Shown: positions 1 to 64,000 of the stretch, piece after piece | How positions within the stretch are numbered: position 1 is the first letter of the stretch | Layout of the letters: the number at the start of each line of letters is the position of its first letter | IMG/VR virus record: IMGVR_UViG_2700989400_000004 | Location: 6,939-70,938 of that record | Direction: 5' to 3' (one strand) | DNA: 64,000 nt | Source of the DNA: a virus | Lineage: Duplodnaviria; Heunggongvirae; Uroviricota; Caudoviricetes | Program-made: the position numbers and the translations under genes | The notes under the pieces: model-generated | What the model was told of the DNA's origin: nothing | Databases searched by the model: none | The model's input: only the letters and a program-made list of their open reading frames with translations

Positions 1-652
1 CATTGCGCGGCATCGCTTCGTAAATAATTTTTTGTGTCCCTTCCGGGATCATTTCAATGATCAGATACGCTTCCCTTCCGTCGTTACCAATACCTGCCGT
101 GCGCATCCGGTCACTCAGCCAGGTTTCTTTATAATTCATCTCCTCTGCCCTGGTGTTGGGGATTGGCTCGATATACCAGAGCGCCCCGTCTTTTTCGGTA
201 ATATGCGGTTTCATGGGGTCTGTTTTACCGGGTGATCCACCAGCTATTCCGATTCCTTCAGGAATGGTTTCCCCGCGCTCTGTCTGTTCGCGGATCCGTT
301 GCAGGTAGTCGCGCCAGTTCTCCGGCTCCCGGTCGGTGATGCCTTTGTATAATTTCGCATCCTGTACGCCAGCCAGCGCCAGCTTTTCAGCGATAGCATT
401 GATCTGGATTGGCTCTATCTCCCCCGCGATATAAACACGCGCAAAGCGGCGCTCATCGTCGATAATGCGGATATTAGCCAGATCTGCCAGTTGCGTTGGC
501 CCCAGGTAAACAGGTGGCACGTTATCGCCGTGTTTTCGTCCTTCGCTTTCAATCCAGTGTTGAGCATGGGCGTAAGCATCCGTCCCGGCAAAAATGATTA
601 CCTCGGTGAATTTATCCTTTGGCTGATATTTTAAATTCGGTGCGTTTTTCAC
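1..652 (-). CDS. hypothetical protein, N-terminal part only (gene continues past left edge); island replication-module candidate
   Basis: Stop-free minus frame from GTG at 652 to position 1 (absent from ORF track because its stop is outside the window); GTG overlaps stop of 649..939 (GTGA coupling); translation VKNAPNLKYQPKDKFTEVIIFAGTDAYAHAQHW... is protein-like. Confidence 0.35.
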   Translation of the reverse strand, partial: MKNAPNLKYQPKDKFTEVIIFAGTDAYAHAQHWIESEGRKHGDNVPPVYLGPTQLADLANIRIIDDERRFARVYIAGEIEPIQINAIAEKLALAGVQDAKLYKGITDREPENWRDYLQRIREQTERGETIPEGIGIAGGSPGKTDPMKPHITEKDGALWYIEPIPNTRAEEMNYKETWLSDRMRTAGIGNDGREAYLIIEMIPEGTQKIIYEAMPRN

Positions 653-939
653 TTCTTACCTCCCGCAACCAACATTGCCCGGATTTTTTTAATATTCGAG
701 GCTGCACGTCTTGCCACCGCCAATTGTTTGTTTTCCACCAGAATAAAATCACGCTCAAACTGACGGCGCGGCATTACGCAGTCATATTCGTAAGCCTCAC
801 GGCGGTAGGTGATATTGCCTGGCGTAACGTGACGAATAACCACTCGTCCCCCACGTCTGGTGTCGCGGTAAATATCGCCAGAGCGAATTGCAGACCGAGA
901 GAGGCCGCTGGCAGTAAAGCCAGAATTTTTCTTTTTCAT
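649..939 (-). CDS. hypothetical protein (island small gene, 96 aa)
   Basis: ORF with SD-like AGGAAA upstream of ATG at 939; tightly coupled to flanking genes. Confidence 0.4.
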   Translation of the reverse strand: MKKKNSGFTASGLSRSAIRSGDIYRDTRRGGRVVIRHVTPGNITYRREAYEYDCVMPRRQFERDFILVENKQLAVARRAASNIKKIRAMLVAGGKK

Positions 940-1136
940 GGTTTTATTTTCCTGTCAGCAGTTCCGGTTTTATTCCTGCACGAATACATAGTTCAGAAAA
1001 GCCTTCTACCGTACTTACAATTTCATTATTTCGCAGTCGGCATTGTGATTTCACTTTCCCTTTATCCAGGTAAACCAGTACGCGCCCGGTGAAATCATCT
1101 GGCACATTCAGGGTAATTGTCATTGTTGCTGGCTGA

Positions 1137-1502
1137 TTACCCATGACTTCCCCCCTGAATGATCCGGTAATCGCAACGGGTCAGCAGTTCGCTAAATTCC
1201 GGCAGTGTTCCGAAACAGCAATCATCACGCAGCCGTTCGCGGGATACCTCGACGCCGTTTTCGTAGTGACTCACCATGCGTCCGGTAAAATGCAGATCAT
1301 CATCGTGATGGTTCGTTAACGGCTTAATAAGTCGCGCACGTTCTGCCAGTTCCAGCAATGCTTCAACGCTTCCGGCAATTGCACCATCCGGCAGGTGATA
1401 ATTACTTACCACGCGTCCATTCTCCACGTTAACCAGTAGCTGCTCGGTGAATTTCTCACGAAACTGAATGCTGTTAAGGTCAGAAATTGACAGGTTATGC
1501 AT
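1137..1502 (-). CDS. hypothetical protein (121 aa)
   Basis: ATG at 1502 preceded by AGGAGG; start overlaps stop of upstream gene (ATGCATAA). Confidence 0.5.
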   Translation of the reverse strand: MHNLSISDLNSIQFREKFTEQLLVNVENGRVVSNYHLPDGAIAGSVEALLELAERARLIKPLTNHHDDDLHFTGRMVSHYENGVEVSRERLRDDCCFGTLPEFSELLTRCDYRIIQGGSHG

Positions 1503-1860
1503 GGTGCACCTCCTGGCGAATACGGGCAGCGAATACCATCACGCAGCCATCAGGAGATTGCTGACGCGCTTCCTGTTCGCTGGTGGCCTCGATGTGAATT
1601 ACGCGCGGTTGTGCTGTGCTCAGGGCGATAAAACGCCAGATAAAATTGTTCTCGCATTTCTGAATAAACAGCGTGTTTTCTTCGCGCCCTTTCCATGTTG
1701 CCGAGATATAGCCCATGTCATTGAGCATCTCGCAGGCATCAACCAGCGTATCAGCGGCTACGTGTACAGTGTTTTTACCGTCAGCTATGCAATCACGGTG
1801 CACCGCCAGGAAGGTGTATATAAATTTAGGGTGAGTTTGGGTATGCTGTGTTCCAGCCAT
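1495..1860 (-). CDS. hypothetical protein (121 aa), internal start of the long 1495..3081 frame
   Basis: ATG at 1860 with GAGGT 7 nt upstream; protein-like translation MAGTQHTQTHPKFIYTFLAVHRDC...; the frame upstream of 1860 is low-complexity. Confidence 0.45.
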   Translation of the reverse strand: MAGTQHTQTHPKFIYTFLAVHRDCIADGKNTVHVAADTLVDACEMLNDMGYISATWKGREENTLFIQKCENNFIWRFIALSTAQPRVIHIEATSEQEARQQSPDGCVMVFAARIRQEVHHA

Positions 1861-1925
1861 AATCGTTACCTCGTTTAACGGTTTGGTTAGACGCCCTGCA
1901 TGTGTGCCACCACTGCGGGGCGTTG

Positions 1926-1960
1926 CTGTATATACACCACAATCATTAGTGTATATACAG
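1926..1960. promoter_or_regulatory. operator-like palindrome in divergent promoter region
   Basis: Perfect 12-bp inverted repeat CTGTATATACAC (1926-1937) / GTGTATATACAG (1949-1960) with 11-bp spacer, between divergent genes ending 1860 and starting 2051; further ACACACC/GGTGT repeats at 2000-2030. Confidence 0.4.
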
Positions 1961-2050
1961 ATTAGATTTAAGTGTGCTACAGTGTCAAGTGTTTTATCAA
2001 CACACCTTTTGGTGTAATGTGTACACACCTCAAAATAACCGGACATTCTG

Positions 2051-2356
2051 ATGGCAACAGGAAACATCAACAGCAGATCGCAAATGAAAAATATCCGCTT
2101 CCCCCATGATGTAATCGAGGAAATGGAAAATTCGAAAACGGAAGGGGAAACAATAGCCGCTTTCGTGATTACAGCCGTTCGCGGTGAAATCGCCCGCCGC
2201 CAGGCAGAAGGAAGCGGAGAAAATCCCCTGGTTTCTTCGCTCGATGCACTGGCGCAGGTGGAAAAAATCGGTGTCAAAGCAGCCGAGGAGATCGGGCAAC
2301 TCGTCACCGTCGCGCGTGAAGAACTCCAGCGGCGCAAGGCCAAAGAACAGGAGTAA
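2051..2356 (+). CDS. small regulator-like protein (possible ribbon-helix-helix), 101 aa
   Basis: Protein-like ORF (…NIRFPHDVIEEMEN…EIGQLVTVAREELQRRKAKEQE); N-terminal beta-strand/helix pattern resembles RHH proteins; weak RBS. Confidence 0.4.
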   Translation: MATGNINSRSQMKNIRFPHDVIEEMENSKTEGETIAAFVITAVRGEIARRQAEGSGENPLVSSLDALAQVEKIGVKAAEEIGQLVTVAREELQRRKAKEQE

Positions 2357-3073
2357 CCATCACCAGCGCCGTGGTGTGAGGAACTACGGTGCATCGTTTT
2401 ACAGGGCAGCGCCATGACCAACAAAGAATCAACCAATACACCATCACCGGCACGGAAAAGACAGCGCAGAAAGATAGCGTACGAGCATGAGTCAGACAGA
2501 TTCGCGCCCTGTGCGTTTATCCTTGAGAAATTCCTTAAAGAGTACAGGCGCACAAAAATGGGGTCGCATACCTGGAAAACATCGCGGCATGGCGATGTTA
2601 AAGAGCAGGAATAGCCCACCAGCAAGCCAGCATATTCACCATAATGACCCTCAGTTAAACCTAGAGTCATTGGTGCAAAGCTGACACATTGCCCACCAGC
2701 CGCAAATGTGGCATTGTTGGTGATGCGTTCAAGTATGTAGCTTTTCCACTGGCGGCTCTCTGCGGTCGCCTTTGTTTTATCCAGAACGAAATCAGACATC
2801 AGATTGATCAGCACCTGGCGACCTGACAAAATCGCATCAGTCGCGCCACCAGCAGTATTTTTTGCTTTCCGGACAGCTTGGCCAACTGCATTTTGCAGCA
2901 AAATATTCTGCATTTCTGGCTTACTGTGATAACAGTGATCAGCGCCTTCACTCTGTACGACCACAACGCTATAATCTGCCTCGTAGACAGTAAGCAATAT
3001 GGCGCAGTAAGCGACTTGTTCACAAAGGCGCTCCGGCAACGGGGCGCTTTTTCTTTTTGTAACGGTCAGAGCA

Positions 3074-3874
3074 TTACACATGGCTGTTTTCCTCCATGCG
3101 ACGGGCTAACCAACGCTGCGAAAGACGAATTAATTCAGCTTTCCGCTGGTGGTAGTCCTGGCCTAACTCAATCAGCGTGATATTGCTCTGCTCAAGGTAA
3201 GAAAGATGCTCAAGCTGCAACGTGCTCATGTGGTCGCGTGGTTCGCCTGTGATGCCGTTCGCCTGCGCCCACTGTTTTGCAGTCATGCCACCCAGCACGA
3301 TACGCGCCAGCATATTGGCTTCCGTGGTGTAGTGGTGCTGTAGAGTGTTTTTACCCAGCTCAGCCCGGTACGCCTCCAGCGCGGCACACATTGGCTTAAA
3401 GTAGCTGGCAACTGTGATACGGGCTTTCAGTTCCCGGCGTAACACTGCGGAACGCACTGGCGCTACCTTGTGTAGCTCCTCCTCGCATTTGATAAAGTAC
3501 TGACGAACGGCGCGGCCCTGTTCGGTGCGTTCGACCATCGCCAGTTCTTTCGCCATGTTCACTGTGATGATGTACTCAAGAGCTGTTTGCTGGCGAGATT
3601 TTGCGCTCACCGGATCGGGTCGGCTCAAATATTCAACAACCTCATAATCCACGCCTTCCGTGAACCCGTATTCTTCAATGCGCCCCTTGATCCACGAACG
3701 GAAAACGCGCCCTACACCTAACGCCTTATGTAACGCTCTGGCGCTAACAATAGTGGTTTCACGCCCACCAATAACGCCGGAAATAACCGGAATAATTTCA
3801 GCGAAATTTTGCAGATTCTGTTTTTCAGGCCGAACGAAGCCCCGCCCCTGTACAGGCGTATATCCAGTATTCAT
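3074..3874 (-). CDS. phage antirepressor-like protein (Ant/KilAC-type)
   Basis: 266-aa ORF with N-terminal motif ALHKALGV…FRSWIK…YGFTEGVDY typical of phage antirepressor N-domains; sits downstream of alpA in the island. Confidence 0.5.
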   Translation of the reverse strand: MNTGYTPVQGRGFVRPEKQNLQNFAEIIPVISGVIGGRETTIVSARALHKALGVGRVFRSWIKGRIEEYGFTEGVDYEVVEYLSRPDPVSAKSRQQTALEYIITVNMAKELAMVERTEQGRAVRQYFIKCEEELHKVAPVRSAVLRRELKARITVASYFKPMCAALEAYRAELGKNTLQHHYTTEANMLARIVLGGMTAKQWAQANGITGEPRDHMSTLQLEHLSYLEQSNITLIELGQDYHQRKAELIRLSQRWLARRMEENSHV

Positions 3875-3926
3875 GGTTAAATCTCTGTATTAGTGGATGG
3901 GAGGCGGCTGTGTGCCGCCAGCCTGA

Positions 3927-4115
3927 TTAGTGAACTGCCTCGCGGCTGTCCTTCCATGCCAGAACTTCGGATAAAGACCAGCCAACGGAACGACCACCGA
4001 GTTTACGCCGTGATGGGAATTGTCCGGCTTTTTCCAGGCGGTAGCGGCATGAACGGCTCAGGCCTGTAAGTTGCTGACATTCTTTTTCACGTATAAAGCG
4101 ATCTGTGCTTAACAC
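3927..4115 (-). CDS. alpA: AlpA-family phage transcriptional regulator
   Basis: 62 aa, GTG start with AGGGGGA SD; motif LTGLSRSCRYRLEKAGQFPSRRKLGGRSVGWSLSEVLAW matches AlpA/Vis HTH family; immediately downstream of integrase. Confidence 0.7.
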   Translation of the reverse strand: MLSTDRFIREKECQQLTGLSRSCRYRLEKAGQFPSRRKLGGRSVGWSLSEVLAWKDSREAVH

Positions 4116-4478
4116 AATTCCCCCTTTGTTGTTTCTTAAAGAGTCATTGGGTGGATTATTGGGTTGGGTCGGATTGTGTCAGGGTGTTTATGGAATGGCA
4201 AACACTGGTGGCGGTCGTTTTACAGAAGTGGGGTAATGAGAATAAAAACTTTTTTAATTCATTGTGATGCAGTAGCGTAAAATTCTGTTTTTACGCCCTT
4301 TTTTACATGCTTTTAAGAGTGATTCGCCAATGTACAAAAAGCCAGTAAAACGACTGAAAATCAACTTTTTAGGGTGTCGGTCAGATGATAATCAAGTTTG
4401 TTCCAGATTGTTCGCCGTTGTTCGTCGTGGTGTCTCGTTGTTTCACGTTGTGTCCGTTCTGAAAAATCGCGAAAAAAA

Positions 4479-5729
4479 TTATATTTCTCTGGCTATTGGC
4501 AGTGTGGTTACGTTTTCGTGAGCACCTGCCAGTATCTCTAATCGCTCTGTCCACATATCCAGCGCGTTACGTTTCGCATCAATATAGCGGGAGTGGTTAT
4601 AGACTCGTTGCATCCCTGGCATCTGGTGGGCGGTAAGTTGCTCGACAATATGCGGATCCACGCCTAAATCGTTCAGCATCGTGGTAAACGTGCGCCGTAT
4701 ATCGTGCAGGGACCAGTGAGGATGGTTTAATTTTTTGTGCGTAAATCTGCCGTATTGTGACACGCTGGCTTCCTGTTTCAGTTCTCCGAGTAATAACCCT
4801 GTGTGCCTGTTCTGCTCCACCAGTTGCGTGACGAACGGCAAAATGCTTTCCGGTATTGGCCTGAATATGGCGACCTTCGTTTTGCTGTGTTCTTTCGGTA
4901 CCGTCCAGAGCATTTCCTTAAAATCCCACTCCCTGATCTCCGACAGCCTCAGTTCTCCAGTTCGGCAGCCAAACACAATCAGGAGGCGGATTAGCGCGCT
5001 GTAGTAGGGCGGGAATATTTTTTTATCCAGCGCCTGTAATAATTCGCCCAGTTCTTTGTTACTAAGCACGCGTTCGCTTATGCCTGGCTTTTTGCCAACG
5101 TCCACCACGTTGAGATCATCCAGAACGTTACTGACTGCGTAGCGACGTTTTCGGCAGAACTTAAGCGCCTGTTTACACGCCTGCATCATGTGACCAGACG
5201 TTACAGGGGATTTTTTGCGTATCCGGTCAAAACAGGCCAGCCAGTGACGTAACTCGCATTTATCCAGTGGCATATTGCCAATATGCTGTATGACGTGATT
5301 ATTCAGGCGGCTGTTCAGGGAGACGTAATCGACACGGTTTTCCTTTACGTGCATTTCCAGCCAGTAGCTGATCGCATCACCCACCGTTACCGGCTTTAGT
5401 GCTTCCTGTATGGAGTAATTAAGCTCATGGCGTGGATTTTTTCCTTCTGCCAGCCATGCGCGACACTGTGCCGCTTTTTCCCTGGCTGCTTTCAGGCTCA
5501 GATCAGGATAATTTCCCAGCTTCAGGCGTTCCGGTGATACCAGGCGTCCAGCTCCTGCCCTGTAGGTGAAATACCAGGTTAACAAGCCGCTGGTGGAATG
5601 CCTGACGCTCAGGTTTCCACCGTCATTAAGAAATGTGGTTTTTGGGGCTGGTGTGCCGTTGATTTTTCTTAGCTGTGTATCGCTCAGTTTGTTAAGTGCT
5701 CTGCTCATAATTTTGAATCCGGTCATCAC
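4479..5729 (-). CDS. int: P4-type tyrosine integrase (site-specific recombinase)
   Basis: 416-aa ORF; N-terminal arm-type domain (LSDTQLRKINGTPAPK…YPDLSLKAAREKAAQCRAWLAEGKNP) and C-terminal catalytic domain (…HDIRRTFTTML…); GTG at 5729 or ATG at 5726. Confidence 0.85.
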   Translation of the reverse strand: MMTGFKIMSRALNKLSDTQLRKINGTPAPKTTFLNDGGNLSVRHSTSGLLTWYFTYRAGAGRLVSPERLKLGNYPDLSLKAAREKAAQCRAWLAEGKNPRHELNYSIQEALKPVTVGDAISYWLEMHVKENRVDYVSLNSRLNNHVIQHIGNMPLDKCELRHWLACFDRIRKKSPVTSGHMMQACKQALKFCRKRRYAVSNVLDDLNVVDVGKKPGISERVLSNKELGELLQALDKKIFPPYYSALIRLLIVFGCRTGELRLSEIREWDFKEMLWTVPKEHSKTKVAIFRPIPESILPFVTQLVEQNRHTGLLLGELKQEASVSQYGRFTHKKLNHPHWSLHDIRRTFTTMLNDLGVDPHIVEQLTAHQMPGMQRVYNHSRYIDAKRNALDMWTERLEILAGAHENVTTLPIAREI

Positions 5730-5972
5730 AATTAACTACACCATTAACTACACCGATCATTGCACAAGGGGGTACAACGTGGAACAAATTGGAACAAGAA
5801 AAATTGCAATGAGTTTAAAAATCAAAAACATAATGAACAACGTGGCACATTATGAAACAGCAAAAAACACTAATTTATAAAATCACGATATTAATAATGT
5901 AACTTATATTTTCGTGAAATCTGTCACTGAAGAAAATTGGCAACTAAAGGTTAAAACCGTTATAACACAGTC

Positions 5973-6066
5973 ACCGGCGCAGAGGAGACAATGCCGGATT
6001 TAAGACGCGGATGCACTGCTGTGTGTACTGTAGAGTCTGGCGGATGTCGACAGACTCTATTTTTTT
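5973..6066 (+). ncRNA. mcaS: small regulatory RNA McaS (IsrA)
   Basis: ~94-nt unit convergent with abgR as in E. coli K-12; GGA-containing 5' region (AGAGGAGACAAUG); intrinsic terminator stem AGAGTCTG/CAGACTCT (6033-6058) plus T7 run; -10-like TATAAC at 5961-5966. Confidence 0.65.
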
Positions 6067-6074
6067 ATGCAGTT

Positions 6075-6983
6075 TTAACTTTGCAGATAGCCGCATTCTC
6101 GCCGGAATTGCGTGATTAATGACGCGGTCAGTGGTGTCTGGCGACTATCACGCCGCTGAATCAAATAATAGGCCGCTTTCGGTAAAATTTCGCTAACCGG
6201 CAACATCACCAGCCCCTGTCCGTGCAAGGGATCGCAGCCCATTTCTTCAGGCAGTATGCTGAGAAAATCGCTTTTTGCCACCAGACTGATACAGGCTGAG
6301 AACGTCTCGCAGACTACACCGACCTGTGGCGTTTGCGCCTGATCGTCAAGCAATTCACTCAACTGTTTGTAGTAGCTGCCGTGTGGCGTCGGCATTGTCC
6401 AGCTGTAATCCAGTAACTGTTTGATCGAACGGGCACCAATGGCGGGGTGTCCCGGGCGGCAAAAGATCGCGAATTGCTTTTCCAGTAATTTCTCAAAAGT
6501 AAATTCGTGGTCGTACGGTCCCTGATAATAGGTATTGATGGTGAAATCCAATTCTCCCTGACGCAATTCATTAATCATCGACACCAGTTGCCCTTCCATA
6601 ATGCGTACTTTTACCTGCGGATGCTGCTGATGAAAACGAGATATGACAGCTGGCATCAGACTGCGGGAAATACTGGCCCCCATGCCGATATTAATCTGCC
6701 CTGCCAGTTGCCCTTGTCGTTGGCGAATATCCTCTTGGGCTGCGCGCAGTTCTTCAAGAATAAGACTGGCGTGCTGATAAAAACTTTCACCGGCATCAGT
6801 TAACGTCACGCCTTTACTACGGCGAAAAAAGAGTTGCGCCGCTAATCCTTCTTCCAGCTCCTGAATAGATTTACTCAGTGCCGGTTGCGACATATTCAAC
6901 ATTCGGCTCGCTCCGCGAATGCTGCCCTGACGAGCCACTTCAACAAAAGCACGAATTTGATGAATTTTTACCTGAAAAGCCAT
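6075..6983 (-). CDS. abgR: LysR-family transcriptional regulator AbgR
   Basis: 302-aa ORF with N-terminal LysR HTH (…IRGASRMLNMSQPALSKSIQELE…) and substrate-binding domain; divergent from the abgA operon. Confidence 0.9.
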   Translation of the reverse strand: MAFQVKIHQIRAFVEVARQGSIRGASRMLNMSQPALSKSIQELEEGLAAQLFFRRSKGVTLTDAGESFYQHASLILEELRAAQEDIRQRQGQLAGQINIGMGASISRSLMPAVISRFHQQHPQVKVRIMEGQLVSMINELRQGELDFTINTYYQGPYDHEFTFEKLLEKQFAIFCRPGHPAIGARSIKQLLDYSWTMPTPHGSYYKQLSELLDDQAQTPQVGVVCETFSACISLVAKSDFLSILPEEMGCDPLHGQGLVMLPVSEILPKAAYYLIQRRDSRQTPLTASLITQFRRECGYLQS

Positions 6984-7158
6984 GACGCCACCGATAACCG
7001 TTATTTATCAGACCAAAGAAACTGGCATCTACTTTAATGCAGATGATTGTGTCAGGGTAATTTATGAACGGTTAAAACTGTGAAAAATCAGTTAGTGATA
7101 AGTAAAAACTATCGCTACGTGAACCGGGTCACACTTTTTACTGATGACGGGAAAGGTT

Positions 7159-8469
7159 ATGGAGTCTTTGAATCAATTTGTTAATTCGCTTGCCCCAAAA
7201 TTATCGCACTGGCGACGTGATTTTCATCACTATGCAGAGTCTGGCTGGGTGGAATTCCGCACTGCCACCCTTGTTGCGGAAGAATTGCAGCAGCTCGGCT
7301 ATTCACTGGCGCTGGGCCGCGAAGTAGTTAATGAAAGTAGCCGGATGGGACTACCTGATGAACTCACTCTACAACGCGAATTCGAGCGCGCTCGTCAACA
7401 GGGTGCGCTAGCACAATGGATTGCGGTTTTTGAAGGTGGTTTCACTGGTATCGTCGCCACCCTGGATACCGGTCGCCCCGGTCCGGTGATGGCTTTCCGT
7501 GTCGATATGGACGCGCTGGATCTCAGTGAAGAGCAGGATGTCAGCCATCGCCCCTACCGCGACGGTTTTGCGTCATGTAACGCCGGAATGATGCATGCCT
7601 GTGGTCATGATGGACATACCGCCATTGGGCTTGGGCTGGCGCATACCCTTAAACAATTCGAGTCCGGACTACATGGCGTCATCAAACTGATTTTTCAGCC
7701 TGCAGAGGAAGGTACGCGTGGCGCGCGGGCGATGGTCGATGCAGGTGTCGTAGATGATGTTGATTATTTTACTGCCGTGCACATTGGCACTGGCGTACCT
7801 GCGGGCACCGTGGTGTGCGGCAGTGATAATTTTATGGCAACCACCAAATTTGACGCGCACTTCACCGGTACCGCCGCTCACGCAGGCGCAAAACCAGAAG
7901 ACGGTCACAATGCCTTGTTGGCGGCAGCACAAGCCACTCTTGCACTGCATGCAATCGCCCCGCACAGCGAAGGAGCTTCCAGAGTAAACGTGGGCGTTAT
8001 GCAGGCAGGAAGCGGTCGTAACGTTGTTCCTGCCTCGGCGTTGCTGAAAGTGGAAACACGCGGGGCCAGCGACGTCATTAATCAATATGTTTTTGACCGT
8101 GCACAACAAGCGATTCAGGGCGCAGCAACCATGTATGGTGTCGGCGTTGAAACTCGTCTGATGGGTGCAGCTACCGCCAGTTCTCCTTCGCCGCAATGGG
8201 TCGCATGGTTGCAAAGTCAGGCGGCTCAGGTCGCGGGGGTCAATCAGGCCATTGAACGTGTTGAAGCGCCTGCGGGTTCCGAAGATGCCACATTAATGAT
8301 GGCCCGCGTGCAGCAACATCAAGGGCAAGCCTCCTACGTGGTGTTTGGCACACAGCTGGCGGCAGGTCATCACAACGAAAAATTCGATTTTGACGAGCAG
8401 GTTCTCGCTATTGCCGTCGAAACGCTGGCGCGCACCGCGCTCAATTTTCCCTGGACGCGAGGTATCTGA
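7159..8469 (+). CDS. abgA: p-aminobenzoyl-glutamate hydrolase subunit A (M20 peptidase family)
   Basis: Start at MESLNQFVNSLAPKL with GGGAAAGG SD; M20 metal-binding motifs (…MHACGHDGH…); stop overlaps abgB start. Confidence 0.9.
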   Translation: MESLNQFVNSLAPKLSHWRRDFHHYAESGWVEFRTATLVAEELQQLGYSLALGREVVNESSRMGLPDELTLQREFERARQQGALAQWIAVFEGGFTGIVATLDTGRPGPVMAFRVDMDALDLSEEQDVSHRPYRDGFASCNAGMMHACGHDGHTAIGLGLAHTLKQFESGLHGVIKLIFQPAEEGTRGARAMVDAGVVDDVDYFTAVHIGTGVPAGTVVCGSDNFMATTKFDAHFTGTAAHAGAKPEDGHNALLAAAQATLALHAIAPHSEGASRVNVGVMQAGSGRNVVPASALLKVETRGASDVINQYVFDRAQQAIQGAATMYGVGVETRLMGAATASSPSPQWVAWLQSQAAQVAGVNQAIERVEAPAGSEDATLMMARVQQHQGQASYVVFGTQLAAGHHNEKFDFDEQVLAIAVETLARTALNFPWTRGI

Positions 8470-9914
8470 TGCAGGAAATCTATCGTTTTATCGACGATGC
8501 GATTGAAGCCGATCGCCAACGTTATACCGATATTGCCGATCAAATCTGGGATCATCCAGAAACACGTTTTGAAGAGTTCTGGTCAGCGGAGCATCTGGCT
8601 TCGGCGCTGGAATCTGCAGGCTTCACCGTTACCCGCAACGTAGGCAATATCCCAAATGCCTTTATTGCTTCGTTTGGTCAAGGCAAACCGGTTATCGCCC
8701 TGCTGGGAGAATATGACGCCCTGGCAGGTTTAAGTCAGCAAGCAGGTTGCGCGCAACCTACATCCGTGACGCCCGGTGAAAATGGTCACGGTTGCGGACA
8801 CAATTTGCTGGGAACCGCCGCCTTTGCCGCTGCAATAGCCGTCAAGAAATGGCTGGAACAATATGGGCAAGGCGGCACAGTGCGCTTTTATGGTTGTCCT
8901 GGCGAAGAAGGCGGCTCGGGTAAAACGTTCATGGTCCGCGAGGGGGTATTTGATGATGTGGATGCGGCACTCACCTGGCACCCGGAAGCCTTTGCCGGTA
9001 TGTTCAATACACGCACGCTGGCAAACATTCAGGCATCATGGCGCTTTAAAGGGATCGCAGCACATGCCGCGAATTCCCCTCATTTGGGACGCAGCGCCCT
9101 TGATGCCGTAACGTTGATGACCACTGGCACCAACTTCCTCAACGAACATATTATTGAAAAAGCGCGCGTACACTATGCCATCACAGATAGCGGCGGGATC
9201 TCGCCCAACGTGGTCCAGGCGCAGGCAGAAGTGCTTTATCTTATCCGTGCCCCCGAAATGACCGACGTGCAGCATATTTATGATCGGGTCGCCAAAATCG
9301 CCGAATGTGCGGCATTGATGACCGAAACCACGGTTGAATGCCGCTTCGACAAAGCCTGTTCCAGTTATCTCCCGAATCGCACCTTAGAAAATGCCATGTA
9401 CCATGCCCTATCCCATTTTGGTACCCCGGAATGGAACTCCGAAGAACTGGCTTTTGCGAAACAAATTCAGGCTACGCTCACCCCCAACGATCGGCAAAAC
9501 AGTCTGAATAATATCGCCGCAACCGGTGGCGAAAACGGCAAGGTTTTTGCACTACGTCATCGTGAAACGGTACTGGCGAATGAGGTCGCTCCATATGCCG
9601 CCACCGATAACGTGCTTGCGGCATCGACTGATGTCGGCGACGTCAGTTGGAAACTGCCTGTTGCCCAGTGTTTCAGCCCCTGTTTTGCCGTCGGTACACC
9701 GCTACATACGTGGCAACTGGTTAGCCAGGGGCGAACATCTATTGCTCATAAAGGAATGCTGCTGGCGGCGAAAACTATGGCAGCAACCACAGTCAATCTC
9801 TTCATTGATTCAGGGCTATTGCAAGAATGCCAACAAGAGCATCAGCAAGTTACGGACACGCAACCGTATCACTGCCCTATCCCGAAAAACGTGACACCGT
9901 CACCTTTAAAATAA
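8469..9914 (+). CDS. abgB: p-aminobenzoyl-glutamate hydrolase subunit B (M20 peptidase family)
   Basis: 481-aa ORF with M20 signature (…GHGCGHNLLGT…), coupled to abgA. Confidence 0.9.
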   Translation: MQEIYRFIDDAIEADRQRYTDIADQIWDHPETRFEEFWSAEHLASALESAGFTVTRNVGNIPNAFIASFGQGKPVIALLGEYDALAGLSQQAGCAQPTSVTPGENGHGCGHNLLGTAAFAAAIAVKKWLEQYGQGGTVRFYGCPGEEGGSGKTFMVREGVFDDVDAALTWHPEAFAGMFNTRTLANIQASWRFKGIAAHAANSPHLGRSALDAVTLMTTGTNFLNEHIIEKARVHYAITDSGGISPNVVQAQAEVLYLIRAPEMTDVQHIYDRVAKIAECAALMTETTVECRFDKACSSYLPNRTLENAMYHALSHFGTPEWNSEELAFAKQIQATLTPNDRQNSLNNIAATGGENGKVFALRHRETVLANEVAPYAATDNVLAASTDVGDVSWKLPVAQCFSPCFAVGTPLHTWQLVSQGRTSIAHKGMLLAAKTMAATTVNLFIDSGLLQECQQEHQQVTDTQPYHCPIPKNVTPSPLK

Positions 9915-9950
9915 CAACAACAACGCAAACACAACAACCGAGGAATGCCC

Positions 9951-11396
9951 ATGAGTATGTCATCCATACCGTCGTCCTCCCAATCCGGGAAGCTCTATGG
10001 CTGGGTCGAAAGAATTGGTAACAAGGTTCCCCATCCTTTTTTGCTCTTTATCTATTTGATAATCGTACTCATGGTGACGACGGCAATTTTGTCAGCCTTT
10101 GGCGTCAGTGCGAAAAACCCGACCGATGGTACGCCGGTGGTGGTGAAAAACCTGCTCAGTGTGGAAGGATTACACTGGTTTTTACCCAATGTGATTAAAA
10201 ACTTTAGCGGTTTTGCTCCACTTGGAGCGATCCTGGCGCTGGTTTTAGGTGCCGGCCTAGCGGAGCGCGTCGGCTTACTGCCAGCGCTAATGGTTAAAAT
10301 GGCATCGCATGTTAATGCCCGCTACGCCAGTTATATGGTGCTGTTTATTGCTTTTTTCAGCCACATTTCTTCCGATGCGGCGTTAGTGATCATGCCACCG
10401 ATGGGTGCGCTGATTTTTCTGGCGGTGGGCAGGCATCCAGTTGCAGGTTTACTGGCTGCCATTGCAGGCGTAGGTTGCGGCTTTACGGCTAATTTACTGA
10501 TTGTCACAACCGACGTGTTGCTGTCGGGGATCAGCACGGAAGCGGCGGCTGCGTTCAATCCGCAAATGCACGTCAGTGTAATTGATAACTGGTATTTTAT
10601 GGCCAGCTCCGTAGTCGTACTGACGATTGTTGGCGGCCTGATAACCGACAAAATCATCGAGCCACGATTAGGTCAATGGCAGGGAAACAGCGATGAGAAA
10701 CTGCAGACATTGACCGAAAGTCAGCGTTTTGGTTTACGCATAGCAGGTGTCGTATCGCTACTTTTTATTGCTGCGATCGCGCTGATGGTGATCCCGGAAA
10801 ACGGGATATTGCGCGATCCGATTAATCACACCGTGATGCCATCACCCTTTATTAAAGGTATCGTGCCACTGATCATTCTTTTTTTCTTTGTTGTCTCGCT
10901 GGCTTATGGCATCGCTACCCGCACAATTCGACGTCAGGCGGATTTACCGCATTTAATGATTGAACCGATGAAAGAGATGGCGGGATTTATCGTGATGGTT
11001 TTTCCCCTCGCCCAATTTGTCGCCATGTTTAACTGGAGCAACATGGGGAAATTCATCGCCGTGGGGCTGACCGATATACTTGAAAGTTCAGGGCTTAGCG
11101 GCATCCCGGCGTTTGTCGGTCTGGCGTTGCTTTCCTCTTTCTTATGCATGTTTATTGCCAGCGGTTCCGCAATCTGGTCGATTCTGGCCCCCATTTTCGT
11201 ACCAATGTTTATGCTACTTGGCTTTCACCCGGCATTTGCGCAAATCCTCTTTCGTATTGCCGACTCATCCGTATTGCCTTTAGCGCCGGTATCTCCTTTT
11301 GTTCCACTGTTTCTTGGATTCCTGCAACGCTACAAACCAGACGCAAAACTGGGTACTTACTATTCGTTAGTCTTGCCCTATCCGCTTATCTTTTGA
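9951..11396 (+). CDS. abgT: p-aminobenzoyl-glutamate transporter AbgT
   Basis: Start MSMSSIPSS… with GAGGA SD; polytopic membrane protein; C-terminal end abuts the prophage boundary. Confidence 0.85.
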   Translation: MSMSSIPSSSQSGKLYGWVERIGNKVPHPFLLFIYLIIVLMVTTAILSAFGVSAKNPTDGTPVVVKNLLSVEGLHWFLPNVIKNFSGFAPLGAILALVLGAGLAERVGLLPALMVKMASHVNARYASYMVLFIAFFSHISSDAALVIMPPMGALIFLAVGRHPVAGLLAAIAGVGCGFTANLLIVTTDVLLSGISTEAAAAFNPQMHVSVIDNWYFMASSVVVLTIVGGLITDKIIEPRLGQWQGNSDEKLQTLTESQRFGLRIAGVVSLLFIAAIALMVIPENGILRDPINHTVMPSPFIKGIVPLIILFFFVVSLAYGIATRTIRRQADLPHLMIEPMKEMAGFIVMVFPLAQFVAMFNWSNMGKFIAVGLTDILESSGLSGIPAFVGLALLSSFLCMFIASGSAIWSILAPIFVPMFMLLGFHPAFAQILFRIADSSVLPLAPVSPFVPLFLGFLQRYKPDAKLGTYYSLVLPYPLIF

Positions 11397-11488
11397 ATGG
11401 GTAGTTTATTGTAAAATATATTTATATTCAATGCGTTATGTTTTATTTTTGATTTTGATTTATCAATTTGGTCACTATTTGGTACACA

Positions 11489-11516
11489 AAAAGAAACGAG
11501 GCGTTAGCCTCGTTTC
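11489..11516 (-). terminator. intrinsic terminator downstream of tail-fibre gene
   Basis: Stem GAAACGAGGC/GCCTCGTTTC with GTTA loop; T-run on minus strand (ttctttttgtg) just after the tail-fibre stop. Confidence 0.5.
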
Positions 11517-11545
11517 GCGCGGCGATGTTCTTCGCACATCACCTT

Positions 11546-13630
11546 TTACTCTTCGCTTCCGGTCAACTGCTTAACAAGCGCAACCAGTTCGCTTACCTGA
11601 TTTTCAAGCGCGGTAATGCGTGCATCTTGAGTAACTATGGCTATATCTTGATCCTTACATACTCTGACGAGATATCCAACGATGCCGGAGTAATTAACAC
11701 CCAAAACAATTTTTTCACCAGTAAGCACGGTGCCGTCACTTGTCGGTCCTGGCATCTCTTTTGTTATTGTTACTTCGCGAACTACTTGCGGCAATATCTT
11801 TTGCCATTCCTGTGCTATAACACCAGCGCACGCCCTATTATCACCAATAAAATTGAATGTATATCCGTTAACGTGCTGCAATAATTTTCTGGCCTCCTGT
11901 ATTTCCATAATATTTTCTTTTTCATTTATATCTGATGTTTGTGTTAATTCTGAGCAGGAGACTTTACCGGATGTGAAGATATCTGCGGTTGATGTTATTT
12001 TTTGTGAGAAGTTGGCTGTTGCTGTTACGTTCATTTTTCCAGCAAATACAGCGTTGGAGTCCGACTGAAGTTTTGTTTTTGCTCTTACTGTACCTGCGGT
12101 TATTGTTGTTGGCGATGATAACTGCTCCGCATAGGATTGCGCATTGGCTTCTGATTCTGCGGCTGCGGCTGCTGCTGCTGCTGCGTTTTCCGCTTCAGAT
12201 GTTGCGGTGGCGGCACGCTCTTCAGCCAGCACGCTGTAACCCTCTGCAGCGTCTCTCGCGGCTATGGCTTCATCCCGCGCGCTGGTCGCTGTGTTAGCGG
12301 CGCTGGTCGCGGCGGTCGCGGCACTGGTAATGGTAGCCGCCTGTTCAGTTGCAGTGGTTGCCTGCGCCACTGCTTCATCGCGGGCCGCTTCAGTGGCGGT
12401 CTGCGCGGTCTGTGCCGCTTCTGCGGCTTGGGTGGCGGCGGTTGCTTTTTGGGTTGCTGTATTTACGGCGGCTGATATCTTCGATTCGTCTATAGCAATA
12501 CTACTAGCGCTTGCTTCCGCTGCTTCTGCGGCGGTTTCTGCGTCGTTTTTATGCTCAAGCGCTGCGGCGGCGGCAGTGGTTGCCTCATTCGCTTTTTGGG
12601 TCGCTGTGTTAGCGGCGCTGGTCGCGGCGGTCGCGGCACTGGTAATGGTAGCCGCCTGTTCAGTTGCAGTGGTTGCCTGCGCCACTGCTTCATCGCGGGC
12701 CGCTTCAGTGGCGGTCTGCGCGGTCTGTGCCGCTTCTGCGGCTTGGGTGGCGGCGGTTGCTTTTGCTGCCAGTTCTTTTTCATCGATAGCGATATTAGCG
12801 GCGGTTGTTTCTGCTGCTGCGGCTGCGGCTTCGGATTTCTCCGCTTCTTCCTTCGCATACATGCGCAATTCATAAACAGCGGCACGATCTGCCGCTACGG
12901 CTTCGGCATCTGTATTGGCTGCTGCGGCGGCTTGGGTGGCGGCTGACGCCTGTTCAGTTGCTACTGTTGCTCGTTCAGTTGCGACGACTGCTCTCGCGGT
13001 AGCTTCGTCGCGTGCTGCTTCGGTAGCAGTCTGCGCGGTCTGTGCGGCGGTGGCGGCATTGGTGGCGGTAGTAGCTTGTTCGGTCGCTACGGTTGCCTGT
13101 GTGGCGGCGGTGGCGGCTTGTTCACCAGCCAGCACGCTGTAACCTTCTGCGGCATCTTTCGCGGCAATAGCTTCATGCCGCGCGGCGGCGGTTGTTTCAA
13201 CGTCTGCGGCGGTGGCGGCGGCGTTGGCGGTTGATTGCGCTGTTTCTGCCTGAATAGCGGTTAACAGTGCTTCTACCTGCGCGGCATCACCATAATTTTT
13301 CCAGTATTCAACGGCGGCATAGATCTCTGATTCCTGCCCGGTGAAATAGCGTAATGCTTCCGCTACGTCTTGCGCCAGCCCGTCAACTGAGATCGAATCG
13401 CACAGTAAAATACTGTAAGCAGTACCCGCCGGAATATCCGGTGATGCTGCCGGGGTTATAGATAATTCCGTTTCACTGACAATTTCAGTGATGGAAAAGA
13501 TCTGAATAGGGTCGCTTTTTACAATAACTGTGCACCCCACGCGGATCATGGATAAGGGTGCTTTAAAATTTGTACCCGTCCCGGTCAGCGTGTTACCGGA
13601 TACGGCAATACTTCCAATGGTGTAGATCAT
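11546..13630 (-). CDS. tail fibre protein with Ala/Thr-rich repeat rod
   Basis: 694-aa ORF; long A/T-rich internally duplicated segment; C-terminal globular domain (…GYTFNFIGDNRACAGVIAQEW…); last gene of tail module. Confidence 0.7.
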   Translation of the reverse strand: MIYTIGSIAVSGNTLTGTGTNFKAPLSMIRVGCTVIVKSDPIQIFSITEIVSETELSITPAASPDIPAGTAYSILLCDSISVDGLAQDVAEALRYFTGQESEIYAAVEYWKNYGDAAQVEALLTAIQAETAQSTANAAATAADVETTAAARHEAIAAKDAAEGYSVLAGEQAATAATQATVATEQATTATNAATAAQTAQTATEAARDEATARAVVATERATVATEQASAATQAAAAANTDAEAVAADRAAVYELRMYAKEEAEKSEAAAAAAETTAANIAIDEKELAAKATAATQAAEAAQTAQTATEAARDEAVAQATTATEQAATITSAATAATSAANTATQKANEATTAAAAALEHKNDAETAAEAAEASASSIAIDESKISAAVNTATQKATAATQAAEAAQTAQTATEAARDEAVAQATTATEQAATITSAATAATSAANTATSARDEAIAARDAAEGYSVLAEERAATATSEAENAAAAAAAAAESEANAQSYAEQLSSPTTITAGTVRAKTKLQSDSNAVFAGKMNVTATANFSQKITSTADIFTSGKVSCSELTQTSDINEKENIMEIQEARKLLQHVNGYTFNFIGDNRACAGVIAQEWQKILPQVVREVTITKEMPGPTSDGTVLTGEKIVLGVNYSGIVGYLVRVCKDQDIAIVTQDARITALENQVSELVALVKQLTGSEE
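12286..12449. repeat. direct repeat copy 1 inside tail-fibre gene (~164 bp)
   Basis: Near-identical to 12600-12763; encodes repeated …AAQTAQTATEAARDEAVAQATTATEQAATITSAATAATSAANTAT…. Confidence 0.6.
12600..12763. repeat. direct repeat copy 2 inside tail-fibre gene (~164 bp)
   Basis: Near-identical copy of 12286-12449, offset 314 bp in the same frame. Confidence 0.6.
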
Positions 13631-13663
13631 CGCAATGACTCCATTATGTTAATTAACGGAATA

Positions 13664-13678
13664 ATTCTACCATTTTGT
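13664..13678 (-). promoter_or_regulatory. conserved motif TTTTGTGATCTGYGT upstream of late gene (copy 1 of 3)
   Basis: Same 15-mer at 19964-19978 and (1 mismatch) 25932-25946, each under 50 nt upstream of a minus-strand start (tail fibre, L, tape measure). Confidence 0.35.
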
Positions 13679-13812
13679 GATCTGCGTTGCATTTTATGCT
13701 TGCACAAAATGTATTTATTGATTTATGCCAATACAATAAATCATTTACAGTGAATGTAACTTGCCACAATTTATGATGTAAATTATTGGCGTAAAAATAA
13801 AAACAATGCATA

Positions 13813-13836
13813 AAAACGGGGCTTATGCCCCGTTTT
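13813..13836. terminator. bidirectional intrinsic terminator after J
   Basis: Perfect hairpin CGGGGC-TTAT-GCCCCG flanked by T/A runs on both strands, immediately after the J stop. Confidence 0.5.
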
Positions 13837-13840
13837 ATTT

Positions 13841-16800
13841 TTATGCTGTAGTTGATGCGCTAAATGATCCTGTTCCTCTTGATACTAGCATTGTCGGAGA
13901 ATACAAAGCCATACAATATGAGTAGCCTTCTGATGCTGATGTTTGTGGGCAATATATTTCCCCGGTAATCCTTGATGTTGTTAAACCAGAAAAAGCGCAT
14001 TGCACTGTTAATGTGCATCCACCATAAGGTACGTAGTATTGAATTGTTTTACTTTGACCTCCGCAACTAAACGTTACGTTATAAGTTGATCTATATTCAC
14101 CAGATGTCAATGTAATCGTTGCCATAAGCATAACTGATTTCGTCAATGCACTGGTTGTGCTGTCGTTATATGTGATGGTTGCTTTATAACTTCCGTTATA
14201 CCCAAGTACTCGATCTGGACCAACACCCATGTTAGCAACGTCACCAACAAATGATGTGGCTTCAACTACTCCCTTAAATTTACCGTCAGTTGCGTTAATA
14301 GTACCATTAAACACCCCAGAATTAGCGTATACCGTGCCGCGTACTGTTACGTTATTAAATTCAGCGTTACCATTCTTATTAATCATCCACCCGGCGGAAC
14401 CGGAAACATAATTGGATGATTGGATTTGCTGCGCAATTTTTGCGGTAGTAATCGATGCGTCTTTAATAAACGCTTCGCGCACATACATTGCACCATTCGT
14501 AACATAGAAAGGTGTCGTATATGTGCCGTTTGCCGCCGTCATTAACACAAAGCGGTCAACAAGGAAAATGCACTGCGATTGTGTGCTTGTGCCGCTGCCA
14601 GTCAGGCCAAGCGAGATACCGGAAAAATATTTCATTCCGTTACTGTCTGCGGCGATCTTAACGCTCCACGTTGCCGACATGTCTGATTCAAGGCTGGTGA
14701 TAGCGGTTTTGTTTTCCTCAATTGATACTGATTGCCCCTCAATTGACGCCGTGATACTTTCGATCTGTGTGGCGGTCGATTCCTGGTAAGACGTAAACGC
14801 TTCGCTCCACTCCGTAATCGACGCCTCGTTTGCTTCCAGTGATGCGCTAATCTGCGCAAACTGTGTAGCGTTGGCTTGTTCATGTGTGGCTAATGCCTGA
14901 TCCACGCTGCTGATCGCTGATGAGATATCGCCGTCTACTTTCGCCTCAAGGTTATTGATGGATTCAGCCGTGGATGATTCCAGATCGGTGATTGTCTGGT
15001 TGATCTCCGTTAAGCTGGCCTGGATATCCTCGTTTACCTGGCTTTCCAGTTTTTCGATTGATTGGCTTGTTGAGCTTTCAAGCGTCGCGATGGTCTGCTG
15101 TAGTTCGGTTACGTTAGCGCTGATTTCGTCATTAACCTTGCTTTCAAGCGTGGTAAGCGCCTGCGCGGTCGCTTCCTTCTCTGTAGCAATAACTGAATCA
15201 ATGCGCTCGATTTCCGCCTTCGTTTCTGCTTTCTGGTTTTTATATTGCGCCGTTAACGTGGTGCGGGTGCTGGTGTTAGCCAATGAGTTATTCATAAGCG
15301 CAATGGCTGCGTTTTGCAGGCTGGCGCGGGTCTGCATTAGCTCGTTTTCTTGCTCCGTCAATTCTACGCTGATTTCGTTAATCTGGCTTTCATGCTCCCC
15401 GATCCCGTCCTCGTTGTTTTTTACACGTTCTTCCAGATCGGCGGTTGACTCCTTCAGGTCGGTAACAGCCTGGTCAATGTCTACCGTGGTTTGTTTCAGT
15501 TCTTCCACGTCACCCATTAAACCGCCTGTTACTTCGCCTATGGAGTCCTTGATCATGTTCTGGAATTGCTCGCCTTCCATAACTTCATTCAGCACGGCGT
15601 CTGTAATTTCCTCGAAGTTTTCGGAAGGTTTACCGCTGGCTTCGATAAAGTCAGATACACCGAAAGCGTTTTTTGTGCGCACGTAAACGTAATACGTATG
15701 GCCCGTTGCCATACCGCCGAAGGTCCATTGATACCCGCGCCCGGTGAATTGCGCTGATGTTGTTACCTGGCTGAAGTCAGTGATCTGGTTTTCTCCGGCA
15801 TAATAGAATTCGTAACTGGTATCGGTCGTTAGCGTGGTGCTGCTGATCGGGTAAACAGTCGCCTGGAAAACACCTGGCACCCAATTAACGCCGACCGGGG
15901 CCGCTGGCGCACCAATCACCAGATCTACAATACTTTCCGCCCCCTTCATGCCAGTGTCATTACGCCCGCGAATACCCAACGTGTAATTCCCTGCGTCGAG
16001 GCCATAAAATTCATAACGGTAATTCGTGGTTTCATAACTTGCCACCACGCGCCCGTCTGCGTTATATACGCGGATTTCGAAGGTCAGGGGATGCGTTGTT
16101 GTCTGCGTCTCCCAGGTGGCGCGGCATTGAACCGTTTCTGACCCAACGTTTACCACTTTCAAATTTTCGATGTTCGGGACACGGAAGTGATTTAGCGTGT
16201 CGCTACTGATTTCGAAGATTGCGCCTTCATCGACTACCGCCTGTTTGTTCGGGTCGTGCTGCGCGGCTTCGATGGTGTATACGCTGTTATTTTCGGTTTC
16301 GGCTACGCTGGTGATCCGGCATAAAACGGGTTTTGCTGCTTCAGTGGATACAGCGAAAACGGTCCCGTTACGAATCCACGCCGGGGCCGCCGCTAAGGTG
16401 ATCTCATTTCCATTCACCCCGGTGATCTGGTGTTTTTTAAATTTGCCATCACTATCGAGCAAGCTGATGGTGTCGCCTGCGGTGATGTATTCTGAATCAA
16501 CCTTATCGACCGTTATCACCTTGCCATTGTTCGCCACGATACGACCGCCTAAACGAGCGCCCGCGCGGTTATTGTCGAGGATCTCGATGATATCCCCTGG
16601 TGTAAAGTGAATCGCGTCACGGGCCATTTTAAACGTGAATTTTGACGGCTCGCGTTTTGCTGTTTCTATCAGCCACTTGCCCGCGCGGTACGCTTGCCCG
16701 CGTGATGTGCACCCGAACGCCTCTAACGTGGTTTCGTTGTAACCATCACGGGCGATCAGTTCATCGTCTGCTACATACTCTTTTGATTGCTCCCAGCCGT

Positions 16801-18022
16801 TCTTCGGGTCAGTCCAAGATACGATCACGGCGTTATAACATTCCGCACGGGCGATACTTGAACGAGTAAACGCGCCATCAACGACATTTGCATTTGTAAT
16901 AGTGGCGATCGGATCTTGTGGCGCATCGATCATCACCGTAAGGCGTTGTCCGTCCCATAGCGCCATACCTCTGAACATCCCGGCGATATTGTCCAGTAAG
17001 TCGCGGGCGCTCATCTGCTCTGTAATGTACGCATTAAGCGTAACGCGCGGCTCAAGGCCGCCGTAACCATCATTGACTAACTGGTCGCAGTATTGGGAAA
17101 GCGTATATAATGCGCCGTCATCAACATCAATATAGCCAGCATGACGGGCAAGGCCAAAACGCTCGTTTTTAACCAGATAACGGAAGATCCAAGCGGGGTT
17201 ATTAGTGTACGCCTGCTTGAAGCCGCCAAGCCATAATCCTGAGTAAGTGCGCGTTTCCGGGTTGTAGTTATCAGGGATATCAACAATCAGCCCGCGGAGG
17301 TGATAAGTGCGGGTAGGCGTGTCAGCGTACTGATCATGGTCGATCACTGCGCCAGCTATAGCCGTGTGAGGGTAAGATAGGTTATCGTCGATAATTTCAC
17401 TGTAACTATTCCATCGTGTATTGTTGTTCAATAAATCGCCAGTGCTATCGGGTGTAATACGACGAACCCGAATATCGAACGGGCTTTCACTAGGTGCGCA
17501 AATAATATGAGACTCAAGATATTCACCGCTAATTTTACCGGTAATAGAAACGGCTTTAACAGGCGTCCATATCGTTGATGATGATGGTTTTACGTCAATC
17601 ATCATCATAACGGTTGAATTGTATTGATTCCCTTCATCATCGCTTTCTACAAGAACATCCACCCCAACATTCAACCTGACTCGCGTCACGTTGGGATCGG
17701 ATACAGTGCGAACTAACGGGGTGTCGTGTGTTACCTCGGTGTTAACCATAACGGTCGATTCAATAGCATTAAAACCATTGATCGGCGATTGGTTAAGTGT
17801 ACCAGGACGCCAGGCGACACTAACGCCGGGGATACTGACATGACCCGCAGTATCCGTAATAGGTGTATCATTAAGCATCACGCAGTTCAACGGCGCGGCA
17901 GCATTAACCGGACCGTAGATCGGGCCTTCACTCAATATATCTAATACGCGATAAAACTGTTTATGATACAAATTGTCATTAAGTAAATCTGGTGTGCTAC
18001 CGCCACCACCACCACCGCCCAT
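13841..18022 (-). CDS. J: host-specificity / central tail fibre protein (lambda J homolog)
   Basis: 1393-aa ORF; conserved J-type stretches (…LSEGPIYGPV…, …AFGCTSRGQAYRAGKWLIET…). Confidence 0.85.
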   Translation of the reverse strand: MGGGGGGGSTPDLLNDNLYHKQFYRVLDILSEGPIYGPVNAAAPLNCVMLNDTPITDTAGHVSIPGVSVAWRPGTLNQSPINGFNAIESTVMVNTEVTHDTPLVRTVSDPNVTRVRLNVGVDVLVESDDEGNQYNSTVMMMIDVKPSSSTIWTPVKAVSITGKISGEYLESHIICAPSESPFDIRVRRITPDSTGDLLNNNTRWNSYSEIIDDNLSYPHTAIAGAVIDHDQYADTPTRTYHLRGLIVDIPDNYNPETRTYSGLWLGGFKQAYTNNPAWIFRYLVKNERFGLARHAGYIDVDDGALYTLSQYCDQLVNDGYGGLEPRVTLNAYITEQMSARDLLDNIAGMFRGMALWDGQRLTVMIDAPQDPIATITNANVVDGAFTRSSIARAECYNAVIVSWTDPKNGWEQSKEYVADDELIARDGYNETTLEAFGCTSRGQAYRAGKWLIETAKREPSKFTFKMARDAIHFTPGDIIEILDNNRAGARLGGRIVANNGKVITVDKVDSEYITAGDTISLLDSDGKFKKHQITGVNGNEITLAAAPAWIRNGTVFAVSTEAAKPVLCRITSVAETENNSVYTIEAAQHDPNKQAVVDEGAIFEISSDTLNHFRVPNIENLKVVNVGSETVQCRATWETQTTTHPLTFEIRVYNADGRVVASYETTNYRYEFYGLDAGNYTLGIRGRNDTGMKGAESIVDLVIGAPAAPVGVNWVPGVFQATVYPISSTTLTTDTSYEFYYAGENQITDFSQVTTSAQFTGRGYQWTFGGMATGHTYYVYVRTKNAFGVSDFIEASGKPSENFEEITDAVLNEVMEGEQFQNMIKDSIGEVTGGLMGDVEELKQTTVDIDQAVTDLKESTADLEERVKNNEDGIGEHESQINEISVELTEQENELMQTRASLQNAAIALMNNSLANTSTRTTLTAQYKNQKAETKAEIERIDSVIATEKEATAQALTTLESKVNDEISANVTELQQTIATLESSTSQSIEKLESQVNEDIQASLTEINQTITDLESSTAESINNLEAKVDGDISSAISSVDQALATHEQANATQFAQISASLEANEASITEWSEAFTSYQESTATQIESITASIEGQSVSIEENKTAITSLESDMSATWSVKIAADSNGMKYFSGISLGLTGSGTSTQSQCIFLVDRFVLMTAANGTYTTPFYVTNGAMYVREAFIKDASITTAKIAQQIQSSNYVSGSAGWMINKNGNAEFNNVTVRGTVYANSGVFNGTINATDGKFKGVVEATSFVGDVANMGVGPDRVLGYNGSYKATITYNDSTTSALTKSVMLMATITLTSGEYRSTYNVTFSCGGQSKTIQYYVPYGGCTLTVQCAFSGLTTSRITGEIYCPQTSASEGYSYCMALYSPTMLVSRGTGSFSASTTA

Positions 18023-18035
18023 AGTAACCCCCTTA

Positions 18036-18566
18036 TTAACTTACAACATCTAAGGCGTCTTTATTATTGGTTGTGTCAATACCCAGGGAACCAACATTTG
18101 ACCCTATTTTCATTTCACCCAATAAGATTGGAACGGGTCGCCCCTGGCCTACTCTGTTTTCTACACTGGTGTAAGTGTTATTAGTGATGCGCCCATCCTG
18201 CGCACTTTCTGCTGATGTTTGCGGCTTCATGTTGCGATACATATAAATAGAATAAGCGACGCTCGCCACCGTAAGGCCAACCAAAAGCCAACCAACAAGA
18301 CCAATCCCAGCTACCCCGCCCTCGATTAACGGCGCGATAATAATTGTCGTTCCGTCTGGATATTTGTTATTAACAGCCACTACGCAATTTTTTTCATCAC
18401 AATCCCTTCCTGCGATCCGCAATCGTAATGGCGTACCTAAAAATGCTCGCTTAAAATCCTGATTTTGTGCAACCAGCAAGCGAAGTCCCTGCGCTGGTGT
18501 TTCGACATTTAGACACATTTTGCTGTAATATCTTCGGAAATTGCCCGTAAATCTAAATCTGAGCAT
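18036..18566 (-). CDS. I: tail assembly protein (lambda I-like)
   Basis: Position between K and J; hydrophobic central segment; start uncertain (alternative ATG at 18518). Confidence 0.55.
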   Translation of the reverse strand: MLRFRFTGNFRRYYSKMCLNVETPAQGLRLLVAQNQDFKRAFLGTPLRLRIAGRDCDEKNCVVAVNNKYPDGTTIIIAPLIEGGVAGIGLVGWLLVGLTVASVAYSIYMYRNMKPQTSAESAQDGRITNNTYTSVENRVGQGRPVPILLGEMKIGSNVGSLGIDTTNNKDALDVVS

Positions 18567-19240
18567 TTGTTATACCTCCATACTGAATGCATTTGCTTGA
18601 TATACGCGGGGCGCATTTGCTCTCTACGACTTAACAAACCAGCGATATCGTGATGTAAAATAGTGTTATTGCCTAAATAAACCATTGCGTGGCACGGATC
18701 AGCGCCTTTAAACGGCTGCCTGATGATCACGTCCCCCGGCTGAATACTTTGCGCGTCAACCTGGAAAAACCCGTTTAACGGCAAGTTTTTTAAATACAGG
18801 TTTTCACCACGTAACCACCACCCATCAACGCTTTCGAAGTCAGGCAGATCCACACCGCAAAGGTGATAAGCATCCCGAAAAAGCGTGTAACAATCAGTTG
18901 TCCCGTATATGAATTTTCGGCCTAACAGGTGCGCCACCGGACGGAATTTTCTAATCTTCCCGCCGGAGTATAAGAACCACGGCAGCCCGGAAATAACTTG
19001 CCGTTGTCGATCTATTGCCGACAACACCGGAACATCATCAACGTGAGAGTGAAAAACGGCAGTTATAACTCCTAACTCGTCCGCCTTGATGTAATCGTCC
19101 GGCGAGATTTTGAAACTGTTGCGCGGCGTTTCTGACACGTTAGCGCACGGGTAAAAATACTCGTTATCTACTACTAATCCGCAGACTTCCTCAAACGGGT
19201 GAGCGGCGGCATAACGAGACATTAAATCTTCCATCACCAT
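18509..19240 (-). CDS. K: tail assembly protein (lambda K-like; NlpC/P60 + JAB-type)
   Basis: …AAAHPFEEVCGLVV… and …HSHVDD… motifs as in K-family proteins; start placed at internal ATG 19240 to avoid long overlap with L. Confidence 0.6.
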   Translation of the reverse strand: MVMEDLMSRYAAAHPFEEVCGLVVDNEYFYPCANVSETPRNSFKISPDDYIKADELGVITAVFHSHVDDVPVLSAIDRQRQVISGLPWFLYSGGKIRKFRPVAHLLGRKFIYGTTDCYTLFRDAYHLCGVDLPDFESVDGWWLRGENLYLKNLPLNGFFQVDAQSIQPGDVIIRQPFKGADPCHAMVYLGNNTILHHDIAGLLSRREQMRPAYIKQMHSVWRYNKCSDLDLRAISEDITAKCV

Positions 19241-19242
19241 AA

Positions 19243-19947
19243 TCACCCTACCTTGCTGGAACCAGGGAAACAGGCGATCGGTAGCGCTGCTGGACGCGGG
19301 AAACGTAAACGACAACCGCTTAGGCGGTGACTGCATCTATCTAAATTCAGATCATTGGTTGGTACATCCTTATCAGTAGCCACCGGACCGCCAGAATACA
19401 TACATCCATCGCCCCTATATTGCCATTGACAAACATCCGCCAGGATAGTCCGGCCTGGGATAATCGCTTTATCTGCGTCAATCGGCGTTGATAACTCATA
19501 CTGAACCTGATCTGCTGTTTCTTCTGCCATTGCTTCAATGACGTAAAAAGATACAGCCTCAATAGATGGATCTGCGTCTGGATTGCCGTTAGGGAAGTTA
19601 ACGGCGTCCAGGTATTTAACCTCCACCTGGCGGCGCGTAACCTTCATTCCTCTAAGGTCGTTGAAATCGTTATTCATCCCCGTAATGAGTCCGCCGATAT
19701 TGGCTACAGCCATTTGAGGACGTGAATAAACGCCCTCGTTTTTCATTTCGAAGCCAGTAGCCTCGATCGGGTAGCTGTTGTAAGTTAATCCCTTCCAGAT
19801 AACCGGGCCGTAATAGCCATTCGCGCCGGAATGGAAGCGGATAACCTCGCCACCCAGGGGCGACAAGTCCAGTTCGAACAAGTCAATCACCGCGCCCACA
19901 CCAGCGTCCACGGAATCAATAATCATCTCTGTAGGTATATTGCGCAT
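19243..19947 (-). CDS. L: minor tail protein (lambda L-like)
   Basis: C-terminal Cys motif (…CQWQYRGDGC…CSHRLSGC…) as in lambda L; ATG at 19947 with GAAGGTGAG SD. Confidence 0.7.
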   Translation of the reverse strand: MRNIPTEMIIDSVDAGVGAVIDLFELDLSPLGGEVIRFHSGANGYYGPVIWKGLTYNSYPIEATGFEMKNEGVYSRPQMAVANIGGLITGMNNDFNDLRGMKVTRRQVEVKYLDAVNFPNGNPDADPSIEAVSFYVIEAMAEETADQVQYELSTPIDADKAIIPGRTILADVCQWQYRGDGCMYSGGPVATDKDVPTNDLNLDRCSHRLSGCRLRFPRPAALPIACFPGSSKVG

Positions 19948-20076
19948 TTTCTCACCTTCTGATTTTGTGATCTGCGTCACGCTAAATCATACCAAAATGG
20001 ATTGATCGCGGTTTATACAATATGTATATTTTACTCAAACGGAAGCACAGTTAACAAAATGGCGCGGAGGTGTGAG

Positions 20077-20232
20077 ATGGCTGATAAGGTGTGGAGGTTG
20101 AAGGTATTCCTGTCAGGTGGCAGGGAAATGACTGTAGCTCTGTATAAAGACGAAGGCGAGGCACTGACTGACGCGCTATTACTCACTGAAGACGAACGCG
20201 TTTTGGGGTACAGAATCGAACCTGTCAAATGA
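20077..20232 (+). CDS. hypothetical protein (moron, 51 aa)
   Basis: Opposite strand to tail operon; GGAGGTG SD 6 nt before ATG. Confidence 0.4.
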   Translation: MADKVWRLKVFLSGGREMTVALYKDEGEALTDALLLTEDERVLGYRIEPVK

Positions 20233-20244
20233 GAGGTTAACGAA

Positions 20245-20592
20245 ATGCAAAAATATAGTCTTGATGTGTGGTTAAGTGGTTGCAAGGAGTGTTTCGGATT
20301 ATTTGATAGCGAAGAGGCAGCTTTGGAAGAAGGAAGGATTCTTGAATGTAGTTTAGGCCATCCAGTGAAATATGCCGCTAATCCGGTGCAGATAATTGAT
20401 GAGGTGGAAAACATGAACCCGAAAGATATTAACTTTAACGTCAATGTTGAATTTGCTGATTCTATGGATCAGTCTTGCCCTGGTGAAATACACGTAAAAG
20501 GTTTCCCGGCAGACGACATGAAAGCGAAACATGAATACGAAAAAGCGGCGAAAGATTTCTGCATCGACAATCTGAGCGCGTTTAATAAATAA
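20245..20592 (+). CDS. hypothetical protein (moron, 115 aa)
   Basis: GAGAGG SD; protein-like translation. Confidence 0.45.
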   Translation: MQKYSLDVWLSGCKECFGLFDSEEAALEEGRILECSLGHPVKYAANPVQIIDEVENMNPKDINFNVNVEFADSMDQSCPGEIHVKGFPADDMKAKHEYEKAAKDFCIDNLSAFNK

Positions 20593-20601
20593 GGCGGCAA
20601 T

Positions 20602-20850
20602 ATGGCGCGGCGTAATCACGGGGATTATGTGTACACGTTGAAACAAGCCGCCCGCCTTATTGGCTATCATGAGCATGAATTTATTGATTTGCTGATTGAG
20701 CGCGGGATTCTGTACCAGGTTTGTTTAACGTTGTACCCAAAAGCTAAATACCTACAGGAAAAATTATTCATCATCATGACGGATGAAAACCAAGTTAATC
20801 ATTCATTCGTCACTGACAGGGGCGTTAATTATCTGCGTGATAACTTATAG
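20602..20850 (+). CDS. hypothetical protein, possible HTH (moron, 82 aa)
   Basis: AAGG SD; helix-turn-helix-like stretch YTLKQAARLIGYHEHEFIDLLIERGIL. Confidence 0.45.
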   Translation: MARRNHGDYVYTLKQAARLIGYHEHEFIDLLIERGILYQVCLTLYPKAKYLQEKLFIIMTDENQVNHSFVTDRGVNYLRDNL

Positions 20851-20859
20851 GCGGTAATT

Positions 20860-20931
20860 ATGGATGAAGTAATCGAAAATGTTTTGGTAGTGGCTGGCGC
20901 GATTGCCATCGTTTATGCCTTTCTGAATTAA
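20860..20931 (+). CDS. micro-protein, single hydrophobic helix (23 aa)
   Basis: MDEVIENVLVVAGAIAIVYAFLN; AGGCGG SD. Confidence 0.3.
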   Translation: MDEVIENVLVVAGAIAIVYAFLN

Positions 20932-20942
20932 TGGGGTGAATC

Positions 20943-21080
20943 ATGAAAATTGAAGTTTTAGCACTAATAGCAATGGGCTTGATAGTATTTGGCGTGCACG
21001 CTGCGGATTGGGACTGGTGCGCAATAGCTGAGAACATGGCGCACGCTCACCCAATAGGCTTGATGCACATGAACTTCTAA
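20943..21080 (+). CDS. small exported or membrane-anchored His-rich peptide (45 aa)
   Basis: MKIEVLALIAMGLIVFGVHA / ADWDWCAIAENMAHAHPIGLMHMNF: signal-peptide-like N-terminus with VHA-A site; GGGGTGA SD. Confidence 0.4.
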   Translation: MKIEVLALIAMGLIVFGVHAADWDWCAIAENMAHAHPIGLMHMNF

Positions 21081-21084
21081 CACG

Positions 21085-21110
21085 AAAAACCCCGCTTCGG
21101 CGGGGTGTTA
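21085..21110. terminator. intrinsic terminator (UUCG tetraloop hairpin)
   Basis: CCCCGC-TTCG-GCGGGG; T-run on minus side, A-run on plus side. Confidence 0.45.
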
Positions 21111-21124
21111 TAGGTAGGTGAGAC

Positions 21125-21301
21125 ATGAAAGAAGGTGTGACTTATCAGCATGTGTATACATTTGAAATTTACCGCATATGTGATGGTTATGTTGAAGAGT
21201 ATAAAATCTTCCCCCGTGGATACTGGAAGAGAGTTAAGATTTCTGTAAGGTTATTAAAGAAAATGTTTAAAAGAGGATTAATTCAAGAAATTGATTTTTA
21301 G
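21125..21301 (+). CDS. hypothetical protein (moron, 58 aa)
   Basis: AGGTGAGA SD; basic C-terminal half. Confidence 0.4.
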   Translation: MKEGVTYQHVYTFEIYRICDGYVEEYKIFPRGYWKRVKISVRLLKKMFKRGLIQEIDF

Positions 21302-21308
21302 TAAACAA

Positions 21309-21337
21309 TAAGGGGGTTACCCCCCTTATTGTTTTAT
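21309..21337 (+). terminator. intrinsic terminator ending plus-strand moron island
   Basis: AGGGGG-TTA-CCCCC hairpin followed by ttattgttttatttg. Confidence 0.45.
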
Positions 21338-21617
21338 TTGTCGTGACGACTTTCTATTTCATAGATGATCGCCATTCCTACCGCGATAATAAATACCATT
21401 ACCAAGCCATCAACCAGCATATTAAACGCCCTCAATCAAGAATAAATATTCCTTCCCTTCGTAAGATCTGCATCCCACATACCCGTCGCCGTAGTCATGC
21501 AGATACCAGGTGTTCCCCTTATCACTCACCACTGTGAGATTATCGATCTGGTAGTCTTCGAATAGCGTAAATGATTCATCGCCAGTCTTAACGCACATCC
21601 CGTACATATTGCCCCCT

Positions 21618-21971
21618 TTAATTCATCACTTGCTCAAACATCGCGGTTAGCGTGAATACGGGGCCATCCTTCGTCATGTTCCATTTTCGGCAGACAAAAA
21701 GCCTTTGCACTCCATCCATCGACGGCGACCAGTAAAACGCCTCGACCGCGCCGCGCGCCCGTAAAAACGCCTCCGCCTGGATCGCTGGATTGCCAGCGTC
21801 ACCGCATCCGGCGCTCGACCCCTTAAAAACCACGCTGTAATCGTCGAGCAAGGGATTAATCCCTTTAACCTGGCGTTGCTCATAGCCATCACCCAGCTTG
21901 ACGACCGACACGTTCGGCTCCCTGGTTACGCTGTAGCTACGCTGCGGCGTCCAGGTAAACACTTCCGGCAT
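21618..21971 (-). CDS. M: minor tail protein (lambda M-like)
   Basis: 117 aa; conserved …LGDGYEQRQVKGIN… and C-terminal …FEQVMN as in M-family proteins. Confidence 0.7.
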   Translation of the reverse strand: MPEVFTWTPQRSYSVTREPNVSVVKLGDGYEQRQVKGINPLLDDYSVVFKGSSAGCGDAGNPAIQAEAFLRARGAVEAFYWSPSMDGVQRLFVCRKWNMTKDGPVFTLTAMFEQVMN

Positions 21972-22004
21972 AATTCCCCCTATAAATTACATTTTGTATA
22001 CATC

Positions 22005-22030
22005 TTTACGCGCTTCTACGCGAAAAATGA
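22005..22030 (-). promoter_or_regulatory. conserved ~26-nt element upstream of M (copy 1 of 2)
   Basis: TTTACGCGCTTCTACGCGAAAAATGA here vs TTTACGCGTTGCTACGCGGAAAATAG at 35175-35200 upstream of portal; both followed (minus orientation) by SATGTATWCA then the start codon. Confidence 0.35.
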
Positions 22031-22140
22031 GAACTTCATCACAAGAATTATAACCAGTTTACAAAATGGCTTCACACAGGACGCAACAAGATGTATACAG
22101 AAAGCAAGAAGAAAAGCAGTACCAACAAAGGAGGCCCAAG

Positions 22141-22308
22141 ATGAAACGCAACGATAAACACTACGCGGTCGTAATGCTTAATAACGCATTTGAACAAGTA
22201 GAAGTGGCGATCGTTAAAGGCTTTGATGATGCATTCAAAATGGGCCAGTTCTACATGAACGTGAAGGAAAACGAATACCGGGATTTCTACCTGAAAGCGG
22301 TCAACTAA
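22141..22308 (+). CDS. hypothetical protein (moron, 55 aa)
   Basis: Strong AGGAGG SD 8 nt before ATG at 22141. Confidence 0.4.
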   Translation: MKRNDKHYAVVMLNNAFEQVEVAIVKGFDDAFKMGQFYMNVKENEYRDFYLKAVN

Positions 22309-22325
22309 GGATGATGGGGTGAGCT

Positions 22326-22580
22326 ATGAAACTGGTAGCGATTGATAAAAATTTGAAGGTACAGAAAAACGCGCAGGACCGGATCATCAAAAAGGGTAAG
22401 GCTTTATTAAATGCTTTCCTGAAAAAAGAAGCTCACCCCAAAAAGTTACGCGATGGTTACGGTTATAAATTTGATATCAACCCCGATTGGCGGTTATTCA
22501 GCGATGATTTGAAGGTGTGGTTAATTATCGAGCATCATTATTATAATGTTAAATGTGGGGTTAAGGGGGCGCATAAATGA
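22326..22580 (+). CDS. hypothetical protein (moron, 84 aa)
   Basis: GGGGTGAG SD; lysine-rich protein-like ORF. Confidence 0.45.
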   Translation: MKLVAIDKNLKVQKNAQDRIIKKGKALLNAFLKKEAHPKKLRDGYGYKFDINPDWRLFSDDLKVWLIIEHHYYNVKCGVKGAHK

Positions 22581-22814
22581 GATGGCGTGAATTACATAGC
22601 TACGGCATCCGGTTTTCCCTGGTTGTCCTGAAAGATTGGTTTAATCGCCAGGTGGCAAACGATGCGTTAATCCCGTTTGCTGATAACAAGCCTTATAAGC
22701 GCGATGGGGTGAGATATGGAAGATGATAAATTTACATGGCGGGAGATCTGGAATATTTGGCAGGTAATTTTCGGAAGGGGATATATTGCGCGGAATGGTC
22801 GATTGTAGAGGTAA

Positions 22815-22997
22815 ATGATGATTATTCATGAAACGGAAGAATGTCGGCGGATTAATCTTAGTATTGAGTATGACGAAAGATTATGGCTTGAAAGCGACTG
22901 CGAAATAATCGTAATAGACAAAAAGCAAGCCGCCGAACTGATAAGCGCATTACAGCTTTATGTAAACAACGAATTTAAAAATGACGAAGTTGAATAA
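22815..22997 (+). CDS. hypothetical acidic protein (moron, 60 aa)
   Basis: GAGGT SD; followed by terminator. Confidence 0.4.
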   Translation: MMIIHETEECRRINLSIEYDERLWLESDCEIIVIDKKQAAELISALQLYVNNEFKNDEVE

Positions 22998-23003
22998 AGA
23001 AAA

Positions 23004-23040
23004 CCCCCAGCTTTCGCCGGGGGTATTATTTTATTTTTTG
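23004..23040. terminator. bidirectional terminator between moron island and tape-measure gene
   Basis: CCCCC…GGGGG hairpin followed by tattattttattttttg. Confidence 0.4.
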
Positions 23041-25916
23041 CGCGGTTGTAACATGCCACCGGGGCGTGTGCTTTGTTCCCTAACTACCCCCATAGCCACG
23101 CGTTTCATTGTGTCTTCAAGTCTGCGGCTATCCTCATCACTAAAACCGTTTGTCGTTTGAACGGTAATACTAACAGGCATGTTGATGCTGCCACCACCGC
23201 CCAAGTCGCGGTTAGGAGTAATACGCCCACCTTCACCGGGGATTATGTACTGTTTCCCGCCAGTAGTGGTAAACAGCTCCGGTTTACCGTGCTCACCAAC
23301 CCTATAAAGATTGCCGCCATTAACCGCACCGCCGTTGTAGCGTCCGCCACCGAAAATGGACGTCGCCAGCGACATGATTGCAGACAATGCCGCCGCACCA
23401 GCCGCCGCCCAGCTACCGCCAGTTGCCGCCGCCGTCGCCGCCGCCGCCGGGGCCGCCGCCGCTGCAATCTGACCTTGCGCCGCTACCGCGCCCGCCGTGG
23501 TGCTGGCTTGCGTTGCCTTGCTCTGACTTTCCATCATGATTTGGTCGGCTATCCAGTTTGCTGCAATCTGAGATAAGCGGTTGCCTACCGTGCCGAGAAT
23601 GTTGCTACCCAGGTTAGCAAACATCTCGCTTAGGGATTGTGTGCCGTTGAGCAATCCGGTAATGGCGTTACCCATGCCGCTTGTTAAGCCGTTGACGCAA
23701 TCGCCGATAAGCGCGTTAGTGTCGCTTTGCGCTTGCCATTGCTCCCACTTAAGCGCGGTTAGCTGTTGTTCATAGGCTAACTCTTCCATTTTCAATTGGG
23801 CCTGTGTAGCGCCTAAATCAGTGAGCATTTGCTTTCTGATAGTCCATTCATTTTGCAACTGCTGAATAGGGTCTACCTGGCCTTTTTTCTTGTCTTCATC
23901 AGAAACAAGGCTATCCCATTTGGCTTGTTGTTCTTCCTCGCGTAGCTGTTTCAGCGTGTCAGACAACGCCTTGCTTGCGCCCTCCTTCGCGGCTGTATAT
24001 TCCAGATAAGTGATCTTACCTTGCTTGTACGCTGCATCCAGGGCTTTTTGTTCTTCGCCAAGTTTACGCATAGCGGCGGCGTCTTTGTTGTACTGGTCGG
24101 AAATATTTAAGCCTTCATCGCCTAACTTATCCCAATCGGATTTTTTCGACTTCTTGCCCTTCCCGTCCTTGCCGCCACTGCCACCGCTGCCGCTTCCCGT
24201 TCCGGTTGGTTTCGGCGGAACATATGTACCATTAATACGGGCTTGTGCTTCGTCGGCTTTCTCGTTGGCTTTTTCAAGGTTTTTATTAGCCGTGTCTAAC
24301 TTACCTTCTAAGGTCTTCTGAGTATCCCCGGCGACACCTAGCGCCGCTTTTGCAGGTCCGGCAATTTCTGGATCATCACTCTGCGCTAATTTTTCCAGGA
24401 TGGCGCGGTTTTTCACCATGCGATCCAGTTCGGCTTTTGCCTTCCGGGCGTTTTCCTCAATGTCTTTGAGTTGTTTGTTTATCTCAATCAAAGCCGCTTC
24501 CAGTTCATTTTTGCTCATATCGTCGAACGACATAGCCAATTCGTCGATTTTGGCTTTTGCGTTGGCGGCTTTCTCTTCAGTGCTTTCCATGTTAAGGATA
24601 AGCGTACCCAGGCAGATCGCAGCGGTCATGATTGCGCCAGCGGGGCCACCAAGTAACCCTAACGCGCCATTGAAGATCCGCATCCCGATGCTGGCGGCTT
24701 TTGCTGCTGTACCGGACGCAACGATTGCCGCGTTAGCCGTGGTGGCAGCGGTGCGCATAGTCGTGTAAGCGGCGGCGGTTTGCGCTTGCGCTACACGGAG
24801 GCGAGCAAGCGCGGCGGTGTGGGCGTTTGTACCCTGCGCGGCCTGGTAGTGGGCGCGGGCCTCCCCTTCTGCCTGCAATGCTGCTTTAAGTCCGGCGGCG
24901 GCTGTGTGTAGCTGCTGGCGTGCCAGGTTGGCTTCTGCTGCTGCCTGCTGCGCGGCGGCCTGTGCTGCTTTCTGGTTGGCGGCTGCCAGCCGGATGTTTT
25001 CCGCCGTTGCCTGGATGATGCCACCTAACGCCCGTCCACCCATTACAGCACCAAGTGCAATGGCGGAGGCGGTTACAACGTCCAGGTTTTCAGATAGGGT
25101 GATCAGCGTGCTGTTAAACGCGTTAATCCCGCTACGGATCACAGAGTTTTCACCAAAATACTTAGTCGCGTTGTTGGTGGCAACTGTGAAGGCATCCGAC
25201 ATAGTGATCGCCATATTGTCGAACTCTTTATCTACTTCGGACTTCATCGCCCGGACCGCTGCGATAATTATATCTTTCGTGATCTTGCCGTCCTTCGCCA
25301 TTTCACGCAATGCGGTACTGGATACGCCCATTGATTTTGCGATACCTTCCGCCAGGCGTGGCGCGTTCTCCATTACGCTATTGAATTCATCGCCGCGCAA
25401 TTCACCAGATCCCAAGGCCTGGGCCAATTGTCTGATCCCGCCTTCCATTTCGCTTGCGGATGCGCCGGACACCTGAAAGGATTTGTTAATCGTTTCCACG
25501 ATGCTTGCCAGGTCACGCCCGCTTAGTCCGCTGTCACGCGTTGCGCGTTCCAATTTGGAGTAAAGCGCGGCGGTCGCATCCAGTGGTGACATTGATTTCT
25601 GTGCGGCCTTAAAAACCCGGTTTGTAACTTCTTCCAGTGATTCATTTGACCGGACGGAGTTAACCAGCTTGTTGTTTACTTCTTGCCAGGCGTTGGCGTA
25701 CTCAATGATCTTTCTTGTCACCAATGCCGCACCAACCGCGCGGGCAACCGTGGATAGGCTCGCCAGGGATTTACTTGCCTTATCAGCGGCGGTGTCTACC
25801 CGTTGCAGGTCTTTTTCCATCGCTCCGGTTGCCTTGTCTACTTCTTTCTGTGCAACCAGTAGCGATCCGGTTTTGGCGTCGATCGTGTATTCAATCGCGC
25901 CTACATTTTTAGCCAT
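23031..25916 (-). CDS. tail tape measure protein
   Basis: ~960-aa coiled-coil Ala/Gln-rich ORF with Gly-rich segment; ATG at 25916 (MAKNVGAIEY…) with CGGAGA SD. Confidence 0.8.
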   Translation of the reverse strand: MAKNVGAIEYTIDAKTGSLLVAQKEVDKATGAMEKDLQRVDTAADKASKSLASLSTVARAVGAALVTRKIIEYANAWQEVNNKLVNSVRSNESLEEVTNRVFKAAQKSMSPLDATAALYSKLERATRDSGLSGRDLASIVETINKSFQVSGASASEMEGGIRQLAQALGSGELRGDEFNSVMENAPRLAEGIAKSMGVSSTALREMAKDGKITKDIIIAAVRAMKSEVDKEFDNMAITMSDAFTVATNNATKYFGENSVIRSGINAFNSTLITLSENLDVVTASAIALGAVMGGRALGGIIQATAENIRLAAANQKAAQAAAQQAAAEANLARQQLHTAAAGLKAALQAEGEARAHYQAAQGTNAHTAALARLRVAQAQTAAAYTTMRTAATTANAAIVASGTAAKAASIGMRIFNGALGLLGGPAGAIMTAAICLGTLILNMESTEEKAANAKAKIDELAMSFDDMSKNELEAALIEINKQLKDIEENARKAKAELDRMVKNRAILEKLAQSDDPEIAGPAKAALGVAGDTQKTLEGKLDTANKNLEKANEKADEAQARINGTYVPPKPTGTGSGSGGSGGKDGKGKKSKKSDWDKLGDEGLNISDQYNKDAAAMRKLGEEQKALDAAYKQGKITYLEYTAAKEGASKALSDTLKQLREEEQQAKWDSLVSDEDKKKGQVDPIQQLQNEWTIRKQMLTDLGATQAQLKMEELAYEQQLTALKWEQWQAQSDTNALIGDCVNGLTSGMGNAITGLLNGTQSLSEMFANLGSNILGTVGNRLSQIAANWIADQIMMESQSKATQASTTAGAVAAQGQIAAAAAPAAAATAAATGGSWAAAGAAALSAIMSLATSIFGGGRYNGGAVNGGNLYRVGEHGKPELFTTTGGKQYIIPGEGGRITPNRDLGGGGSINMPVSITVQTTNGFSDEDSRRLEDTMKRVAMGVVREQSTRPGGMLQPRKK

Positions 25917-26046
25917 AGCGTTGATCTCCGTTTTTGTGATCTGTGTAACTATTTTATACAAAATGGCTTTGCTTTAACGACTCCATTTTGTATAAAGAAG
26001 CCATAGGGAATAGGTAGTTAAACAAACAAGTTAAGTGGGGTGGGTT

Positions 26047-26229
26047 ATGAACGTATACGAAGCCATCAGAAATATTAGAAATATCGAGAAAAATGTAGGT
26101 AACGAGGCGGCGCAAGAAGAATGCAAAATGTACATGAAGAAGCTACCACGCCGTGAACAATTTGTTTTGGGTGGCCCTAGCCTAGCGATGGAATTCGCAA
26201 GATTAAGAAAAGAAATGCTCAATAACTAA
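26047..26229 (+). CDS. hypothetical protein (moron, 60 aa)
   Basis: GTGGGGTGG SD; charged helical peptide upstream of lipoprotein gene. Confidence 0.4.
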   Translation: MNVYEAIRNIRNIEKNVGNEAAQEECKMYMKKLPRREQFVLGGPSLAMEFARLRKEMLNN

Positions 26230-26247
26230 TATTTAACTGGGTGAAAC

Positions 26248-26985
26248 ATGAAAAACGTAATTAAAGCGGCTCTTATTGGTGTTATGGCTTTCGGTCTTGT
26301 AGGTTGCGCACCTTCATATTCAGAGCAAGTAAAAGCAATAGAAAAAGGCGTGCTAATGCTGGATAAAACGGGGGTTAACAAGGATGCATGGAAAGTAAAA
26401 GCAGATGATTATGTCGCCGATTGCAACAACCTTAAGAGATACAAAGGAAAAACAGGTGAAACCGCCGTACTATTATGCGAACTAATCATCAAAGAAGATG
26501 AACTAACAGAAAGCGGACTATATACAAGCGCGGCTAACCTCGGCGTCGATATAGCGGGCCTTTATGATGTACTAAGTAATAAAAATTCAGCCGCTGCATT
26601 ATCAGCCGAACGTGTAGCAAAACTTGTGATAAGTGCTAATAAGTCAGCATTTCGCAATAGACAACAAGTTATAGAAAATGAATGCCGCGGCTTTATGGAT
26701 AAAAACTTTAAAGGCTGGAGTGAGTTAAACCCTATAGATGACGAAATTTATAATAATTGCCGGAATGCCGCAATGTTCTCTGATGAAAGCAAAAACAGAA
26801 TGGGGAGCATAATTTCTACAACGCTCGCATATAGAGTAAGACACCTCGATCAAAAAACAAAAACAAATGTATTAACTAACGCATTCATAGCAGTTCAGGC
26901 AGGCTGGAGTATAGGGAATGGATATCACGCCGTAAAACCGACTCCGGCAGAACTACAAGCGATTGCGCTACGCGATGCAAAGTGA
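26248..26985 (+). CDS. lipoprotein (moron, 245 aa)
   Basis: Signal peptide plus lipobox MKNVIKAALIGVMAFGLVGC; GGGTGA SD; opposite strand to tail operon; followed by strong terminator. Confidence 0.6.
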   Translation: MKNVIKAALIGVMAFGLVGCAPSYSEQVKAIEKGVLMLDKTGVNKDAWKVKADDYVADCNNLKRYKGKTGETAVLLCELIIKEDELTESGLYTSAANLGVDIAGLYDVLSNKNSAAALSAERVAKLVISANKSAFRNRQQVIENECRGFMDKNFKGWSELNPIDDEIYNNCRNAAMFSDESKNRMGSIISTTLAYRVRHLDQKTKTNVLTNAFIAVQAGWSIGNGYHAVKPTPAELQAIALRDAK

Positions 26986-26992
26986 CACAAAC

Positions 26993-27017
26993 GCCCGGTT
27001 AATTCCGGGCTTTTTTC
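26993..27017 (+). terminator. intrinsic terminator after lipoprotein gene
   Basis: Perfect GCCCGG-TTAATT-CCGGGC stem-loop followed by T6. Confidence 0.55.
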
Positions 27018-27691
27018 TGTTTTAATTTTTTCATTCTTTCCAGTGCCTTTCTTGCGGCCTGCATCCCATCGTCATAAGCCTTTTTATCTATGGCGGCATC
27101 TGGTCGTCTTTTCTCGTTTTTCGCTTCTGGCGGCGTTTTAGCGCGTACAGCGGCCCTATATCCGGTCATGGTCATGGCCCATGCTTCTGATTCAGATAAT
27201 CCCAGGTGAGCAACGGCGGAATAAACGTAATCAAGAACATCGAACGTTGATTTATATTCCCCTTCCTGCTTATCAGTTTGTTGTTTGCTGCCGGGAATAT
27301 CACCGATTAAACCGTGGTACATGCAATGCTGCGCCAGCGTGATGACGTCCTGAGTTGGCAGCAAGCCAGGGCGTAAACGTAATTTACCCGCCGGAGTAAA
27401 TCTACATTCGCCCACCAGCGGCCCTATTTCGCTTTCTGCGCATGATTTCAGGATGTGTATAGACGTTTGCACCAGTTCACCATAACACCGCGCCAAAACC
27501 CGTTTACGAAGCTCTGGATCGGTAGGGAAGATCTTCGGATACCTTCCACCATGAACAATGGCAAAGTAGCGCACCAGTTCGGAATCATCACCGATCCGCG
27601 CCATAGCTGCGAAGGATGGATTAAATATATATGCGCGACCATCAACCTTAATTTCAAATTGTCCAGTTCGAACATGAATCATAATCATCAC
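26999..27691 (-). CDS. putative tail assembly chaperone
   Basis: 230-aa ORF immediately upstream (in transcription order) of tape measure; basic C-terminal tail. Confidence 0.4.
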   Translation of the reverse strand: MMIMIHVRTGQFEIKVDGRAYIFNPSFAAMARIGDDSELVRYFAIVHGGRYPKIFPTDPELRKRVLARCYGELVQTSIHILKSCAESEIGPLVGECRFTPAGKLRLRPGLLPTQDVITLAQHCMYHGLIGDIPGSKQQTDKQEGEYKSTFDVLDYVYSAVAHLGLSESEAWAMTMTGYRAAVRAKTPPEAKNEKRRPDAAIDKKAYDDGMQAARKALERMKKLKQKKARN

Positions 27692-27727
27692 CCTAAAAGA
27701 AAGGGGCCGTTTGGCCCCGTTGCGTTG

Positions 27728-28240
27728 TTATTCGACTGGTGTCTCTTGTTCAGTTCCGGCGTCTTCCTCTGCCGGGAGATCATCGACGGTTACTTGTCCG
27801 GCGCTGGAACATTCGATCGACCAGGTGCAAGCGTCATCATGCGGATCGTCTTCCTCAAAGTTGGTGCAAAGGAATGGACCCTCGGTCACGTCCACCGGGG
27901 AAACCATTTTCAACCACACATAAGGCTGTCCACCAGTGGCTTCGCCTGGATTAATGGTATGACGTTTCAATGCCTTCTGGTTGTAGATCTCTTCGGTACG
28001 GGATACGCCATCACCGGAGAAAGAAACAGATTTGTAAGTTACCAATGATTCCTTAGTGTAATCAGCGGATTTGTCAGCGGTGGCATCTGCGACTTCCCAT
28101 TCGACGGAAAGCGTTTTACCGCGCATCATGCCAAGCTCTAAATAATCTTCATCCGCTGGCTTCGCGTTAGGGCAAGCAATAGCGAAAAACACCGCGACGT
28201 CGCGCCCTGTGAATGCGCCTTTCTGGCAAGTTGTAGACAT
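27728..28240 (-). CDS. putative major tail (tube) protein
   Basis: 170-aa ORF in major-tail position; acidic C-terminus. Confidence 0.45.
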   Translation of the reverse strand: MSTTCQKGAFTGRDVAVFFAIACPNAKPADEDYLELGMMRGKTLSVEWEVADATADKSADYTKESLVTYKSVSFSGDGVSRTEEIYNQKALKRHTINPGEATGGQPYVWLKMVSPVDVTEGPFLCTNFEEDDPHDDACTWSIECSSAGQVTVDDLPAEEDAGTEQETPVE

Positions 28241-30102
28241 ATTCTTTTACCTCTTATCTAGATATTATGGTTTGGAAAGCTACTGTGAATATATAGCGCC
28301 CTTCCTTCGTCATGATCGCCGGAATAGCACCAGTTGGTTTCATGTGAATAATTTTATCAGTTTTAAATTCAGTTAACATACTTTGCCGGATAGCATCGGC
28401 AAGGTCTTCCACTTCACTGATATTTTCATCATTGCGCGCGGAAATAACCAAGATGCGGAAATAATCGCGGGTGATGGCTTCTTCCCCCGCCGCGCCGCCG
28501 TTTTGCTGGATAACGATATAACGGGCGTTATTTGTATCCGGGCGCTCATTCCAGAAACGGGCCTGCAAAATATAACCTTCATCATAGCCGTGGGACTGAA
28601 TCCAACCCCTTATATTGTCGTAGACTTCGCTGCGTTTCATATTTGATAACCTCGCTCAATCTCTCGCGTAATTTCTCCTAAGTTTTCGTCAATGCCTTTG
28701 CGCAAGAATTCCGGCTCCGCGTTTGGATCCCAATATTCACCATTCCCCGTGCCGCCGCCGAACTCCACCCCGTCACTAGTGCGCCCGAAGTTTTCGCGCG
28801 GCTGGCCTTTTAATTTACCCGGCATATCGTGCACCCATTCCGCATAGCGGGCCGTATATCCTAAGCGCAATTGCATTCCGGCGGGCGTGTTATCAATTTC
28901 CTGATATTGGCTATTGATTAAAAAACTGGTATCCACTGGCGTTAATAATGCCGCATATCCGCCGCCAATCATGCCTACACGCCATAAAACTTCGGCGGTT
29001 TTCTTATCGGCTATCTCTTTTAATTCTTGCTTTATACGCTCGCGTACACGCTTAACACCCTTAATAGGCATAGAAAACCCCTTTAATATTTACTTTGCAC
29101 GCTGTTACCTGTAATGATTTTATAATCCGGCGTGTCGTTAAACATGCTCATATCCCATTCAACCACGCCTGAGATCTCATTCGCGCCAGCCTCAAGCGGA
29201 TCAGAAAAAGCCGTGGTGTCACCTGGTGCAATCATCCACCCTTTCCGGGGCCGCTCCACTGGTTGCAGGTTGTAAAGCAGTTCGGTAAATATGACGTAAC
29301 TGACATCGGTTTCACTCCCGCGCTCGTCTTCGTCTTTCCCTTCCGTCGCTGTCCAGGCGCAATCAATCAGGTAAGGTTGCCCGTATACCTTCGAATTATT
29401 CCAATCGTCATAGGTTACGGGGTAAATGGTGGCTAACGCCTTATAACTAAATCGCGCGATCTTACTCATAACCGTAACTCCATTTAATGACCTTCGGATG
29501 TGTTTTCGCCACGCGCGGGCAAAGAATTACCCATTGACCAGCATCATTGAGATAGGCGGCAACCTGTCGCCCGGTGTCAGTCTTCACCCACACGCGGGTA
29601 AATAGCTTCGGTAATACAGGGTCCGGTAACGTTAGGTCGTTCCACATAGTCACATCCTCCCGCTCTTACCAATCCAGATCCCGGCGTGCGCGGTGGCTTC
29701 AGGATCTGCCGGAATCAGTTCGGCTGTGCAATGGTACTTGTCAACGGAATAAAGCAACGTCCGCGCCGCTTTCAGTTTCTTGTTGAAATCGACATAGCGG
29801 TAGGACTGGCTTGCACCGTTCGGCCCTGTCTGTGAGGAAATATATTTATTCGCCTGCGTGAGTCCTAACAGGCCGATCAGATAAAGTTGTATTAGCGTTG
29901 CAGTGGAGGCTGGATAGTTGGCATCAAGACATTCATTAACGCTATTTGCCTGCTCCACCAGCAAAGATAAGATAATGTCCGGCAGGTCAATACCCTAGCT
30001 TTCAAGATATCCCCGCGCCTGTTCTGTCGTAACCATTTTGTTTGCTCCACATACAAAAAAAATCCCCGGCATCGCGCCGGGGAGTTACAGGAAACATTCA
30101 GA

Positions 30103-31152
30103 TTAATTGTGACCGTAAACGACACCGGAACGGCCCAGCATGTCGGAAGTGATTTGTAAACCTTCAGCCGACATAATGCGGAAGTTGTAGTTATCGGTCG
30201 GCATAAAGCGCGGCAGCGGTACTACACCAGTAGTCATACCGATCAGCGGGGTGACTACATCCTTGCGGCGCTGATAACCCAGGATCTCATTACCTTTCAG
30301 TGCGAAGGTCTGAGTAATTTCACCGACCGGGGCGAAAGGTTTGATAACATCCAGGACGCTACCAACGATTGCACCGTTAACGATGTGCGGACGTGCCAGG
30401 TTAGCCATAATTTCAGGCGATACCCACAGACGATCATACTTAGCAACGAAGTTATTACGTGCCAGTACGCCGAACTCGCCAATGGTGAAGAAGTCGATCA
30501 GGTCTTCAAAGCCTGCGGTAGTCAGATCAATAGTCAGAGTAAGCTGTTGGGTGTTTTTGTGGTTTTTCATGCCCATTGCTTTATGACCATCGACAACGAT
30601 ACGCTCGTTACCGTTCAGGTAGAAGTCAACGCGTGCTTTGTTGAATTTTTTCAGTTTCAGGCGCTGGCTGTCCAGTGCAAGGTCAATCCCTACGGTATTC
30701 AGACCAGCGGCATGACGCCAGTTAACACCGTAACCCGCTGCGAACATCGGGATCGGGTCGCCATCGCTGCCGTATTCGGTGTGGTCGAAACCGTGTGGTA
30801 CTTGACCGTCCATAGACATTACGACTTCATCGTTAATGTCGCCTGCTACGCTGTACATTTTCAGCGTTTTACCGATAGGTAGCACGGTTTGTACAGCCAT
30901 CAAGTCATTCACGATTTCAATACCGATCTCTTCGGTATTCAGTTCGATGATCTGGTTATCAATTTCTTTCCAGAATTCCTTCTCGAAGCCGCCAACGGCG
31001 TTACAAGCCAGCATTTCAGCGGTCATGTTTGCTTTGTTAGCTGCAATCATGGCGTTATGCTGATCGTTGAAGATGTTACGTTGCGCCCACAGTTCAGCCC
31101 AATGTGCCTGAAGGCGGCTATTAGCGGCTAAATTTTCTTTAGTAAAGTACAT
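30103..31152 (-). CDS. major capsid protein
   Basis: 349-aa ORF downstream of scaffold/decoration-like genes; size and position typical. Confidence 0.6.
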   Translation of the reverse strand: MYFTKENLAANSRLQAHWAELWAQRNIFNDQHNAMIAANKANMTAEMLACNAVGGFEKEFWKEIDNQIIELNTEEIGIEIVNDLMAVQTVLPIGKTLKMYSVAGDINDEVVMSMDGQVPHGFDHTEYGSDGDPIPMFAAGYGVNWRHAAGLNTVGIDLALDSQRLKLKKFNKARVDFYLNGNERIVVDGHKAMGMKNHKNTQQLTLTIDLTTAGFEDLIDFFTIGEFGVLARNNFVAKYDRLWVSPEIMANLARPHIVNGAIVGSVLDVIKPFAPVGEITQTFALKGNEILGYQRRKDVVTPLIGMTTGVVPLPRFMPTDNYNFRIMSAEGLQITSDMLGRSGVVYGHN

Positions 31153-31558
31153 GTTTTTCCCCTTCTAAAATTAAGCGACGCGGACGCGGACAAAATCAAC
31201 GTCTTCTAAGGTGACGTTTTCCTGGCAGAAAGCTACGGTTACTTCGCCCAGCTTGATAGCCTGGTCTTTCACGTATTCACCAGCATCAAGGCGCATTGCG
31301 AACTCGCGACCTTCTTCCACGTAGTCAGCTACAACGGTTTCACCTGCTGCGATAGCATCGCCAATACCCTTACCTTCATGATATGCAGGGTTAACGATAT
31401 ACAGGCGGCCTGTTGCGTCGGTAGCGTTCATAAATACGCCATCAACCAGGGAAACCAGTTTACCCGGTAAAACTTCCTCGCCTGCTGCGTAGGTTTCGGT
31501 AATGGATTTACCGTCAATATTTACACGACGAAAACGAAACATTGCGATCCCCTCTTAA

Positions 31559-32893
31559 TTAGAAATAGGTGTTAAAGTCTGGTACTTCGCCTTTTTTGCC
31601 TTCTTCAGCGGCATTGGTTGCCAGCGGCGCGGCTTTGCCCAGGTTTTTAAACATTTCTTCTAACGCTTCACCACTCAAAGCATTAGCAACAATTTCGCCG
31701 TGAACTTTCATTACTGCGGCGCGTTTTTCTGCTTCTTTTTTATTTGCGTTTGCTGCGATCTCTTCTTTGATCGCTTTCTGGTTGGTCTGCAATTCTTCTA
31801 CGCTTGCCTGTACTGGTTTTAATGCTTCCGCTACTGCATTAGCGATATTAGCGGCTAAGCCTTCGTTAATTTCTTTTACCAGATCGGCGCGTTCTTCAGG
31901 TGTTAAAGGCATATCGATTTCCTCTTTTTTATTAGCCTGGATTTTTTCTTTCAGGATAAACAAATCGGATAGGTGTTCGGCGAATTGAGTAAACCAGGAT
32001 TTCGAATCCTCGTTAGTTTGCAGTTCGCCATCATTGAGAATTATTTTACCAGTCTGTTTTTTGTATGTGCAAACTTGAGCAATTTCACGTTGTTTTGCTT
32101 CATGATATACACCATCAACCAGGATGCCACCATCATAAGCACAATAAACATAGCTTACTTGTTCGTCATTGAAGTCATGAATATAAACATAGTCGGCGTC
32201 TTTATGTTTTTCTTGGAGCGCTGCGTAAAGCATTTTCTCTGTGGCACGATAGCTACCCTCCATCATCGCTTTTTGTGTCAGCGGTCTGGCGGTTGCGGTA
32301 TTAACCATCAGGCCAACCCCTTGTTCCGGGGATGCAGCGGGCGGCTCATGCAGTAAAATAGCGTCATGGTCGATCGACATAATTTTAACAACGCTGTCAG
32401 CACCCTGGGCTTTCATCTCTTCAGTAGCTGGCATACGTTGACGATATACGGCGACGGATGACCAGATCGGCTCTTTGCTTTCGCCTTTCTCCAGTGCTTC
32501 CAGTCGGCTTAATAATTCGCGACCTTGTTCTGAATGGCTGGCGGTTTCCACGTCTACCCATTTTTCCACATAAACACGATTGCCGCGTAATTCAACGTTT
32601 CTGTTCCACGCTCCACAAAAACCCGTATTCAATCCTTCCGGGCTAAATGCGGATACAAATTTACCGTCCACGGTAGGATGACCCAGCGGGGCAAGCGTTC
32701 CCTCCAGCGACTGGTAATTAGCGATAATTTCAGCTTCCGGGTAATATTCACGATTCATAACGATGTTAAAGGGTAACGTGTAGGAAGGGACGACAATATG
32801 CTCTCTCCCGTTATACGTTTCCCGGCGGATTGTATTAGCGGTTAATTTGGTATTAACCTGAATCAATTCTTTAGTCACGGTTTCTACTCCCAA
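31559..32893 (-). CDS. putative prohead protease/scaffold protein
   Basis: 444-aa ORF between head-morphogenesis and capsid genes; C-terminal Ala/Glu/Lys-rich coiled-coil. Confidence 0.45.
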   Translation of the reverse strand: MGVETVTKELIQVNTKLTANTIRRETYNGREHIVVPSYTLPFNIVMNREYYPEAEIIANYQSLEGTLAPLGHPTVDGKFVSAFSPEGLNTGFCGAWNRNVELRGNRVYVEKWVDVETASHSEQGRELLSRLEALEKGESKEPIWSSVAVYRQRMPATEEMKAQGADSVVKIMSIDHDAILLHEPPAASPEQGVGLMVNTATARPLTQKAMMEGSYRATEKMLYAALQEKHKDADYVYIHDFNDEQVSYVYCAYDGGILVDGVYHEAKQREIAQVCTYKKQTGKIILNDGELQTNEDSKSWFTQFAEHLSDLFILKEKIQANKKEEIDMPLTPEERADLVKEINEGLAANIANAVAEALKPVQASVEELQTNQKAIKEEIAANANKKEAEKRAAVMKVHGEIVANALSGEALEEMFKNLGKAAPLATNAAEEGKKGEVPDFNTYF

Positions 32894-33834
32894 TCTTCGC
32901 CATATTTAGCGTGCGCAACCTTATAGTTTTCTTGCGCCCGTTGTTTGATTCGGTTGTTTAATATATTACCGTCTTCATCCACCAATACGGTAATTGTGGT
33001 ACATTTACAGTTAATGGAATTGGGGGAAATACTCCACCATTCGCGCTGTTGTTCGATGGTATAAGTTTTCCCGTGTCGCTGTGCGTGAGTTAGGCGCGTC
33101 GTCGGTGATAATGCCGAAATATGCATTTGCATAGTGCGCAGATTAAATTCTTCTATTGCCGCTTCAGCTTCATCCATACGCGCTGTGCGTAACGCTGTGC
33201 ATATTTCCGTTCGGGCAATACGTTTGCACCTGTATAGCGGCAATTGCGTTTCCTGCTGCAATGTGCGCGCTATTTCCAGTGGATTTAAACCACGGGCCAT
33301 CCCTTCGGTTAATCGCCGGGCCATATCCTTCTTGATCTGTGCTGTTAGCCCGCGCATTTCCTCAAATACACGGGTACGAACAAGGATCAGGCGCGTGCGG
33401 TAGGCTGTGCTGCTTAATACGTCCGCCACTTCAGGATAAGCCCTGGCATATGTGACCGACTGGTTAGCCAGGTTAGCATGTTCTTGTGACGTCCCGCGCT
33501 GATAAGCGACCTTCACATAGTTTTGCCAAAACCAAAATGAGTCAGGATCAGATAGTTCGAATATTTCATCAATCATCCCACCAGCATCATCAAGCAATGT
33601 TTGCAGTTCGTCCATGTATATTTGGAAGGTGTATTTCTTATTCAGTGACTTTTGCGCGGGTATCTTGTCCAGGATGTCGATATAAGGTTGCGCCACTTTC
33701 TTTAAGCACGCCTTAAACCGCTTATCAGCCCCCGACCGTAACTTACCTGTCATGGTCGGGTCTTCGGTATTACTTGGCATTATTGCGGACGGCGGAATCT
33801 TTTTGATTATTTTCTTTATCTTCATCTTCATCAT
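32884..33834 (-). CDS. putative head morphogenesis protein
   Basis: 316-aa ORF directly downstream of portal; start uncertain (internal ATGs at 33780/33753). Confidence 0.45.
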   Translation of the reverse strand: MMKMKIKKIIKKIPPSAIMPSNTEDPTMTGKLRSGADKRFKACLKKVAQPYIDILDKIPAQKSLNKKYTFQIYMDELQTLLDDAGGMIDEIFELSDPDSFWFWQNYVKVAYQRGTSQEHANLANQSVTYARAYPEVADVLSSTAYRTRLILVRTRVFEEMRGLTAQIKKDMARRLTEGMARGLNPLEIARTLQQETQLPLYRCKRIARTEICTALRTARMDEAEAAIEEFNLRTMQMHISALSPTTRLTHAQRHGKTYTIEQQREWWSISPNSINCKCTTITVLVDEDGNILNNRIKQRAQENYKVAHAKYGEDWE

Positions 33835-35152
33835 CCCCGTCTTTCTCTTCTTCCAGTTCTACTTCCTGCGTTGGCCCTTCATATCCGGCAGCTTCGCGGA
33901 TCTCTTCACCGTCGAATATTTGCTCCCCGGTGGCTAAGCACGCCTGATTGATTTGCGCCATCTTATGGGCCGCTTCCAGCATTTCAGCCTTAGTCATGGC
34001 GTTTAGGTCGTCCCATATCACTGATATGTCGGCAGGCATTGCAATCAAGCGAAGGTCAGCCAGCTTGCGGAATAGATCCTCAAGCTCCCCGCCGATTTCC
34101 TCGCGTCGGGTCATACAGCGATTGTTGAAATAGCGTAGATCTTCGGTTGATGCGCGTTCACCCTGCTGATTGCCAACCAGGATACGCGTCGGGATGTCGA
34201 TACCAGCGGCTGCGGTTTGCAGGTTGACGTCATAGGTTGCAGTCGGATCAGGAACGGTTGTTACCAGTGGATTGACGGTAGCGCCTTGTAACGCCATCAT
34301 CACATCATTACCCTTATTGATTTCAGCGGTGGCCTCATTGAACTTCTCGCGTAGCTCTGTGACGTCGCAATCATAGGTTGCAGCCAGGGACCGGAAATCA
34401 ATCTCTTTATCGAACGAGATAGCCAGTTGACGCGCTGCGTTTTTCAGGAATGACTCACCGCTACCACCTTCCACTTTCTCCAGTGAAACAAAGGCGTTGT
34501 AGGACGGCTCAAGAAAGGCTATGGCGTCTTCAGAATAGTCCCCGAAGATAAAAACCCGGTCTGCGTGAATCTTCCTGTTTACGGTCTTCCCGTTAATGCG
34601 TTCTTTGTACTCCCACCAGGTAGGCAGGCCATAGTTCGGCTCATCTGGATCTGCTTCGAAGTCTTTCGGTGTTAATGCACCAGCCCACACAGGCGTAAAC
34701 TTCTCGATCGCTGTTCCCTTAGTTACGGGCTTATCCCACGGTTGGTTATCTTTGACGTGGATTAATAGTCCGGCATAACGACCGATGAGGCGGCGACGGT
34801 CGCATTCTGAGATAGTGCGCCAAAAACGATTATCAAATTGCTTTTTAATCGCCTTTTCCCAGGGTGTTTCTTTTTCGGCGCGTTCATCTTCCGTCCCCTC
34901 GATGATAACCGGGGATGTGCGCCAGCAAGTGGTAATTATCTTTTCGATGGCCCCGTGAGCGATGCCACCGCGACGGTACAGCTTATATAAATCGGTGTAG
35001 GTGATTTCTTCTTTGAATCCGTATTCACTCCATGCTGCGTTACGTTTCGCATCAATACCCATTGAGAATGGATGCGCGGCAGCATAGCGGGTCATGGCTG
35101 CATGACGTTGTGATAATGCAGCATTGACCGCCAATTCAAGGTTTGAAGGCAT
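33770..35152 (-). CDS. portal protein
   Basis: ~460-aa ORF directly after terminase large subunit; acidic C-terminus; ATG at 35152 with AGGAG SD. Confidence 0.6.
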   Translation of the reverse strand: MPSNLELAVNAALSQRHAAMTRYAAAHPFSMGIDAKRNAAWSEYGFKEEITYTDLYKLYRRGGIAHGAIEKIITTCWRTSPVIIEGTEDERAEKETPWEKAIKKQFDNRFWRTISECDRRRLIGRYAGLLIHVKDNQPWDKPVTKGTAIEKFTPVWAGALTPKDFEADPDEPNYGLPTWWEYKERINGKTVNRKIHADRVFIFGDYSEDAIAFLEPSYNAFVSLEKVEGGSGESFLKNAARQLAISFDKEIDFRSLAATYDCDVTELREKFNEATAEINKGNDVMMALQGATVNPLVTTVPDPTATYDVNLQTAAAGIDIPTRILVGNQQGERASTEDLRYFNNRCMTRREEIGGELEDLFRKLADLRLIAMPADISVIWDDLNAMTKAEMLEAAHKMAQINQACLATGEQIFDGEEIREAAGYEGPTQEVELEEEKDGDDEDEDKENNQKDSAVRNNAK

Positions 35153-35174
35153 AATGTTTACTCCTGAATACATG

Positions 35175-35200
35175 TTTACGCGTTGCTACGCGGAAAATAG
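35175..35200 (-). promoter_or_regulatory. conserved ~26-nt element upstream of portal (copy 2 of 2)
   Basis: See 22005-22030; lies in the TerL-portal intergenic gap. Confidence 0.35.
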
Positions 35201-35229
35201 AAAAATTCGTGAGGATTGTGAGGCAGATT

Positions 35230-36714
35230 TTAAAATCCGCGTAGGCGCTTGGGTAACATAAGGCCCATCGCCTGGGGTTGGCTCAATTCAGTGATACCCC
35301 ACACCATCGCGTCGAGTCGGTCCGGGGATTTTTTAGCGGTAGCTGGCACGTATTCCATCATTTGATTTTCCAGCATGTACAGGCTGCCTGTGTGGGCCAC
35401 CCTTCCTTGTGCATACAGTGCTGATATTGGCTCGGCGCGGGCGAATTTACCCTTGCTTGCGTGCACCTTAACAATGCGGCCCTTGAATCCGGCGTTACGT
35501 AGCGTGGCCTCTGCCATTTCGCCGCCCTGGTTGGTTTCGATAACTATCGCGTCAGCTTCATGGATGTTGTAAGCGTTCATTGAGGCTTGCGCCCATTCGT
35601 TAGGAGACATGCGGCCTGAGTAGTCACCGTCTACAGAATACTGAGCGTGCTTACCGCCACCATAAGCGGAACACGCCACGATCCCGGTTTCGTCAGACTC
35701 ATCAGATGATGTTGTTGCCGGGTCGATTGCTATCACCGTGCGGATCTTGTCCTGCGTTATCTGCATCCGGTGCGCGGCGGTTATCATCACTTCCGACCAC
35801 AATGCGCCCTCTTGATCGAACTTGCGCGGACGCTGCATATATTGAGCTTCGAATGTTCGGCGATGTGATTTAAGAGTTGATTCATCTTTATCACTATGCT
35901 TATGCAACCATAGCCAGCCGTCCGGCAGGTTGTGAGGAACAGGAATAGCGAATTCGTTTTCCGGGTATAGATCCCAATAGTCAAGACTGTTGTCGATCTT
36001 CACTGGCAGGCAAAGGTGATGCCATTTCTCACCACTACCGCCACGTAACAGGTAGCCGGACAAATCATCGTAGTGGATGCGCTGCATAATGACGATAACT
36101 GGCGTTGTTTGCACAGCCAGACGTGAAGCAAGCGTATCGTTGTAGTTGGTGTTAACTTTATTCCGCATCACATCAGAGTAAGCGTCAGCGGGCTTTAATG
36201 GGTCGTCGATAATCATCGCGCCGTTAAAGCCTGGCTCCATGTAACCAGCACGAAAACCCGTAATCTGACCGTGTGACGATGCGGCATATACCCCGCCGCC
36301 ATATTCCGTCCACCACATTGATTTGGAATTGGCGTCATTACGGATCCTCATGGGCCATAATTTCTGGTACTCCTGCGAACAAATCATGTTTCTGACTGTC
36401 GAGGAATTGAGTAACGCAAGATTGTCAGAATAGGAAACGTGAAGAAATCGTGTGCGGGGACTTATTGCGAGGGACCGCGCCATCATGTTGATTGTTGCGA
36501 TCGCGGTTTTACCATACCCTGGGGGAATGTTAATGATGAGGCGGGTAATTTCACCATTAATAACACGTTGTAGCGCATCATGGATGGCTATTTGATGGCC
36601 TGATATTAACATCTTCGCGCCGTTTGCCTGCTTGTAGAAATAACGGTTGAAGAACAGGCCATCGTTTTCGCATTTTGACTGAATAACCTCTTCTTTGATG
36701 GTCAACATAATCAC
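35230..36714 (-). CDS. terminase large subunit
   Basis: 494 aa; Walker A-like …NIPPGYGKTAIAT…; C-terminal nuclease-type region; coupled to small subunit. Confidence 0.85.
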   Translation of the reverse strand: MIMLTIKEEVIQSKCENDGLFFNRYFYKQANGAKMLISGHQIAIHDALQRVINGEITRLIINIPPGYGKTAIATINMMARSLAISPRTRFLHVSYSDNLALLNSSTVRNMICSQEYQKLWPMRIRNDANSKSMWWTEYGGGVYAASSHGQITGFRAGYMEPGFNGAMIIDDPLKPADAYSDVMRNKVNTNYNDTLASRLAVQTTPVIVIMQRIHYDDLSGYLLRGGSGEKWHHLCLPVKIDNSLDYWDLYPENEFAIPVPHNLPDGWLWLHKHSDKDESTLKSHRRTFEAQYMQRPRKFDQEGALWSEVMITAAHRMQITQDKIRTVIAIDPATTSSDESDETGIVACSAYGGGKHAQYSVDGDYSGRMSPNEWAQASMNAYNIHEADAIVIETNQGGEMAEATLRNAGFKGRIVKVHASKGKFARAEPISALYAQGRVAHTGSLYMLENQMMEYVPATAKKSPDRLDAMVWGITELSQPQAMGLMLPKRLRGF

Positions 36715-37196
36715 ACCTCATTTTCTACTTCCTGGACGATGCGGGCGATCTCTTCTTTCGTGATTTCAATCTGGACGGGCGCTTCTTCCTTGTTGCCGAC
36801 GATCTCCTGTGTGACGCGTTCGCCGTATTTGCGCGACTGAAGTTTTGCCAGTAGCCACTTGCGCGTTTCAATCATTAGTTGGTGGCGTCGCAACTGATCT
36901 TTATCTGCGTTCTCTGCTGCATCAGCCAGATCGATGATTTCATCAGCCAATACCTCGAAGCCGATCTCCTTCGCGCGCGCGTACATGATCGAGAATTCCG
37001 GTACATCCCTAAACCATTTCAGGATTGTTGAACGGGTAGGCATACCAGGCATTTTCGAAATTTTATTAATACTCTGACCATCCGCCACCAGTTCACATAT
37101 TTCTAACGCTTTTTCTTCTGTATAACCATGCGGACGGCCCACCCTTTTTGCGGCTGGCCTTTTATCGTCAGCTTTTGCCTTTTTAGTGCGGACCAT
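36711..37196 (-). CDS. terminase small subunit
   Basis: 161 aa; basic N-terminus and HTH-like segment; GAGGTG SD; overlaps TerL start. Confidence 0.7.
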   Translation of the reverse strand: MVRTKKAKADDKRPAAKRVGRPHGYTEEKALEICELVADGQSINKISKMPGMPTRSTILKWFRDVPEFSIMYARAKEIGFEVLADEIIDLADAAENADKDQLRRHQLMIETRKWLLAKLQSRKYGERVTQEIVGNKEEAPVQIEITKEEIARIVQEVENEV

Positions 37197-37206
37197 AATT
37201 CACCTC

Positions 37207-37290
37207 TCAATATCTAATGATGATATATACGCAACCCACACAACTTGCGCAGTATGTTAAAACTTCCAACCAGTCGAATAGCTCTTTCAT
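37207..37290 (-). CDS. micro-ORF 10 of array (27 aa, single hydrophobic helix)
   Basis: MKELFDWLEVLTYCASCVGCVYIIIRY; AAGGGT SD; start overlaps stop of micro-ORF 9 (ATGA). Confidence 0.35.
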   Translation of the reverse strand: MKELFDWLEVLTYCASCVGCVYIIIRY

Positions 37291-37430
37291 TGTTTACCCT
37301 TGAATCTCTGTTTTGCTTCTTTGTAAATAAGCCCGGTAATCATTACGATCACGTATACGCATAACAGTAACGCGGCAATAAGCACGCATGAGCAAACTAA
37401 GAACATTAACAGATCGATGAATTCAAACAT
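37287..37430 (-). CDS. micro-ORF 9 of array (47 aa, single TM helix, basic tail)
   Basis: MFEFIDLLMFLVCSCVLIAALLLCVYVIVMITGLIYKEAKQRFKGKQ; AAGGGA SD. Confidence 0.35.
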   Translation of the reverse strand: MFEFIDLLMFLVCSCVLIAALLLCVYVIVMITGLIYKEAKQRFKGKQ

Positions 37431-37440
37431 AATTATCCCT

Positions 37441-37512
37441 TTACGTAATCGAAAACGCCCAGATAATAATGACGATAGCCAAAACCATATAGATAAAATC
37501 TGACTCTCTCAT
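37441..37512 (-). CDS. micro-ORF 8 of array (23 aa)
   Basis: MRESDFIYMVLAIVIIIWAFSIT; GAGGG SD; ATGA overlap with micro-ORF 7 stop. Confidence 0.35.
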   Translation of the reverse strand: MRESDFIYMVLAIVIIIWAFSIT

Positions 37513-37589
37513 CTTTTTAACCCTCGATAAAAATCAACGGCAATAACTACAACTACAGCCACCAGCAATAGCATTTCATATGCGTTCAT
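37509..37589 (-). CDS. micro-ORF 7 of array (26 aa)
   Basis: MNAYEMLLLVAVVVVIAVDFYRGLKR; overlaps 3' end of micro-ORF 6 in another frame. Confidence 0.3.
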   Translation of the reverse strand: MNAYEMLLLVAVVVVIAVDFYRGLKR

Positions 37590-37683
37590 TGACACTACCT
37601 ATAACCAGACCAATGATTATGATTATGGCGACAATGCCTAACATCATTCCGCACATAATCGCCAGTAATTCGAATATATCCAT
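37576..37683 (-). CDS. micro-ORF 6 of array (35 aa)
   Basis: MDIFELLAIMCGMMLGIVAIIIIIGLVIGSVNERI; AGGTGA SD 5 nt upstream. Confidence 0.35.
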   Translation of the reverse strand: MDIFELLAIMCGMMLGIVAIIIIIGLVIGSVNERI

Positions 37684-37691
37684 ACTGTCAC

Positions 37692-37781
37692 CTATGGGCG
37701 ATCTCTGAACATCGCATAGAAAAACCATATAACAATCGCCAGAATAACCAGCGGTATTAACTCATAGAATGGGCCGTACAT
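37692..37781 (-). CDS. micro-ORF 5 of array (29 aa)
   Basis: MYGPFYELIPLVILAIVIWFFYAMFRDRP; AGGTGA SD; the ORF-track entry 37692..37886 is this peptide with an implausible upstream extension. Confidence 0.35.
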   Translation of the reverse strand: MYGPFYELIPLVILAIVIWFFYAMFRDRP

Positions 37782-37789
37782 AAATTCAC

Positions 37790-37864
37790 CTATACAACAT
37801 TCTTCCACCAGAAATAGATAATGACGGCGACCAACGACCACCAGATGAGATCGTAAATATTCAT
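37790..37864 (-). CDS. micro-ORF 4 of array (24 aa)
   Basis: MNIYDLIWWSLVAVIIYFWWKNVV. Confidence 0.3.
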   Translation of the reverse strand: MNIYDLIWWSLVAVIIYFWWKNVV

Positions 37865-37875
37865 GGTGAATACCT

Positions 37876-37962
37876 TTAGCTTTCAATGAATATCATGATC
37901 GCCAGCCATACAGCGACGCAGGCAGAAAGGATAATGAGCTGGTCAATCATATTGTCACCCAT
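37876..37962 (-). CDS. micro-ORF 3 of array (28 aa)
   Basis: MGDNMIDQLIILSACVAVWLAIMIFIES; second ATG has GGGTGA SD. Confidence 0.35.
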   Translation of the reverse strand: MGDNMIDQLIILSACVAVWLAIMIFIES

Positions 37963-38058
37963 CTAATATTTGCTCTTTACGGTTATCAGTACGGCGATAA
38001 CAAAGCCAACCAGAAATATAGATATACCTATTAATCCGGCGATGGTGCTATCGTCCAT
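37963..38058 (-). CDS. micro-ORF 2 of array (31 aa)
   Basis: MDDSTIAGLIGISIFLVGFVIAVLITVKSKY; AGGT SD. Confidence 0.35.
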   Translation of the reverse strand: MDDSTIAGLIGISIFLVGFVIAVLITVKSKY

Positions 38059-38060
38059 AA

Positions 38061-38144
38061 TCAACCTACGGGCCATTTTGGGGAAAACATTACAATCGCA
38101 GTTGCAGCCGCGCCGATAAATACACCTAGCAGGAAAGTAAACAT
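38061..38144 (-). CDS. micro-ORF 1 of array (27 aa)
   Basis: MFTFLLGVFIGAAATAIVMFSPKWPVG; GGGGGTGA SD; starts 3 nt after stop of the HExxH gene. Confidence 0.35.
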   Translation of the reverse strand: MFTFLLGVFIGAAATAIVMFSPKWPVG

Positions 38145-38146
38145 AA

Positions 38147-38689
38147 TCACCCCCGTTTAAAGCTCATAACGCGCGGCACAAGCGCTTCTTTTGCTTTCGG
38201 CTTACGTTTGCCTTTCTTCGCGGTTTTTTCTTCTTCCTTCGGCTGTTCTGCCTGTTCTAATGCCTGCTCAACGACTTCAGCCGCCTGCATTGCTGCAACC
38301 TGTGCTTCGTTTGATTCTGCCAGGATAGGGAAAAATGCATCAAAGATGCGGCCTACCATGTAAGCGTAAGTCTCATTCGCCGGATGAGATGGATCAGTGG
38401 TAGCCACGACGCCTACATCGCTTAAAACGTGAAATGTCGTGTGCGCCGCTTCATGTACCAGCGTTCCTAACTCATTGTCGAATACTGCGATCACGTAGAA
38501 GTTACCGCCTTTCTCACCAGTGCAAGTAAGCGTCAATCCTCCTGCCAGTTCGAAATCAGGCTCAATTGGAATTCCTGCCTTTTCGCAAAATTCATAAAAC
38601 ATCTCGCGGGTCGGGCAAAAGAAAACGGTTGTATGCTCAAAGAGCGGTACTTTGAATTGAGGCAATTTAATGCCTTTAGCCTTAGCCAT
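38147..38689 (-). CDS. zincin-like protein with HExxH motif and Lys-rich C-terminal tail
   Basis: 180 aa; …LGTLVHEAAHTTFHVLSD… (HEXXH) then …KEEEKTAKKGKRKPKAK…; AGGAG SD; directly precedes the micro-ORF array. Confidence 0.5.
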   Translation of the reverse strand: MAKAKGIKLPQFKVPLFEHTTVFFCPTREMFYEFCEKAGIPIEPDFELAGGLTLTCTGEKGGNFYVIAVFDNELGTLVHEAAHTTFHVLSDVGVVATTDPSHPANETYAYMVGRIFDAFFPILAESNEAQVAAMQAAEVVEQALEQAEQPKEEEKTAKKGKRKPKAKEALVPRVMSFKRG

Positions 38690-38974
38690 CAGAATAATCT
38701 CCTATTCTGAAAAATATAACCCCCGCAAAACTCGACACCGCAGGGAGTGAAAACAGCTATAAAACACTGAAAACGGCGCTTCATCAGTACCGTTTCCAGA
38801 ATTTTATAAAATTGGTGAATGGCGCTTTCTTCTACCCAGGTAGCGCCGACCTGTCAATGGGATGGATGATCCGGTATTACGTGTTTTCGACTATTCCGCC
38901 GTCGCTCGCGGGAAGGATTGGCCCGGTTATGGCTGGCTGGCAGAAACGGCGACACGTCCACGCACTGCCTGTAT

Positions 38975-39277
38975 TTACTCCGCGATCTTACCGATCTTGC
39001 TCATCTTCCACTCGTTCCCATGATGGCAATTACATGGCTTGTGTATTGACCGGACTGTTTCGAATTTCTCATTAATGATGTATGCCTCCGCATGTTCAGG
39101 AATATCCACCGTCGCCCAGCCGCCGTGCTCGTCCAGTACGCCCTTAACCTTCATTTGATATTTGCCAAAAACGTTTTCTTTTATTACGGAAAATGAAGGT
39201 GATAACTCAAAGTAATCCTCACTTTCTTTTAAAATTGTGTCGGTATGTTCTTTAACAATTAATTTCAGGAATAGCAT
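38975..39277 (-). CDS. hypothetical protein (100 aa) downstream of lysis cassette
   Basis: Protein-like ORF with CNCHHG motif; no recognisable family. Confidence 0.4.
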   Translation of the reverse strand: MLFLKLIVKEHTDTILKESEDYFELSPSFSVIKENVFGKYQMKVKGVLDEHGGWATVDIPEHAEAYIINEKFETVRSIHKPCNCHHGNEWKMSKIGKIAE

Positions 39278-39286
39278 AATCTACCT

Positions 39287-39769
39287 CTATTTCTGTCTTG
39301 TGCATTGTGTTCGTATGTAGTTTTGTAGTTCAGTTATTTTTGCATCTTTCTGTGCTAACCCTTCTCTGAGGGATAGATAATTTGATTGAGCGCTGGCAGT
39401 AGGTCTACAGGTGGCTCCATCAATGCGGCCGGTGGTTCCGGCGGGATCGGACACTCGCACAGGTATTGCGTTGACGTGCAACCGGATAGCACCGCTATCA
39501 ATACCAGCACGCAGATCAGCAATGTCGGACCTGATAGCTTTAATTTCATCGTGATACCTCTTATCAAGTTTTGACAGTTCGGCGTTTCGCTCCTTCATTT
39601 GCTGTATGGTGTTACTCGCTGTTTTTAATGCGCCTTGCGTCGTCGTTAGTTCTTCCTGTAAGCGCGTTACAGCTCCCTGTGTCTGACATAGTGCAGCGGT
39701 AAGCCCGACGATAATGCAAACAACCACGGCGATGATTAACGCCTTTATCTTGTCCACGTTTCCCCCCAT
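39287..39769 (-). CDS. Rz: i-spanin Rz
   Basis: 160 aa; N-terminal TM anchor then coiled-coil; last gene of lysis cassette with Rz1 embedded in +1 frame. Confidence 0.7.
39355..39549 (-). CDS. Rz1: o-spanin Rz1 (lipoprotein embedded within Rz)
   Basis: [24 protein letters not shown] lipobox then Pro-rich mature part (…[19 protein letters not shown]…); entirely inside Rz in another frame. Confidence 0.6.
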   Translation of the reverse strand: MKLKLSGPTLLICVLVLIAVLSGCTSTQYLCECPIPPEPPAALMEPPVDLLPALNQIIYPSEKG

Positions 39770-40236
39770 TCACAAACGGCATATTCAACATCACGGCGGT
39801 TAATTAACCCTTGCCATTTCTGACCACCAGCATAAATCCAGCGTTTAAGCTGTGCGCACGCTTCTGATTTCTTGCCGTCATTGAGTAGTTTTAATAAGGT
39901 TGATGTTTTGAAGTTGGTAGCGCCTACGTTATAGGCGAACGAGTAAAGCGCGGCGCGGGTAAAGTCGGAGATTTCTACCTTGATATAAGGGTCAATAGCT
40001 TTCGCCACCTTGTGAAGATCTTTATTAAGCAATGCCTCACATTCTGCCGGGGTGTAAGTCTTGCCTAGCATAATGTCTTTTCCGGTGTGACCTGCGCATA
40101 CGGTCCAGACACCAATAACATCACGGTATGGCTTGTATTCCACGCCCTCCAGCGGTTTAATCATCACGGCAGCAATTGCTATTGCCCCACCCGCCGCAGC
40201 CGCCAGAATCTGGCGTTTTAGCGTTTTGCTAATCAT
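39745..40236 (-). CDS. SAR endolysin (phage lysozyme, signal-anchor-release type)
   Basis: N-terminal weakly hydrophobic Ala/Gly-rich SAR segment (…[15 protein letters not shown]…) followed by lysozyme core …[33 protein letters not shown]… closely resembling phage 21-type endolysins. Confidence 0.85.
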
Positions 40237-40445
40237 AACTTATTCATCTCCAGGTTGTGCCTTTCCTGTTCGCGCTTGTTCTCCTGTCGCTTGTAGTACC
40301 AATTAACCGCGAATGTGCCTATCGTGCACCCGATACCAACTATCACGGCTATGTCATTCAGGGATAAACCGCCAATTATGGTTGTCAGAATACCAGCTAC
40401 ATAGCTTGCGGCCTCCCTTGTTCGCGTGATTAACGTGGCGATCAT
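40233..40445 (-). CDS. class II holin (pinholin-like)
   Basis: 71 aa, two predicted TM segments and charged C-terminus; GGGGGT SD; overlaps endolysin start. Confidence 0.65.
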
Positions 40446-43400
40446 TAATACCCCCAACAAAACAAAAACCCGGCGCGGGGCCGGGTGGATACAATTTCGC
40501 ATTGTTAGGAAATATTTTAATCCGTTTGTTTAATCCATACAAATATGGCTTACATCTTCCTTTCTATAAGGTCGTTATCCAGTAATAAACGCATGTTATC
40601 GCGACGCATACTACTTACTTTCCAATACTGGTCACTTAGTGTCTTTATGAAAATTTTGTCACCTTTTACCATATATGCAATCGAGTGATATTTATGGATA
40701 TATACACCATCTTCGATCTCATTCATAAATCACCAACCTTAATCCAGAATCCGCGCTTAATCGCCCTGATGATAACTTTTGTTGTCCCACGGAAAGGCGG
40801 TTCAATCCACGGCTCAAACTTATAAAGTCGCGTCAAAACGTGTTCACCCTCAAGGCGATAATAAGCGCGTGTAATCAACGATTGATATACGCCGTCATAT
40901 TTATGGTCGCTATTTCTCATTTTTGCGTTCCTTAATGGCTCTTTTGATCTGCGTGCGCGTGGCATCGACGAGAGCGATAAACACCGCTATAGGCCAAAAA
41001 GGGATGAGCCCTCCACGGTCGAGATCGTTACTTGTGATGAAACAAGCCATCAGGATAGCGCCAGCGATATAAAGGAGAACTACCGCCAGGATAAGCAATT
41101 CAATCATTCTCACCCCCTAAGCGTTGATATATTTCCTCTGCATCCTCCCCGCGCTCAAAGCAAAAGTTTTCAAATAGCCGCCAGTATTCAGCAAACGCTG
41201 ATAAATTAGTCATTGTTTATTCTCCTTCGTAAAAAGTCGTCACCAGTTCGGCATCAATTAAGGTGTTATGTTCTACCCAAACCCCGTGGCGCATTGCGAA
41301 AGCTATCTCACCAGCTATTTTTCGCCACATAGGAATAGATTCATCAAAATATGTTTTTTCCAATTCCTCATTGTATGTCAATTCGCAAAACCGACCACGA
41401 TTAACATCTTCAATCACGCGGGAGTACTCGCCATCAAACCTACTAACTCCGCGCCATAGTTTGATCACAACCATAATTAAACTCCGTTTGATGGGGCCAT
41501 CCGGCCCCGTGGTAAATTTATATTCGTTACAAGTTGTGCGGCAAAACATCCGGTCAAAATAGCTTTCCATCAGAAAACCCCTTTATAATCGACCGTGTAT
41601 TTCGCTATCAGGTTCCAATCGCAATAATTAAGCATGTCGCGCGGTTGCCAGCCTTTCATGCCAACCGCCCGCCGCGCAGCGTGGCGGCGATAATCGTCAT
41701 TAAGATCCGCAATGCACCACGGCTGGAGTACAAACATATAATTGGCCTCATTAATCAGGATAGCTACCCGTTTCCCTGTTGCCTTATCTTTTGCCCTGAA
41801 ATAATTCACTTTCACTTTCATTTTAATACCTCGTCGATCAGCATTTCTTCTTCCAGGTTAGCCGGACGTTTACGGAATATCCCGGCGAAGACAAGATCTT
41901 CCAGTAGGTCTTTGCGCTTAAATAACCATTCCTTCATTATTACCCCGTCATCGCTGCGATATACGACGCCGTTTTTCAGAAAATAAAAAGTATGGGTATT
42001 CGTCTGAAGGTATAAGTCTTCGTAAACGTCCATGATATTAACCCTCGACTACTTGCAGCCCACGCCCCTTGTCGCCCACGAAGTCGCCCAAGCTGAACGT
42101 GTACGACCACGCCGGATTGATATAATTTTCATCAGCACCGTGAGCAATAAGGTCTTTACCCAAAATGACGCAGGTCACATCATCAGAGTGAATAACGTCT
42201 ACCGTTTCACCGACTACGCGTTTTAATGACGGGTATCCGTGATCGTGCAAAAACTTAACCTTCATTATCCACCCCGTCTTTTTTGATTATTTTTCGAATC
42301 CCTTCAAAAATTTCCACGCTTGAGCTATCTATAATCATTTTTACATGTGGGTTATAGCGTTCCGATAGGTATTTTTGTATGTTTTCAATAGATTTAATAA
42401 ACATCCGATCTTCATCTTTAGTAAAATTACTGTTCATAATTCAATCTCCTAGCGGTCAATGCTTATTAAAAAATTCAATGATGGGTAGCCGTGATCGTGC
42501 AAGAATTTAACTTTCATATTTCTTTCTCTTGTAAGACCAACAATACCGCCAGCATTTCCCCGTCATGTAATGGGTCTGGAATAGCAAAAAATATGTCGCT
42601 GTTTCTGTCCGGCACTACAACGCGCATATTTCCTTGTTTGTCTTCATGAACAAACCACGGCTTTTCGTGTGGCTCAAACATACCAAAAAGCAATTTAAGA
42701 TCTATTTCTTCGCCCTTCGTGAATAACGATACATCCGTTGTGGCGATAACTAACGCTTTCTTGTCTGCCATTTTCTTCGCTCTCATTACTCTGTATCCCA
42801 TCGTTCAATACTGATTAAAAAGTCCCGGATAGCGTGGCGCTCGTCTCGCGTAGGTTTGCGCTTCCGGTAAATTTTAAAATCAAACCATTCTTTTTCTTGT
42901 TCGAAATCCAGATCGTAAGCAAGCGCCTCAATATATCCGCATTCGTGATACTGGTACGCTACGCCAGCACGAACAAAAAAGCGGGTTTTATCCCGCTTAT
43001 GCTCATAGATACGCATATTTCCCCCGCTATGCAGTCGTGTAGCTGTCTACTAACTTCTCATCCTTCATTCTGGCAAGCTGGCTAATATTCATCGTGTAGC
43101 CGCCATCAGAGAAAAGCCACTCCGCCGCCTTGCGACGAAAAGTAGTATCATCATGGTTGCGCGTCCATGTGGCGATCACCACGCGCTTTCCGTCAGTGGC
43201 AAACATAGATAATTCATTATCAACTACGTCGATAGCCTGCCAGATTTTTAGCTCCATGATTTATCCCCGTAAATTTTGAATAATTCCTGTGCTTCCTGAT
43301 CTTCGAATAACTTCATATGCAGATCATGCAGGCGTCGCATTGTGCGGAAGCGTGGTCTGAATTCTTGACTTCGTTTAATGCATTTACCACCTATTGAGTA

Positions 43401-44582
43401 AATATGTCCGTATGAATACCATCTGTTACCTACCCAAATTTGATATTCTTCACCATCATAGTTAATTTTGATTGTAAACTCGTCAACCTCCATTATTAAT
43501 CCTTTATCGAGGATATCATTTAACATATCATCCCATTCTTTGAGAAATGGCTGTTGATAGAAACCGAAAAGTGTATTTGCAGCGTGGCAAAGGTAATCAA
43601 GGATTATTTGCATATTATCACCACATCATATAGTAAACGTTATCATCAGCTAATGCGTCGGCGTCTTCCTGCGTCATGTGCCGCGCTTCCAGAAAGAAAT
43701 CATCATCATGCCATTCACTAACAAGCATACGCGCCCATTTACGGCGGCGTCGCTTATTGCGTCGCAGATCATCAAAAGCCATTAATGCTTTGTCGTATGC
43801 CCTTACAAGGCGCTTACGGTTACTTTTCATTTTCACCTCTCAACATCCAATTTCTGTCACATTTAATTGCGAATACCTTAACAGGATCAGGGCCGAATAA
43901 TGGATGAGTGATAGTTTTTACTTCGTACCCAAAATAAGGAAGGTTAATAATCCTGTGTTTTTCGTGGTTGGCAGGGTATCCCCATTTAATAATCAGGCGT
44001 TCATATTCCCGCCCTTCAAGACGTTTACGCCAATAGTCATTATAAAGCCGGTATTCCTCCACCTTCTTTCCAGTCCATATGGCGTGAAAGTATTCACCTT
44101 TCAGATTCAAATGTAGGTCTTTACTTGCCATCGCTATGATCCTGTAAACAGTCGTTATAGCCTTCTATATATCCGGTTAATCCGGTGTTACTCACTGACC
44201 ATTCAGCCGTCCGGCGCTTGATGGCCTCGTCCATCGTGATTTCACCTTTGCGATGACATCCGGCATCAATATAGCGGTTAACAACCGAAGATAGCCGCCC
44301 GCGTAGCTGTTGTGTTCCGGCGTAATATCGGGCCGTATCCGCAAGCTCGTTAATCAACTGGCGGTAAATATGTTCTTTTAATTTAGGCTTCATTATCGTC
44401 ACCCCGCTTGTAAATTTTGACAGGCTTAATAGGGATGGCGGGCAATTCGCCTTCATTTAATGCGCTTGCCATACCCAATATTAAACGCGCTTCCGCACCA
44501 GTGACTTTCTTACACCATGCGCCGCCTTTTTTATCTTGAAATAAGATAACAGCAAACTGATCGTTTATTTCCAGCTTATCCA

Positions 44583-45311
44583 TTATTCACCCCGTGTAAC
44601 TCGTTTAATTTCGCTTTCAGCGCGGGCCTCTTCTTTGAATAGCTCAGCTATGGCGTCTTCATAGAAAACCCGGTATTTCTTCCACCATGTTGATCGGCTT
44701 ACCGGAAAAACAAGCTGATTAACCGCCTGCCGGACGAGATCTACAGGGAAACGCGAGTACCCGCGCCCGCCGCAATGCTGGCACGTTTTGAATACTGGCA
44801 TTTCCGCCGCTTCGCTGGCTGTTTTATCCGGTACTTCGCCGCGCCCCTTGCACCGCTGGCAATGGTTTTTAACGTAGCCTTTGCCGCCGCACCGTGCGCA
44901 AATTGTTGATGTGTATTCGCATTCATGGTGAGGTAAAAGCCCGTTACCGCCGCACTTAGGGCAAACTTTTTCGGTCGCCGCACTCTGGCAATAATCCCGA
45001 AACGCGAAAACGGCAACAAGAATAATAAGTCCATTGCGCTGATCCTCGTTTAACTCCATCACGTATTCGTAATCTTTTGCCATCGATTTTAAGCGGTCTA
45101 TAAGCAACGACACGGCTTTATTTTTTTCAGCTTGCGATAGCTCCATCTTTCCCAAAAAAGCGCTATAACCCAGTGTTACGCGCGATTGCGCCATACCCGC
45201 AGCGGTTAGCGCATCCGTTGTATTAAGCGCATCCGGGGACGTGCCCCGGCTTTCATCTGATAATCGCGGTGATTTGGGAAAGTGGAATTTCAGAATGGAT
45301 TCTAAATTCAT
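44583..45311 (-). CDS. zinc-finger protein with four CxxCxGxG repeats (DnaJ-type); possible Q-like late antiterminator
   Basis: CPKCGGNG / CARCGGKG / CQRCKGRG / CQHCGGRG; lies just downstream of rusA/ninG-type genes as Q does in lambdoid phages. Confidence 0.4.
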   Translation of the reverse strand: MNLESILKFHFPKSPRLSDESRGTSPDALNTTDALTAAGMAQSRVTLGYSAFLGKMELSQAEKNKAVSLLIDRLKSMAKDYEYVMELNEDQRNGLIILVAVFAFRDYCQSAATEKVCPKCGGNGLLPHHECEYTSTICARCGGKGYVKNHCQRCKGRGEVPDKTASEAAEMPVFKTCQHCGGRGYSRFPVDLVRQAVNQLVFPVSRSTWWKKYRVFYEDAIAELFKEEARAESEIKRVTRGE

Positions 45312-45476
45312 TATTTGCCCCCGTAACGCGCTGCCAGTCGTTTACGATCAGAAATAGACTGGACTAACTTTCTCTCAAGCTCTTTCAGTGCTAGCAATTC
45401 GCGCATGTGAAAAGCCTGGATTTGTCGGACCGTCTCTAAATCATGCTCGTCGCGCTGAATACCTATTTGCAGATCT

Positions 45477-45896
45477 TTAATTTCGTTTTTCATTGTCACC
45501 CCACATATTAGTCGCGTATTCGTCAATATCCGGTAGTAGGTCGCCGCGTTCGCGGATCTTAATAAACAAGCGCCCGCCTTTTACCTTCCGGCAGCGGACA
45601 ATTTTTATTGAGTCGATTTGCCCGTCATCCTTCCAGAATCCGGCATAAGTAAGGCTGTCAAAAAGGCATTTAGGGATATTGTCCAGATCTCTGATCCGGT
45701 TATCCGGCGGCGCGGCATAAATGGCGATTGCCAGTCGGCAAGATAGGTTAATGTTTAAATTTAATAGCTCGATGATGTCTCTTACTTGTTCCCTGTATTC
45801 CTTCCCCACTTTGCTGATATAGTGAAAACCGCGCGAATGTCGGTAATAGCGGTTATTCGACGGCGGGTAAGGCAGGCTAAAAGAATATTCATTCAT
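45477..45896 (-). CDS. rusA: Holliday-junction resolvase RusA
   Basis: N-terminal …SLPYPPSNNRYYRH… and …DLDNIPKCLFDSLTYAGFWKDD… match the RusA family. Confidence 0.8.
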   Translation of the reverse strand: MNEYSFSLPYPPSNNRYYRHSRGFHYISKVGKEYREQVRDIIELLNLNINLSCRLAIAIYAAPPDNRIRDLDNIPKCLFDSLTYAGFWKDDGQIDSIKIVRCRKVKGGRLFIKIRERGDLLPDIDEYATNMWGDNEKRN

Positions 45897-46498
45897 GCTG
45901 CCTTTCTCCTTAAGGCGTCCAATTTAGCCTGATAGATGTTTATTAGCTCCTTACATTCTGCGATCGTCCATTTATGCGTATCATTGTTGTTTTCCAGTGC
46001 TACCACCCTTGCGAGGCCAATTTTTCGAATCAGTGCCGGGCGATACCCTCCTATGTTTCCGTCTAATGTCTGGTTGCAGTGCCTGCATTGTTTATGGCAA
46101 TTATCCTCGTTAAAGCGAAGGTGTCCTGCGGCGGCAACCGTCCTGTAATGGCCCGCATCCCACCCGCATTGCTCACCGTAGTAAGTCCCGCAGGATATAC
46201 ACGGCAAGCGCGCGTCACGTTCGCGGATATAGGCGTTGAATACGTTTTGAACTTGCTTGATCCAGTAGCTGCGCGGATTTAACTGTTTCCGCTTCCGGTT
46301 GCGTTCTTCCCGCTGGCTATCGCGGCGTTTCTTCCGTTCCATCGCCTTCATAGCCTTTTCACGGTCGCGGCATAGCTGATCAAACTTCAGTTCTTCCAGA
46401 CATTCATCGCTGCACCACGTCTGATTGTGATATTTAGGCTCAAAAAAAACGCCGCAGCACTTGCAACGGCGTCTTATGGGTTTTTTAGGGTTTTGCAT
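45893..46498 (-). CDS. ninG: NinG (Rap) recombination protein
   Basis: Cys-rich N-terminus (…RRRCKCCGVFFEP…) and …CGWDAGHY…CHKQCRHCN… as in lambda NinG; ATG at 46498 with GGGGTGGA SD. Confidence 0.75.
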   Translation of the reverse strand: MQNPKKPIRRRCKCCGVFFEPKYHNQTWCSDECLEELKFDQLCRDREKAMKAMERKKRRDSQREERNRKRKQLNPRSYWIKQVQNVFNAYIRERDARLPCISCGTYYGEQCGWDAGHYRTVAAAGHLRFNEDNCHKQCRHCNQTLDGNIGGYRPALIRKIGLARVVALENNNDTHKWTIAECKELINIYQAKLDALRRKAA

Positions 46499-46512
46499 AA
46501 AATCCACCCCAA

Positions 46513-46689
46513 TTATTTTCGATTTTCGATTTCGTTCGGCTTTGCGGCGGCTCCGGCCCTTAGCCAATGATCTACGCATTTGTTGCACTCGTTACAGTCT
46601 CCTTTGTTTGGGTTACACAAATTGCACATTGCCCGCATTACGCATTCGCGCTCGTAGTCGTCATGCCACGCATACCTGTCATCGTTCAT
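46513..46689 (-). CDS. small Cys-rich (zinc-ribbon-like) protein, 58 aa
   Basis: Not in ORF track (<60 aa); MNDDRYAWHDDYERECVMRAMCNLCNPNKGDCNECNKCVDHW…; strong AGAAGGAG SD. Confidence 0.4.
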   Translation of the reverse strand: MNDDRYAWHDDYERECVMRAMCNLCNPNKGDCNECNKCVDHWLRAGAAAKPNEIENRK

Positions 46690-46852
46690 AATTTGATCTC
46701 CTTCTGTTAGGCGATGTGTTTCCGCATTTCAGCGGGGCCGGATTTTTAAAGAGCATTTCGTTTGATTGCAGTATACAAAATGGATGCACCTGGACAAAGT
46801 AAAAAGCGCCATTATGTGACGCTAATCACACAATGACGCCATTTTGTAAACT

Positions 46853-47617
46853 TTAGTCCGGTAAAACGCGGTTAAGCGTCGTCCGCGTGATGGCCCGGTC
46901 GTTAGCCAGGAATACAGCACGGGCGAAGCCGCGCGGCGTTAGTGAGCGGATCATCTTAGTGCGCTTCGACTTTCCGCCTAACTTCGCGTGCTGCTTACTG
47001 TCTTCCCATTCATCCGGCATTGGTACAGGCCGGAATAGCGGCTGCTTAAATCCATTCCCACACCAAATACATGTTTTCTTCGTGTAGGCGTCGCGGGCGG
47101 CGATGTATTCCGGGAAAGCGGGATGTTTATCATCTTCCGGCAGGTAGCCACCATAAGCGCACGGATTGAAGATAAAATCCGGTTTACGCCATAACGTTGA
47201 TAGTGCGCCTACCGGATTTTCTACCATCCACGGCACGTTATACATATTCGCCAGTTTTTCTACCAGTTTTGCGTTATGCGCCGCCTTCACCTGGAAGTCA
47301 GGGTCTTTTTTCCGTTTATCAGCGAACCAGCGAGCGCCTGAAACGGCGAGATTGTCGCATGGAGGAAAGCCCAGGATAATGTCAGGATCTGGATATACAG
47401 ACAATTCAGGGGAGAACATTACCAGGAAATGGCTATCAATCCAGACATTGACATATTCAATATTGGGATGAATTATTTTTACCCCGTCATAATCCCCGTG
47501 ATTAGCGCCGTCATAGTTGAAGCAATAACATTTATAACCAGCGTCCGCCCAATCTTTAACGGCGTACCCGCTGCCGTCATATAGCGACCACACCACCCAA
47601 TTTCTAAGCCCGCTCAT
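46853..47617 (-). CDS. putative DNA methyltransferase-like protein (C5-cytosine MTase-like motifs, atypical)
   Basis: Motif I-like SLYDGSGYA, motif IV-like GFPPCDNLAVSG (PC-D not PC-Q), motif VI-like MVENPVG; short (254 aa). Confidence 0.4.
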   Translation of the reverse strand: MSGLRNWVVWSLYDGSGYAVKDWADAGYKCYCFNYDGANHGDYDGVKIIHPNIEYVNVWIDSHFLVMFSPELSVYPDPDIILGFPPCDNLAVSGARWFADKRKKDPDFQVKAAHNAKLVEKLANMYNVPWMVENPVGALSTLWRKPDFIFNPCAYGGYLPEDDKHPAFPEYIAARDAYTKKTCIWCGNGFKQPLFRPVPMPDEWEDSKQHAKLGGKSKRTKMIRSLTPRGFARAVFLANDRAITRTTLNRVLPD

Positions 47618-48159
47618 TTTCTACCCTCAAACGTGAAATAGCGGCGCATGATGATAGTAATCACCGTTACCGCTGCCATTTTTGAGATAAATTGCATAGC
47701 TGATATTTCCGGCATAAATGCCATAAACGATAGCGTTGGGAAAATTAACGCATCACCTATGGCGGACGCTATATTTGCAGGCCATCGTTTTGAATCAAAG
47801 TCACCAGGCAAAACCCGGTAAACGCCGCCAGAAATAAGCGCACCGGAAACAACCGCGACAAATGACGCGATCGCCACCATTCCGGCATCGTAATTTATCA
47901 GCACAGTGATTGCGCCAGCGGCGGCGCATGTTGTAGCCGACCATTTCAGGCCGCCGTCATATAACAGGAAGTCACGGATCATCATATTGACACACACAGC
48001 GGCTACCGTGGTGATCGGAATTACCCACGGGCCGCAATGGTTAACAATAAGATTGATGATCACGAAAACGGCGACATAAACGCAGGCTAATAACCTGTCA
48101 ATTGTCACCCTTTCCATTTTTATGATACCCCGCCGCGCGTAATAGTGATTCGTTGTCAA
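47614..48159 (-). CDS. polytopic inner-membrane protein
   Basis: 181 aa with about five hydrophobic segments; possible transporter; coupled to the methyltransferase-like gene. Confidence 0.45.
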   Translation of the reverse strand: MTTNHYYARRGIIKMERVTIDRLLACVYVAVFVIINLIVNHCGPWVIPITTVAAVCVNMMIRDFLLYDGGLKWSATTCAAAGAITVLINYDAGMVAIASFVAVVSGALISGGVYRVLPGDFDSKRWPANIASAIGDALIFPTLSFMAFMPEISAMQFISKMAAVTVITIIMRRYFTFEGRK

Positions 48160-48602
48160 ACTTCACATCAAGCCGATTAATAATCTCACCACCGTTAAAC
48201 ATCACAGTTGGGATTGTCCCTGGTGCAATAGATGGCTCTGGTCCAGCAAGATCAGCAAAAGTTTTCTTCAATCCACCGATAGGGAGATCAAAAACGCCCT
48301 GTTTTTTCTTTTGTTCTTCCTCCCGCTCCGTTAATATTTGCTCCGCTTTTAGCGCGTTGTAGCTAATCAAATCAATTAGCGTGTCTGTCGGATCGCTATT
48401 ATTGCTCAAAATAGCTTCTAATCGCGCCTCCTTGAGACAAATTAGTAGATCCCATACATCAAGCGGGGTTAAATTTGCCCCCTTCTTAGCGTTGTAAATA
48501 GCGGCTATTTTTGGCGCTGATTTTTCCTCTTTTTTGTCGTATCCGTTTTGCTTACCTCTTTGCTCTATGGTTTCCGCCGCAAGTCTCAATAAATCTGTTG
48601 CC

Positions 48603-49091
48603 TTAGTCATTATTTGCACCTCTTGCGTATAGCTCTTTACGTGTTATCTGCGTGAAAATACATTCATGTTTGCACCGTGGATGCCAGATCAAGAACAAGC
48701 TCCCTTTATTGTTTCCGCTTGCTGGCTTACCCGTCGCAGCATTAATAAACGCCAGCCGCCCGCGCGTGATTAAGCGACATTCGCTTGCCGTCTCCAGGCC
48801 GTTCATAAACCAGTTAACAGAGATATCAGCGGGCAACAACATTACACAGCCAATATGATTTCGGTGATGTTCCATCGCTGCCTTATCTACGAATGGCCCC
48901 GGATTCGAATATGGCGGATTAAGCCAGACATATTCACCAGGCATTGCTACCGCTCCCCACGGATAATGGAGTGTGTCCATCTCTTCGGTTATATATCGCG
49001 GAACTAATGCGTTTGCCTTGTTTGCCGCCACATCCGCGACGAATTCGAATTCACGGTCCATTCCTCTAAAACGGGTTTTGGCGTTTGCCAT
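48603..49091 (-). CDS. phage-type DNA N6-adenine methyltransferase (Dam-like)
   Basis: …EYVWLNPPYS… catalytic NPPY motif in a ~160-aa phage Dam-type protein. Confidence 0.6.
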   Translation of the reverse strand: MANAKTRFRGMDREFEFVADVAANKANALVPRYITEEMDTLHYPWGAVAMPGEYVWLNPPYSNPGPFVDKAAMEHHRNHIGCVMLLPADISVNWFMNGLETASECRLITRGRLAFINAATGKPASGNNKGSLFLIWHPRCKHECIFTQITRKELYARGANND

Positions 49092-50120
49092 AAGTCCTTT
49101 ATTTCTTTTGGCGTATGGCTTCCGCCGTAATCATTTTTCATTACGCCCCCTTAGAAATAATCCTGATCTGCTCCCCAGCGGTTATTCAGATATCCCACCA
49201 ACCACACAAAACGCTCAATACTGATTAGCGGGGCGACCTTGCGATAATGCTTATCTAATATCAGCCGCGTGGCTTTATCGCTATATCCGTTTCTTTCTAC
49301 CTCTGCTTTGCAGGCAGAAAGCGCCGCGCGTGCGGCAGTTTTTACGGCGTTGAATTGCGGCTCTGACAGGTTGAATAAAGCCATATAATCACCACGGATC
49401 ATCTCAATAAGTCGAGGCCACCCAGAAAAAACCCACGAAAACACTAAAAGCGAATAGCACGCGTATACCCAAAAGCAATTCCGCCCACGACTGAACATCA
49501 GGAAGCGACCATGTGATAAACATTGCGCCGACGATCAGGACGGCAATAACAACGGCGCACGCCAGGAAAAATAAAAGCGCGGCTGAAAGCCACGCCCCAA
49601 AAAAGTGAAACACTTCTCTTAACATTTAAACGTCCTCAATTACCCCGCCTTTCACGCGTTCTTTAATATCCCATACGTGAGGCTTACACATTTCTTGATA
49701 ATAGTGATCCGGCCTGCTGCCGAAATACCATTTGCCATCCATATAAAAATAAACGCCCGAAAAATTACCAGGTGCGGCCTTTGTTGCTGCTTCTGGAATT
49801 TTCCATTCTCTGTAGTGTTTAAACTTCATACATTAACACCGCCTTTTTAAGTTCGCTTAATTCAAAGTGCATCAAGCGAAAATGCTGTACACCGCCAACA
49901 ATACTGACCTGATAAATATCACCAACGCAGTTATAGTAATAACAACCCAATTGACCGATTCCGGCTAATTTAGCGTTATCCGGTATCATGTATTCGCCAA
50001 CCTTTTTCATATTCAGCCTCACAAATATTTTTCAATCACCCAGCGGAGAAACAAACCAACCGCCACGATCCCCCAGCAACAAACCATGAAGTAAAACTCG
50101 GCCTCATTCGCACTCATTCC

Positions 50121-50658
50121 TTACCTCCCGTGGTTTTCATGATACCCGTACTCGATTTCAGCTTTACGCCTCGCTTCGATCGCTTCATCTATGCTATCTG
50201 AGTAGCATAGATATTTTTTCTTTCCGTCAACGGTAATATAAGATCTCCATTTCTGAGTTAATTTATCCCAATAAACACCCGTGCATCCAGAAGTGTTATT
50301 TTTCTGCTTAGCTCTATTCTTTGCGTTTTCCTGTCTCGTCACTATTCGAAGGTTATCAAGCCTATTATTAAGGCGATTATGTCTATATGGTCTATTTGAT
50401 AGCCTTCCGGGATTGGGCCGTTGTGCATCTCCCATATTATCCTGTGAACGCAATACCTTTTCCCGCAAAACATAAACCCCTGTACCCACCCTCATACAGA
50501 GTACTCCCTGCTACGTCTCCGGCTTTAACCCTGAAACCAGTAGGTTTCTTCCAAATTAGATTGACTCCGTCGTAATAAAACCACTCTCGCCAGTCAATAG
50601 CGTCCATTGTGTTTTCCCTCTTCCCAAGCGAAATACCCGACAAAACCAACCAGAACAA
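50121..50658 (-). pseudogene. HNH-AP2 homing-endonuclease-like gene split by a frameshift
   Basis: 50121..50495 carries HNH (…YRHNRLNNRLDNLRIVTRQEN…) and AP2-like (…GVYWDKLTQKWRSYITVDGKKKYLCYSD…) motifs; the N-terminal-like part is in another frame (50437..50658). Confidence 0.4.
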
Positions 50659-52617
50659 TCAACCAGCAAGCCAGGATTAAATCAATCAGCCACATGATTA
50701 AGCCTCCATAACCGCGTAATCGAAGCGCCCTAAATACATCTCGATGCCGATCATCTCGACGCCCTGGACGTCCGCGCCCCATACAGTTACGTGATAAGCG
50801 TCCTCCCGCCATTGTTCATGGCTTAGCACTTCGTTTGCTGGATATTTCCGCCCCGCGACGTAAGCGCCCGGACCTACGCCACCTTCTACGCAATACAGCA
50901 TGATCTGGTTTTCCATATCGCACCTCGTTAATAGCAAACTGCGTACATACAGATCCCGTTGTTAAAGGCTTTGATGATCATGTCGATGACCATGTAAACG
51001 AGCATTACAGCCGCCGCTGGGACAAGGATCGCGAATAGTCCGCCTAACGTGCGCTCAATAATGAAATGCGGGTTTACTTTGCTTTTGTGGTTACGTTCAA
51101 AGTTTGTCATCTTCCCGCCCTCCGTGCTGTATACCTTTCGACTTCAGTTTACAAAACGGATACAGCGGGACAATACAAAATGTATATTTATGTGATCGGT
51201 ATCACGCGATTAATGCAGTACACGTTTTTCCGGGTGAGGCATTGGCTGTGCACGTTTCCGCGCTTCATTCAGCACTGACGCCACCGCCCGGACGCCAAAA
51301 TCATTAGCCCGCATATCATTGCCGACCATCTCGCCATAAATAAGCGGCATAAATTGCCTTGCGTTATCCTCGATGTGTCCATTTTCAACCGCTTTCTGAA
51401 GTACGCCAGCCTCAAGGATATCGCGCATCAGTTCACGGATTGTATATAATGAAGCACTACCCATCGCCCCTTCGCCCAGCGGGACAATCACCGCGCTACC
51501 ATATGCAAGCGGATCCAGTTCTTCCGGTACTGGTACACGTCCAAAATCTTCTTCCATGCGTTTTACGAAAGTAAGGCAGAAGACGTAACGCGCTACCGAT
51601 GTTTTCTCTTCCGCATTCAAAGATACGTAATCGCGCATTGACGCATCCATTACAAGATCAGCAATTTGTAGCGCCAGGTTTAAATCCCCGTCATACACGC
51701 CCGCGTCCATATCTTTAATGACTTCGTGGTAGTTCTTTGTTTCCACTTCATGAAAACATGCGTCCTCTGTGTAGCGAGTGATTAACATGCCTTCGCTGCC
51801 AAGTGAATAAGCTGTTTTGATGTCGTTCATGATATTTATCCTTATAACGGGTGATGCCATCGCATTTCAGTTTCTGAATTAAACGGGATACCTTCGCTTG
51901 AAAGGAATAAATCACGCTCCCGTTTCAGTTCTTCCGGGCTTATTTCTATTTCATCAATCTGACCGAACGATCCCGGCATCATTCTTTTTAAATCAGATAG
52001 CGGACGCATAAGGCCGCAACCGCGTAACAGCATATCGACCGCGAATTGTCTACGTCCGGCGGCGTCATTAAAGCGCCGTGCCCAGGGCACAACCACGATC
52101 CGGCGTTCGAATTCGATAAATAGTGATAGCTTGTTTGTTTCGCTATCATATGCTTTATGGAATTTAATTTTCATTTAACACCTCGACGTATTGCTCAAGA
52201 TGCCATTTACCCACCTCGTCGTCTTCTTCATCAAATAATGTTACTTGACCCCCTGGCCCGAAAGAAAAGGCAGCGACAATAAATTTATAGCCATACCACG
52301 TGCGGATCTTTTCGCCGCCTTTCAGGTCTTTAACTTTCACTAATTTTATAGCCATACGCCAAACATCCCATTCAATCCGGCGAACAACTGCCGCCAGTGG
52401 TCTTCAACATAAGCCCGGAAAGGCTTAACGCGAACATTGCGGGCCTTCAGCGTGATACTGTCAAAATAACGCGGCTCGATCAGCGTACCATCAAGGTATT
52501 GAACGAGGATCGGGCGCTCAAAGTCGCTACATGTTTTATTCAGCACGACCAGACCGGGGTCACTACGATATGCGGGCAAAACAACGAGATCACCCGCCTT
52601 TGCATCCCATAACATCA

Positions 52618-52737
52618 TCACATCACCCCTTTACCAATAAGGCCAATCACCGCCGCCAGTGCGCCACAAAAGACAACCGTAAACAGGAAGCAAATAACGC
52701 AAAACGCGACCGTTACAATATCCTTACTGACTTTCAT
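52618..52737 (-). CDS. micro-protein, single TM helix (39 aa)
   Basis: MKVSKDIVTVAFCVICFLFTVVFCGALAAVIGLIGKGVM; GAGG SD; stop overlaps next start. Confidence 0.3.
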   Translation of the reverse strand: MKVSKDIVTVAFCVICFLFTVVFCGALAAVIGLIGKGVM

Positions 52738-52745
52738 AATTAGCC

Positions 52746-52859
52746 TCACATATTAGTAATCAGTTTGATGATCGCCACCGTAATATAAAGCGATACGCTG
52801 AGATACAGCACCGCCACCGCTACCGCCGCCAGCAATGCGGCAATTTTTGCGAGATTCAT
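52746..52859 (-). CDS. micro-protein, single TM helix (37 aa)
   Basis: MNLAKIAALLAAVAVAVLYLSVSLYITVAIIKLITNM; strong GGAGGG SD; ATGA overlap with upstream stop. Confidence 0.3.
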   Translation of the reverse strand: MNLAKIAALLAAVAVAVLYLSVSLYITVAIIKLITNM

Positions 52860-53388
52860 TTGCCACCCTCCGCTATGAATTTATCAAGCCATTTATTATT
52901 CGCCAGGCGTTCGGCATCTTCGCCAAATGATTTACGGTCGCTTAATTCCTGGCGCGTTGGAAAATTCCAGTGGTCATGCCAACCCGCAGACGTTTCGAAT
53001 TCATATAAGCCGCCGCTAAAAGTAACAAGCTCGTCAGCACCGTCGGGTATTTCTTTATCGACTTCTTTATCTTCGATCATGATTGACACCTCATTAATCG
53101 TTAATAACCTGGCCCATACGCCCGCGATATTTGCGCATACGTGGATCGACATATTCAGGCCAATGCATATCCTGTTTTCTTTGCAGTGGGTAAAAACTTG
53201 CCTGCCAGTTGTCGAACCATATTTGCTTTGCGTACAGGTCACTAAATCTTTTCGCCATCCGTTCAGCCGAACTACCAGCAATAAAAAACCCGCGATCGAT
53301 TTGATCACGGGCTTCTTTCAATACTTGCTCTTTTGTTCGTGGTGGCGGCGGCGGTTTTAAATAATCGCCCATCACTAACCTATCGATT

Positions 53389-53802
53389 CTAAAACGGGAT
53401 ATCTGGATCGAAATCATCCGGCGGCGGATAGTTTCCATTATTGTTTTGCGGTTGCGCTTTCTGCTGCTGGCCTTGCTGCTGGCCCTGTTGGTTAACGTTC
53501 ATGAATTCAAACTCACTAACCACCACTTCTACCGCAGTCCCCTTCGTGCCGTCATTCCGGTCATATTGCCGAACATCCAGGCGACCGCTTACAACAATTT
53601 TTCCACCCTTGCGGATATGTGGCGCTAATTTTTCCGCACGCTCACCAAATACCAGACAAGTGATCCACATTACCCGCTTATTATCACCGTAGCCATTCGT
53701 TACAGCTAACGGGAAGTTACCGATCGCTTTACCGTTTTGCGTGTAGCGGACTTCCATGTCATTTCCGATATTCCCGCCCAGCGTAATTGAATTTAAACTC
53801 AT
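53389..53802 (-). CDS. ssb: single-stranded DNA-binding protein
   Basis: OB-fold N-terminus, Gln/Gly-rich linker and acidic C-terminal tail …DDFDPDIPF. Confidence 0.85.
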   Translation of the reverse strand: MSLNSITLGGNIGNDMEVRYTQNGKAIGNFPLAVTNGYGDNKRVMWITCLVFGERAEKLAPHIRKGGKIVVSGRLDVRQYDRNDGTKGTAVEVVVSEFEFMNVNQQGQQQGQQQKAQPQNNNGNYPPPDDFDPDIPF

Positions 53803-54443
53803 TAACCCATCTCCCCGTTAAGCTCTGATTTTCTGATCTGGTATACGTCGCTTGCTTTCTGTCGTTGCTCTGAATTTTCAGGTAATAACTTCCAGCATTT
53901 AGCAAAAATATCTTTAAGCGCTTTTTCGTCCGGCGCTTTCGATGCTGCATCACAGAAACGCGCTAATACTTCATCAGGATTTGGCGGCGCTTTCGGCTGC
54001 TGTGGTTGTTGTTTTGGCGGGTTTTTCTGCTGTCGCGGCTGTTGTCCTGTCTGCTTAGCGTAAGCATCAGTATCTAAATCTTTCGCGTCATCAATACAGA
54101 ACAAGCCGTTTAAAGCATATTTTCGCGCGTAACTTGATGTCGCCCCTGTTAACTGGCCCGCCGTCATGCCCTTTTGCTCTTTTTCCTCCCTGGCGAACGC
54201 AGTAGCTGAGATTGAATCTTCACCGTCGCTTAGTGTCGCCGTAGCTTTCACATAATAGCGATCACCAATCAGGACAATTTCATCACTAACCATTAATGTG
54301 ACGTTTTGAAGCAGTGGCTTGACAGCCTCTAAAATATCCTCAGCCGACCTATAGCTATAGCCACCGAATTTATTGTATTGCCCTTTTGGCGCGTTCAGTG
54401 TTTGCTGAATCGTCCACAGTTTTTTGTGTAACTCTGTTTTCAC
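53802..54443 (-). CDS. erf: ERF-family single-strand annealing recombinase
   Basis: …FGGYSYRSAEDILEAVKPLL…SDEIVLIGDRYYVKATATLSDGEDS…GATSSYARKYALNGLF… matches P22 Erf-type proteins; GTG start with AAGGAG SD. Confidence 0.75.
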   Translation of the reverse strand: MKTELHKKLWTIQQTLNAPKGQYNKFGGYSYRSAEDILEAVKPLLQNVTLMVSDEIVLIGDRYYVKATATLSDGEDSISATAFAREEKEQKGMTAGQLTGATSSYARKYALNGLFCIDDAKDLDTDAYAKQTGQQPRQQKNPPKQQPQQPKAPPNPDEVLARFCDAASKAPDEKALKDIFAKCWKLLPENSEQRQKASDVYQIRKSELNGEMG

Positions 54444-54592
54444 TATTTGATCTCCTTCGCTGTTAACACTACGTATAAGGCTTTATTCGCGGCGCTCCAC
54501 ATTTCGGCATCGTGAAGCATTTCCGCTACTGCCAGTTTGAATTGAAGCGCCTGAATAACCATAATGTCACCTCCGATTGTATACATTTTGTA

Positions 54593-54883
54593 TTAATGGT
54601 ATCGAACTTTATCTAACGGGATCTCCCAAAGCTGGCGCGGCTGCGTTGCGTGGAAGTAGTTGCCGCTTTCATTTTCCTGATACCATTTTGTCGCGCCCTT
54701 GCGACGTTCTTTAACGCTATTTGATTTGCATCTTTCCTCATTTGCAAAGCGAATAGCTTTTTCCACTTTATCAATCTTCTGTATGTGCGGGCCTTCGTCT
54801 TGTTCGGCTGCCCGCTTCATCCGGCGGCGCTTCCGTGCATTTAATTTGCTCTCACAGTTACCGTAAATGATCTTCGCATTCAT
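54593..54883 (-). CDS. putative N-like antitermination protein (arginine-rich motif)
   Basis: First gene of the leftward operon after the repressor; ARM-like RKRRRMKRAAEQ; AAGGAG SD. Confidence 0.35.
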   Translation of the reverse strand: MNAKIIYGNCESKLNARKRRRMKRAAEQDEGPHIQKIDKVEKAIRFANEERCKSNSVKERRKGATKWYQENESGNYFHATQPRQLWEIPLDKVRYH

Positions 54884-55321
54884 AATCTTTTCTCCTTAGT
54901 TAAAATCATGTTTGCTACATTTCAGTAGCGACCAGATTGTTAAAGAGAATGGCTTAACATCGTTCAACTAATCCCGCAATCATCGCCGTTTCCGGTGTGA
55001 CACCACTCAATCCAAGTGATCTGACTCGTCGCCTTGCGTGCGGTTTCGTGGGGGATGTAACGCTTTAAACACCCCATGCGCCTTGTTATCAGTGCCGCTT
55101 TCGGTCCCACATCGGGGAGTTACTCCACGGTTGACAAGGTGTTAAGCCTGATTTTTAAAGTGCCTGGAAGGTGTTTTTGTTTCCTGTCTCCTTCCTTTGA
55201 CTCGCAATATACGCCCTGTGATATGTCGAGTCAATCCATTTTGTATACTTTTTTAAAATATTTTCTATCTCATTGATATTTAAATGATAAAACCCGTTCT
55301 CGGTTTACATTTTGGTGCTTT

Positions 55322-55348
55322 CTGGGCAAAGAAAAGCCGCCATCCGGC
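55322..55348 (-). terminator. intrinsic terminator after repressor gene
   Basis: GCCGCC-ATCC-GGCGGC hairpin with T-run on minus strand, 10 nt after repressor stop. Confidence 0.45.
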
Positions 55349-55357
55349 GGCTAATGT

Positions 55358-56005
55358 TTATGGCAGATTTACGATCTTCGCGTCCACCACCACGCCAATA
55401 ATTTTTGATTCAGGATTTAGCGGGATTGGTGGATACAACGGATTAAGCGAACGTAAAAGCCTTTGACCTCCATCAATAATCAACTGTTTAAACGTCGGCG
55501 TTTGCCCTTCCTCCAATTGGGCTATAACCAGTTTGCCGTCAATAGCTGGCGCGTGTGGATCAACAAGTATCATCGTTCCCGCCGGGATGCTCAATCCTTG
55601 CGGCGCGTTCATCGATTCACCTTTTGCAACCAGCCAATAACTATCATCCGAACAAATCACGCTAGTGTTAACGTGCGGTAATGATGCGCGTTTTGCTTCT
55701 TCCATGTAGTTTCCTGCGTCTTTCCAGTCAATCACCGGATAACGCCCTACGTCGAGCGGTGGCGCTCCCGGCAGTGTATTAGAAAGTGAATCATCAATAA
55801 CCATCCCATCATGTGTGACCGTAAACTGCCGACGACCAAGCGCCCGCATGATCCGCGCAATATCTTCCAGGTTAGGCTCACGACGACCATTTAGCCAGTG
55901 TGATAAGCCGCCCTTTGTGATCCCCATGAGATCCGCCAATGAATCCTGGCTCATACCTTGCGCCCGCATGAGTTGTTTAGCTAAGTCATACCATTTTGTT
56001 TTCAT
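55358..56005 (-). CDS. cI-like repressor (HTH + LexA-type S24 peptidase domain)
   Basis: N-terminal HTH (…QDSLADLMGITKGGLSHWLNGRREP…) and C-terminal autocleavage domain (…VAKGESMNAP…AGTMILVD…); divergent from replication operon. Confidence 0.8.
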   Translation of the reverse strand: MKTKWYDLAKQLMRAQGMSQDSLADLMGITKGGLSHWLNGRREPNLEDIARIMRALGRRQFTVTHDGMVIDDSLSNTLPGAPPLDVGRYPVIDWKDAGNYMEEAKRASLPHVNTSVICSDDSYWLVAKGESMNAPQGLSIPAGTMILVDPHAPAIDGKLVIAQLEEGQTPTFKQLIIDGGQRLLRSLNPLYPPIPLNPESKIIGVVVDAKIVNLP

Positions 56006-56313
56006 GTCGCTACCCTATCGCCCTAAAAAGTTTGATGCAAGTCACAAAATGTATTTTTCAAGTCTTGACCTAAAAACGCCATTCTGTAAACTTGCAGACA
56101 AGGTAAAGCCAGACTTGCAAGGATGCAAGAAAAAAGATAAGGGAATAGCACAAAAAGGCGCATACCTTAAAAGCTCTTTAAAAACCCGGTGTCGCTGCGA
56201 AGCGAAAAACAAATATCACGCAACGGCGGGATCTGTTGAGCGGTCAATCACTGCTATCTAATGCTAATGGGATACCCGCCCGCGCGTTCATTTTAACCAT
56301 AGGAGAAAAATCA
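56006..56313. promoter_or_regulatory. divergent immunity promoter/operator region
   Basis: 308-bp gap between divergent repressor and rightward operon; repeated CTTGCAAG-type palindromic half-sites (56036-56130); no cro-sized ORF found. Confidence 0.5.
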
Positions 56314-56568
56314 ATGAGTATGCACATGATGACTGAAGCCTGGAAAGTGGAACTTAACAGCCCGATTCAAAAACTTGTCTTAATGGCTTTGGCTGAAAAG
56401 GCGGATAACCGCCGCCACGCCAGGGTGTCACACCAAGAAATCGCAAAAATGTGTGAACTTCCTGTAAATACGGTAATGGTTGCTATCGACGGATTAACGC
56501 ACAAAGGATTTATTTGTAACCCTTACCCGGTAAATGACGTTTACCTGGTAATGCTGCCGGAGGAATGA
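56314..56568 (+). CDS. HTH DNA-binding protein, first gene of rightward operon (Cro/CII position)
   Basis: 85 aa from MSMHMMTEAW…; AGGAG SD; HTH-like …HQEIAKMCELPVNTVMVAIDGL…. Confidence 0.5.
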   Translation: MSMHMMTEAWKVELNSPIQKLVLMALAEKADNRRHARVSHQEIAKMCELPVNTVMVAIDGLTHKGFICNPYPVNDVYLVMLPEE

Positions 56569-56571
56569 TCC

Positions 56572-57639
56572 ATGAAGTGGTTTAAGCATGATAGCGATGC
56601 GAACCGCGATGAAAAACTTCAAAACGTTTTGCTCGATTATGGTCTGGAAGGATACGGTCTTTATTGGTACTGCCTCGAACTAATCACTTATGACGTAGAT
56701 CAGCATAATCTCACTTTCGACCTTCGACATGACGCGAGAATCATCGCGCGAAATGTCGGTTCGACTGAAAAACGTGTAGAAGAAATGATGAAATACTTCA
56801 TCGAAATTGGTTTATTTGAATGTTCTCAAGGCCATATAACATGCTTAAAGTTATTGAAAAGGCTGGACCAATCAATGACTTCTAAGAGTGGTTACAGAGC
56901 TGCTATAAATGCAGCAAAAGAACAATTCAAATTAGAAAAGTTAATCAACCCAACGCCAAAAGGTCATGATAGGGTCATGACCGGGTCATGGCAGGGTCAT
57001 GAATTAGAATTAGAAGAAGAATTAGAAGAAGAAATAGAAAAAGATATATACACTTCGTGTATTAGCGAAAATGAACAAAAAACGGTCAATCAGGGGGGTG
57101 ACTTTCAGATAAGCGAAGCCGCCTTGCGTTGTCTGGCTTTCTACAACGAAAAAGCAGGATGCAAATGTCGTGACGCTAAACCATTCATCGAACTACTGAC
57201 AGAAACAAAAACACGTAAGGCATATACGGAGGAAGAGATCACATTAGTAATTGAGTGGGCTTTAACACAATGGCATAGCCGGAGTGGAGTACCTAAGCCT
57301 ATCAACATTTGCCGGGTAACTAAGTTTGATGGGTATCTGGCTGATGCTGAACAATGGCGAAGAGTTACAGCTACTGTTAACGCTGCTGTCGTGGTATCAG
57401 CATTTAACCAGACATTTGACGGCCTGTTACCGCCTGCCGAACTGGATCGGGATTTGGAACGTAAGATCTATGCGTTCACTGACTACCTGAAAGACAAAAG
57501 CATCACTGGCTTTATCGCTTACTTTGAAGCGTTCAAAAACACGGCTTCAGATTTTTACTTCGGCAATGGCTTTACCGCGACACTTGATTTCCTACTTAAA
57601 CCAAAAACGCTACGTGACACGCGCGCGGGCGTTCTTTGA
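56572..57639 (+). CDS. replication initiator / replisome organizer (O-like)
   Basis: N-terminal MKWFKHDSDANRDEKL… typical of phage replisome-organizer N-domains; conserved phage replication C-terminal region; contains iterons. Confidence 0.75.
   Translation: MKWFKHDSDANRDEKLQNVLLDYGLEGYGLYWYCLELITYDVDQHNLTFDLRHDARIIARNVGSTEKRVEEMMKYFIEIGLFECSQGHITCLKLLKRLDQSMTSKSGYRAAINAAKEQFKLEKLINPTPKGHDRVMTGSWQGHELELEEELEEEIEKDIYTSCISENEQKTVNQGGDFQISEAALRCLAFYNEKAGCKCRDAKPFIELLTETKTRKAYTEEEITLVIEWALTQWHSRSGVPKPINICRVTKFDGYLADAEQWRRVTATVNAAVVVSAFNQTFDGLLPPAELDRDLERKIYAFTDYLKDKSITGFIAYFEAFKNTASDFYFGNGFTATLDFLLKPKTLRDTRAGVL
56961..57050 (+). repeat. putative replication origin: four iterons plus AT-rich tract inside O-like gene
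   Basis: GGGTCATG repeated four times at 11-bp spacing (56962-57001), then aattagaattagaagaagaattagaagaagaaatagaaaaag. Confidence 0.6.
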
Positions 57640-57772
57640 CTATCCATTATTACCAAAAAACCAAAATTACCCACAAAACAAGCTCACCAGCGAGCTAAAT
57701 CGCATGGGGTGCTACACTTGCTTACCTTTTTGCGATTAGCTCGTTAGAAAGCGATTGAGGGAGGATTTAGCT

Positions 57773-57874
57773 ATGAACGGTAAACGCATGTTCGCCCTGG
57801 CTTTCGCGATCGCGATGGCTATCGCTGTTAACGTGATGCTGTTCGGCGGGTTGTACCTGCTTGCGCATCCATAA
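57773..57874 (+). CDS. small hydrophobic membrane peptide (33 aa)
   Basis: MNGKRMFALAFAIAMAIAVNVMLFGGLYLLAHP; GAGGGAGG SD; preceded by long imperfect inverted repeat (57691-57743). Confidence 0.4.
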   Translation: MNGKRMFALAFAIAMAIAVNVMLFGGLYLLAHP

Positions 57875-58025
57875 CTACCCAGCCTGATTAAATTCGATTT
57901 TAAGCCACTTTTTAGCGCCACTGACGCAATAAGACACTGCAACATGTGCAAACGTGTTACGCGGTGGGATTTTGCGTTGTAGCGCGTCTGAGGCGTTATA
58001 TAGAAAATTAAGAAAGGAGGTATAT

Positions 58026-59081
58026 ATGATTGCTACTTATCATATGAAACTCAATTGTAAGGACACGCAATTACTGTCTGTTAATAATCTGGTTTCTGAA
58101 CTTAAGATTGATAGACTTAAATCATTTGTTAAATATTCTGATCTTTACGGATTTGAGGAATACAAGGATTTTATTATTGATGGTGATGATGTGTATATCA
58201 CACCTATAACGTTTATTAGATTCGTTACACCTGGTAAATATAGACATTATGAATATAATGAAAATTGGGTTAAGCCAGTTATTGAATCTTGTGGATTAGT
58301 TGACTTGCAAGATGTCTTTAATAAATATTCAAATAATACCAAAAAAGATAGTCCTTACGCTTATAATTATATTTTATGGTGTAACAACTATGTTGAAACG
58401 AGTGATACTCCTGGTCGATGTTCTGTGTATGTGTCAAAAGAAGATGCTGAAAAGTATAAAAAATGGTTGTTCGTTACTCGCGGAGTATCAATAGAAAAAC
58501 TATGGGTAAGGTTGTTCCATTCAAGCGATATTGCAGATCCAGATACGTTTTTAGCTGAACACCTCAATAATGATGAGTTTACCATTGATTTAAATATTGA
58601 ATATTTTATAGTTAAAACAAATTATGGATATGAAAGGTATATTAGCGATAAGATAGCAGAAAAGTATCATATATGGGGTGAAAGTAAAGGGCTTAGTAAT
58701 AATTTTGAGTGCGGGAATTATAACGACATAGAAAACTTTATTAAATTAAAAAGCGACAAGGATGTAATTGAGGAAATAAAAAAGGAATGCGACGCGAAAT
58801 TATCAGAAATGAGCGGTCATTGTAAAAATATGATTAGAAAGCGTTATGAACACGCTGGTTTAACTATGTATGAAAAACTAAAGGGTGTTAAATTAATAAG
58901 GCAATATCCTGTTAATGTTGCTGGCAATAAGTATTTTATCGATGGCTACGATCCTGTGAATAATGTTGCTGTAGAAATTGATGAATCACATCACAAACGG
59001 CAAGTAAAAAGCGATGCGATAAGACAAAAATGCATTGAAGATTATTTGGGGTGCAAGTTTTTTCGTTGTGCTATATCCTGA
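58026..59081 (+). CDS. AT-rich gene: protein with C-terminal restriction-endonuclease-like domain (candidate defence/abortive-infection protein)
   Basis: 351 aa from MIATYH…; perfect AGGAGG SD; visibly AT-rich versus flanks; C-terminus …YFIDGYDPVNNVAVEIDESHHKRQVKSDAIRQKCIEDYLGCKFFR… resembles DUF559/Vsr-type endonuclease fold. Confidence 0.6.
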   Translation: MIATYHMKLNCKDTQLLSVNNLVSELKIDRLKSFVKYSDLYGFEEYKDFIIDGDDVYITPITFIRFVTPGKYRHYEYNENWVKPVIESCGLVDLQDVFNKYSNNTKKDSPYAYNYILWCNNYVETSDTPGRCSVYVSKEDAEKYKKWLFVTRGVSIEKLWVRLFHSSDIADPDTFLAEHLNNDEFTIDLNIEYFIVKTNYGYERYISDKIAEKYHIWGESKGLSNNFECGNYNDIENFIKLKSDKDVIEEIKKECDAKLSEMSGHCKNMIRKRYEHAGLTMYEKLKGVKLIRQYPVNVAGNKYFIDGYDPVNNVAVEIDESHHKRQVKSDAIRQKCIEDYLGCKFFRCAIS

Positions 59082-59115
59082 TGTATACAAAATGTAAACC
59101 GGAGGAAATAACGTT

Positions 59116-60234
59116 ATGTCACAAAGAAAGATCAGCGATGAACAACTGATCGCTGAGTACGAGAAGGGGAAAACTTACAAGCAAATAGCCGAAGAATATG
59201 GAATGGCAAAACGCAACGTCGAACGGCTGGGCGCACGGCTGGCGAAGCGCGGTTTAATATCCACACGCCGCGCGCCTGGTTTTGGTGTCAATGGTGAATC
59301 ATTGCTCGTTGATAAGGATGGCAATGTGATTATGCGCTGGATTAAAACAGCACGTGATCGCGATGAAATGGAAAGGCTAATGCAAGCGGCTTGCGATGCA
59401 TTCACTGAAGAGATACCCCGCGCGGAGGCCGTGCCAGTGCCTGAGATTGATTTCCAAAAAAGCCTGGCCCTTTATCCGGTGTTCGATCTTCATATCGGTG
59501 CACTTGCGCACAAGGCGGAATGCGGCGAGAGCTACGACACCGGGATCGCTGAACGCGTACTAAATGATTTCTTCGACTACGCGGTAGGCACTGCGCCAAT
59601 GTCTGAAAAGGCTGTTTTGCTGTTGGGTGGGGATCTACTTCATTCTGATGGGATGATCCCGGTTACACCAACAAGCGGTCATATTCTTGATCAGGATAGT
59701 CGCTACGCAAAACTTGTTTACGTGGCGATCCGGTCGGTCCGGCGGGCGGTCGGGAAGATGTTACTAAATCATAAGGACGTCGAGATCCAGGTGCTTAGCG
59801 GAAATCATGATCAATCGGGGATGATTTGGCTACGTGCGGCGCTGGCGGCTTTTTACGAAGATGAACCACGCGTGACGGTTGATGTGTCCCCTGCTATCGT
59901 CCACCACACGCAGTACGGCAAAACATTCCTTGCCTATCATCACGGGCACACTATCAAAAAACCCGAAAATTTGTTGGCGGCCTGCATCTCTGACTGGCGG
60001 GAGGATTTCGGCAAGTCGGCGGCGGTTTACGCCCACTGCGGGCACTGGCACCACCAACGGCTAATTGAATCATCGTTAGGCGTTGTTGAGTATCACGGCA
60101 CGTTAGCGGGTAAAGACGCTTATTCAACGAATGGCGGCTGGCGGTCGCGGCGGCTGGCGGCGGTAATAATTTACAGCCCGGATTATGGGGAAATCGGGCG
60201 CTTTGTTTATTACCCTGAATATCCCATTTTGTAA
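59116..60234 (+). CDS. HTH domain fused to calcineurin-like metallophosphoesterase
   Basis: N-terminal HTH (…KTYKQIAEEYGMAKRNVERL…); phosphoesterase motifs DLHIG, GGDLLH, GNHD, GHWHH; CCGGAGG SD. Confidence 0.6.
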   Translation: MSQRKISDEQLIAEYEKGKTYKQIAEEYGMAKRNVERLGARLAKRGLISTRRAPGFGVNGESLLVDKDGNVIMRWIKTARDRDEMERLMQAACDAFTEEIPRAEAVPVPEIDFQKSLALYPVFDLHIGALAHKAECGESYDTGIAERVLNDFFDYAVGTAPMSEKAVLLLGGDLLHSDGMIPVTPTSGHILDQDSRYAKLVYVAIRSVRRAVGKMLLNHKDVEIQVLSGNHDQSGMIWLRAALAAFYEDEPRVTVDVSPAIVHHTQYGKTFLAYHHGHTIKKPENLLAACISDWREDFGKSAAVYAHCGHWHHQRLIESSLGVVEYHGTLAGKDAYSTNGGWRSRRLAAVIIYSPDYGEIGRFVYYPEYPIL

Positions 60235-60252
60235 ACCGGAGGCAATACCATA

Positions 60253-61674
60253 ATGGTGACTGAGCAAATAAACTCATTACGCCAGGAACGGGAAGCGGCT
60301 GTGATAGGCGGCCTCCTGTTGGGCGGGCTTACCCCTAACGCGCAAGATGTTCTTGCCACGCTCGATCCTGAAGTCTTCACCATTCCACTATATAAACGAG
60401 CGTTTGAGATCATCCGGGCGCAAGCCAGAAACAGAAACCTTATTGACGCGCTGATAGTCGGTGATGAAATCGGTAGCGAAAATTTCATCCCGTTAATGCA
60501 AACGGCGCGGTCGTGTCCATCTGCTGCCAACCTGAAGGGGTACGCCACGCTATTGCAGGAGGAATACCAGCGGCGGCAAATGTTGGAACTGATGGAGGAT
60601 ATCCGCTACAAACTGGAAACCGGGACGCTAGAAGTTGTCAGAGAGACGATGAAATATTTTGATTCCCGGTATTCAAAATTAAAAACAACGAAAGACAAGA
60701 TTATTCCGGTGCTGTTGCGCGACGCGGTACAGGAATATACGGAAGTCTTAAGTAAACGTATGGAATGTGGTGTCAATTCTGACAACATCAAAACAGGGAT
60801 CGAACCACTCGACGAAATGTTAGGCGGTATTAACGCTACTGATCTGGTGCTTATCGCCGGACGCCCTGGGTCTGGTAAATCGGCGTTGGCGTTGGCAATT
60901 GCCCGCGCGGCGGCTGAACGTCCATACCCTGGCGGAGAAGGCCAACGGGTCGGCGTTTTGCTGTTCACGCTTGAAATGTCGCTCGATCAGATGACTGAAC
61001 GCGCGATCGCTGGCGCTGGGAACTTATCAACGGATTGCCTACGTAATCCGGTAAAACTGGACGACGAAGGATGGGCGCACGTTGCGCAGGGAATGAGCGC
61101 ACTTGCCGATCTCGACGTGTGGATTGTTGACGCATCGCAGTTAACGGTCGAGGAAATACGCGCCACCGTCGAACGGATGAAACAGGACCATCCTAACCTG
61201 GGAATGGTAATGATTGACTACATCGGGTTAATGAAGCTGGCTAAGGCCGAACGTCATGATCTCGCGGTAGGGCAATTGTCGTGGTCATTGAAAATGATGG
61301 CGAAAGAGTTGCGCGTGCCAGTGGCGGCGCTGGCGCAATTATCCCGCCGCGTTGAAGAACGACCGAACAAGCGCCCGAACAATTCCGATCTGCGTGATTC
61401 CGGTAATCTGGAACAAGACGCGGACCGGATCATCATGGTCTACCGAGACGGCTACTACAACGAACAATCAGTTGCCCGCGAATACATGGAGATCATCGTT
61501 TCAAAAAACCGTCACGGGAAAACGGGGACTGTTTACCAGCGGTTTGACGATAACGGCAATATCATTCCATGCGACCAGGCCCGCGCCGCGTCCGCTTGCA
61601 TCCAGTCAATGCAACAACGTCCGGCGACAAGCCGATTCTCCCCACGAAATAACCAGAATAACGCATCTTTTTAA
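60253..61674 (+). CDS. DnaB-family replicative helicase
   Basis: Walker A …LIAGRPGSGKSALALAIA…, …DSGNLEQDAD…, …KNRHGKTG…; CCGGAGG SD. Confidence 0.85.
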   Translation: MVTEQINSLRQEREAAVIGGLLLGGLTPNAQDVLATLDPEVFTIPLYKRAFEIIRAQARNRNLIDALIVGDEIGSENFIPLMQTARSCPSAANLKGYATLLQEEYQRRQMLELMEDIRYKLETGTLEVVRETMKYFDSRYSKLKTTKDKIIPVLLRDAVQEYTEVLSKRMECGVNSDNIKTGIEPLDEMLGGINATDLVLIAGRPGSGKSALALAIARAAAERPYPGGEGQRVGVLLFTLEMSLDQMTERAIAGAGNLSTDCLRNPVKLDDEGWAHVAQGMSALADLDVWIVDASQLTVEEIRATVERMKQDHPNLGMVMIDYIGLMKLAKAERHDLAVGQLSWSLKMMAKELRVPVAALAQLSRRVEERPNKRPNNSDLRDSGNLEQDADRIIMVYRDGYYNEQSVAREYMEIIVSKNRHGKTGTVYQRFDDNGNIIPCDQARAASACIQSMQQRPATSRFSPRNNQNNASF

Positions 61675-61753
61675 TTAACTTGAGTAAACGGCTTACCGGA
61701 AAGTTGACCGCTTTCTGGTGGCTGTTTTCGCGCTTAAAACGAGGCGAAAAACA

Positions 61754-62311
61754 ATGAGCATTGAACTTGAAACAAAAGTTATCAATATCCTTGAACTGGA
61801 CGGCATCGCAACAATGCACCAGCTACGCCAGAAAACCGGATTATCAGCGGAATATGACGAGGCCGGATGCTTACCGGAAACAGTTAAACACCTGATCGAT
61901 ATTAACCTGGTCGAACGGGTGTACACATATTTCGGCCCGCGCCGCCGCTTGCTGGGCTATCGAATTAAATATTTATACGAACAACGACGCGAGCGTGTAG
62001 CCGCGTTATTTACTGACTACAACGTTAGAAAGCGAATGAGAGATATTAGCGCGGAAACTGGCATCCCGTGGAATTACCTTTCGCGCACGCTGCGTTTAAT
62101 GGTGCTGGATGAAACACTTTGTATTGATGTCAATAAGCACGGTCTTAACTTTTATTCACTGTTTAAACCTGGGCGCTTCGGTCACGCTAATGATCTCGCG
62201 TTTGATTTTGACAGTCGCCTGAACGAATACCGGAAAAATAACGGCCTGCTACCGGATAAACCAGTATTTGAGATCGAAAAACTTAACGGGGAAACGGGGT
62301 TGGAATTATGA
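61754..62311 (+). CDS. hypothetical protein (185 aa)
   Basis: ATG at 61754 with GAGG SD; protein-like. Confidence 0.45.
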   Translation: MSIELETKVINILELDGIATMHQLRQKTGLSAEYDEAGCLPETVKHLIDINLVERVYTYFGPRRRLLGYRIKYLYEQRRERVAALFTDYNVRKRMRDISAETGIPWNYLSRTLRLMVLDETLCIDVNKHGLNFYSLFKPGRFGHANDLAFDFDSRLNEYRKNNGLLPDKPVFEIEKLNGETGLEL

Positions 62312-62529
62312 GGCGAGTAATCTTTTATTCAGTTGAAACATTCATTGATGAATCACATTTTCGTTTTCCGTGCGATTCTCGCGGCGCGATGGTTTATACA
62401 CCTCCACTAATGCGGAAATATAAATACGTAAAATTTAAACGGGTTTTTGTTCCAATTCGTGAAGCGTTGCAGGCGCTGCGCGGGGAATTAAGAAACACAA
62501 TGCGGATTGTGTAAAAAAAGGGGGGGATT

Positions 62530-62757
62530 ATGAACAAGGATTTAGATTTGACCGTGGAGGATTTAAGCACTATTGCGGAATACAAGCGCGGCGATGATCC
62601 TGATAAACCTGTTACGGTTGACCTGAAATATTTAAAAGGCGCTTTTATGACTTCTTCAAGATTAATAAGCCTTGATGCGATTATAAAGGCACGCTGGGAA
62701 AGCTGGCAGGAATACAAAGCGAAAAATAAGGCGAAAAGAAATAATGCGGCAAATTAG
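62530..62757 (+). CDS. hypothetical protein (75 aa)
   Basis: Strong GGGGGG/AGGGGG SD; overlaps ninB start. Confidence 0.45.
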   Translation: MNKDLDLTVEDLSTIAEYKRGDDPDKPVTVDLKYLKGAFMTSSRLISLDAIIKARWESWQEYKAKNKAKRNNAAN

Positions 62758-63175
62758 ATTTGAGATAGTCAACGACGCCGTGAAAGAAAATGCTATCAGG
62801 CAGATAAGAGAGATCCAGCCTGATAGCAAAAGCCCGCTGATAATTACCATCCAGGAGAAAACCCGCTCGCTGAGTCAAAATAGCCTTTTGTGGGCGCTGT
62901 TAACCGACATTAGCGATCAGGTTAATTGGTACGGCAAGAAGCTGTCGCCGGAAGACTGGAAAGCGGTATTTACTGCCGGGCTTAAGAAATATGGCGTCGT
63001 CCCTAACCTGGATAAATCCGGCTTCGTTGTATTGGGAACGTCTACAAGCCGGATGAGTAAATCGGAATTCAGTGAACTAATCGAATTAATTTACTCGTTC
63101 GGTGCTGAACATAATGTCCAATGGTCTGGTGATACGAAATTAAATGAGGAATTCATAAAACGCTGGGGGCAATAA
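62744..63175 (+). CDS. ninB: NinB (Orf) recombination protein
   Basis: …LIITIQEKTRSLSQNSLLWALLTDISDQVNWYGKKLSPEDWKAVFTAGLKK… closely parallels lambda NinB. Confidence 0.8.
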   Translation: MRQIRFEIVNDAVKENAIRQIREIQPDSKSPLIITIQEKTRSLSQNSLLWALLTDISDQVNWYGKKLSPEDWKAVFTAGLKKYGVVPNLDKSGFVVLGTSTSRMSKSEFSELIELIYSFGAEHNVQWSGDTKLNEEFIKRWGQ

Positions 63176-63352
63176 TGGCGCGTTATTACATGGCTAAACC
63201 TACAGGAATTTTGTATAAGGTTGATGGCGAATATGTTTATTACTTCCACAACCAGGCGCGGGAGTGGCGATTGTGTCACGCGCACTTCAAGCACGAAATA
63301 GAAAATCACCCTGAATACTTTATCAAAGTTGACAATGTAACGGTGGCGTAAT

Positions 63353-64000
63353 ATGGCAAATAAAACACCTCGTGCAATAGGCACAATGCTTCACAGGTTC
63401 CGCGTTGATATTCCGCCTTTCGAAGTGACAACGTTTTCGAGCTATTACGATTTTGGTACGGAGTATTACGCAGGATCTAAGGTTGGCGGCGAATCTTATA
63501 CGTTGATGGCTAATACGTGGCGCTTTGTGCGTTACCCTGAAAAGGATGATGACGGCATGAATAAAGAAAGTGAAATCATTGATGAATTAATCAAAGATGA
63601 GCGGCATGATTGCGATGCGCCGGAAGTTACTGAATGGAAGCCAGGAGAAAAGCCTCCGTGCGGCGTGTGGCTTGATTGTTATTATCCTGATGGCTATCAC
63701 ATTGGGATTTTAATGTTTAAATTTATAGGTGATAAATACGGGGTATACACAGAAAAAGGCAGTATACAGAAAGAAAATGCTATTGAATGGGGCTTTTATA
63801 ATTATTATTTATACGTTGATCCGAAAGAAAAAGCGCTGGCGCAAATTGCGTTTGCGCTGGCTACGAAGGTTATTGGTGAGGATGCGGCGAAAGAGATTGA
63901 CTTTAACCGTGATAATGATTATTCGCGTGATTATCGCAATATGGCGCAAGCTATTATTGATGGATGTATCGGGCACGTTGAATACACCGGGGGCAAATAA
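63353..64000 (+). CDS. hypothetical protein (215 aa), ends at window edge
   Basis: Complete ORF with stop at 63998-64000; no recognisable family. Confidence 0.45.
   Translation: MANKTPRAIGTMLHRFRVDIPPFEVTTFSSYYDFGTEYYAGSKVGGESYTLMANTWRFVRYPEKDDDGMNKESEIIDELIKDERHDCDAPEVTEWKPGEKPPCGVWLDCYYPDGYHIGILMFKFIGDKYGVYTEKGSIQKENAIEWGFYNYYLYVDPKEKALAQIAFALATKVIGEDAAKEIDFNRDNDYSRDYRNMAQAIIDGCIGHVEYTGGK

Follow-up and report, generated by a model that had tools for sequence, protein, structure and literature searches.

The 528-codon open reading frame (ORF) on the minus strand at positions 1495–3081 of the window, by which we mean the whole 64,000-nucleotide stretch of viral DNA analysed here, is no composite put together by chance: the frame stays open in related phage-satellite islands. 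By analogy, the ORF is probably the counterpart of the nested eta and kil genes of phage P4 in a satellite of the PICI type, with the CI RNA of P4 replaced by a gene for a YlcI-family protein on the opposite strand. An earlier note on this DNA had described a stop-free, composite ORF with an antisense middle and a start coupled to the gene before it, and had left a choice between an antisense-overlapping gene pair and a gene beginning at 3081 that had decayed without acquiring a stop. That description held, and the gene pair is the alternative supported by the evidence presented below; the eta/kil architecture had gone unseen.

Positions 1–5800 of the window are the left arm of a PICI-type phage satellite of roughly 13 kb, in which int, an alpA-like gene, ant, the long-ORF region, icd, small ORFs and a DUF927 primase gene follow one another. 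An identical island lies between abgR and smrA in E. coli 442/2, where int, an alpA-like HTH gene, ant, icd, the DUF927 primase, ProQ and PerC are annotated. It has the int–alpA–primase core of Gram-negative PICIs and, as a chromosomal island, falls within their 10–15 kb range. Because the genes from ant to the primase all overlap or abut apart from a single gap of 1.2 kb, the long ORF closes the only untranslated gap in this series. PGAP annotates the same DNA differently from genome to genome, either as ylcI with a 66-aa ORF or as a long or pseudogenised 'Icd-like' or 'ash family' protein, and a nested read-through ORF explains this conflict.

The long ORF starts with an ATG within a stop-free stretch of 536 codons (ORF listing), and its product is Ser/Cys/Arg-rich and of low complexity. 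Its upstream partner is an AntA/AntB antirepressor-family gene (3074–3874, minus strand; Pfam PF08346, E=2e-23; also called by PGAP). The start region of the long ORF (3079–3095, minus strand) bears out the coupling to Ant that had been claimed for the first codon: by direct reading of the sequence, the ATG at 3081–3079 and the Ant stop codon TAA at 3076–3074 share an 8-nt overlap (ATGTGTAA), and a Shine–Dalgarno sequence (SD), GGAGG at 3095–3091, lies 9 nt upstream of the ATG. At its other end the ORF is in frame with, and shares its stop with, an Icd-like/Kil gene (1495–1860, minus strand) that can be started separately from its own ATG at 1860, preceded by an SD, GAGG, at 1872–1869. The 48-residue Icd-like model NF033153 matches residues 73–116 of the 121-aa product at 80.6 bits against a cut-off of 25 (E=6e-23), while the PGAP annotation is limited to 1495–1716 (73 aa). 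The stop of this gene overlaps by 8 nt the ATG of the next gene of the minus-strand operon (ATGCATAA, 1502–1495), which encodes 121 aa (1137–1502, minus strand; phrog_340/2512), and the start context of the Icd-like gene, LTKPLNEVTIMAG, is conserved across genera. The last 121 codons of the long ORF thus look like a real gene, as the earlier note had said. A search for a second, tandem copy of the Icd domain in the 121-aa product gave just an 8-residue match at E=0.05, and a duplication is not supported.

Upstream of the icd start lies a structured leader (1864–1925, minus strand), comprising a conserved hairpin with arms at 1891–1900 and 1914–1923 and a small hairpin at 1880–1864 that holds the SD in its loop. 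RNAalifold, applied to ten diverged loci, gave 17 pairs, seven of them with compensatory changes. The leader is preceded by a putative internal icd promoter (1926–1988, minus strand), with a -35 element TTGACA at 1988–1983, an 18-nt spacer and a -10 element TAATCT at 1964–1959. A repeat search found operator-like repeats here, including a perfect inverted repeat, CTGTATATACAC/GTGTATATACAG (1926–1937 and 1949–1960). A consensus promoter scan gave no flag at 1926–1988, and the putative promoter rests on cross-locus conservation: 10 of the 11 divergent regions compared carry TTGACR together with island-specific GTGT..CAC repeat pairs.

Two plus-strand reading frames are wholly enclosed by the long ORF. 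The first is ylcI (2051–2356, plus strand), the YlcI/YnfO-family gene that PGAP calls in the identical E. coli 442/2 record; its 101-aa product matches the N-terminal family model NF041551 at 64.2 bits against a cut-off of 30 (E=8e-18), so that the middle of the long ORF is indeed antisense to a real gene. YlcI has 138 homologues across Enterobacterales, most of them 99–103 aa long and one named 'CopG family' in UniRef, and ylcI has a dN/dS of 0.32–0.35. In the AlphaFold monomer (pLDDT 79.5), the N-terminus is extended and helices H19–28 and H35–54 come after it. The best matches of this model in the PDB are Arc and CdbA, but these have E values of 1.8–9 and are not significant. YlcI is a candidate repressor, perhaps of the RHH type, for which the evidence from the fold is weak. 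The gene lies in the long ORF with the third codon positions of the two frames opposed, which is the phase with the fewest expected stops of the three under synonymous resampling. All ten long ORFs examined contain an RHH-like gene in this wobble-opposed phase, as do 28 of the 29 metagenome representatives with a YlcI motif, the lone exception having a broken ORF. Over ylcI, the RNA of the minus strand is rich in U and C (plus-strand AT skew +0.25 to +0.44).

Downstream of ylcI is a basic ORF of 66 aa (2414–2614, plus strand; PGAP WP_000182301.1; phrog_21027, E=8e-33). With a dN/dS of 0.25–0.54 and an ambiguous codon-usage score, it is probably a gene, with moderate support; its homologues were found only in the E. 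coli islands L001–L011. A conserved module of ~100 nt follows (2681–2781, plus strand), which hundreds of E. coli genomes carry at ~84% identity. Its 3′ part is an intrinsic terminator, t1, made up of a hairpin at 2751–2770 and TTTGTTTT to 2780; it folds at -12 kcal/mol on the plus strand versus -7.4 on the minus strand, and across 11 loci pairing holds in 98.7% of cells, G-U pairs included. A second, strong intrinsic terminator, t2 (3024–3060, plus strand), lies immediately ahead of the stop of the convergent ant gene and has a 12-bp stem with seven GC pairs and a T tract. Its folding energy is -20.5 kcal/mol (z = -4.7) for the plus strand and -13.3 for the minus strand, and it is conserved in the Salmonella locus L013. 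Both terminators are strand-specific.

Residues 1–407 of the long ORF do not behave as a conventional protein-coding gene. Over 2686–3081, dN/dS in the ORF frame is 0.5–0.7, no lower than in the wrong frames, and thus gives no sign of frame-specific purifying selection. Sequence searches of Pfam, NCBIfam, PHROGs and the PDB with the N-terminal 160 aa and with the whole ORF returned the Icd domain as the sole match, and the 528-aa product matched no Pfam family at E<=0.1. Over 2051–2356, dN/dS was tried as a means of choosing between ylcI and the long ORF and is uninformative because their third codon positions coincide; the low dN/dS of the long ORF over ylcI arises from these shared wobble positions. 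Alignment shows the homologues of the long ORF to be mosaics of short DNA blocks, present or absent by locus. Such blocks, rather than uniform divergence, led us to reject a reading of the low-identity, full-coverage homologues as a real family of ~280-aa proteins. The peptide motifs that are conserved coincide with nucleic-acid elements: KTKATAE.RQ, in full KTKATAE.RQ...AGGQC, is the ~100-nt module with t1 read on the minus strand, SAPLPER is t2 read in the same way, and AGRLT falls on the icd leader hairpin. In the window, AGRLT stands in the context ..THAGRLTKP... Selection appears to act on the passage of ribosomes rather than on the peptide.

The alternative that survives best holds that the long ORF encodes a sequence-specific Eta-like protein with an Icd/Kil C-terminus, its peptide under selection and the ORF a true second coding gene over ylcI. 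Conservation of the open frame and of the coupled start fits such a protein, and codon-usage log-odds favour the ORF frame in 2615–3081, where it is the best frame at 0.17–0.32 (real genes, 0.2–0.47); a weakly constrained real peptide could be another source of this coding-like usage. PGAP, moreover, names ORFs of 214–310 aa in the position of the long ORF 'Icd-like protein' in many genomes, and in PMC10111431 P4 eta figures as a protein gene within the 'Bro network'. Against this stand the dN/dS over 2686–3081, the come-and-go blocks of which the homologues consist, the placement of the conserved motifs on two terminators of the other strand and a leader hairpin, the lack of domain or structure matches in our searches and the low-complexity composition, and we regard a selected peptide as unlikely. 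The earlier note had named a single intact protein in relatives, with conserved domains along its whole length, as the finding that would speak against its own reading. Intact long ORFs do occur in relatives, yet no conserved domain precedes the Icd domain in them and their sequence there is mosaic.

The same coding-like codon usage in 2615–3081, taken with an unconstrained dN/dS, is also what a recent pseudogene would have, and, compared with L012 and L013, 2782–3001 is inserted DNA. Both observations fit a once-functional gene downstream of ant, starting at 3081, that lost its function and its stop and became fused to icd by read-through. Stops and frameshifts would be expected in such a relic; instead, the ORF is still open in alleles up to 20% different, and indels in the homologous part of 2615–3081 are multiples of three, singly or net. 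Islands that do not have the 2782–3001 stretch keep a long ORF, which there starts at the t1 module. No homologue with an independent stop and a conserved domain was found, and none of 134 matches is an intact, separately terminated counterpart of residues 1–150 with a recognisable domain. Decay of a gene from 3081 was one of the two alternatives originally offered, and it is very improbable given that the open frame, the start coupling and the antisense phase recur in dozens of diverged islands.

This recurrence was established in samples of cross-genus and metagenome loci picked by tblastn with the 51-aa Icd domain alone, with no selection on the open frame. Among the cross-genus loci, 9 of 14 have 234–367 open in-frame codons upstream of the domain; the other frames are open for 0–41 codons, except in three loci with an ORF of 157–180 codons in the +1 frame. 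Metagenome clusters gave a similar picture, at least 160 in-frame codons being open in 38 of 41 and 0–72 in the other frames. In loci of both samples that keep the frame, the open stretch is mostly ~300 codons long, and the upstream sequences that share this extension are largely unrelated. The long-ORF start overlaps the stop of the upstream gene in seven of nine cross-genus loci and is within 10 nt of it in eight; overlaps in other genera are 4–17 nt. In metagenome representatives the start codon lies no more than 25 nt from the stop of the upstream ORF in 29 of 41, and 14 of 41 have the identical 8-nt overlap. Because the ORF is broken or frame-shifted in a few relatives (L012, L084, L111 and L080), and because the homologue search also returned shorter ORFs from complete genomes, breaks may be tolerated in some islands.

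In the window itself, the other two minus-strand frames have 6 and 12 stops in 2615–3081 and 6 and 6 in 1861–2050, and the long-ORF frame has none in either. Simulation put the probability of an open frame at <2e-4, 0.032, 0.60, 0.19–0.34 and 0.18–0.23 for five segments upstream of icd, and the joint null probability of the whole open frame at ~4e-7. That a real Icd-like gene merely follows stop-free antisense and intergenic DNA, with nothing upstream of 1860 translated or selected, is scarcely credible and strongly disfavoured, and we dropped it on the Icd-anchored samples: the antisense frame is fairly often open by chance over ylcI (P = 0.19–0.34) and over the 66-aa ORF (P = 0.18–0.23), PGAP makes no long-ORF call in the identical E. 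coli 442/2 record and there are no domains upstream of Icd, but the joint null probability, the in-frame extension of largely unrelated sequences, the conserved start coupling, the fixed antisense phase and the frame-preserving indels all argue against chance.

Forti et al. are said to have described, in 1999, the nested genes eta and kil in the left operon of phage P4. In the P4 sequence, a 214-codon ORF at 8168–8812 runs across c4-a1b1, isrK and C4, its last part being the 65-aa kil; in the sequence ATGA, its start codon overlaps the stop of vis/alpA. The window shares the architecture. A short Icd-like/Kil gene has its frame and its stop in common with a long ORF; the start codon of the long ORF overlaps the stop of an upstream gene of the regulatory operon; the ORF takes in all of the immunity region along with an internal promoter (putative in the window); and coupled replication genes, including the primase, lie downstream. 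According to a passage of PMC10111431 that cites Forti et al., translation of the long ORF of P4 eta from upstream transcripts prevents termination. The differences are also plain. P4 eta holds the CI/C4 RNA, an isrK-like element and seqA/c4-a1b1, whereas C4/CI RNA, isrK and c4-a1b1 had no Rfam match in the window even at E<=10; as positive controls, all three elements were found in P4, and C4 and isrK in L004 and L017. The window has instead the antisense ylcI gene, the 66-aa ORF and two antisense terminators. Its ORF has 528 codons rather than about 200 and is coupled to ant, whereas that of P4 is coupled directly to alpA/vis. The analogy is architectural because the defining CI/C4 RNA, with its seqA/seqC targets, is absent.

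The immI region of P1 and P7 (c4 RNA–icd–ant) likewise joins a small Icd-family gene and Ant in one operon, and in P1 translation of icd is linked to transcription of the downstream genes, by the logic of Rho polarity. In the window, ant comes before icd and there is no c4 RNA; P1, for its part, is not known to have a long nested ORF or an antisense protein gene. The layout int–alpA–(Bro/Ant)–icd–primase over ~13 kb is that of Gram-negative PICIs of the EcCICFT073 type (PMC6092414), and we found no description of an antisense YlcI cassette with a read-through ORF in that paper or in the other papers that we found. Database entries named 'Ash family protein' or long 'Icd-like protein' are the same kind of ORF as that of the window. 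The 'ash family' pseudogene of L004 covers the t1 module, isrK and C4, but the ORF of the window has no match to the Ash family (PF10554) and has just the ~100-nt module in common with the annotated pseudogene. Such names suggest a family of proteins, but what is conserved is RNA or terminator elements.

The eta/kil-like reading that we favour would operate as follows. The short Icd-like/Kil gene would be translated from transcripts of the putative internal promoter, which faces the divergent ylcI, and the long ORF only from upstream transcripts of the alpA–ant operon. This operon is switched on in PICIs by helper phages, AlpA being in Gram-negative PICIs a helper-induced activator of the rightward genes (PMC6092414). 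At the end of ant, ribosomes would start again at the overlapping ATG at 3081. The 1.2 kb that they would then translate, a pyrimidine-rich RNA lying antisense to ylcI and to the 66-aa ORF, is otherwise non-coding, and beyond it they would enter icd and the replication genes that follow by translational coupling. We infer that the long ORF is translated in this way and that alpA-driven transcripts read through the region. By analogy with P4, the cover of ribosomes would prevent Rho-dependent termination and polarity across the immunity region, the pyrimidine-rich minus-strand RNA over ylcI being the one local hint of such protection. Once induced, transcription would get as far as the replication genes, and convergent transcription would oppose expression of YlcI, the presumed repressor of the putative internal promoter. 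The role that the CI/C4 RNA has inside eta of P4 would fall to an antisense cassette for a protein repressor ending in t1 and t2.

Whether Gram-negative PICIs have a repressor is unclear (PMC6092414), and YlcI, with its island-specific operator-like repeats, is a candidate. More tentatively, and with somewhat less than even confidence, we speculate that a widespread class of phage satellites of Enterobacterales uses a fully nested antisense pair as a lysis–lysogeny switch, in which YlcI would be the 'missing' PICI repressor and the opposite ORF of 200–500 codons, its peptide irrelevant, would stay open for Rho-shielding ribosomes arriving from alpA/ant, the wobble phase allowing both constraints to coexist. 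On the eta/kil-like reading, the P4 logic of anti-termination would extend to PICI-type satellites that have no CI RNA. In bacteria, a long overlapping ORF antisense to a real gene is usually written off as its shadow; here a frame, a coupled start and a phase that are conserved across genera, together with an unconstrained peptide, clearly mark the ORF as a candidate for selection on the transit of ribosomes alone.

The minus-strand ORF listed at 1495–3081 encodes 528 aa from an ATG start and lies within a stop-free stretch of 536 codons. Its ATG (3081–3079), with GGAGG 9 nt 5′ of it, overlaps the stop of ant (3074–3874, minus), an AntA/AntB antirepressor-family gene (ATGTGTAA). The final 121 codons (1495–1860, minus) form an Icd-like (Kil) gene (NF033153, E=6e-23) with its own ATG at 1860 and a Shine-Dalgarno GAGG 8 nt 5′ of that ATG. 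PGAP starts this gene at 1716 (73 aa); the GAGG, and cross-genus conservation of the start context, ‘..LTKPLNEVTIMAG..’, support a predicted 121-aa product from ATG 1860. A plus-strand gene and a second plus-strand ORF lie wholly inside the long ORF: ylcI (2051–2356), encoding a YlcI/YnfO-family protein (NF041551, E=8e-18), and a 66-aa ORF (2414–2614) matching phrog_21027. An earlier note had described 1495–3081 as a minus frame coupled to an Ant-like gene, ending as a gene with its own start and lying antisense to a plus-strand gene; since the ORF, start overlap, Icd-like domain and plus-strand gene were all found, that description was accurate.

The DNA here is 100% identical to E. coli 442/2, where it belongs to a PICI-type satellite of ~13 kb between abgR and smrA. 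PGAP orders this island as int, AlpA-like HTH, ant, the 66-aa ORF (plus), ylcI (plus), the 73-aa Icd-like gene, three small genes and a DUF927 primase, followed by ProQ and PerC genes, and leaves 2615–3073 without annotation. Over homologous DNA of related islands PGAP is inconsistent: some carry ylcI and the small ORF, others minus-strand ‘Icd-like’ ORFs and pseudogenes (up to 310 aa), and still others an ‘ash family’ pseudogene. In two related islands of C4 type, L004 (3740–4108, NZ_CM142689) and L017, the ‘ash family protein’ pseudogene is an ORF over the module of the plus-strand terminator t1, isrK and C4 RNA; the long upstream ORF of these islands is out of frame with the Icd-like gene, shifted to +1. 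Just beyond the integrase end of the window's island is a McaS/IsrA sRNA gene (5973–6068, plus; RF00115, 118 bits). The int-alpA RNA (RF02996) lies between the int and alpA genes of several related islands (L002 7060–7127; L016, L023, L024, L026); at E≤1 the window gave no match to it (region 4116–4478).

Judged by its conservation, YlcI is a real protein: 138 homologues, mostly 99–103 aa and 53–99% identical, span Enterobacterales, and ylcI has a dN/dS of 0.32–0.35. The long ORF could encode a sequence-specific Eta-like protein, with which its open frame and coding-like composition are compatible. Codon-usage scoring, proposed in the earlier note, gave the long-ORF frame as best in 2615–3081 (log-odds 0.17–0.32; real genes here 0.2–0.47) and the ylcI frame as best in 2051–2356. 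Upstream of the Icd domain, the product had no Pfam, NCBIfam or PDB match. Three results oppose an Eta-like protein and make it unlikely: in alignment, the homologues are mosaics of short, variably present blocks; dN/dS in 2686–3081 is 0.5–0.7 in the long-ORF frame, not below the wrong frames; and what look like short conserved ‘peptide motifs’ are that frame's reading of nucleic-acid elements. KTKATAE.RQ lies antisense to a plus-strand hairpin followed by TTTGTTTT (t1, 2751–2780); the hairpin is 98.7% paired in 11 diverged loci, G-U pairs included, and folds at −12 kcal/mol on the plus versus −7.4 on the minus strand. SAPLPER likewise reads antisense through t2 (3024–3060), a strong plus-strand terminator (−20.5 versus −13.3 kcal/mol). 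The AGRLT motif, which in the window reads ..THAGRLTKP.., maps to the conserved hairpin of the icd leader (1864–1925, minus), which also has a small hairpin with the GAGG in its loop; 7 of its 17 predicted pairs carry compensatory changes across 10 diverged islands. No Rfam family matched the leader above threshold, the best being R1162-like antisense RNA at 17.9 bits. On these measures the long-ORF peptide appears to be without constraint.

Around these elements, ~97 nt (1801–1897) are 78–79% identical to unannotated DNA of several phages (mEp460_ev081, Morganella IME1369_01, Klebsiella P12620-1). A promoter-like site, TTCACT-17-TATAAT (2947–2975, plus), lies ~50 nt upstream of t2, and 2947–3060 (plus) could specify an sRNA of ~80 nt running antisense to the beginning of the long ORF; Rfam matches there stay below threshold, the best at 19 bits (ctRNA_p42d).

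Two further readings concern the open frame itself: that a gene has decayed, or that the frame is open by chance. The long-ORF frame is free of stops, against 6 and 12 in the two other minus frames over 2615–3081 and 6 and 6 over 1861–2050. Simulated probabilities of openness were 0.19–0.34 for ylcI, 0.18–0.23 for the 66-aa ORF, 0.032 for 1861–2050, 0.60 for 2357–2413 and <2e-4 for 2615–3078, jointly ~4e-7. The comparative evidence is more decisive. Loci were fetched with the 51-aa Icd domain alone, so that sampling was independent of upstream content. In 9 of 14 loci from different species, with genera including Klebsiella, Enterobacter, Rahnella, Rosenbergiella, Intestinirhabdus, Superficieibacter and Acerihabitans, the in-frame stretch upstream of this domain is open for 234–367 codons and other frames for just 0–41; three more of the 14 have a 157–180-codon ORF in the +1 frame. 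Among metagenome loci, at least 160 in-frame codons are open in 38 of 41 clusters (62 loci; median ~320), and 0–72 in other frames. E. coli alleles 3–20% diverged from the window in 2615–3081 are all open, and the indels they carry in the homologous part keep to multiples of three, either individually or when summed. Because openness recurs in Icd-anchored loci and E. coli alleles keep the frame, decay is very improbable. On the same evidence and the low joint probability, a chance artefact is scarcely credible.

Start coupling and antisense phase recur as well. The start of the long ORF and the stop of the preceding gene on that strand (Ant, Bro or AlpA-like) overlap by 4–17 nt in 7 of the 9 cross-genus loci, and are no more than 10 nt apart in 8; in 29 of 41 metagenome representatives a start codon falls at most 25 nt from the stop of an upstream ORF, with an 8-nt overlap identical to the window's in 14 of these. 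Every long ORF examined contains a small opposite-strand gene, either YlcI-like or of a second family ending ..WIKRIIRKELQ... The latter (..DGD.S...WIKRIIRKELQ.RGIEPK.) occupies the same position and phase in the Rahnella, Rosenbergiella and Acerihabitans islands (L021 1632–1811, L025 3155–3334, L030 3152–3322). Third codon positions of the antisense gene face those of the long ORF in 10/10 loci and in 28 of 29 metagenome representatives with the YlcI motif, the exception having a broken long ORF. Synonymous resampling of ylcI together with the 66-aa ORF predicts fewer stops in this wobble-to-wobble phase than in either other antisense phase.

The layout recurs in phage P4. There the start of a 214-codon ORF (8168–8812) falls at, or just ahead of, an ATGA that overlaps the stop of the AlpA-homologue gene vis; the ORF crosses c4-a1b1, isrK and the C4/CI RNA and ends as the 65-aa Icd-like Kil. 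This is the nested gene pair eta/kil of Forti et al. (1999). The window ORF has the architecture of this arrangement, with the frame and stop of its kil-like gene, a coupled start and a span over a putative internal promoter region. Unlike P4 eta, which contains the CI/C4 system, it holds an antisense ylcI cassette in that place: C4, isrK and c4-a1b1 were absent from the window (Rfam, E≤10), in searches that found all three in P4 and C4 and isrK in L004 and L017. As PMC10111431 summarises Forti et al. (1999), a constitutive promoter within eta yields a transcript that soon terminates; full-length Eta is made only from an upstream late promoter, its translation coupled to the alpA homologue, and by preventing termination this translation lets the late transcript read on. 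Eta-like genes in PICIs are noted there.

Between ylcI and icd lies a putative icd promoter (1988–1959, minus; −35 TTGACA at 1988–1983, 18-nt spacer, TAATCT), and the divergent region contains a perfect 12-nt inverted repeat (1926–1937 and 1949–1960). In 10 of 11 compared divergent regions, TTGACR precedes an island-specific GTGT..CAC element present in two copies, a pattern expected for operators of allele-specific repressors. The paired elements vary between islands (1926–1988; L003, L008, L010, L013, L016, L018, L019, L026, L028) and seem to track the YlcI variant, suggesting that immunity specificities differ. For YlcI, fold comparison is only suggestive of a ribbon-helix-helix protein (best PDB matches Arc and CdbA, E = 1.8–9). 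The AlpA of Gram-negative PICIs, itself induced by the helper, activates its own gene and those downstream; whether these islands have a repressor was called unclear (PMC6092414). The eta/kil principle is already known, as are long ‘Icd-like’ and ‘ash’ ORFs in databases. The literature searched held no proposal of YlcI as a candidate PICI repressor, and no account of an immunity RNA replaced by an antisense protein-repressor gene fully nested in a read-through ORF in fixed wobble-to-wobble phase.

The likeliest mechanism is the following. In the quiescent state, YlcI would repress the internal promoter of the icd–primase operon, and the ylcI transcript would stop at t1 or t2, just short of the convergent ant. 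On induction, alpA–ant operon transcripts would run into the region, and ribosomes ending at ant would start again at ATG 3081 and go on to translate U/C-rich RNA that lies antisense to ylcI. The long ORF spans the only long untranslated gap in the chain of overlapping ORFs from ant to the primase; we infer that ribosome cover over it would shield the transcript from Rho, and convergent transcription may simultaneously hamper ylcI expression. Selection would then act on the openness and phase of the long ORF and not on its peptide, which fits the observed pattern of a conserved open frame and phase and a peptide that is not constrained.

Follow-up and report, generated by a model that had tools for sequence, protein, structure and literature searches.

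A phage-inducible chromosomal island of the EcCICFT073 type at an intergenic attachment site between smrA and mcaS of Escherichia coli

The integrase and mcaS genes

The DNA stretch analysed here, 64,000 nucleotides long and referred to as the window, exhibits the E. coli abgT-abgB-abgA-abgR-mcaS locus and, next to mcaS on the opposite strand, an intact gene (int) for a 409-aa tyrosine integrase (Table 1). The int frame begins at a GTG codon (position 5729) in a program-made list of open reading frames. We use the ATG at 5708, where RefSeq starts the protein of strain 442/2, which is 100% identical. Pfam searches identified an Arm-DNA-bind_3 (DUF4102) domain in the N-terminal part of the protein (64.9 bits, cut-off 27) and a Phage_integrase domain in the C-terminal part (60.7 bits, cut-off 27.1), with a Phage_int_M domain present below the cut-off. 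Judged from these domains, Int is a tyrosine integrase of the Arm-DNA-bind_3 ("P4-type") class.

The mcaS gene in the window shows no mismatch to its K-12 counterpart over the aligned columns, and a permissive Rfam scan of positions 5400-6200 returned McaS and no other RNA. The int start had been placed about 240 bp from mcaS in the initial annotation, with no tRNA or tmRNA gene in between. Both statements hold: the gap is 264 bp when counted from the ATG and 243 bp when counted from the GTG, and ARAGORN finds no tRNA or tmRNA gene in the whole window. A CRP-like palindrome, read from the sequence, lies upstream of the mcaS promoter and is kept even in B2 strains. CRP reportedly activates mcaS. 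The promoter itself is a candidate placed by its spacing to the known 5' end only, since a simple sigma-70 consensus scan of 5650-6120 called no promoter. Literature searches pairing mcaS with an integrase or an integration site returned nothing relevant.

Table 1. Features of the int-mcaS region and of the adjoining island, in window coordinates (L001 coordinates refer to strain 442/2)
Feature	Position	Strand	Basis or remark
Right-hand part of PICI	1..5882	-	Homology to island-free genomes starts at 5883
DUF927 primase/helicase-like replication gene, 5' part, cut by window edge	1..652	-	L001 13520-15652
icd-like gene	1495..1716	-	RefSeq annotation of 442/2; 3' end of 528-codon open frame 1495-3081
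AntA/AntB-type antirepressor gene	3074..3874	-	Pfam PF08346 2.3e-23; PHROG anti-repressor
alpA, AlpA-family excisionase/activator	3927..4115	-	Pfam PF05930 3e-18; 61/62 residues identical to EcCICFT073 AlpA
int	4479..5708	-	Pfam PF13356 7.5e-18, PF00589 1.9e-16; PHROG 1 integrase
P-arm doubled motif ATTAACTACACC x2, putative arm-type Int binding site	5731..5754	+	Exact second copy at L001 7718-7741
Rest of attP P arm, ending in core-type half-site TTATAAAA (5875-5882)	5755..5882	+	Island DNA
attR core TCACGATATTAATAAT	5883..5898	+	Three-way alignment; host match from 5883 in thousands of genomes
Inferred 7-bp strand-exchange segment TCACGAT	5883..5889	+	Within attR core
Host half-site ATTAATAA	5890..5897	+	Within attR core
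CRP-like palindrome cGTGA-N6-TCACt	5913..5928	+	Read from sequence; upstream of mcaS promoter
Inferred mcaS promoter TTGGCA, 18 nt, TATAAC	5937..5966	+	Position relative to Rfam/K-12 5' end at 5973
mcaS (isrA) small RNA gene	5973..6068	+	Rfam RF00115, 118.4 bits (gathering score 42)
abgR	6075..6983	-	RefSeq annotation of matching genomes; convergent with mcaS

Extent and gene content of the island

The window holds the right-hand part of an island (about 5.9 kb), the remainder lying beyond its left edge. None of the complete genomes covers more than 77% of window positions 1-25000. For the far end we turned to strain 442/2, with 99.9% identity over window positions 1-7000; the left end in the genome of the window itself is assumed to be intact. 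In 442/2 the island is delimited to about 13.2 kb between smrA and mcaS/abgR (L001 about 7644-20887; L001 15652 corresponds to window position 652). Every recognised island gene reads leftward, away from mcaS and, in the sense direction, toward smrA. In 442/2 the genes follow each other, all on one strand, as int, alpA, antA, the icd-like gene, DUF4222, the DUF927 primase, ProQ/FinO, perC and genes without assignment. The complete DUF927 protein of this strain is 710 aa long and matches Pfam DUF927 (2e-40) as well as a PHROG DNA primase (2e-84). Within the 528-codon frame of which the icd-like gene forms the 3' end, PHROG matches are confined to residues ~457-528. No Pfam or PHROG match to structural or lysis families was found among the ORFs scanned in the 442/2 island, and six ORFs at its left end are altogether matchless. 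The window also contains a lambdoid prophage, 5.5 kb away.

The attachment site in the smrA-mcaS spacer

The island junctions were set by a three-way alignment of the left junction of 442/2 (attL), the right junction in the window (attR) and the empty site of K-12 (attB). Host homology breaks at TCACGATATT[A/T]ATAAT, and attL and attR share an identity block of 10 bp, TCACGATATT, at positions 5883-5892. The attB of K-12 reads GATTATTCAT TCACGAT ATTAATAATG, attL reads ...TTATTCAT TCACGAT ATTTATAATTAAATG..., and attR (window 5875-5899) reads TTATAAAA TCACGAT ATTAATAATG. A 241-bp probe of the right junction matches 5385 of the 5426 complete E. coli genomes, and the island-free matches begin exactly at 5883. 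Across the same 5426 genomes, attR is spanned in 68 and attL in 67.

The comparison with the empty locus that had been proposed earlier thus puts the junction at 5883, both in island-free genomes and in K-12, and the second att copy expected at the far end of the island was found beside smrA in strain 442/2. Neither island end exhibits a tRNA gene, so that integration beside mcaS and not at a tRNA is confirmed. The suspicion that the att core lies in the promoter-proximal region of mcaS proved correct as well: the core is located at -90 to -75 from mcaS +1, with the centre of its 7-mer TCACGAT 87 bp upstream of the mcaS start. It sits within the 226-bp spacer of the divergent smrA and mcaS genes, just outside the CRP-like palindrome and the candidate -35 and -10 elements.

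From these junctions attP is deduced to be TTATAAAA/TCACGAT/ATTTATAA, which would consist of inverted core-type half-sites around 7 bp identical to attB. The register of the 7-mer is taken from the attP of CFT073, a perfect palindrome (TGATAAAA/TATGTCC/TTTTATCA), the same register giving TTATAAAA/N7/ATTTATAA here. The 10-bp identity block would permit four registers of a 7-bp overlap, and the one adopted was chosen by symmetry arguments only. The AT-rich attB palindrome was also considered as a Fur-box-like sequence or a site for another host regulator, and this reading was dropped.

The same site is found in the literature. For EcCIEC2733.1, a phage-inducible chromosomal island (PICI), Fillol-Salom et al. 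(2018, ISME J, Table S1; PMC6092414) give the att core ACATTATTAATATCGTGA and the att gene "lysR-smrA". This core is the reverse complement of window positions 5883-5900, and abgR, encoding a LysR-family regulator, is the "lysR" of the published name. As far as the published entry goes, EcCIEC2733.1 exhibits an identical att core, the same flanking genes (abgR, smrA) and a comparable size class (10.5 kb vs 13.2 kb), whereas the entry comes without mcaS, arm repeats or a 7-bp register. Eight PICI attC sites were counted in E. coli by these authors (PMC6092414). Seven of the eight att cores are described by the names of protein-coding genes, and the eighth, that of EcCIDI14, is an IS110 transposase gene (PMC6092414). 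The view that a non-tRNA target is unusual therefore has to be given up, such targets being normal for PICIs. Site, element family and the use of non-tRNA targets have all been published before; mcaS is unmentioned in PMC6092414.

Tandem repeats inside the island

The tandem that had been noticed beside the int start is an exact doublet of ATTAACTACACC. The motif has just four exact copies in the 37-kb surrogate locus, two at each island end, and with up to 2 mismatches allowed its count was never matched in 100 shuffles. From the end of the int-proximal tandem to the centre of the 7-mer it is 132 bp, and from there to the start of the distal tandem, which has the same orientation, 78 bp. This 132/78 bp spacing is invariant in four attachment-site types.

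There are arguments for a reading in which the att core would be the AATTAACTACACCATTAACTACACC tandem and the island would end at about 5755. The tandem forms an exact 25-nt direct repeat present at both ends (family D1, copies 13,018 bp apart), no longer direct repeat being found on either side of the island, and the same sequence, in reverse complement, is given as the "att site core" of EcCIDI14 (PMC6092414, Table S1). This direct repeat was our first candidate for the core, and it was ruled out by the alignment with the K-12 empty site. The 128 bp between the tandem and 5883 (5755-5882) are absent from roughly 5300 island-free genomes and accompany the islands to yifB, ISEc45 and roxA-phoQ. 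The stretch of about 75 bp that separates the second tandem from the host junction is likewise island DNA. Furthermore, the two halves of the ISEc45 gene split by EcCIDI14 abut TCAC and not the tandem. The empty-site comparison thus refutes AATTAACTACACCATTAACTACACC as the core. The tandem is located 132-155 bp inside the island, where it behaves as an arm-type repeat.

The fixed 132/78 bp spacing, together with the doubled-motif layout known from the attP of helper-embedded PICIs (HE-PICIs), suggests that the tandem pair corresponds to putative arm-type Int sites. HE-PICI attP (Williams lab, NAR Genom Bioinform 2023; PMC10111431) exhibits a doubled co-oriented motif twice, at 132 +/- 2 and 81 +/- 2 bp from the crossover centre, and the HE-PICI integrase clade is also similar in its repeated target switching (PMC10111431). 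The two systems differ in the core of the motif, TGTATTGC there and ACTACACC here, and in their targets, which are prophage late genes in HE-PICIs and chromosomal sites here. In the present PICI family it is accordingly the 7-bp core, and not the more striking tandem, that should define the island boundaries. The published "att core" of EcCIDI14 is a putative arm repeat, and those of the yejM-luxR PICIs probably are arm repeats too.

A PICI rather than a P4-type satellite

By its sequence features, the int-bearing element is a Gram-negative PICI of the EcCICFT073 type and not a P4-type satellite. About 13.2 kb separate the att repeats (attL at L001 7637, attR at window 5883), within the about 8-15 kb expected of PICIs. 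The layout is that of a PICI, with int at one end, alpA next and unidirectional genes, and the DUF927 primase provides the replication module. The att core, identical to the published lysR-smrA core, is of the kind unused by prophages. Int is 86% identical (353/409) to its EcCICFT073 counterpart and 98% to that of EcCIDI14, but shares only 23% with P4 Int; AlpA and its EcCICFT073 counterpart are 98% identical (61/62). Among phage records, none has an Int with more than 49% identity to that of the window, and among the matches listed 10 of 10 yifB-junction rows and all mcaS-site rows fall on island-type annotation. EcCIDI14, a relative, carries capsid, decoration and small-terminase genes.

EcCICFT073 is the prototype, studied experimentally, and resides at the roxA/ycfD-phoQ site. 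Its P arm is 88% identical to that of the window and contains the same ATTAACTACACC x2; the arm-to-core geometry and the one-directional gene layout are the same. The differences are in the central 7-mer (TATGTCC vs TCACGAT here), in the half-sites (TGATAAAA/TTTTATCA vs TTATAAAA/ATTTATAA here), in the chromosomal site and in the cargo.

The element had been described as a "P4-like island", which would make it a P4-type satellite, i.e. a P2-dependent phasmid, away from its usual tRNA target. The part of this description that stands is the P4-type domain architecture of the integrase (Arm-DNA-bind_3 plus Phage_integrase). P4 is also a small helper-dependent element with a DUF4102/Arm-DNA-bind_3 integrase and repeats in its attP arms (one next to int is entered in the P4 record as an "attP arm sequence repeat"), and AlpA and a large primase-like gene occur in the island as they do in P4 relatives. 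The rest of the description does not stand. P4-like elements are recognised by a close P4 Int and a tRNA 3' end as target; the alignment of P4 Int with the window Int exhibits its 23% identity over 72% of the protein (E = 9e-6), and the tRNA target is missing at both ends. Pfam and PHROG searches of the ten largest island ORFs left of the window in 442/2 found no match to Psu, Sid, Delta/Ogr or Epsilon. The high identities of Int and AlpA are to EcCICFT073, which its authors set apart from P4. A P4-type satellite is thus highly improbable, and we retain the assignment to PICIs.

Related islands at other targets

The P arm was recovered in 707 genomes. One at least 90% identical to that of the window is present in 98 genomes: 68 have it at smrA-mcaS, 27 in yifB and at least one in ISEc45. 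The K-12 yifB site, GGATATTCAT ATCCGCT ATTGATAATG, exhibits the same half-sites as the mcaS attB around another central 7-mer, and the attP of the yifB islands is TTATAAAA/ATCCGCT/ATTTATAA. The yifB island of TUM9757 has an Int identical to the window Int at 398 of 409 residues and to EcCIDI14 Int at 403 of 409, an identical arm tandem, and a P arm 97.3% identical to that of the window. At smrA-mcaS itself, islands differ in their replication module (DUF927, DNA primase or RepA helicase), which points to independent insertions.

EcCIDI14 splits the ISEc45 transposase gene. Its junctions are CATCAAC/TCACGAT/ATTTATAA and TTATAAAA/TCAC/AGCGATG, with TCAC only shared between attL and attR. Read from these junctions, EcCIDI14 is an off-target insertion of an element with an mcaS-type attP (TCACGAT). 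Its host, clone D i14, is presumably an ST73, phylogroup B2 strain. In one B2-type genome, the ST131-like "strain 131", the smrA-mcaS attB is present in a diverged form, TCACAAG/ACAAATGA, and abgRAB has been replaced. A diverged smrA-mcaS attB in B2 strains may be the reason why EcCIDI14 landed off target.

Such insertions raise the question of whether smrA-mcaS is itself a secondary site, the integrase being directed primarily to yifB or some other locus, given the 97% identical Ints in yifB and the 98% identical Int in an IS gene with a shared core of 4 bp. We regard this as very unlikely. The smrA-mcaS spacer is the commonest site of the sub-clade (68 vs 27 of the 98 genomes), the attP 7-mer of the islands located there matches that attB exactly, and different cargo and replication modules occupy the site. 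The ISEc45 case, a real off-target insertion, carries the mcaS-type 7-mer.

Integrases 97-98.5% identical to each other and having the same arms thus reside in yifB or in an IS gene, their attP differing only in the 7-bp central segment. For yifB and smrA-mcaS alike, the attP 7-mer matches that of the target (ATCCGCT and TCACGAT, respectively). Within Int, residues 53 and 221 alone track the site among the five sequences compared. In phage lambda, a match between attP and attB in the 7-bp overlap is reportedly required, and a change of the overlap is said to alter site preference (saf variants). Off-target insertion of lambda is similar in that the overlaps of attL and attR differ, as they do in EcCIDI14 (TCACGAT vs TCACAGC). 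Unlike lambda, whose integrase belongs to another family, the PICI variants are natural lineages and not laboratory mutants. The yifB/mcaS pattern, seen in a handful of sequences, is what would be expected if exchange needs identity of the 7-bp overlap and new targets are reached via a new overlap, and is suggestive of such a mechanism. We give an even chance to the proposal that, in this one sub-clade of PICI integrases, the 7-bp central segment of attP would set the chromosomal address almost entirely. If so, the clade would be a natural series of site-affinity variants, and the integrase could be re-addressed to any TATTCAT-N7-ATTRATAA sequence by editing seven bases. The mcaS/yifB/IS trio is a clean natural data set on how a tyrosine integrase changes its target.

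A search for the P-arm-end pattern in one genome per species returned 41 loci and no new target sites: 39 are chance matches in AT-rich genomes, one comes from Shigella and is of the CFT073 type, and one, from Klebsiella, is without arm repeats. A longer P-arm pattern searched on IMG/VR identified eight roxA-phoQ junctions, one ISEc45 junction and nothing else.

Integration model and relation to mcaS

Taken together, these results lead us to propose, with a probability of roughly 0.88, that the element is a PICI of the EcCICFT073 kind integrated site-specifically at an intergenic attB of the smrA-mcaS spacer. Site-specific recombination by the tyrosine recombinase would bring the island into attB (GATTATTCAT/TCACGAT/ATTAATAATG), strand exchange presumably taking place at cleavage positions inside the 7-bp TCACGAT common to attP and attB. 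The N-terminal Arm-DNA-bind_3 domain would bind the co-oriented ATTAACTACACC tandems as a pair of arm-type sites, with AlpA probably acting in excision and activation. A helper phage would be needed for mobilisation, as has been demonstrated for EcCICFT073.

The island interrupts no gene, and the mcaS promoter and the CRP-like site are in place. The promoter being apparently unaffected, we predict no effect of the insertion on mcaS. One may still ask whether the small RNA is the point of the site choice, the insertion rewiring mcaS/smrA regulation or the CRP-controlled region serving the expression of int. Several observations could be read in this way: the closeness of the core (75-90 bp) to mcaS +1, the new arrangement of int and mcaS as divergent neighbours 264 bp apart, and the transcription of the island toward smrA in the sense direction. 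In addition, a protein with a ProQ/FinO domain is encoded by this family of islands, and an association of McaS/IsrA with ProQ is reported (PMC4824073). The CRP-like site, the -35 and -10 elements and the McaS RNA itself are unaltered, however, and no island gene reads toward mcaS. Moreover, islands of the same integrase clade are found in a protein-coding gene, in an IS gene and in the roxA-phoQ spacer, with the ProQ/FinO gene present at these sites as well. These varied targets, the presence of ProQ/FinO at them and the unaltered mcaS region argue for a target choice by DNA sequence alone, and a site choice centred on the small RNA appears unlikely.

The proximity of the island to mcaS is thus most probably incidental: the mcaS promoter is intact, the island is transcribed away from mcaS, and the same clade selects, on sequence alone, a protein-coding gene, an IS gene or another spacer. 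The finding stands, but it is an ordinary one: a PICI at an attachment site already on record. For genome annotation it is worth knowing that about 1% of E. coli genomes have a mobile-element junction 75 bp from mcaS.

Integration junctions and integrase specificity

The 'att core' published for EcCIDI14, a PICI in an ISEc45 gene, is the arm tandem, i.e. the doubled motif located inside the island beside int. The true EcCIDI14 junctions interrupt the ISEc45 transposase gene and have only TCAC in common, with the attP-type 7-mer TCACGAT at attL and the target-type TCACAGC at attR. Judged from the sequences, these differing 7-mers are the signature expected of mismatched, off-target recombination. 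The 'cores' listed for the yejM-luxR PICIs, which are tandem-like (TTTGTAGTTATACG x2), may also be arm repeats.

Five integrases (those of the window, strain 442/2, EcCIDI14, TUM9757 and ETEC1748), being at least 94% identical, were compared. The first three belong to elements with a TCACGAT attP and the last two to elements at the yifB site. Among these five, the only positions separating the two classes are A53/T53 and G221/S221 (codons within window 4479-5708). Of the differences between the ETEC1748 integrase and that of the window, 17 are concentrated in residues 1-60 (the arm-binding domain), and the P-arm repeats of ETEC1748 are changed as well (ATGACTACACC / AGTGACTACACC).

The two attP arms remain alike past the tandem: positions 7717-7785 and 20735-20803 (= window 5730-5798) of the 442/2 locus are 78% identical over 69 nt, and the block GGAACAAAT.G.ACAAG is common to both. 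This similarity suggests that additional putative protein-binding sites, perhaps for IHF, AlpA or Xis, occur in duplicate, one set in each arm. The clustered CGTAGT(T/G) repeats of the 442/2 island look like opposite-strand versions of the arm motif; the cluster is not conserved in EcCIDI14.

Coordinates of the features and loci discussed (L001, 442/2 locus)
Feature	Window	Other coordinates	Remark
ProQ/FinO-domain protein gene of the PICI family		L001 12503-13033	outside window
Four inverted CGTAGT(T/G) repeats, clustered (cgtagttaatcgtagtggctaccgtagtagcttccgtagttgag)		L001 7879-7925	~240-290 bp inside attL, 442/2 island
528-codon open frame	1495-3081 (-)	L001 16495-18081	no interruption
mcaS locus of ST131-like strain		NZ_CP093011 1835591-1841693 (L007)	
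Large lambdoid-type prophage	11395-64000		continues beyond window end
EcCIDI14		NC_017652 245000-264000 (L005)	

Neighbourhood of mcaS

PMC4824073 reports McaS/IsrA from a particle that also contains ProQ. The association of the ProQ/FinO gene with the adjoining sRNA gene mcaS is probably coincidental, since the island at yifB carries the same ProQ/FinO-domain gene. The locus of the ST131-like strain lacks abgR, abgA and abgB, and its abgT is reduced to a fragment; an AraC-family regulator gene with HlyD and MFS genes occupies the left side. It retains mcaS and the mcaS promoter, with divergence in the first stem of McaS RNA and in the PICI attB.

The prophage carries tail fibre, host-specificity J and tape measure genes, with replication and LexA-like repressor genes at its right end. 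Its left boundary falls within the 3' end of abgT (an ORF of 483 aa versus 508), the last position homologous to the prophage-free strain 442/2 being window 11394. For its right part (52-64 kb), matches of 80-95% identity occur in just 35 of the 5426 complete genomes. Located 5.5 kb from the PICI, this prophage could be a candidate helper.

Long open frame beside antA

The 528-codon frame shows translational coupling with its neighbours, overlapping antA by 8 nt and the next ORF likewise by 8 nt. Homologues are confined to the final ~70 residues (Icd-like). The rest of the product is rich in Ser/Cys and looks like an antisense translation of YlcI/YnfO, the gene annotated on the plus strand. 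Chance would not be expected to yield an open frame of this length.

Follow-up and report, generated by a model that had tools for sequence, protein, structure and literature searches.

A mEpimmI-type prophage at the 3' end of abgT

Prophages of the mEpimmI group that carry a type II integrase insert in the 3'-terminal region of abgT, whereas the attB used by the type Ia and Ib phages, mEp021 among them, lies at the 5' end of ydaM/dgcM (Negrete-Méndez et al., Front Microbiol 2025; PMC11893012). In that work, PCR validation covered the ydaM site (mEp021) only, and the abgT site came from sequence comparison. Members were retrieved on whole-genome nucleotide similarity to mEp021, with minima of 70% for identity and 60% for query coverage. 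They have a non-lambdoid gene order (int, ninB to a dnaB-type helicase, cro-side genes and repressor, erf-ssb, ninG-rusA-Q, lysis, structural genes, tail fibre, att) and a strongly conserved CI-like repressor of immunity group I (Rep021). The Gp17 N-like antiterminator, nut sites and Nus dependence are further traits of the group. The type II prophage hosts listed are UMNK88, 09-00049, RM9245, E21845, 190, 127, GN04592 and GN05505 (PMC11893012). All eight were among the matches obtained here. The abgT integration site is already known, and the present case is correct but ordinary.

P4-like integrases target the 3' ends of genes such as leuX, and P4, like most tRNA-targeting elements, restores the 3' end of its target gene. 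Phage 21 and e14 carry an alternative 3' end of icd, and the gene stays functional. The present phage shares with phage 21/e14 the type of target, the 3' end of a protein-coding gene, but abgT is cut by 27 codons and, unlike the gene ends rebuilt by P4 and the tRNA-targeting elements, is left unrestored. By analogy, the likeness to P4-like integrases would lie in the Arm-DNA-bind_3/DUF4102 domain architecture, the position of int beside attP, and the repeated arm sequences.

The window analysed is a stretch of viral DNA of 64,000 nucleotides. The prophage occupies positions 11395-64000 of the window and continues to window-equivalent position 65536, giving a total of 54,142 bp as compared with 53.0-54.7 kb in the free phages. 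Its final ~1.5 kb, including int and the P arm, falls outside the window. An ORF map with Pfam assignments showed a gene order collinear with the annotation of the N1286 prophage, in which both ends are the same as here, and with the phage records. The CI-like repressor of immunity group I (55358-56005, minus strand; HTH and Peptidase_S24 by Pfam) was 93% identical in amino acids to its mEp021 counterpart and 91-93% identical to those of six other members of the group, while its best match outside the mEpimmI group in the phage collection reached 52%. Relatives of the replication/immunity region were matched in 35 E. coli genomes.

The 24.6-kb late region showed 81-82% nucleotide identity over 49-62% of its length to mEp013, mEp044, mEp010, mEp554, mEp515, mEp021 and MagusPhagus. 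With the late region alone as the query, the match to mEp021 was 81.6% identity at 49% coverage, coverage to mEp013, mEp044, mEp010 and MagusPhagus was 58-62%, and the identity exceeded the 70% limit of the retrieval rule. The last phage gene ahead of the att site encodes a tail fibre of 694 aa (11546-13630, minus strand) with a C-terminal Peptidase_S74 chaperone domain (PF13884, E = 1.4e-9). The prophage resembles the type II phages mEp010, mEp013 and mEp044 in abgT insertion point, attP core and arms, gene order, and a length of ~54 kb. It differs from them in the late region (~82% identity over ~60%) and in the alanine-rich tail fibre, at which homology to N1286 stops at position 11589. The prophage (LIVK01000004.1) is absent from Table 1 of PMC11893012, and the element would be an uncatalogued member of this recently described, gut-prevalent coliphage group.

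The integrase is a P4-type tyrosine recombinase, called at 411 aa, with PF13356 (Arm-DNA-bind_3), PF00589 (Phage_integrase) and a weak PF22022 match. Inspection of the alignment located the putative catalytic residues R...HxxR...H...Y in TGCRTSE, HDLRRT, LGHK and IYDQYDY. The protein was 91% identical over 399 aa to that of mEp013 (type II) and 50% identical to that of mEp021 (type Ib). The immediate neighbour of attP is int, which is transcribed away from it.

We are highly confident that the element is a complete 54.1-kb temperate mEpimmI siphophage with a type II integrase, integrated site-specifically in the 3' end of abgT. It is unlikely to be a decayed and immobile remnant with a fossil junction. 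Such a remnant could account for an identity of only ~82% to the cultured mEp phages, across ~60% of the late region, but the 54,142-bp element has the size of a free phage, both of its att junctions are intact, and full-length ORFs were obtained for the integrase, repressor, helicase, tape measure, J and tail fibre.

The abgT gene in the window (9951-11396, plus strand, with the K-12 start) consists of 481 codons and a stop, as compared with the 508 aa of K-12 AbgT. It was 99.1% identical to the K-12 gene up to position 11394, and similarity ended exactly at the same position in the comparison with 4,915 of 5,426 complete E. coli genomes, which bears out the first-pass annotation in placing a prophage at the abgT 3' end. 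In K-12 and in the near-isogenic prophage-free strain 442/2, the gene runs 27 codons further; the longer K-12 protein supposed in that annotation is real, although its figure of ~25 residues was too low. Because abgT homology ends at 11394, the first phage base is 11395, within the stop codon, and not ~150 bp past it as had been supposed. The reading frame at the junction is CTT ATC TTT TGA, with the stop directly after Phe481, and the hybrid TGA (11394-11396, plus strand) takes its T from abgT, while the P' arm of the phage provides GA. Zero phage-encoded residues are added to AbgT; since the phage GA only completes the TGA, AbgT is simply truncated. The N1286 counterpart is annotated as a pseudogene with a "missing C-terminus".

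These bases decide against the replacement C-terminus that was first suggested, by which the phage, after integrating in the 3' end of abgT, would rebuild a functional gene in the manner of 21/e14 in icd or of the tRNA-targeting elements. Integration did take place at the 3' end and the stop codon is partly phage-derived, but the ORF ends at the junction, the identity between attP and abgT extends over only 10-16 bp, and the 27 displaced codons encode a hydrophobic segment that is also present in the solved homologue MtrF. We regard a rebuilt gene as very improbable.

A search inside the window for the other prophage end and for the 3' remainder of abgT found neither, because the window stops ~1.5 kb short. 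The second junction was read outside the window, from the matching public source contig LIVK01000004.1, which continues the window exactly (identity at all 11,257 overlapping positions). Past the window end this contig carries int, a second copy of the core, the last 83 nt of abgT, then ogt, fnr and uspE. The insertion length is 54,142 bp. Strain 442/2 represents the empty site, with flank identities of 99.73% on the left and 99.69% on the right, and its flanks overlap by exactly the 16-bp core, so that insertion duplicated 16 bp cleanly and cost the host no sequence. Both checks proposed at the outset, alignment with a prophage-free strain and a search for a direct repeat at the other prophage end, thus gave the expected result.

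The left copy of the att core, TATCCGCTTATCTTTT, lies at 11379-11394 on the abgT side. The right copy, at 12778-12793 of the source contig (L004), equivalent to 65521-65536 in the window, is identical to it. From 11395 to 11488 follows the phage P' arm, 94 bp with 23% GC as compared with 47% for the window, in agreement with the AT-rich gap remarked on earlier. In the free phages MagusPhagus, mEp013 and mEp044, the P' arm joins the core and the P arm uninterrupted. In the terminator scan, the tail-fibre (late) operon ended in an intrinsic terminator at 11493-11516 on the minus strand, just past the tail-fibre stop at 11546. The terminator noticed earlier is thus real: at 11516-11493 it folds into a 10-bp stem with a 4-nt loop, and it ends in the tail TTTTTGTGTA. 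MagusPhagus has the same hairpin, and the mEp013 and mEp044 records annotate a rho-independent terminator.

The attP was reconstructed from both junctions by joining the P arm of the right junction, the core, and the P' arm of the left junction. It was found intact in MagusPhagus, mEp013, mEp044 and four IMG/VR contigs. The attB reads CTTATCTTTTTGGTGG and the free-phage attP reads CTTATCTTTTGAATGG; the predicted recombination-product sequences for attP and attB are GGCGTTATCCGCTTATCTTTTGAATGGGTAG and CCCTATCCGCTTATCTTTTTGGTGGTATGG, respectively. The core shared by attP and attB is 16 bp in the present phage and in MagusPhagus and 11 bp in mEp013 and mEp044, with a minimum of 10-11 bp across relatives (CTTATCTTTT). 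The same junction between abgT and phage DNA occurred in 12 of 5,426 complete E. coli genomes and in four further IMG/VR contigs, besides the four carrying attP.

The P' arm ends in a 24-bp element, AATTTGGTCACTATTTGGTACACA (11465-11488, plus strand), of which 22 bp are conserved. A second direct copy lies at 12633-12656 of the source contig (window-equivalent 65376-65399), with 3 nt between it and the int start codon downstream. The conserved element, TTTGGTCACTATTTGGTACACA, is present once in the P arm and once in the P' arm, each copy with two TTTGGT(C)AC half-sites, and the five type II attPs all have both copies, as does the type Ib phage mEp021. The elements are candidate arm-type Int-binding sites. 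The gap had been described as holding the first copies of phage motifs; it does hold one 16-bp core and one 22/24-bp element, but these are not repeated in the window, where the 22-bp element occurs once, and their partners lie beyond its end. Within the 64-kb window the junction segment had no repeats beyond chance 11-12-mers. The IHF consensus WATCAANNNNTTR had no match in the reconstructed attP. A promoter scan of the junction gave one plus-strand hexamer pair (11393-11422), within shuffle expectation, and a scan of the intact MagusPhagus attP gave none.

The far end and the attP also bear on the remaining alternatives. A native short abgT allele, with the prophage boundary further downstream in the intergenic region, would fit an ORF that appears complete with its own stop, and nothing else is in its favour. 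Every abgT compared extends beyond 11394, the missing 83 nt were recovered at the far end of the prophage, and the bases from 11395 on are contiguous with the genome sequence of the free phages. The allele reading is dismissed, and the short abgT is a truncated gene; we give an intact native allele practically no weight. Non-specific (Mu-like) insertion, illegitimate recombination or deletion, which the short core and a target within coding sequence might suggest, is equally hard to credit given an identical junction in differing backgrounds (the 12 complete genomes and four IMG/VR prophage contigs), a tyrosine integrase adjoining att, free phages whose attP has the same core, and a clean 16-bp duplication with no host loss, no transposase found in the element, and no 5-bp target duplication. 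The TG at the junction had brought Mu-like transposition into consideration; it was rejected on the same grounds.

The free-phage attP, the empty attB sites and the two hybrid junctions point instead to site-specific recombination between attP and attB. The P4-like tyrosine integrase would have recombined attP with the short identical sequence in abgT, TATCCGCTTATCTTTT, 27 codons ahead of the natural stop. Positions 11379-11546 are the tail-fibre-side one of the two junctions, at which host abgT is joined to the phage P' arm. Integration splits abgT: the 481 5' codons stay here and end in the phage-completed TGA, and the last 83 nt, with ogt, are moved 54 kb away to lie beside the integrase gene. 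The target gene is left unrebuilt, unlike those of many phages that use gene 3' ends. For annotation, site-specific integration fixes the exact boundary of the prophage and explains the short abgT.

Comparison with mEp021 bears on how the phages of this group may choose their sites. Both belong to the same phage group, each att arm has its 22-bp element in either phage, and the N-terminal arm-binding region of Int is conserved, at roughly 70% over the first ~60 residues when counted by eye. In contrast, the core, the core-proximal arm sequence and the chromosomal target all differ, the integrases are 50% identical overall, and in mEp021 the sequence between the two 22-bp elements is unrelated to the type II attPs. 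That Int has a conserved N-terminus and a variable catalytic region was already pointed out in PMC11893012; no description of the 22-bp arm elements or of the abgT truncation was found in its text.

A tentative reading, which we hold to be possible rather than probable, is that the att region is a retargetable cassette. The 22-bp elements and the N-terminal arm-binding domain of Int would be kept, exchange would have affected the catalytic domains, the core and the arm repeats nearest to it, and the inactivation of AbgT and the uncoupling of ogt from the abg operon would follow as side effects. If true, such a cassette would explain how one lineage hops among dgcM, abgT and mppA within ~20 kb of the chromosome, and the AbgT inactivation and ogt uncoupling would amount to lysogenic conversion by disruption.

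AbgT imports p-aminobenzoyl-glutamate, a folate breakdown product. Its C-terminus aligns with the end of MtrF (PDB 4R1I), and the hydrophobic stretch lost here is LVVWLLMLLAWYLVGLPIGPGIYPRLS, which, from the alignment, is probably the last transmembrane helix. Since AbgT without LVVWLLMLLAWYLVGLPIGPGIYPRLS lacks what matches the C-terminal end of MtrF, the truncated protein is probably inactive or impaired. Lysogens of phages with this type of integrase lose this final segment and have 54 kb between ogt and the abg operon, which may affect the expression of ogt. Either the loss of AbgT or the separation of ogt could cause a small phenotype, and neither would surprise specialists.

Elsewhere in the window, a 528-aa ORF on the minus strand (1495-3081) was rejected as a mechanical artefact. 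Apart from ~74 aa at the C-terminus, which match a gene annotated as Icd-like, its translation is implausible. A separate satellite-like island adjoins abgR.

Read from the K-12 start codon at 9951, the abgT ORF ends at 11396 after 481 residues (C-terminus ...SLVLPYPLIF*). The K-12 gene has 508 codons, and beyond the Phe481 point the native protein runs on as LVVWLLMLLAWYLVGLPIGPGIYPRLS. A megablast search with 10900-11900 as query found abgT in 4,915 of 5,426 complete E. coli genomes, and in essentially all of these 4,915 the match ended at query base 495, corresponding to window position 11394; a more sensitive search spanning the junction gave the same breakpoint. The codons there are CTT ATC TTT followed by TGA, versus CTT ATC TTT TTG GTG in native abgT; host sequence therefore ends with the T of the stop codon, and foreign sequence opens with its GA. 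The first-pass annotation had phage DNA starting within ~150 bp of the abgT stop, which was correct, and the boundary proved tighter, inside the stop codon itself. Its proposal that the phage supplies a replacement AbgT C-terminus was refuted, as the phage adds only the GA of the TGA stop and abgT is not rebuilt. A sigma-70-like hexamer pair (TTGAAT, 18 nt, TATATT; 11393-11422, plus strand) spans the junction and is directed into the phage; it was no commoner than in shuffled sequence, and thus gives no evidence of a promoter.

A search of the window found neither the abgT 3' remainder nor ogt, fnr or uspE; the window's right end is still phage DNA, encoding a Lin1244-domain protein, a DnaB-type helicase and NinB. 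This NinB protein had an exact match in a single public contig, LIVK01000004.1 (GCA_001420135.1), which continues the window and overlaps it with 11,257 of 11,257 bases identical. Past the window end, the contig first has, on the minus strand, the gene for a 400-aa tyrosine integrase, then 109 bp of phage arm, the 16-mer TATCCGCTTATCTTTT and the displaced 83 nt of abgT, with ogt beginning 10 nt after the displaced 3' end, followed by fnr and uspE. The same 16-mer occupies window 11379-11394, and no other long repeat of the junction core occurs in the extended sequence (65.7 kb). Integration into the abgT 3' end, as originally suggested, was confirmed by the 11394 breakpoint and the abgT remainder at the far prophage end, and the expected direct repeat of the junction core was found there as the 16-bp copy beside the integrase. 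Counted with one core copy, the insertion extends from 11395 to window-equivalent position 65536 (54,142 bp).

The prophage-free strain 442/2 is near-isogenic (a neighbouring satellite-like island is common to both strains at 99.9% identity) and represents the empty site: its abgT is uninterrupted, with 508 codons, and ogt comes next. Alignment to 442/2 gave 99.73% for window 1-11394 and 99.69% for the right flank from the second core copy, and the stretch covered by both alignments is precisely the 16-bp core. Such an exact overlap is what conservative site-specific insertion leaves, with the host DNA fully retained.

The unintegrated form of the site was found in related free phages. In MagusPhagus (PP925836), ...GAAATGATAGAAATGGCGTTATCCGCTTATCTTTTGAATGGATAACTTAATG... 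is internal, between the integrase and tail-fibre genes, and its attP consists of the P arm of our right junction, the core and the P' arm of our left junction, contiguously. In the mEp013 and mEp044 records, which are linearised near the site, joining the ends restores the same attP. Scanning IMG/VR with the core-P' junction returned 8 contigs of 32-57 kb, half with an intact attP and half with an abgT-phage junction (4 each). The two junctions read as products of attP × attB recombination, flanked by the 16-bp repeat, with the int gene directly beside attP.

Two attP core variants were observed. One, TATCCGCTTATCTTTT, matches attB across 16 bp and occurs in this prophage, MagusPhagus and one IMG/VR contig; the other, TACCTACTTATCTTTT, matches attB across only 11 bp and occurs in mEp013, mEp044, the E. 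coli lysogen N1286 and three IMG/VR contigs. N1286 retains the differing left-hand core bases at its two junctions, so strand exchange must fall within CTTATCTTTT. From these alignments the minimum shared core would have to be the 10 bp CTTATCTTTT, or 11 bp with attB alleles having the preceding A, such as that of K-12. The TATCCGCTTATCTTTT variant could consist of host bases acquired in an earlier integration-excision cycle. The in-frame TGA directly at the junction is conserved in all type II attPs; with the T fixed, a stop would arise by chance in 3/16 cases, and we do not read its conservation as adaptation.

The integrase has the P4-type domain order (Arm-DNA-bind_3, central domain, catalytic Phage_integrase) with recognisable tyrosine-recombinase motifs (TGCR, HDLRR, LGH and the C-terminal Tyr region). 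Alignment of six attPs revealed a 22-bp element, TTTGGTCACTATTTGGTACACA, with one copy per arm in direct orientation. The P' arm copy lies at 11467-11488 (24-bp version 11465-11488), 73-94 bp from the core, and the P arm copy (24-bp version at window-equivalent 65376-65399) lies on the opposite side, 122-143 bp from the core, stopping 3 nt short of the int ATG. The element includes GTCACTAT, which to our eye resembles the lambda Int arm-type consensus, (C/A)AGTCACTAT, although the N-terminal domain of this integrase belongs to another Pfam family. The type Ib phage mEp021 has both copies too, with wholly unrelated sequence between them, and the N-terminal ~60 residues of type II and type Ib integrases are far more similar than the remainder, a conservation likewise noted by Negrete-Méndez et al. 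2025 (PMC11893012). A rival reading is that the elements just mark the borders of an exchanged module. We favour them as candidate arm-type sites that would be read by the conserved Int N-terminal domain. The type II P arm also contains six ACGATRK heptads (window-equivalent 65422-65511, beyond the window), grouped as two triplets (-99/-89/-79 and -36/-26/-16 relative to the core) with exact 10-bp spacing in each. All five type II attPs retain these heptads and the mEp021 attP lacks them; they are candidate sites for an accessory or directionality factor, or additional Int sites. The att region had no match to the IHF consensus and, in a promoter scan, nothing above chance. A modular att architecture, in which arm elements are conserved and the core is swapped, is plausible.

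The late region matched only seven phage-collection records (mEp013, mEp044, mEp010, mEp554, mEp515, mEp021 and MagusPhagus), with 49-62% of the query aligned at 81-82% identity. For the repressor (55358-56005), identity to these seven is 91-93% and falls to 52% in the next relatives; the integrase shares 91% identity with its mEp013 counterpart and 50% with that of mEp021. Negrete-Méndez et al. 2025 (PMC11893012) defined the non-lambdoid mEpimmI group, with four integrase types and one site per type: types Ia and Ib use the ydaM (dgcM) 5' end, type II the abgT 3'-terminal region and type III the mppA start. Their type II list comprises mEp010/013/044, 09-00049, UMNK88, RM9245, E21845, 190, 127, GN04592, GN05505 and MLI107. 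Twelve complete E. coli genomes share our junction, eight of them on that list (09-00049, UMNK88, RM9245, E21845, 190, 127, GN04592 and GN05505) and four absent from it (N1286, CB7286, OZ392470 and 2017C-4173W12); MLI107 was not among the twelve. Phage-end matches starting further from the core came from strains that Negrete-Méndez et al. assign to types I and III. Their Table 1 does not include the source contig; PCR verification in that paper was for the ydaM site only, and the abgT site came from comparative sequence, as it does here. The prophage is best classified as an uncatalogued mEpimmI member at the group's already published site, with an ordinary attachment junction, which is of limited interest since both group and site are in the literature.

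The AT-rich gap and tail-fibre terminator described downstream of abgT were both present. The gap is the low-GC phage P' arm (11395-11488; 94 bp, 23% GC), and the terminator is a clean minus-strand intrinsic hairpin (stem 11516-11493, 4-nt loop, tail TTTTTGTGTA). The adjoining tail-fibre gene (11546-13630, minus strand) encodes 694 aa, in which long Ala/Thr-rich, near-perfect internal repeats (...ATAATQAAEAAQTAQTATEAARDEAVAQATTATEQAATITSAATAATSAANTAT...) precede a C-terminal Peptidase_S74 chaperone domain. It is mosaic: homology to the N1286 prophage, whose fibre has 1,096 aa, ends at 11589, leaving only the last ~15 tail-fibre codons, the terminator and the att arm in common here.

AbgT is cut short in the lysogen, and the gene is not restored by the phage. 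The 27 lost residues include an uninterrupted hydrophobic run and align to the C-terminus of MtrF, a homologue of solved structure (4R1I), up to query residue 503 of 508. We take the lost segment to be the last transmembrane helix of the MtrF/YdaH structures. The N1286 equivalent is a pseudogene in the NCBI annotation. The ogt start normally lies 10 nt past the abgT stop; in the lysogen, the phage P arm precedes ogt, and 54 kb separate it from the abg promoter.

Between smrA and abgR is another integrative element, unrelated to the prophage (window portion 1-5898; ~13.2 kb in 442/2). It encodes a P4-type integrase (4479-5729, minus strand; 28% identical to the prophage integrase), an AntA-domain antirepressor (3074-3874, minus strand), an HTH regulator, an Icd-like protein, a DUF927 primase-like protein, and PerC and ProQ/FinO-like genes, the gene complement of a phage satellite of P4-like or PICI-like type. 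A mechanical 528-aa ORF at 1495-3081 (minus strand) is probably no gene: it lacks a Pfam match, only its last ~74 residues match the annotated Icd-like gene of 442/2, and the remainder overlaps plus-strand YlcI/YnfO-type genes and is non-coding in appearance. An imperfect ~16-bp repeat, TCACGATATTWATAAT, borders the island on both sides, with a copy, TCACGATATTAATAAT, at 5883-5898, and the island's site is empty in N1286. Like the heptad-bearing type II P arm, this repeat has CACGATAT, perhaps by coincidence. The abg operon thus lies between a satellite-like island on one side and a possible helper-type prophage on the other.

Follow-up and report, generated by a model that had tools for sequence, protein, structure and literature searches.

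The largely one-stranded gene layout of an abgT prophage matches the published genome plan of mEp021-like phages

The window analysed here, a 64,000-nucleotide stretch of viral DNA, raises the question of how its unusual strand layout is to be understood, since its recombination, nin-type, Q-like, lysis and structural genes appeared in an earlier note as collinear on one strand, which was attributed there either to a distinct genome organization or to two prophages fused by deletion. The strand map confirmed the collinearity. The minus-strand run extends over ~44.6 kb from the repressor gene to the tail fibre gene, and in the interval 11395-56005 (44.6 kb) 62 minus-strand genes account for 81% of the bases, comprising the repressor, N-like, ERF, SSB, Dam, Dcm-like methylase, NinF, NinG, RusA, Q, lysis, terminase, head, tail, J and fibre genes. 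Gene labels were checked independently by Pfam (matches to HTH_3 plus Peptidase_S24, ERF, SSB, Dam, NinG, RusA, Antiterm Q, NinB, DnaB, Terminase_6C, portal and lysozyme) and by PHROGs (N-like antiterminator, DNA methyltransferase). The genes and modules are:

11546-13630, minus: tail fibre with S74 chaperone domain (Pfam Peptidase_S74; tblastn against mEp021 proteins)
13841-18022, minus: J, homologue of lambda J (tblastn against mEp021 proteins)
18036-19980, minus: I, K and L, lambda homologues (tblastn against mEp021 proteins)
20002..21301, plus: island A, homologues of mEp021 gp74, gp73 and gp71 with small ORFs
21422..21971, minus: minor tail genes, a gp70 homologue and an M-like gene (31% identical to lambda M)
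22066..22997, plus: island B, gp68 and gp67 homologues with two small ORFs
23031..25961, minus: tape measure protein (75% identity to gp64 over 364 aa)
26035..26985, plus: island C, a 64-aa and a 245-aa ORF in place of mEp021 gp63
26999..37196, minus: tail, head and packaging block (mEp021 matches, Pfam, PHROGs)
27728-28240, minus: major tail protein
30103-31152, minus: major capsid protein, family DUF6260
33770-35173, minus: portal
35230-36714, minus: TerL
36711-37196, minus: TerS
39287..40444, minus: lysis cassette, holin first (mEp021 matches)
39287-39769, minus: Rz-like gene, similar to lambda and P22 Rz
39745-40236, minus: lysozyme (Pfam Phage_lysozyme)
44583..45311, minus: Q-like late antiterminator (Pfam Antiterm; 84% identity to mEp021 gp37)
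45477-45896, minus: RusA
45893-46588, minus: NinG
46513-46677, minus: NinF
46853-47617, minus: Dcm-like methylase
48603-49091, minus: Dam
50121-50495, minus: HNH
53094-53438, minus: anti-RecBCD-like gene
53389-53802, minus: SSB
53802-54443, minus: ERF
54593..54883, minus: N-like antiterminator, mEp021 Gp17 homologue (72% identity; PHROG 271 'anti-termination protein N-like')
55358-56005, minus: CI/LexA-type repressor, immunity group I (Pfam HTH_3 and Peptidase_S24)
56318..64000, plus: early arm (mEp021 matches, Pfam, PHROGs)
56318-56568, plus: cro-like HTH gene
56572-57639, plus: Lin1244-type replication initiator
57954-59081, plus: DUF559-like gene
59116-60234, plus: exonuclease-like gene
60253-61674, plus: DnaB helicase, followed by small genes
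62744-63175, plus: NinB
63353-64000, plus: gp03 homologue

The placement of all these late and early genes on the minus strand held for the bulk of the region, but not for three small plus-strand islands inside the tail module (~20002-21301, 22066-22997 and 26035-26985; 11 ORFs, 6% of bases), which mEp021 carries at the same three places; island A has the same position and the same opposite orientation to the tail genes as in mEp021. No Pfam family was found for the ORFs of island C, the larger of which has a lipoprotein-signal-like N-terminus (MKNVIKAALIGVMAFGLVGC, lipobox read by eye). The true start of the tape measure protein probably is the ATG near 25916. Likewise, the rightward arm, described earlier as consisting only of replication genes and NinB, does contain both on the plus strand, but also the cro-like HTH gene, the exonuclease-like and DUF559-like genes, and several small genes. 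The sign of the GC skew changes only at ~56-57 kb, which is the position of the strand switch, and no second compositional block was seen.

The ends of the element were determined from its att sites. A 16-bp att core (TATCCGCTTATCTTTT; 11379..11394, no strand) lies at the junction of the host abgT gene with the phage tail-fibre end, and the insertion has cut AbgT from 508 to 483 aa. The same core was found in an empty abgT site, at the opposite junction of the E21845 prophage, and as attP in MagusPhagus. The left boundary is a true att junction with its 16-bp core inside abgT, and the start of the region given previously, 11397, was accurate, with phage DNA beginning at 11395. Extension past 64 kb on the source contig, which had been proposed in the earlier note, recovered within 0-1.5 kb a 72-aa gene, a full-length tyrosine integrase on the minus strand (window-equivalent 64176-65411), and a second copy of the core as attR (65521-65536); the host genes ogt, fnr and uspE were found directly past the window on this contig, which was identical to the window over the overlap checked. 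The single pair of 16-bp repeats is spaced by 54,142 bp, the size of the prophage. It is true that no integrase is present at the tail-fibre end: in packaged MagusPhagus DNA the attP core is flanked by integrase and tail fibre, so that integration puts the two at opposite prophage ends, and the gene is missing from the window because the window ends 176 bp short of it. The integrase is 98.1% identical to that of MagusPhagus, 93.9% to that of E21845, and 48.5% to that of mEp021.

The earlier note had named an identical gene order in an established phage group as evidence that would speak against its reading, and such a group exists in the mEpimmI (mEp021-like) phages, a group of temperate E. 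coli phages published in 2025 whose virions were purified and sequenced, with structural proteins mapped by mass spectrometry (PMC11893012). That study also reported conserved synteny across 48 genomes, a core of 50 genes, a GC content of 46%, a repressor assay, and the action of Gp17 with three nut sites, and its authors classed the group as non-lambdoid (PMC11893012). Compared with the archetype, Enterobacteria phage mEp021 (MH706966), 69 of 82 mEp021 genes were matched by tblastn and 67 of these 69 were colinear and strand-consistent, the two others being a mobile HNH gene and a distant paralogue of the integrase, located outside the prophage. The distal tail block (11546..19980, minus) matches gp82, gp79 and gp77-75, and the early block (46853..54562, minus) also holds a gp18 homologue and many small genes (mEp021 matches, Pfam, PHROGs). 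With inclusion thresholds of at least 60% coverage and at least 70% identity relative to mEp021 (PMC11893012), 73% of the windowed prophage was found to align at a megablast identity of 81.6-83.7%. Nucleotide identity to mEp021, mEp010, mEp013, mEp044, mEp515, mEp554 and MagusPhagus was 81-87% over 49-73% of the query, and overall similarity to mEp021 was ~59% (identity times aligned fraction). The same order occurs in these seven packaged genomes (mEp021, MagusPhagus and five more mEp isolates) and in prophages of 35 complete E. coli genomes; because of the latter, mis-assembly of the mEp phage records is unlikely. The closest relative among complete genomes was RM9245, for which 87% of a 22-kb stretch aligned at ~93% identity. 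LIVK01000004, the source accession, is not mentioned in the group paper's text (PMC11893012).

mEpimmI phages integrate at ydaM, abgT or mppA, and E21845 is listed with a type II (abgT) integrase (PMC11893012). mEp021 is a ydaM integrator, whereas the present prophage lies in the 3' end of abgT, with the 16-bp core and the matching integrase type. The repressor is 92.4% identical to Rep021, 42% to P22 C2 and 32% to lambda CI, and 99% identical to that of a divergent relative; with its HTH and S24 domains, group I immunity is predicted. The likeness to mEpimmI phages thus comprises the order and strand of all matched genes, the group I repressor, the Gp17-type and Q-like proteins, nutL, nutR1 and nutR2, the DUF6260 capsid module, abgT integration with a fitting integrase, a size of 54.1 kb, and a GC content close to that of the group (46.7% versus 46%).

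The control sequences agree with this affiliation. Each of the three nut sites, the early promoter and terminators t1, t3, t4 and t5 was found where expected, and the control elements read from the sequence are:

40551-40523, minus: promoter-like TTGTAT-17-TAAAAT (sequence read directly, putative activity), in a candidate late-control region (40468..40551, minus) just upstream of the holin gene
40486-40468, minus: intrinsic terminator t5 (terminator scan)
46840-46805, minus: terminator t4 (terminator scan)
46797-46770, minus: candidate promoter-like TTGTCC-16-TATACT
46753-46743 (boxA) and 46735-46722 (boxB CCGC-TGAAAT-GCGG), minus: nutR2
54914..54948, minus: nutR1, boxA TCTCTTTAACAA and boxB GCTAC-TGAAAT-GTAGC
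55234-55206, minus: predicted early promoter TTGACT-17-TATATT, downstream of t1 and conserved in mEp021
55352-55335, minus: terminator t1, directly past the repressor stop codon and likewise conserved in mEp021 (terminator scan)
56006..56317, no strand: divergent control region with TTGCAAG-type inverted repeats, cro-side promoter and nutL
56065-56092, plus: predicted cro-side promoter TTGACC-16-TAAACT
56174-56184 (boxA) and 56193-56204 (boxB), plus: nutL

The divergent control region shares ~91% identity with its mEp021 counterpart, the nutL core (boxA and hairpin) being identical, and t5 is the positional equivalent of mEp021 TERM_5/t5, which is listed as experimentally demonstrated (PMC11893012). 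The N-like protein has an arginine-rich motif (R17, R19, R20, R21, R24) that includes the conserved Gp17 arginines R17, R19, R20 and R24 (PMC11893012), and together with boxA and boxB at the nutR1, nutR2 and nutL positions this predicts Gp17-type antitermination. In both the window and mEp021, the cassette at 46722..46840 is paralogous to the cro-side promoter and nutL cassette, and judged from these motifs the early promoter and nut cassette is duplicated ahead of NinF-NinG-RusA-Q; no description of this duplication was found in the group paper (PMC11893012).

Taken together, the region is very likely a complete, single mEpimmI (mEp021-like) prophage of 54,142 bp with its own tyrosine integrase, inserted in the 3' end of abgT and showing the gene order normal for the group. 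No observation spoke against its belonging to the group or against its being complete. That it instead is a defective, cryptic remnant of an mEpimmI member that no longer makes phage appears improbable. Several modules do differ from mEp021: the gp12, gp63, gp65/66, gp72, gp78 and gp80/81 accessory modules are replaced or absent, among them the gp80/gp81 (Lpp) cassette between J and fibre, and the fibre, the J C-terminus and the replication-initiator N-terminus are replaced. However, the missing genes belong to variable genome parts, and 8 of the 48 published genomes likewise lack Lpp (PMC11893012). Each matched gene is an ORF in which most or all of the mEp021 protein aligns with no apparent truncation, the element retains its two att cores and an integrase of full length, and in size it equals packaged genomes.

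The proposed composite, in which a recombination-nin-Q-lysis-structural part and a replication-NinB part of two prophages were joined by deletion, was suggested by the superficial mismatch with the lambda strand layout and by the window's lack of an integrase, but is refuted to the point of retaining hardly any probability. Terminase, portal, repressor and the other core functions each lack a paralogue, the only att pair is one phage genome size apart, the attP core of MagusPhagus sits between integrase and fibre, the only compositional break is the skew switch at the divergent promoters, and the order is identical in seven independently isolated packaged genomes and 35 complete E. coli genomes. 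A strain-specific inversion in situ of an ordinary lambdoid early region, or an assembly artefact, is similarly implausible in the extreme, for although exactly one inverted block separates the layout from the P22/lambda order, the arrangement is common to all group members including virion-derived genomes, the regulatory sequences (three nut sites, duplicated promoter and nut cassette) fit it, and an independent public contig is identical over the overlap checked.

The suggestion of a distinct genome organization stands insofar as the layout differs from lambda, but the layout is not novel; it is the conserved, already published genome plan of the mEp021-like temperate E. coli phages (PMC11893012). 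Its relation to lambda (NC_001416) and P22 (NC_002371) was assessed by protein comparison, which gave 10 lambda and 9 P22 matches at 27-57% identity. Lambda matches were J, K, L, M, I, NinB, NinG, Q and cI (J, I, K and L 27-46% identical), and identities to P22 were 57% for the helicase, 53% for ERF, 53% for NinB, 51% for NinG, 42% for the repressor and 33% for Q, the latter being 33% identical to both lambda Q and P22 gp23. The nin-type block (45477..46677, minus) is supported by mEp021 matches, Pfam and this comparison, and the J, K, L, M and I homologues together with the tape measure protein are consistent with a predicted siphovirus particle, a trait of the mEpimmI group along with Nus-dependent growth. 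Shared with lambda and P22 are a CI-type repressor, divergent early promoters, antitermination of the N and Q types, nut sites made up of boxA and boxB, and a pre-lysis terminator; homologous early and nin modules are present, and N/Q-type antitermination is predicted (Pfam Antiterm Q, NinB, NinG; boxA/boxB). In contrast, the canonical lambdoid order and orientation, with int-xis-recombination-N-cI running leftward and cro-replication-nin-Q-lysis-structural running rightward, were not found, and NinB lies apart from NinF and NinG. When the repressor, ERF, initiator, helicase and NinB were compared with lambda and P22 by relative strand, using NinG, Q, lysis and tail as reference, the block recombination-N-repressor-cro-replication-NinB was inverted relative to nin-Q-lysis-structural. 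Formally, the layout can be described from gene order as that of lambda/P22 with one block inversion, which puts the recombination genes upstream of NinF-Q and co-directional with the late genes, leaves NinB with the replication genes, and lets Q be reached from the N-side promoter. Since mEpimmI phages are mosaic, module exchange instead of one literal inversion may have produced it. Further differences from lambda and P22 are three nut sites instead of two, an integrase that adjoins the replication arm on the opposite strand, and ~4 kb of small genes between Q and the lysis genes.

A long one-stranded run is also known from Gram-positive temperate Siphoviridae of the Sfi21/phi11 type, in which ERF, SSB, a RusA-type resolvase, a late regulator and the packaging-head-tail-lysis genes share one strand with the replication genes, and a small divergent lysogeny module carries repressor and integrase on the short arm. 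In the present prophage it is the repressor that lies on the long strand, and the replication genes occupy the short arm; N- and Q-type antitermination is not known to be used in those Gram-positive phages. A second parallel concerns a conserved motif (GTATACAAAATGG) that is present in ~18 copies per genome, short, asymmetric, almost exclusively intergenic, distributed genome-wide, mostly co-oriented with transcription and found also at early promoters. The stoperators of mycobacteriophages L5 and Bxb1 are likewise short asymmetric motifs with many almost exclusively intergenic, mostly co-oriented copies throughout the genome, also at early promoters, and this resemblance may serve as a lead for the dispersed motif only; unlike in L5, the repressor is of the LexA/CI-type S24 family and not L5 gp71-type, and some copies form a palindrome. 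No description of the motif was found in the group paper (PMC11893012).

From consensus matches and homology to mEp021, a model of the transcription units can be proposed in which the promoters at 46797-46770 and 40551-40523 are putative. The repressor gene at the strand switch would end at t1, followed on the same strand by a strong promoter and nutR1 leading to the N-like Gp17; this stretch from t1 to the promoter (55206..55352) follows the same logic as lambda cI-rex, terminator, PL, nutL and N. The Gp17 unit would extend over ERF, SSB, the methylases and further early genes, and past t4 a second, presumed promoter with nutR2 would precede NinF-NinG-RusA-Q. Q would then allow transcription from the late promoter to pass t5 and enter the lysis, packaging, head and tail genes, while the divergent promoter with nutL would serve the cro-like, replication, helicase and NinB genes and the small integrase-adjacent gene. 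The repressor, early-right, delayed-early and late genes are in this way all co-directional.

The ORF map showed one long run of minus-strand genes extending between the tail fibre (11546-13630) and the repressor (55358-56005), followed by a plus-strand run from about 56.2 kb to the window end. Minus-strand coding sequence covered 81% of all bases in 11395-56005 and plus-strand coding sequence 6%, and the GC skew was negative over the minus-strand block and positive from around 56-57 kb. The ~44-kb minus-strand collinearity described in the earlier note is thereby borne out, except for three small plus-strand islands inside the tail module:

20002-21301, plus strand, island A
22066-22997, plus strand, island B
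26035-26985, plus strand, island C

The replication genes and ninB do lie on the plus strand, as had been claimed, but not alone: this arm also carries cro-like, exonuclease-like, DUF559-like, and several small genes. The functional labels hold up without recourse to any phage annotation. Pfam families identified the repressor (HTH_3 and Peptidase_S24), ERF, SSB, Dam, NinG, RusA, Antiterm Q, NinB, a DnaB helicase, a Lin1244-type initiator, Terminase_6C, the portal, and a lysozyme, and in PHROGs the 96-aa protein at 54593-54883 fell into "anti-termination protein N-like", with a DNA methyltransferase family assigned to the 254-aa protein at 46853-47617.

This one-strand architecture is an already known, published hallmark of the mEp021-like (mEpimmI) temperate phages of E. 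coli. Nucleotide identity to mEp021, mEp010, mEp013, mEp044, mEp515, mEp554, and MagusPhagus was 81-87% over 49-73% of the query. When all 82 annotated proteins of mEp021 were compared with the window by tblastn, 69 had a match, and 67 of these were colinear in monotonic order and strand-consistent, with mEp021 plus-strand genes falling each time on the window minus strand and minus-strand genes on the plus strand; of the two matches that break this pattern, one is an integrase paralogue (28% identity) located outside the prophage and the other a mobile HNH gene. The publication that describes the group under the name "mEpimmI" sequenced six isolates from DNA of purified virions, mapped 16 structural proteins of mEp021 by mass spectrometry, and described a conserved architecture in 48 genomes with at least 50 syntenic core genes, a single CI-like repressor common to the group, an N-like antiterminator (Gp17) acting at nutR1, nutR2, and nutL, and integration into ydaM, abgT, or mppA depending on the integrase type (PMC11893012). 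The gene order of this published group is identical to that of the window, so a distinct genome organization can no longer be regarded as a novelty. The prophage, from a public draft assembly of E. coli, is apparently an uncatalogued mEpimmI member; its source accession, LIVK01000004.1, is absent from the text of PMC11893012. The closest relative among complete genomes was the E. coli prophage RM9245 (~93% identity over 87% of a 22-kb stretch). Related prophages were found in 35 of 5,426 complete E. coli genomes, and Gp17 homologues formed only 45 clusters, with sources exclusively in E. coli or metagenomes.

The ends of the element were determined from the host flank and from the source contig (E. 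coli GCA_001420135.1, LIVK01000004.1), which was retrieved with the last gene of the window as query and is identical to the window across a 10,648-bp overlap:

4479-5729, minus strand, tyrosine integrase of a separate island
11379-11394, att core TATCCGCTTATCTTTT, 16 bp
64176-65411 (window-equivalent, source contig), minus strand, tyrosine integrase, 411 aa
65521-65536 (window-equivalent, source contig), second copy of the att core

The host flank at 6075-11396 is E. coli abgR-abgABT (99.6-100% identity), and the match to the unoccupied abgT site ends at 11394. The att core TATCCGCTTATCTTTT is common to the empty abgT, the window junction, the far junction of the related E21845 prophage, and attP of MagusPhagus, whose packaged genome has this core between the integrase and tail-fibre genes. 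The insertion cut AbgT (9945-11396, plus strand) from 508 to 483 aa, with a stop codon directly after the att core, and the source contig has the displaced abgT 3′ end past attR. The tRNA scan detected no tRNA genes in the window, and the att site is therefore not of the tRNA type; Rfam searches at gathering thresholds gave the host sRNA McaS as their only hit, with nothing within the prophage.

The extension past 64 kb suggested in the earlier note revealed first a 72-aa gene, then the integrase and the second att core, and after this core the abgT 3′ remnant, ogt, fnr, and uspE. The statement that no integrase is present at the tail-fibre end is thus true of the window, but the gene is intact on the source contig; its absence from the window comes from the position of attP, which has the integrase on one side and the fibre on the other, and from the window end, 176 bp short of the gene. 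The integrase shares 98.1% identity with that of MagusPhagus, 93.9% with that of the abgT-integrated E21845 prophage, and 48.5% with that of mEp021, which integrates into ydaM. The ORF at 4479-5729 was rejected as the prophage integrase, having only 28% identity to mEp021 Int and being located left of abgR in the separate island. From core to core the prophage measures 54,142 bp with a G + C content of 46.7%; packaged genomes of the group have 53.0-54.7 kb, and the G + C content of the group is 46% (PMC11893012). The proposal of a composite of two prophages fused by deletion is refuted by the single pair of att cores 54,142 bp apart and by the self-comparison of the window, which found no paralogues of core functions; nor did the composition scan find, apart from the skew switch at 56-57 kb, any break in the window that would signal two elements.

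Several regions outside the conserved core were also recorded. Window positions 1-5900 are the right part of the separate integrative island, which spans ~13 kb between smrA and abgR and also carries an HTH gene, AntA/AntB (3074-3874), YlcI/YnfO, and an Icd-like gene. The island copy in strain 442/2 (99.9% identity) additionally has DUF4222, DUF927, ProQ/FinO-family, and PerC-family genes and occurs together with an empty abgT, so the island is independent of the prophage; we take its gene set to resemble that of a phage satellite. A 528-aa ORF of the island (1495-3081, minus strand) has no Pfam family, and RefSeq has only small genes there in 442/2. Located between the island integrase and abgR is the complete gene for the host sRNA McaS (5973-6068, plus strand; Rfam RF00115, 118 bits). 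Within the prophage, a ~950-bp stretch without a long ORF separates TerS from the gp49 homologue and contains, at 37287-38076, four small minus-strand ORFs (37-64 aa), all of which include a hydrophobic, membrane-like segment; the gp49 homologue itself (38147-38689, minus strand) fell into no Pfam family, and its only PHROG match is of unknown function. The 245-aa product of island C (26248-26985, plus strand) has a lipoprotein-signal-like N-terminus and no mEp021 homologue. Internal repeats in the tail-fibre gene at 12155-13231 emerged from the self-comparison as antisense ORF fragments that are paralogous to each other. RefSeq places an "anti-CBASS protein Acb1 family" gene within related prophage stretches matching window 26-48 kb. 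HNH endonuclease genes occur at 50121-50495 (minus strand) in the window, as gp10 and gp78 in mEp021, and in two further relatives at 1030-1557 and 8455-8922 (L002) and 5582-6097 (L010); their varying positions between group members suggest mobile homing-type insertions.

Comparison of the window proteins with the lambda and P22 genomes by tblastn clarified how this layout relates to the classical one. NinG, Q, the lysis genes, and the tail genes M, L, K, I, and J are on the minus strand of the window and on the plus strand of lambda/P22, whereas the repressor and ERF are on the minus strand and the replication initiator, DnaB helicase, and NinB on the plus strand in both. The block from recombination genes through N, repressor/cro, and replication to ninB is therefore inverted relative to the block from ninF and ninG through Q and lysis to the structural genes, one breakpoint lying beside xis and the other at the ninB/ninF boundary. 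Against P22, identity was 57% for the helicase, 53% for ERF and NinB, 51% for NinG, and 42% for the repressor. Judged by these sequence comparisons, one inversion is enough to derive the so-called non-lambdoid group from the P22/lambda plan, gene for gene. A single inversion is a formal description, as in mosaic phages module exchange may have produced the same arrangement instead of one event. The words "inversion" and "opposite" are not present in the text of PMC11893012.

Nut sites and terminators were reconstructed using the sequence together with the mEp021 annotation:

55352-55335, minus strand, intrinsic terminator t1, after the repressor gene
55234-55206, minus strand, predicted early promoter, near-consensus TTGACT-17-TATATT
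54948-54914, minus strand, nutR1, rrn-like boxA TCTCTTTAACAA and hairpin GCTAC-TGAAAT-GTAGC
54593-54883, minus strand, Gp17 homologue with R17, R19, R20, R21, and R24
46840-46805, minus strand, terminator t4
46797-46770, minus strand, promoter-like site after t4
46754-46722, minus strand, nutR2, followed by NinF, NinG, RusA, and Q
40551-40523, minus strand, weak promoter-like site
40486-40468, minus strand, terminator t5, followed by lysis, packaging, head, and tail genes
56065-56092, plus strand, cro-side promoter, preceding the cro-like, replication, helicase, and NinB genes
56173-56204, plus strand, nutL, between the cro-side promoter and the cro-like gene

Read along the repressor gene, the order is repressor, t1, early promoter, a small gene, nutR1, and the Gp17 homologue, which follows the same logic as the lambda leftward unit of cI-rex, terminator, PL, nutL, and N. 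The early unit would run on from the Gp17 homologue through ERF, SSB, and the methylases up to t4, and ~4 kb of small genes lie between Q and the lysis-side control sites. The immunity regions of the window and mEp021 share 91% identity, the same t1 and early-promoter hexamers, and an identical nutL core (boxA and hairpin). Antitermination by Gp17 at three nut sites and the terminators t1, t2, and t5 have been experimentally shown for mEp021 (PMC11893012); the predicted promoters are presumably active, and Q probably acts at t5.

Two of these control regions are copies of one cassette (46722-46840, minus strand; 56040-56204, plus strand) and have in common the -35, a CCATTYTG-TAWACT element, boxA GCTCTTTAAAAAYCCGG, and a boxB hairpin. 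The nutR2-side promoter-like site reads TTGTCC-N8-CCATTTTG-TATACT and the cro-side promoter TTGACC-N8-CCATTCTG-TAAACT, and in the window and mEp021 alike boxA GCTCTTTAAAAAYCCGG and a CGCTG...GCG hairpin come next in each case. The cro-side copy is longer by an insert of ~48 nt with TTGCAAG-type inverted repeats. One copy would drive cro and the replication genes, while the second stands ahead of NinF-NinG-RusA-Q. We infer that the Q operon, cut off from the cro-side promoter by the inversion, owns a copy of the promoter and nut cassette, which would explain the third nut site. A P22/lambda-like ancestor may have had its early-right operon split at ninB/ninF, leaving each half with a paralogous cassette, nutL on the cro side and nutR2 on the NinF-Q side.

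A dispersed intergenic motif of 12-16 nt was detected with 17-18 copies per genome (extended consensus GTATACAAAATG(G/T)). The words ACAAAATG/CATTTTGT occur 18 times in the window versus 4.7 expected, a count reached in 0 of 100 shuffles, and all 18 copies are inside the prophage, at sites spanning 13671-60232. In mEp021 the motif is the commonest 8-mer (17 copies), 16 of the 17 being located in the non-coding 12.4% of the genome (binomial P = 4e-14); counterparts exist there for 13 of the 18 window positions, and the E21845 prophage is likewise enriched (10 vs 1.2). An artefact of A/T composition was rejected, as shuffles, lambda, P22, and the host flank showed no enrichment.

The motif touches all three early promoters: the copy at 55237-55244 adjoins the -35 of the early promoter, that at 56079-56090 overlaps the spacer and -10 of the cro-side promoter, and that at 46772-46783 (8-nt site 46775-46782) overlaps the spacer and -10 of the nutR2 promoter. 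Wherever a tail gene meets a plus-strand island the motif is present as well (20015-20062, 21990/22061, 25958/25984); it also occurs as a pair between fibre and J (13671/13704) and at 51175-51182 and 54584-54591, where perfect palindromes ATACAAAATGTAT span 51173-51185 and 54581-54593. At the TMP junction the motif arms are conserved while 6 of 18 spacer positions differ. The Lpp exclusion cassette gp80/gp81, which mEp021 carries between J and the fibre, is absent at 13631-13840, with the flanking motif pair still there.

An ordinary sigma-70 promoter was rejected for copies other than those supplying the TATACT or TAAACT -10 hexamers: no -35 is conserved at a fixed distance from the motif, and several copies lie ~15-25 nt upstream of a start codon, leaving no room for a promoter downstream. 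The motif is tentatively considered a putative regulator-binding site, possibly a repressor operator, a reading we hold to be plausible but rather less than even. It would then constitute a genome-wide, stoperator-like operator for the CI-type repressor or another phage regulator, which, if true, would be an unusual arrangement for a coliphage with an S24-type repressor. In the motif-repressor covariation comparison, the most divergent Gp17 relative retrieved (64% identity) had a 99% identical repressor, and the whole family thus represents one immunity type. PMC11893012 contains no mention of the motif or of the operon split, and it seems doubtful, albeit conceivable, that the two together explain the control of the inverted lambdoid layout.

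As stated, the finding is of little importance, adding one more member to a known group, and the value of the check lies mostly in exclusions, with the fused-prophage and missing-integrase leads removed and the exact ends and integration site fixed. Modest leads are the description as an inversion, the duplicated early promoter with a third nut site before the Q operon, and the dispersed motif. The mEp021 system would allow an easy test of each, and the conserved dispersed motif hints at an undescribed regulatory layer.
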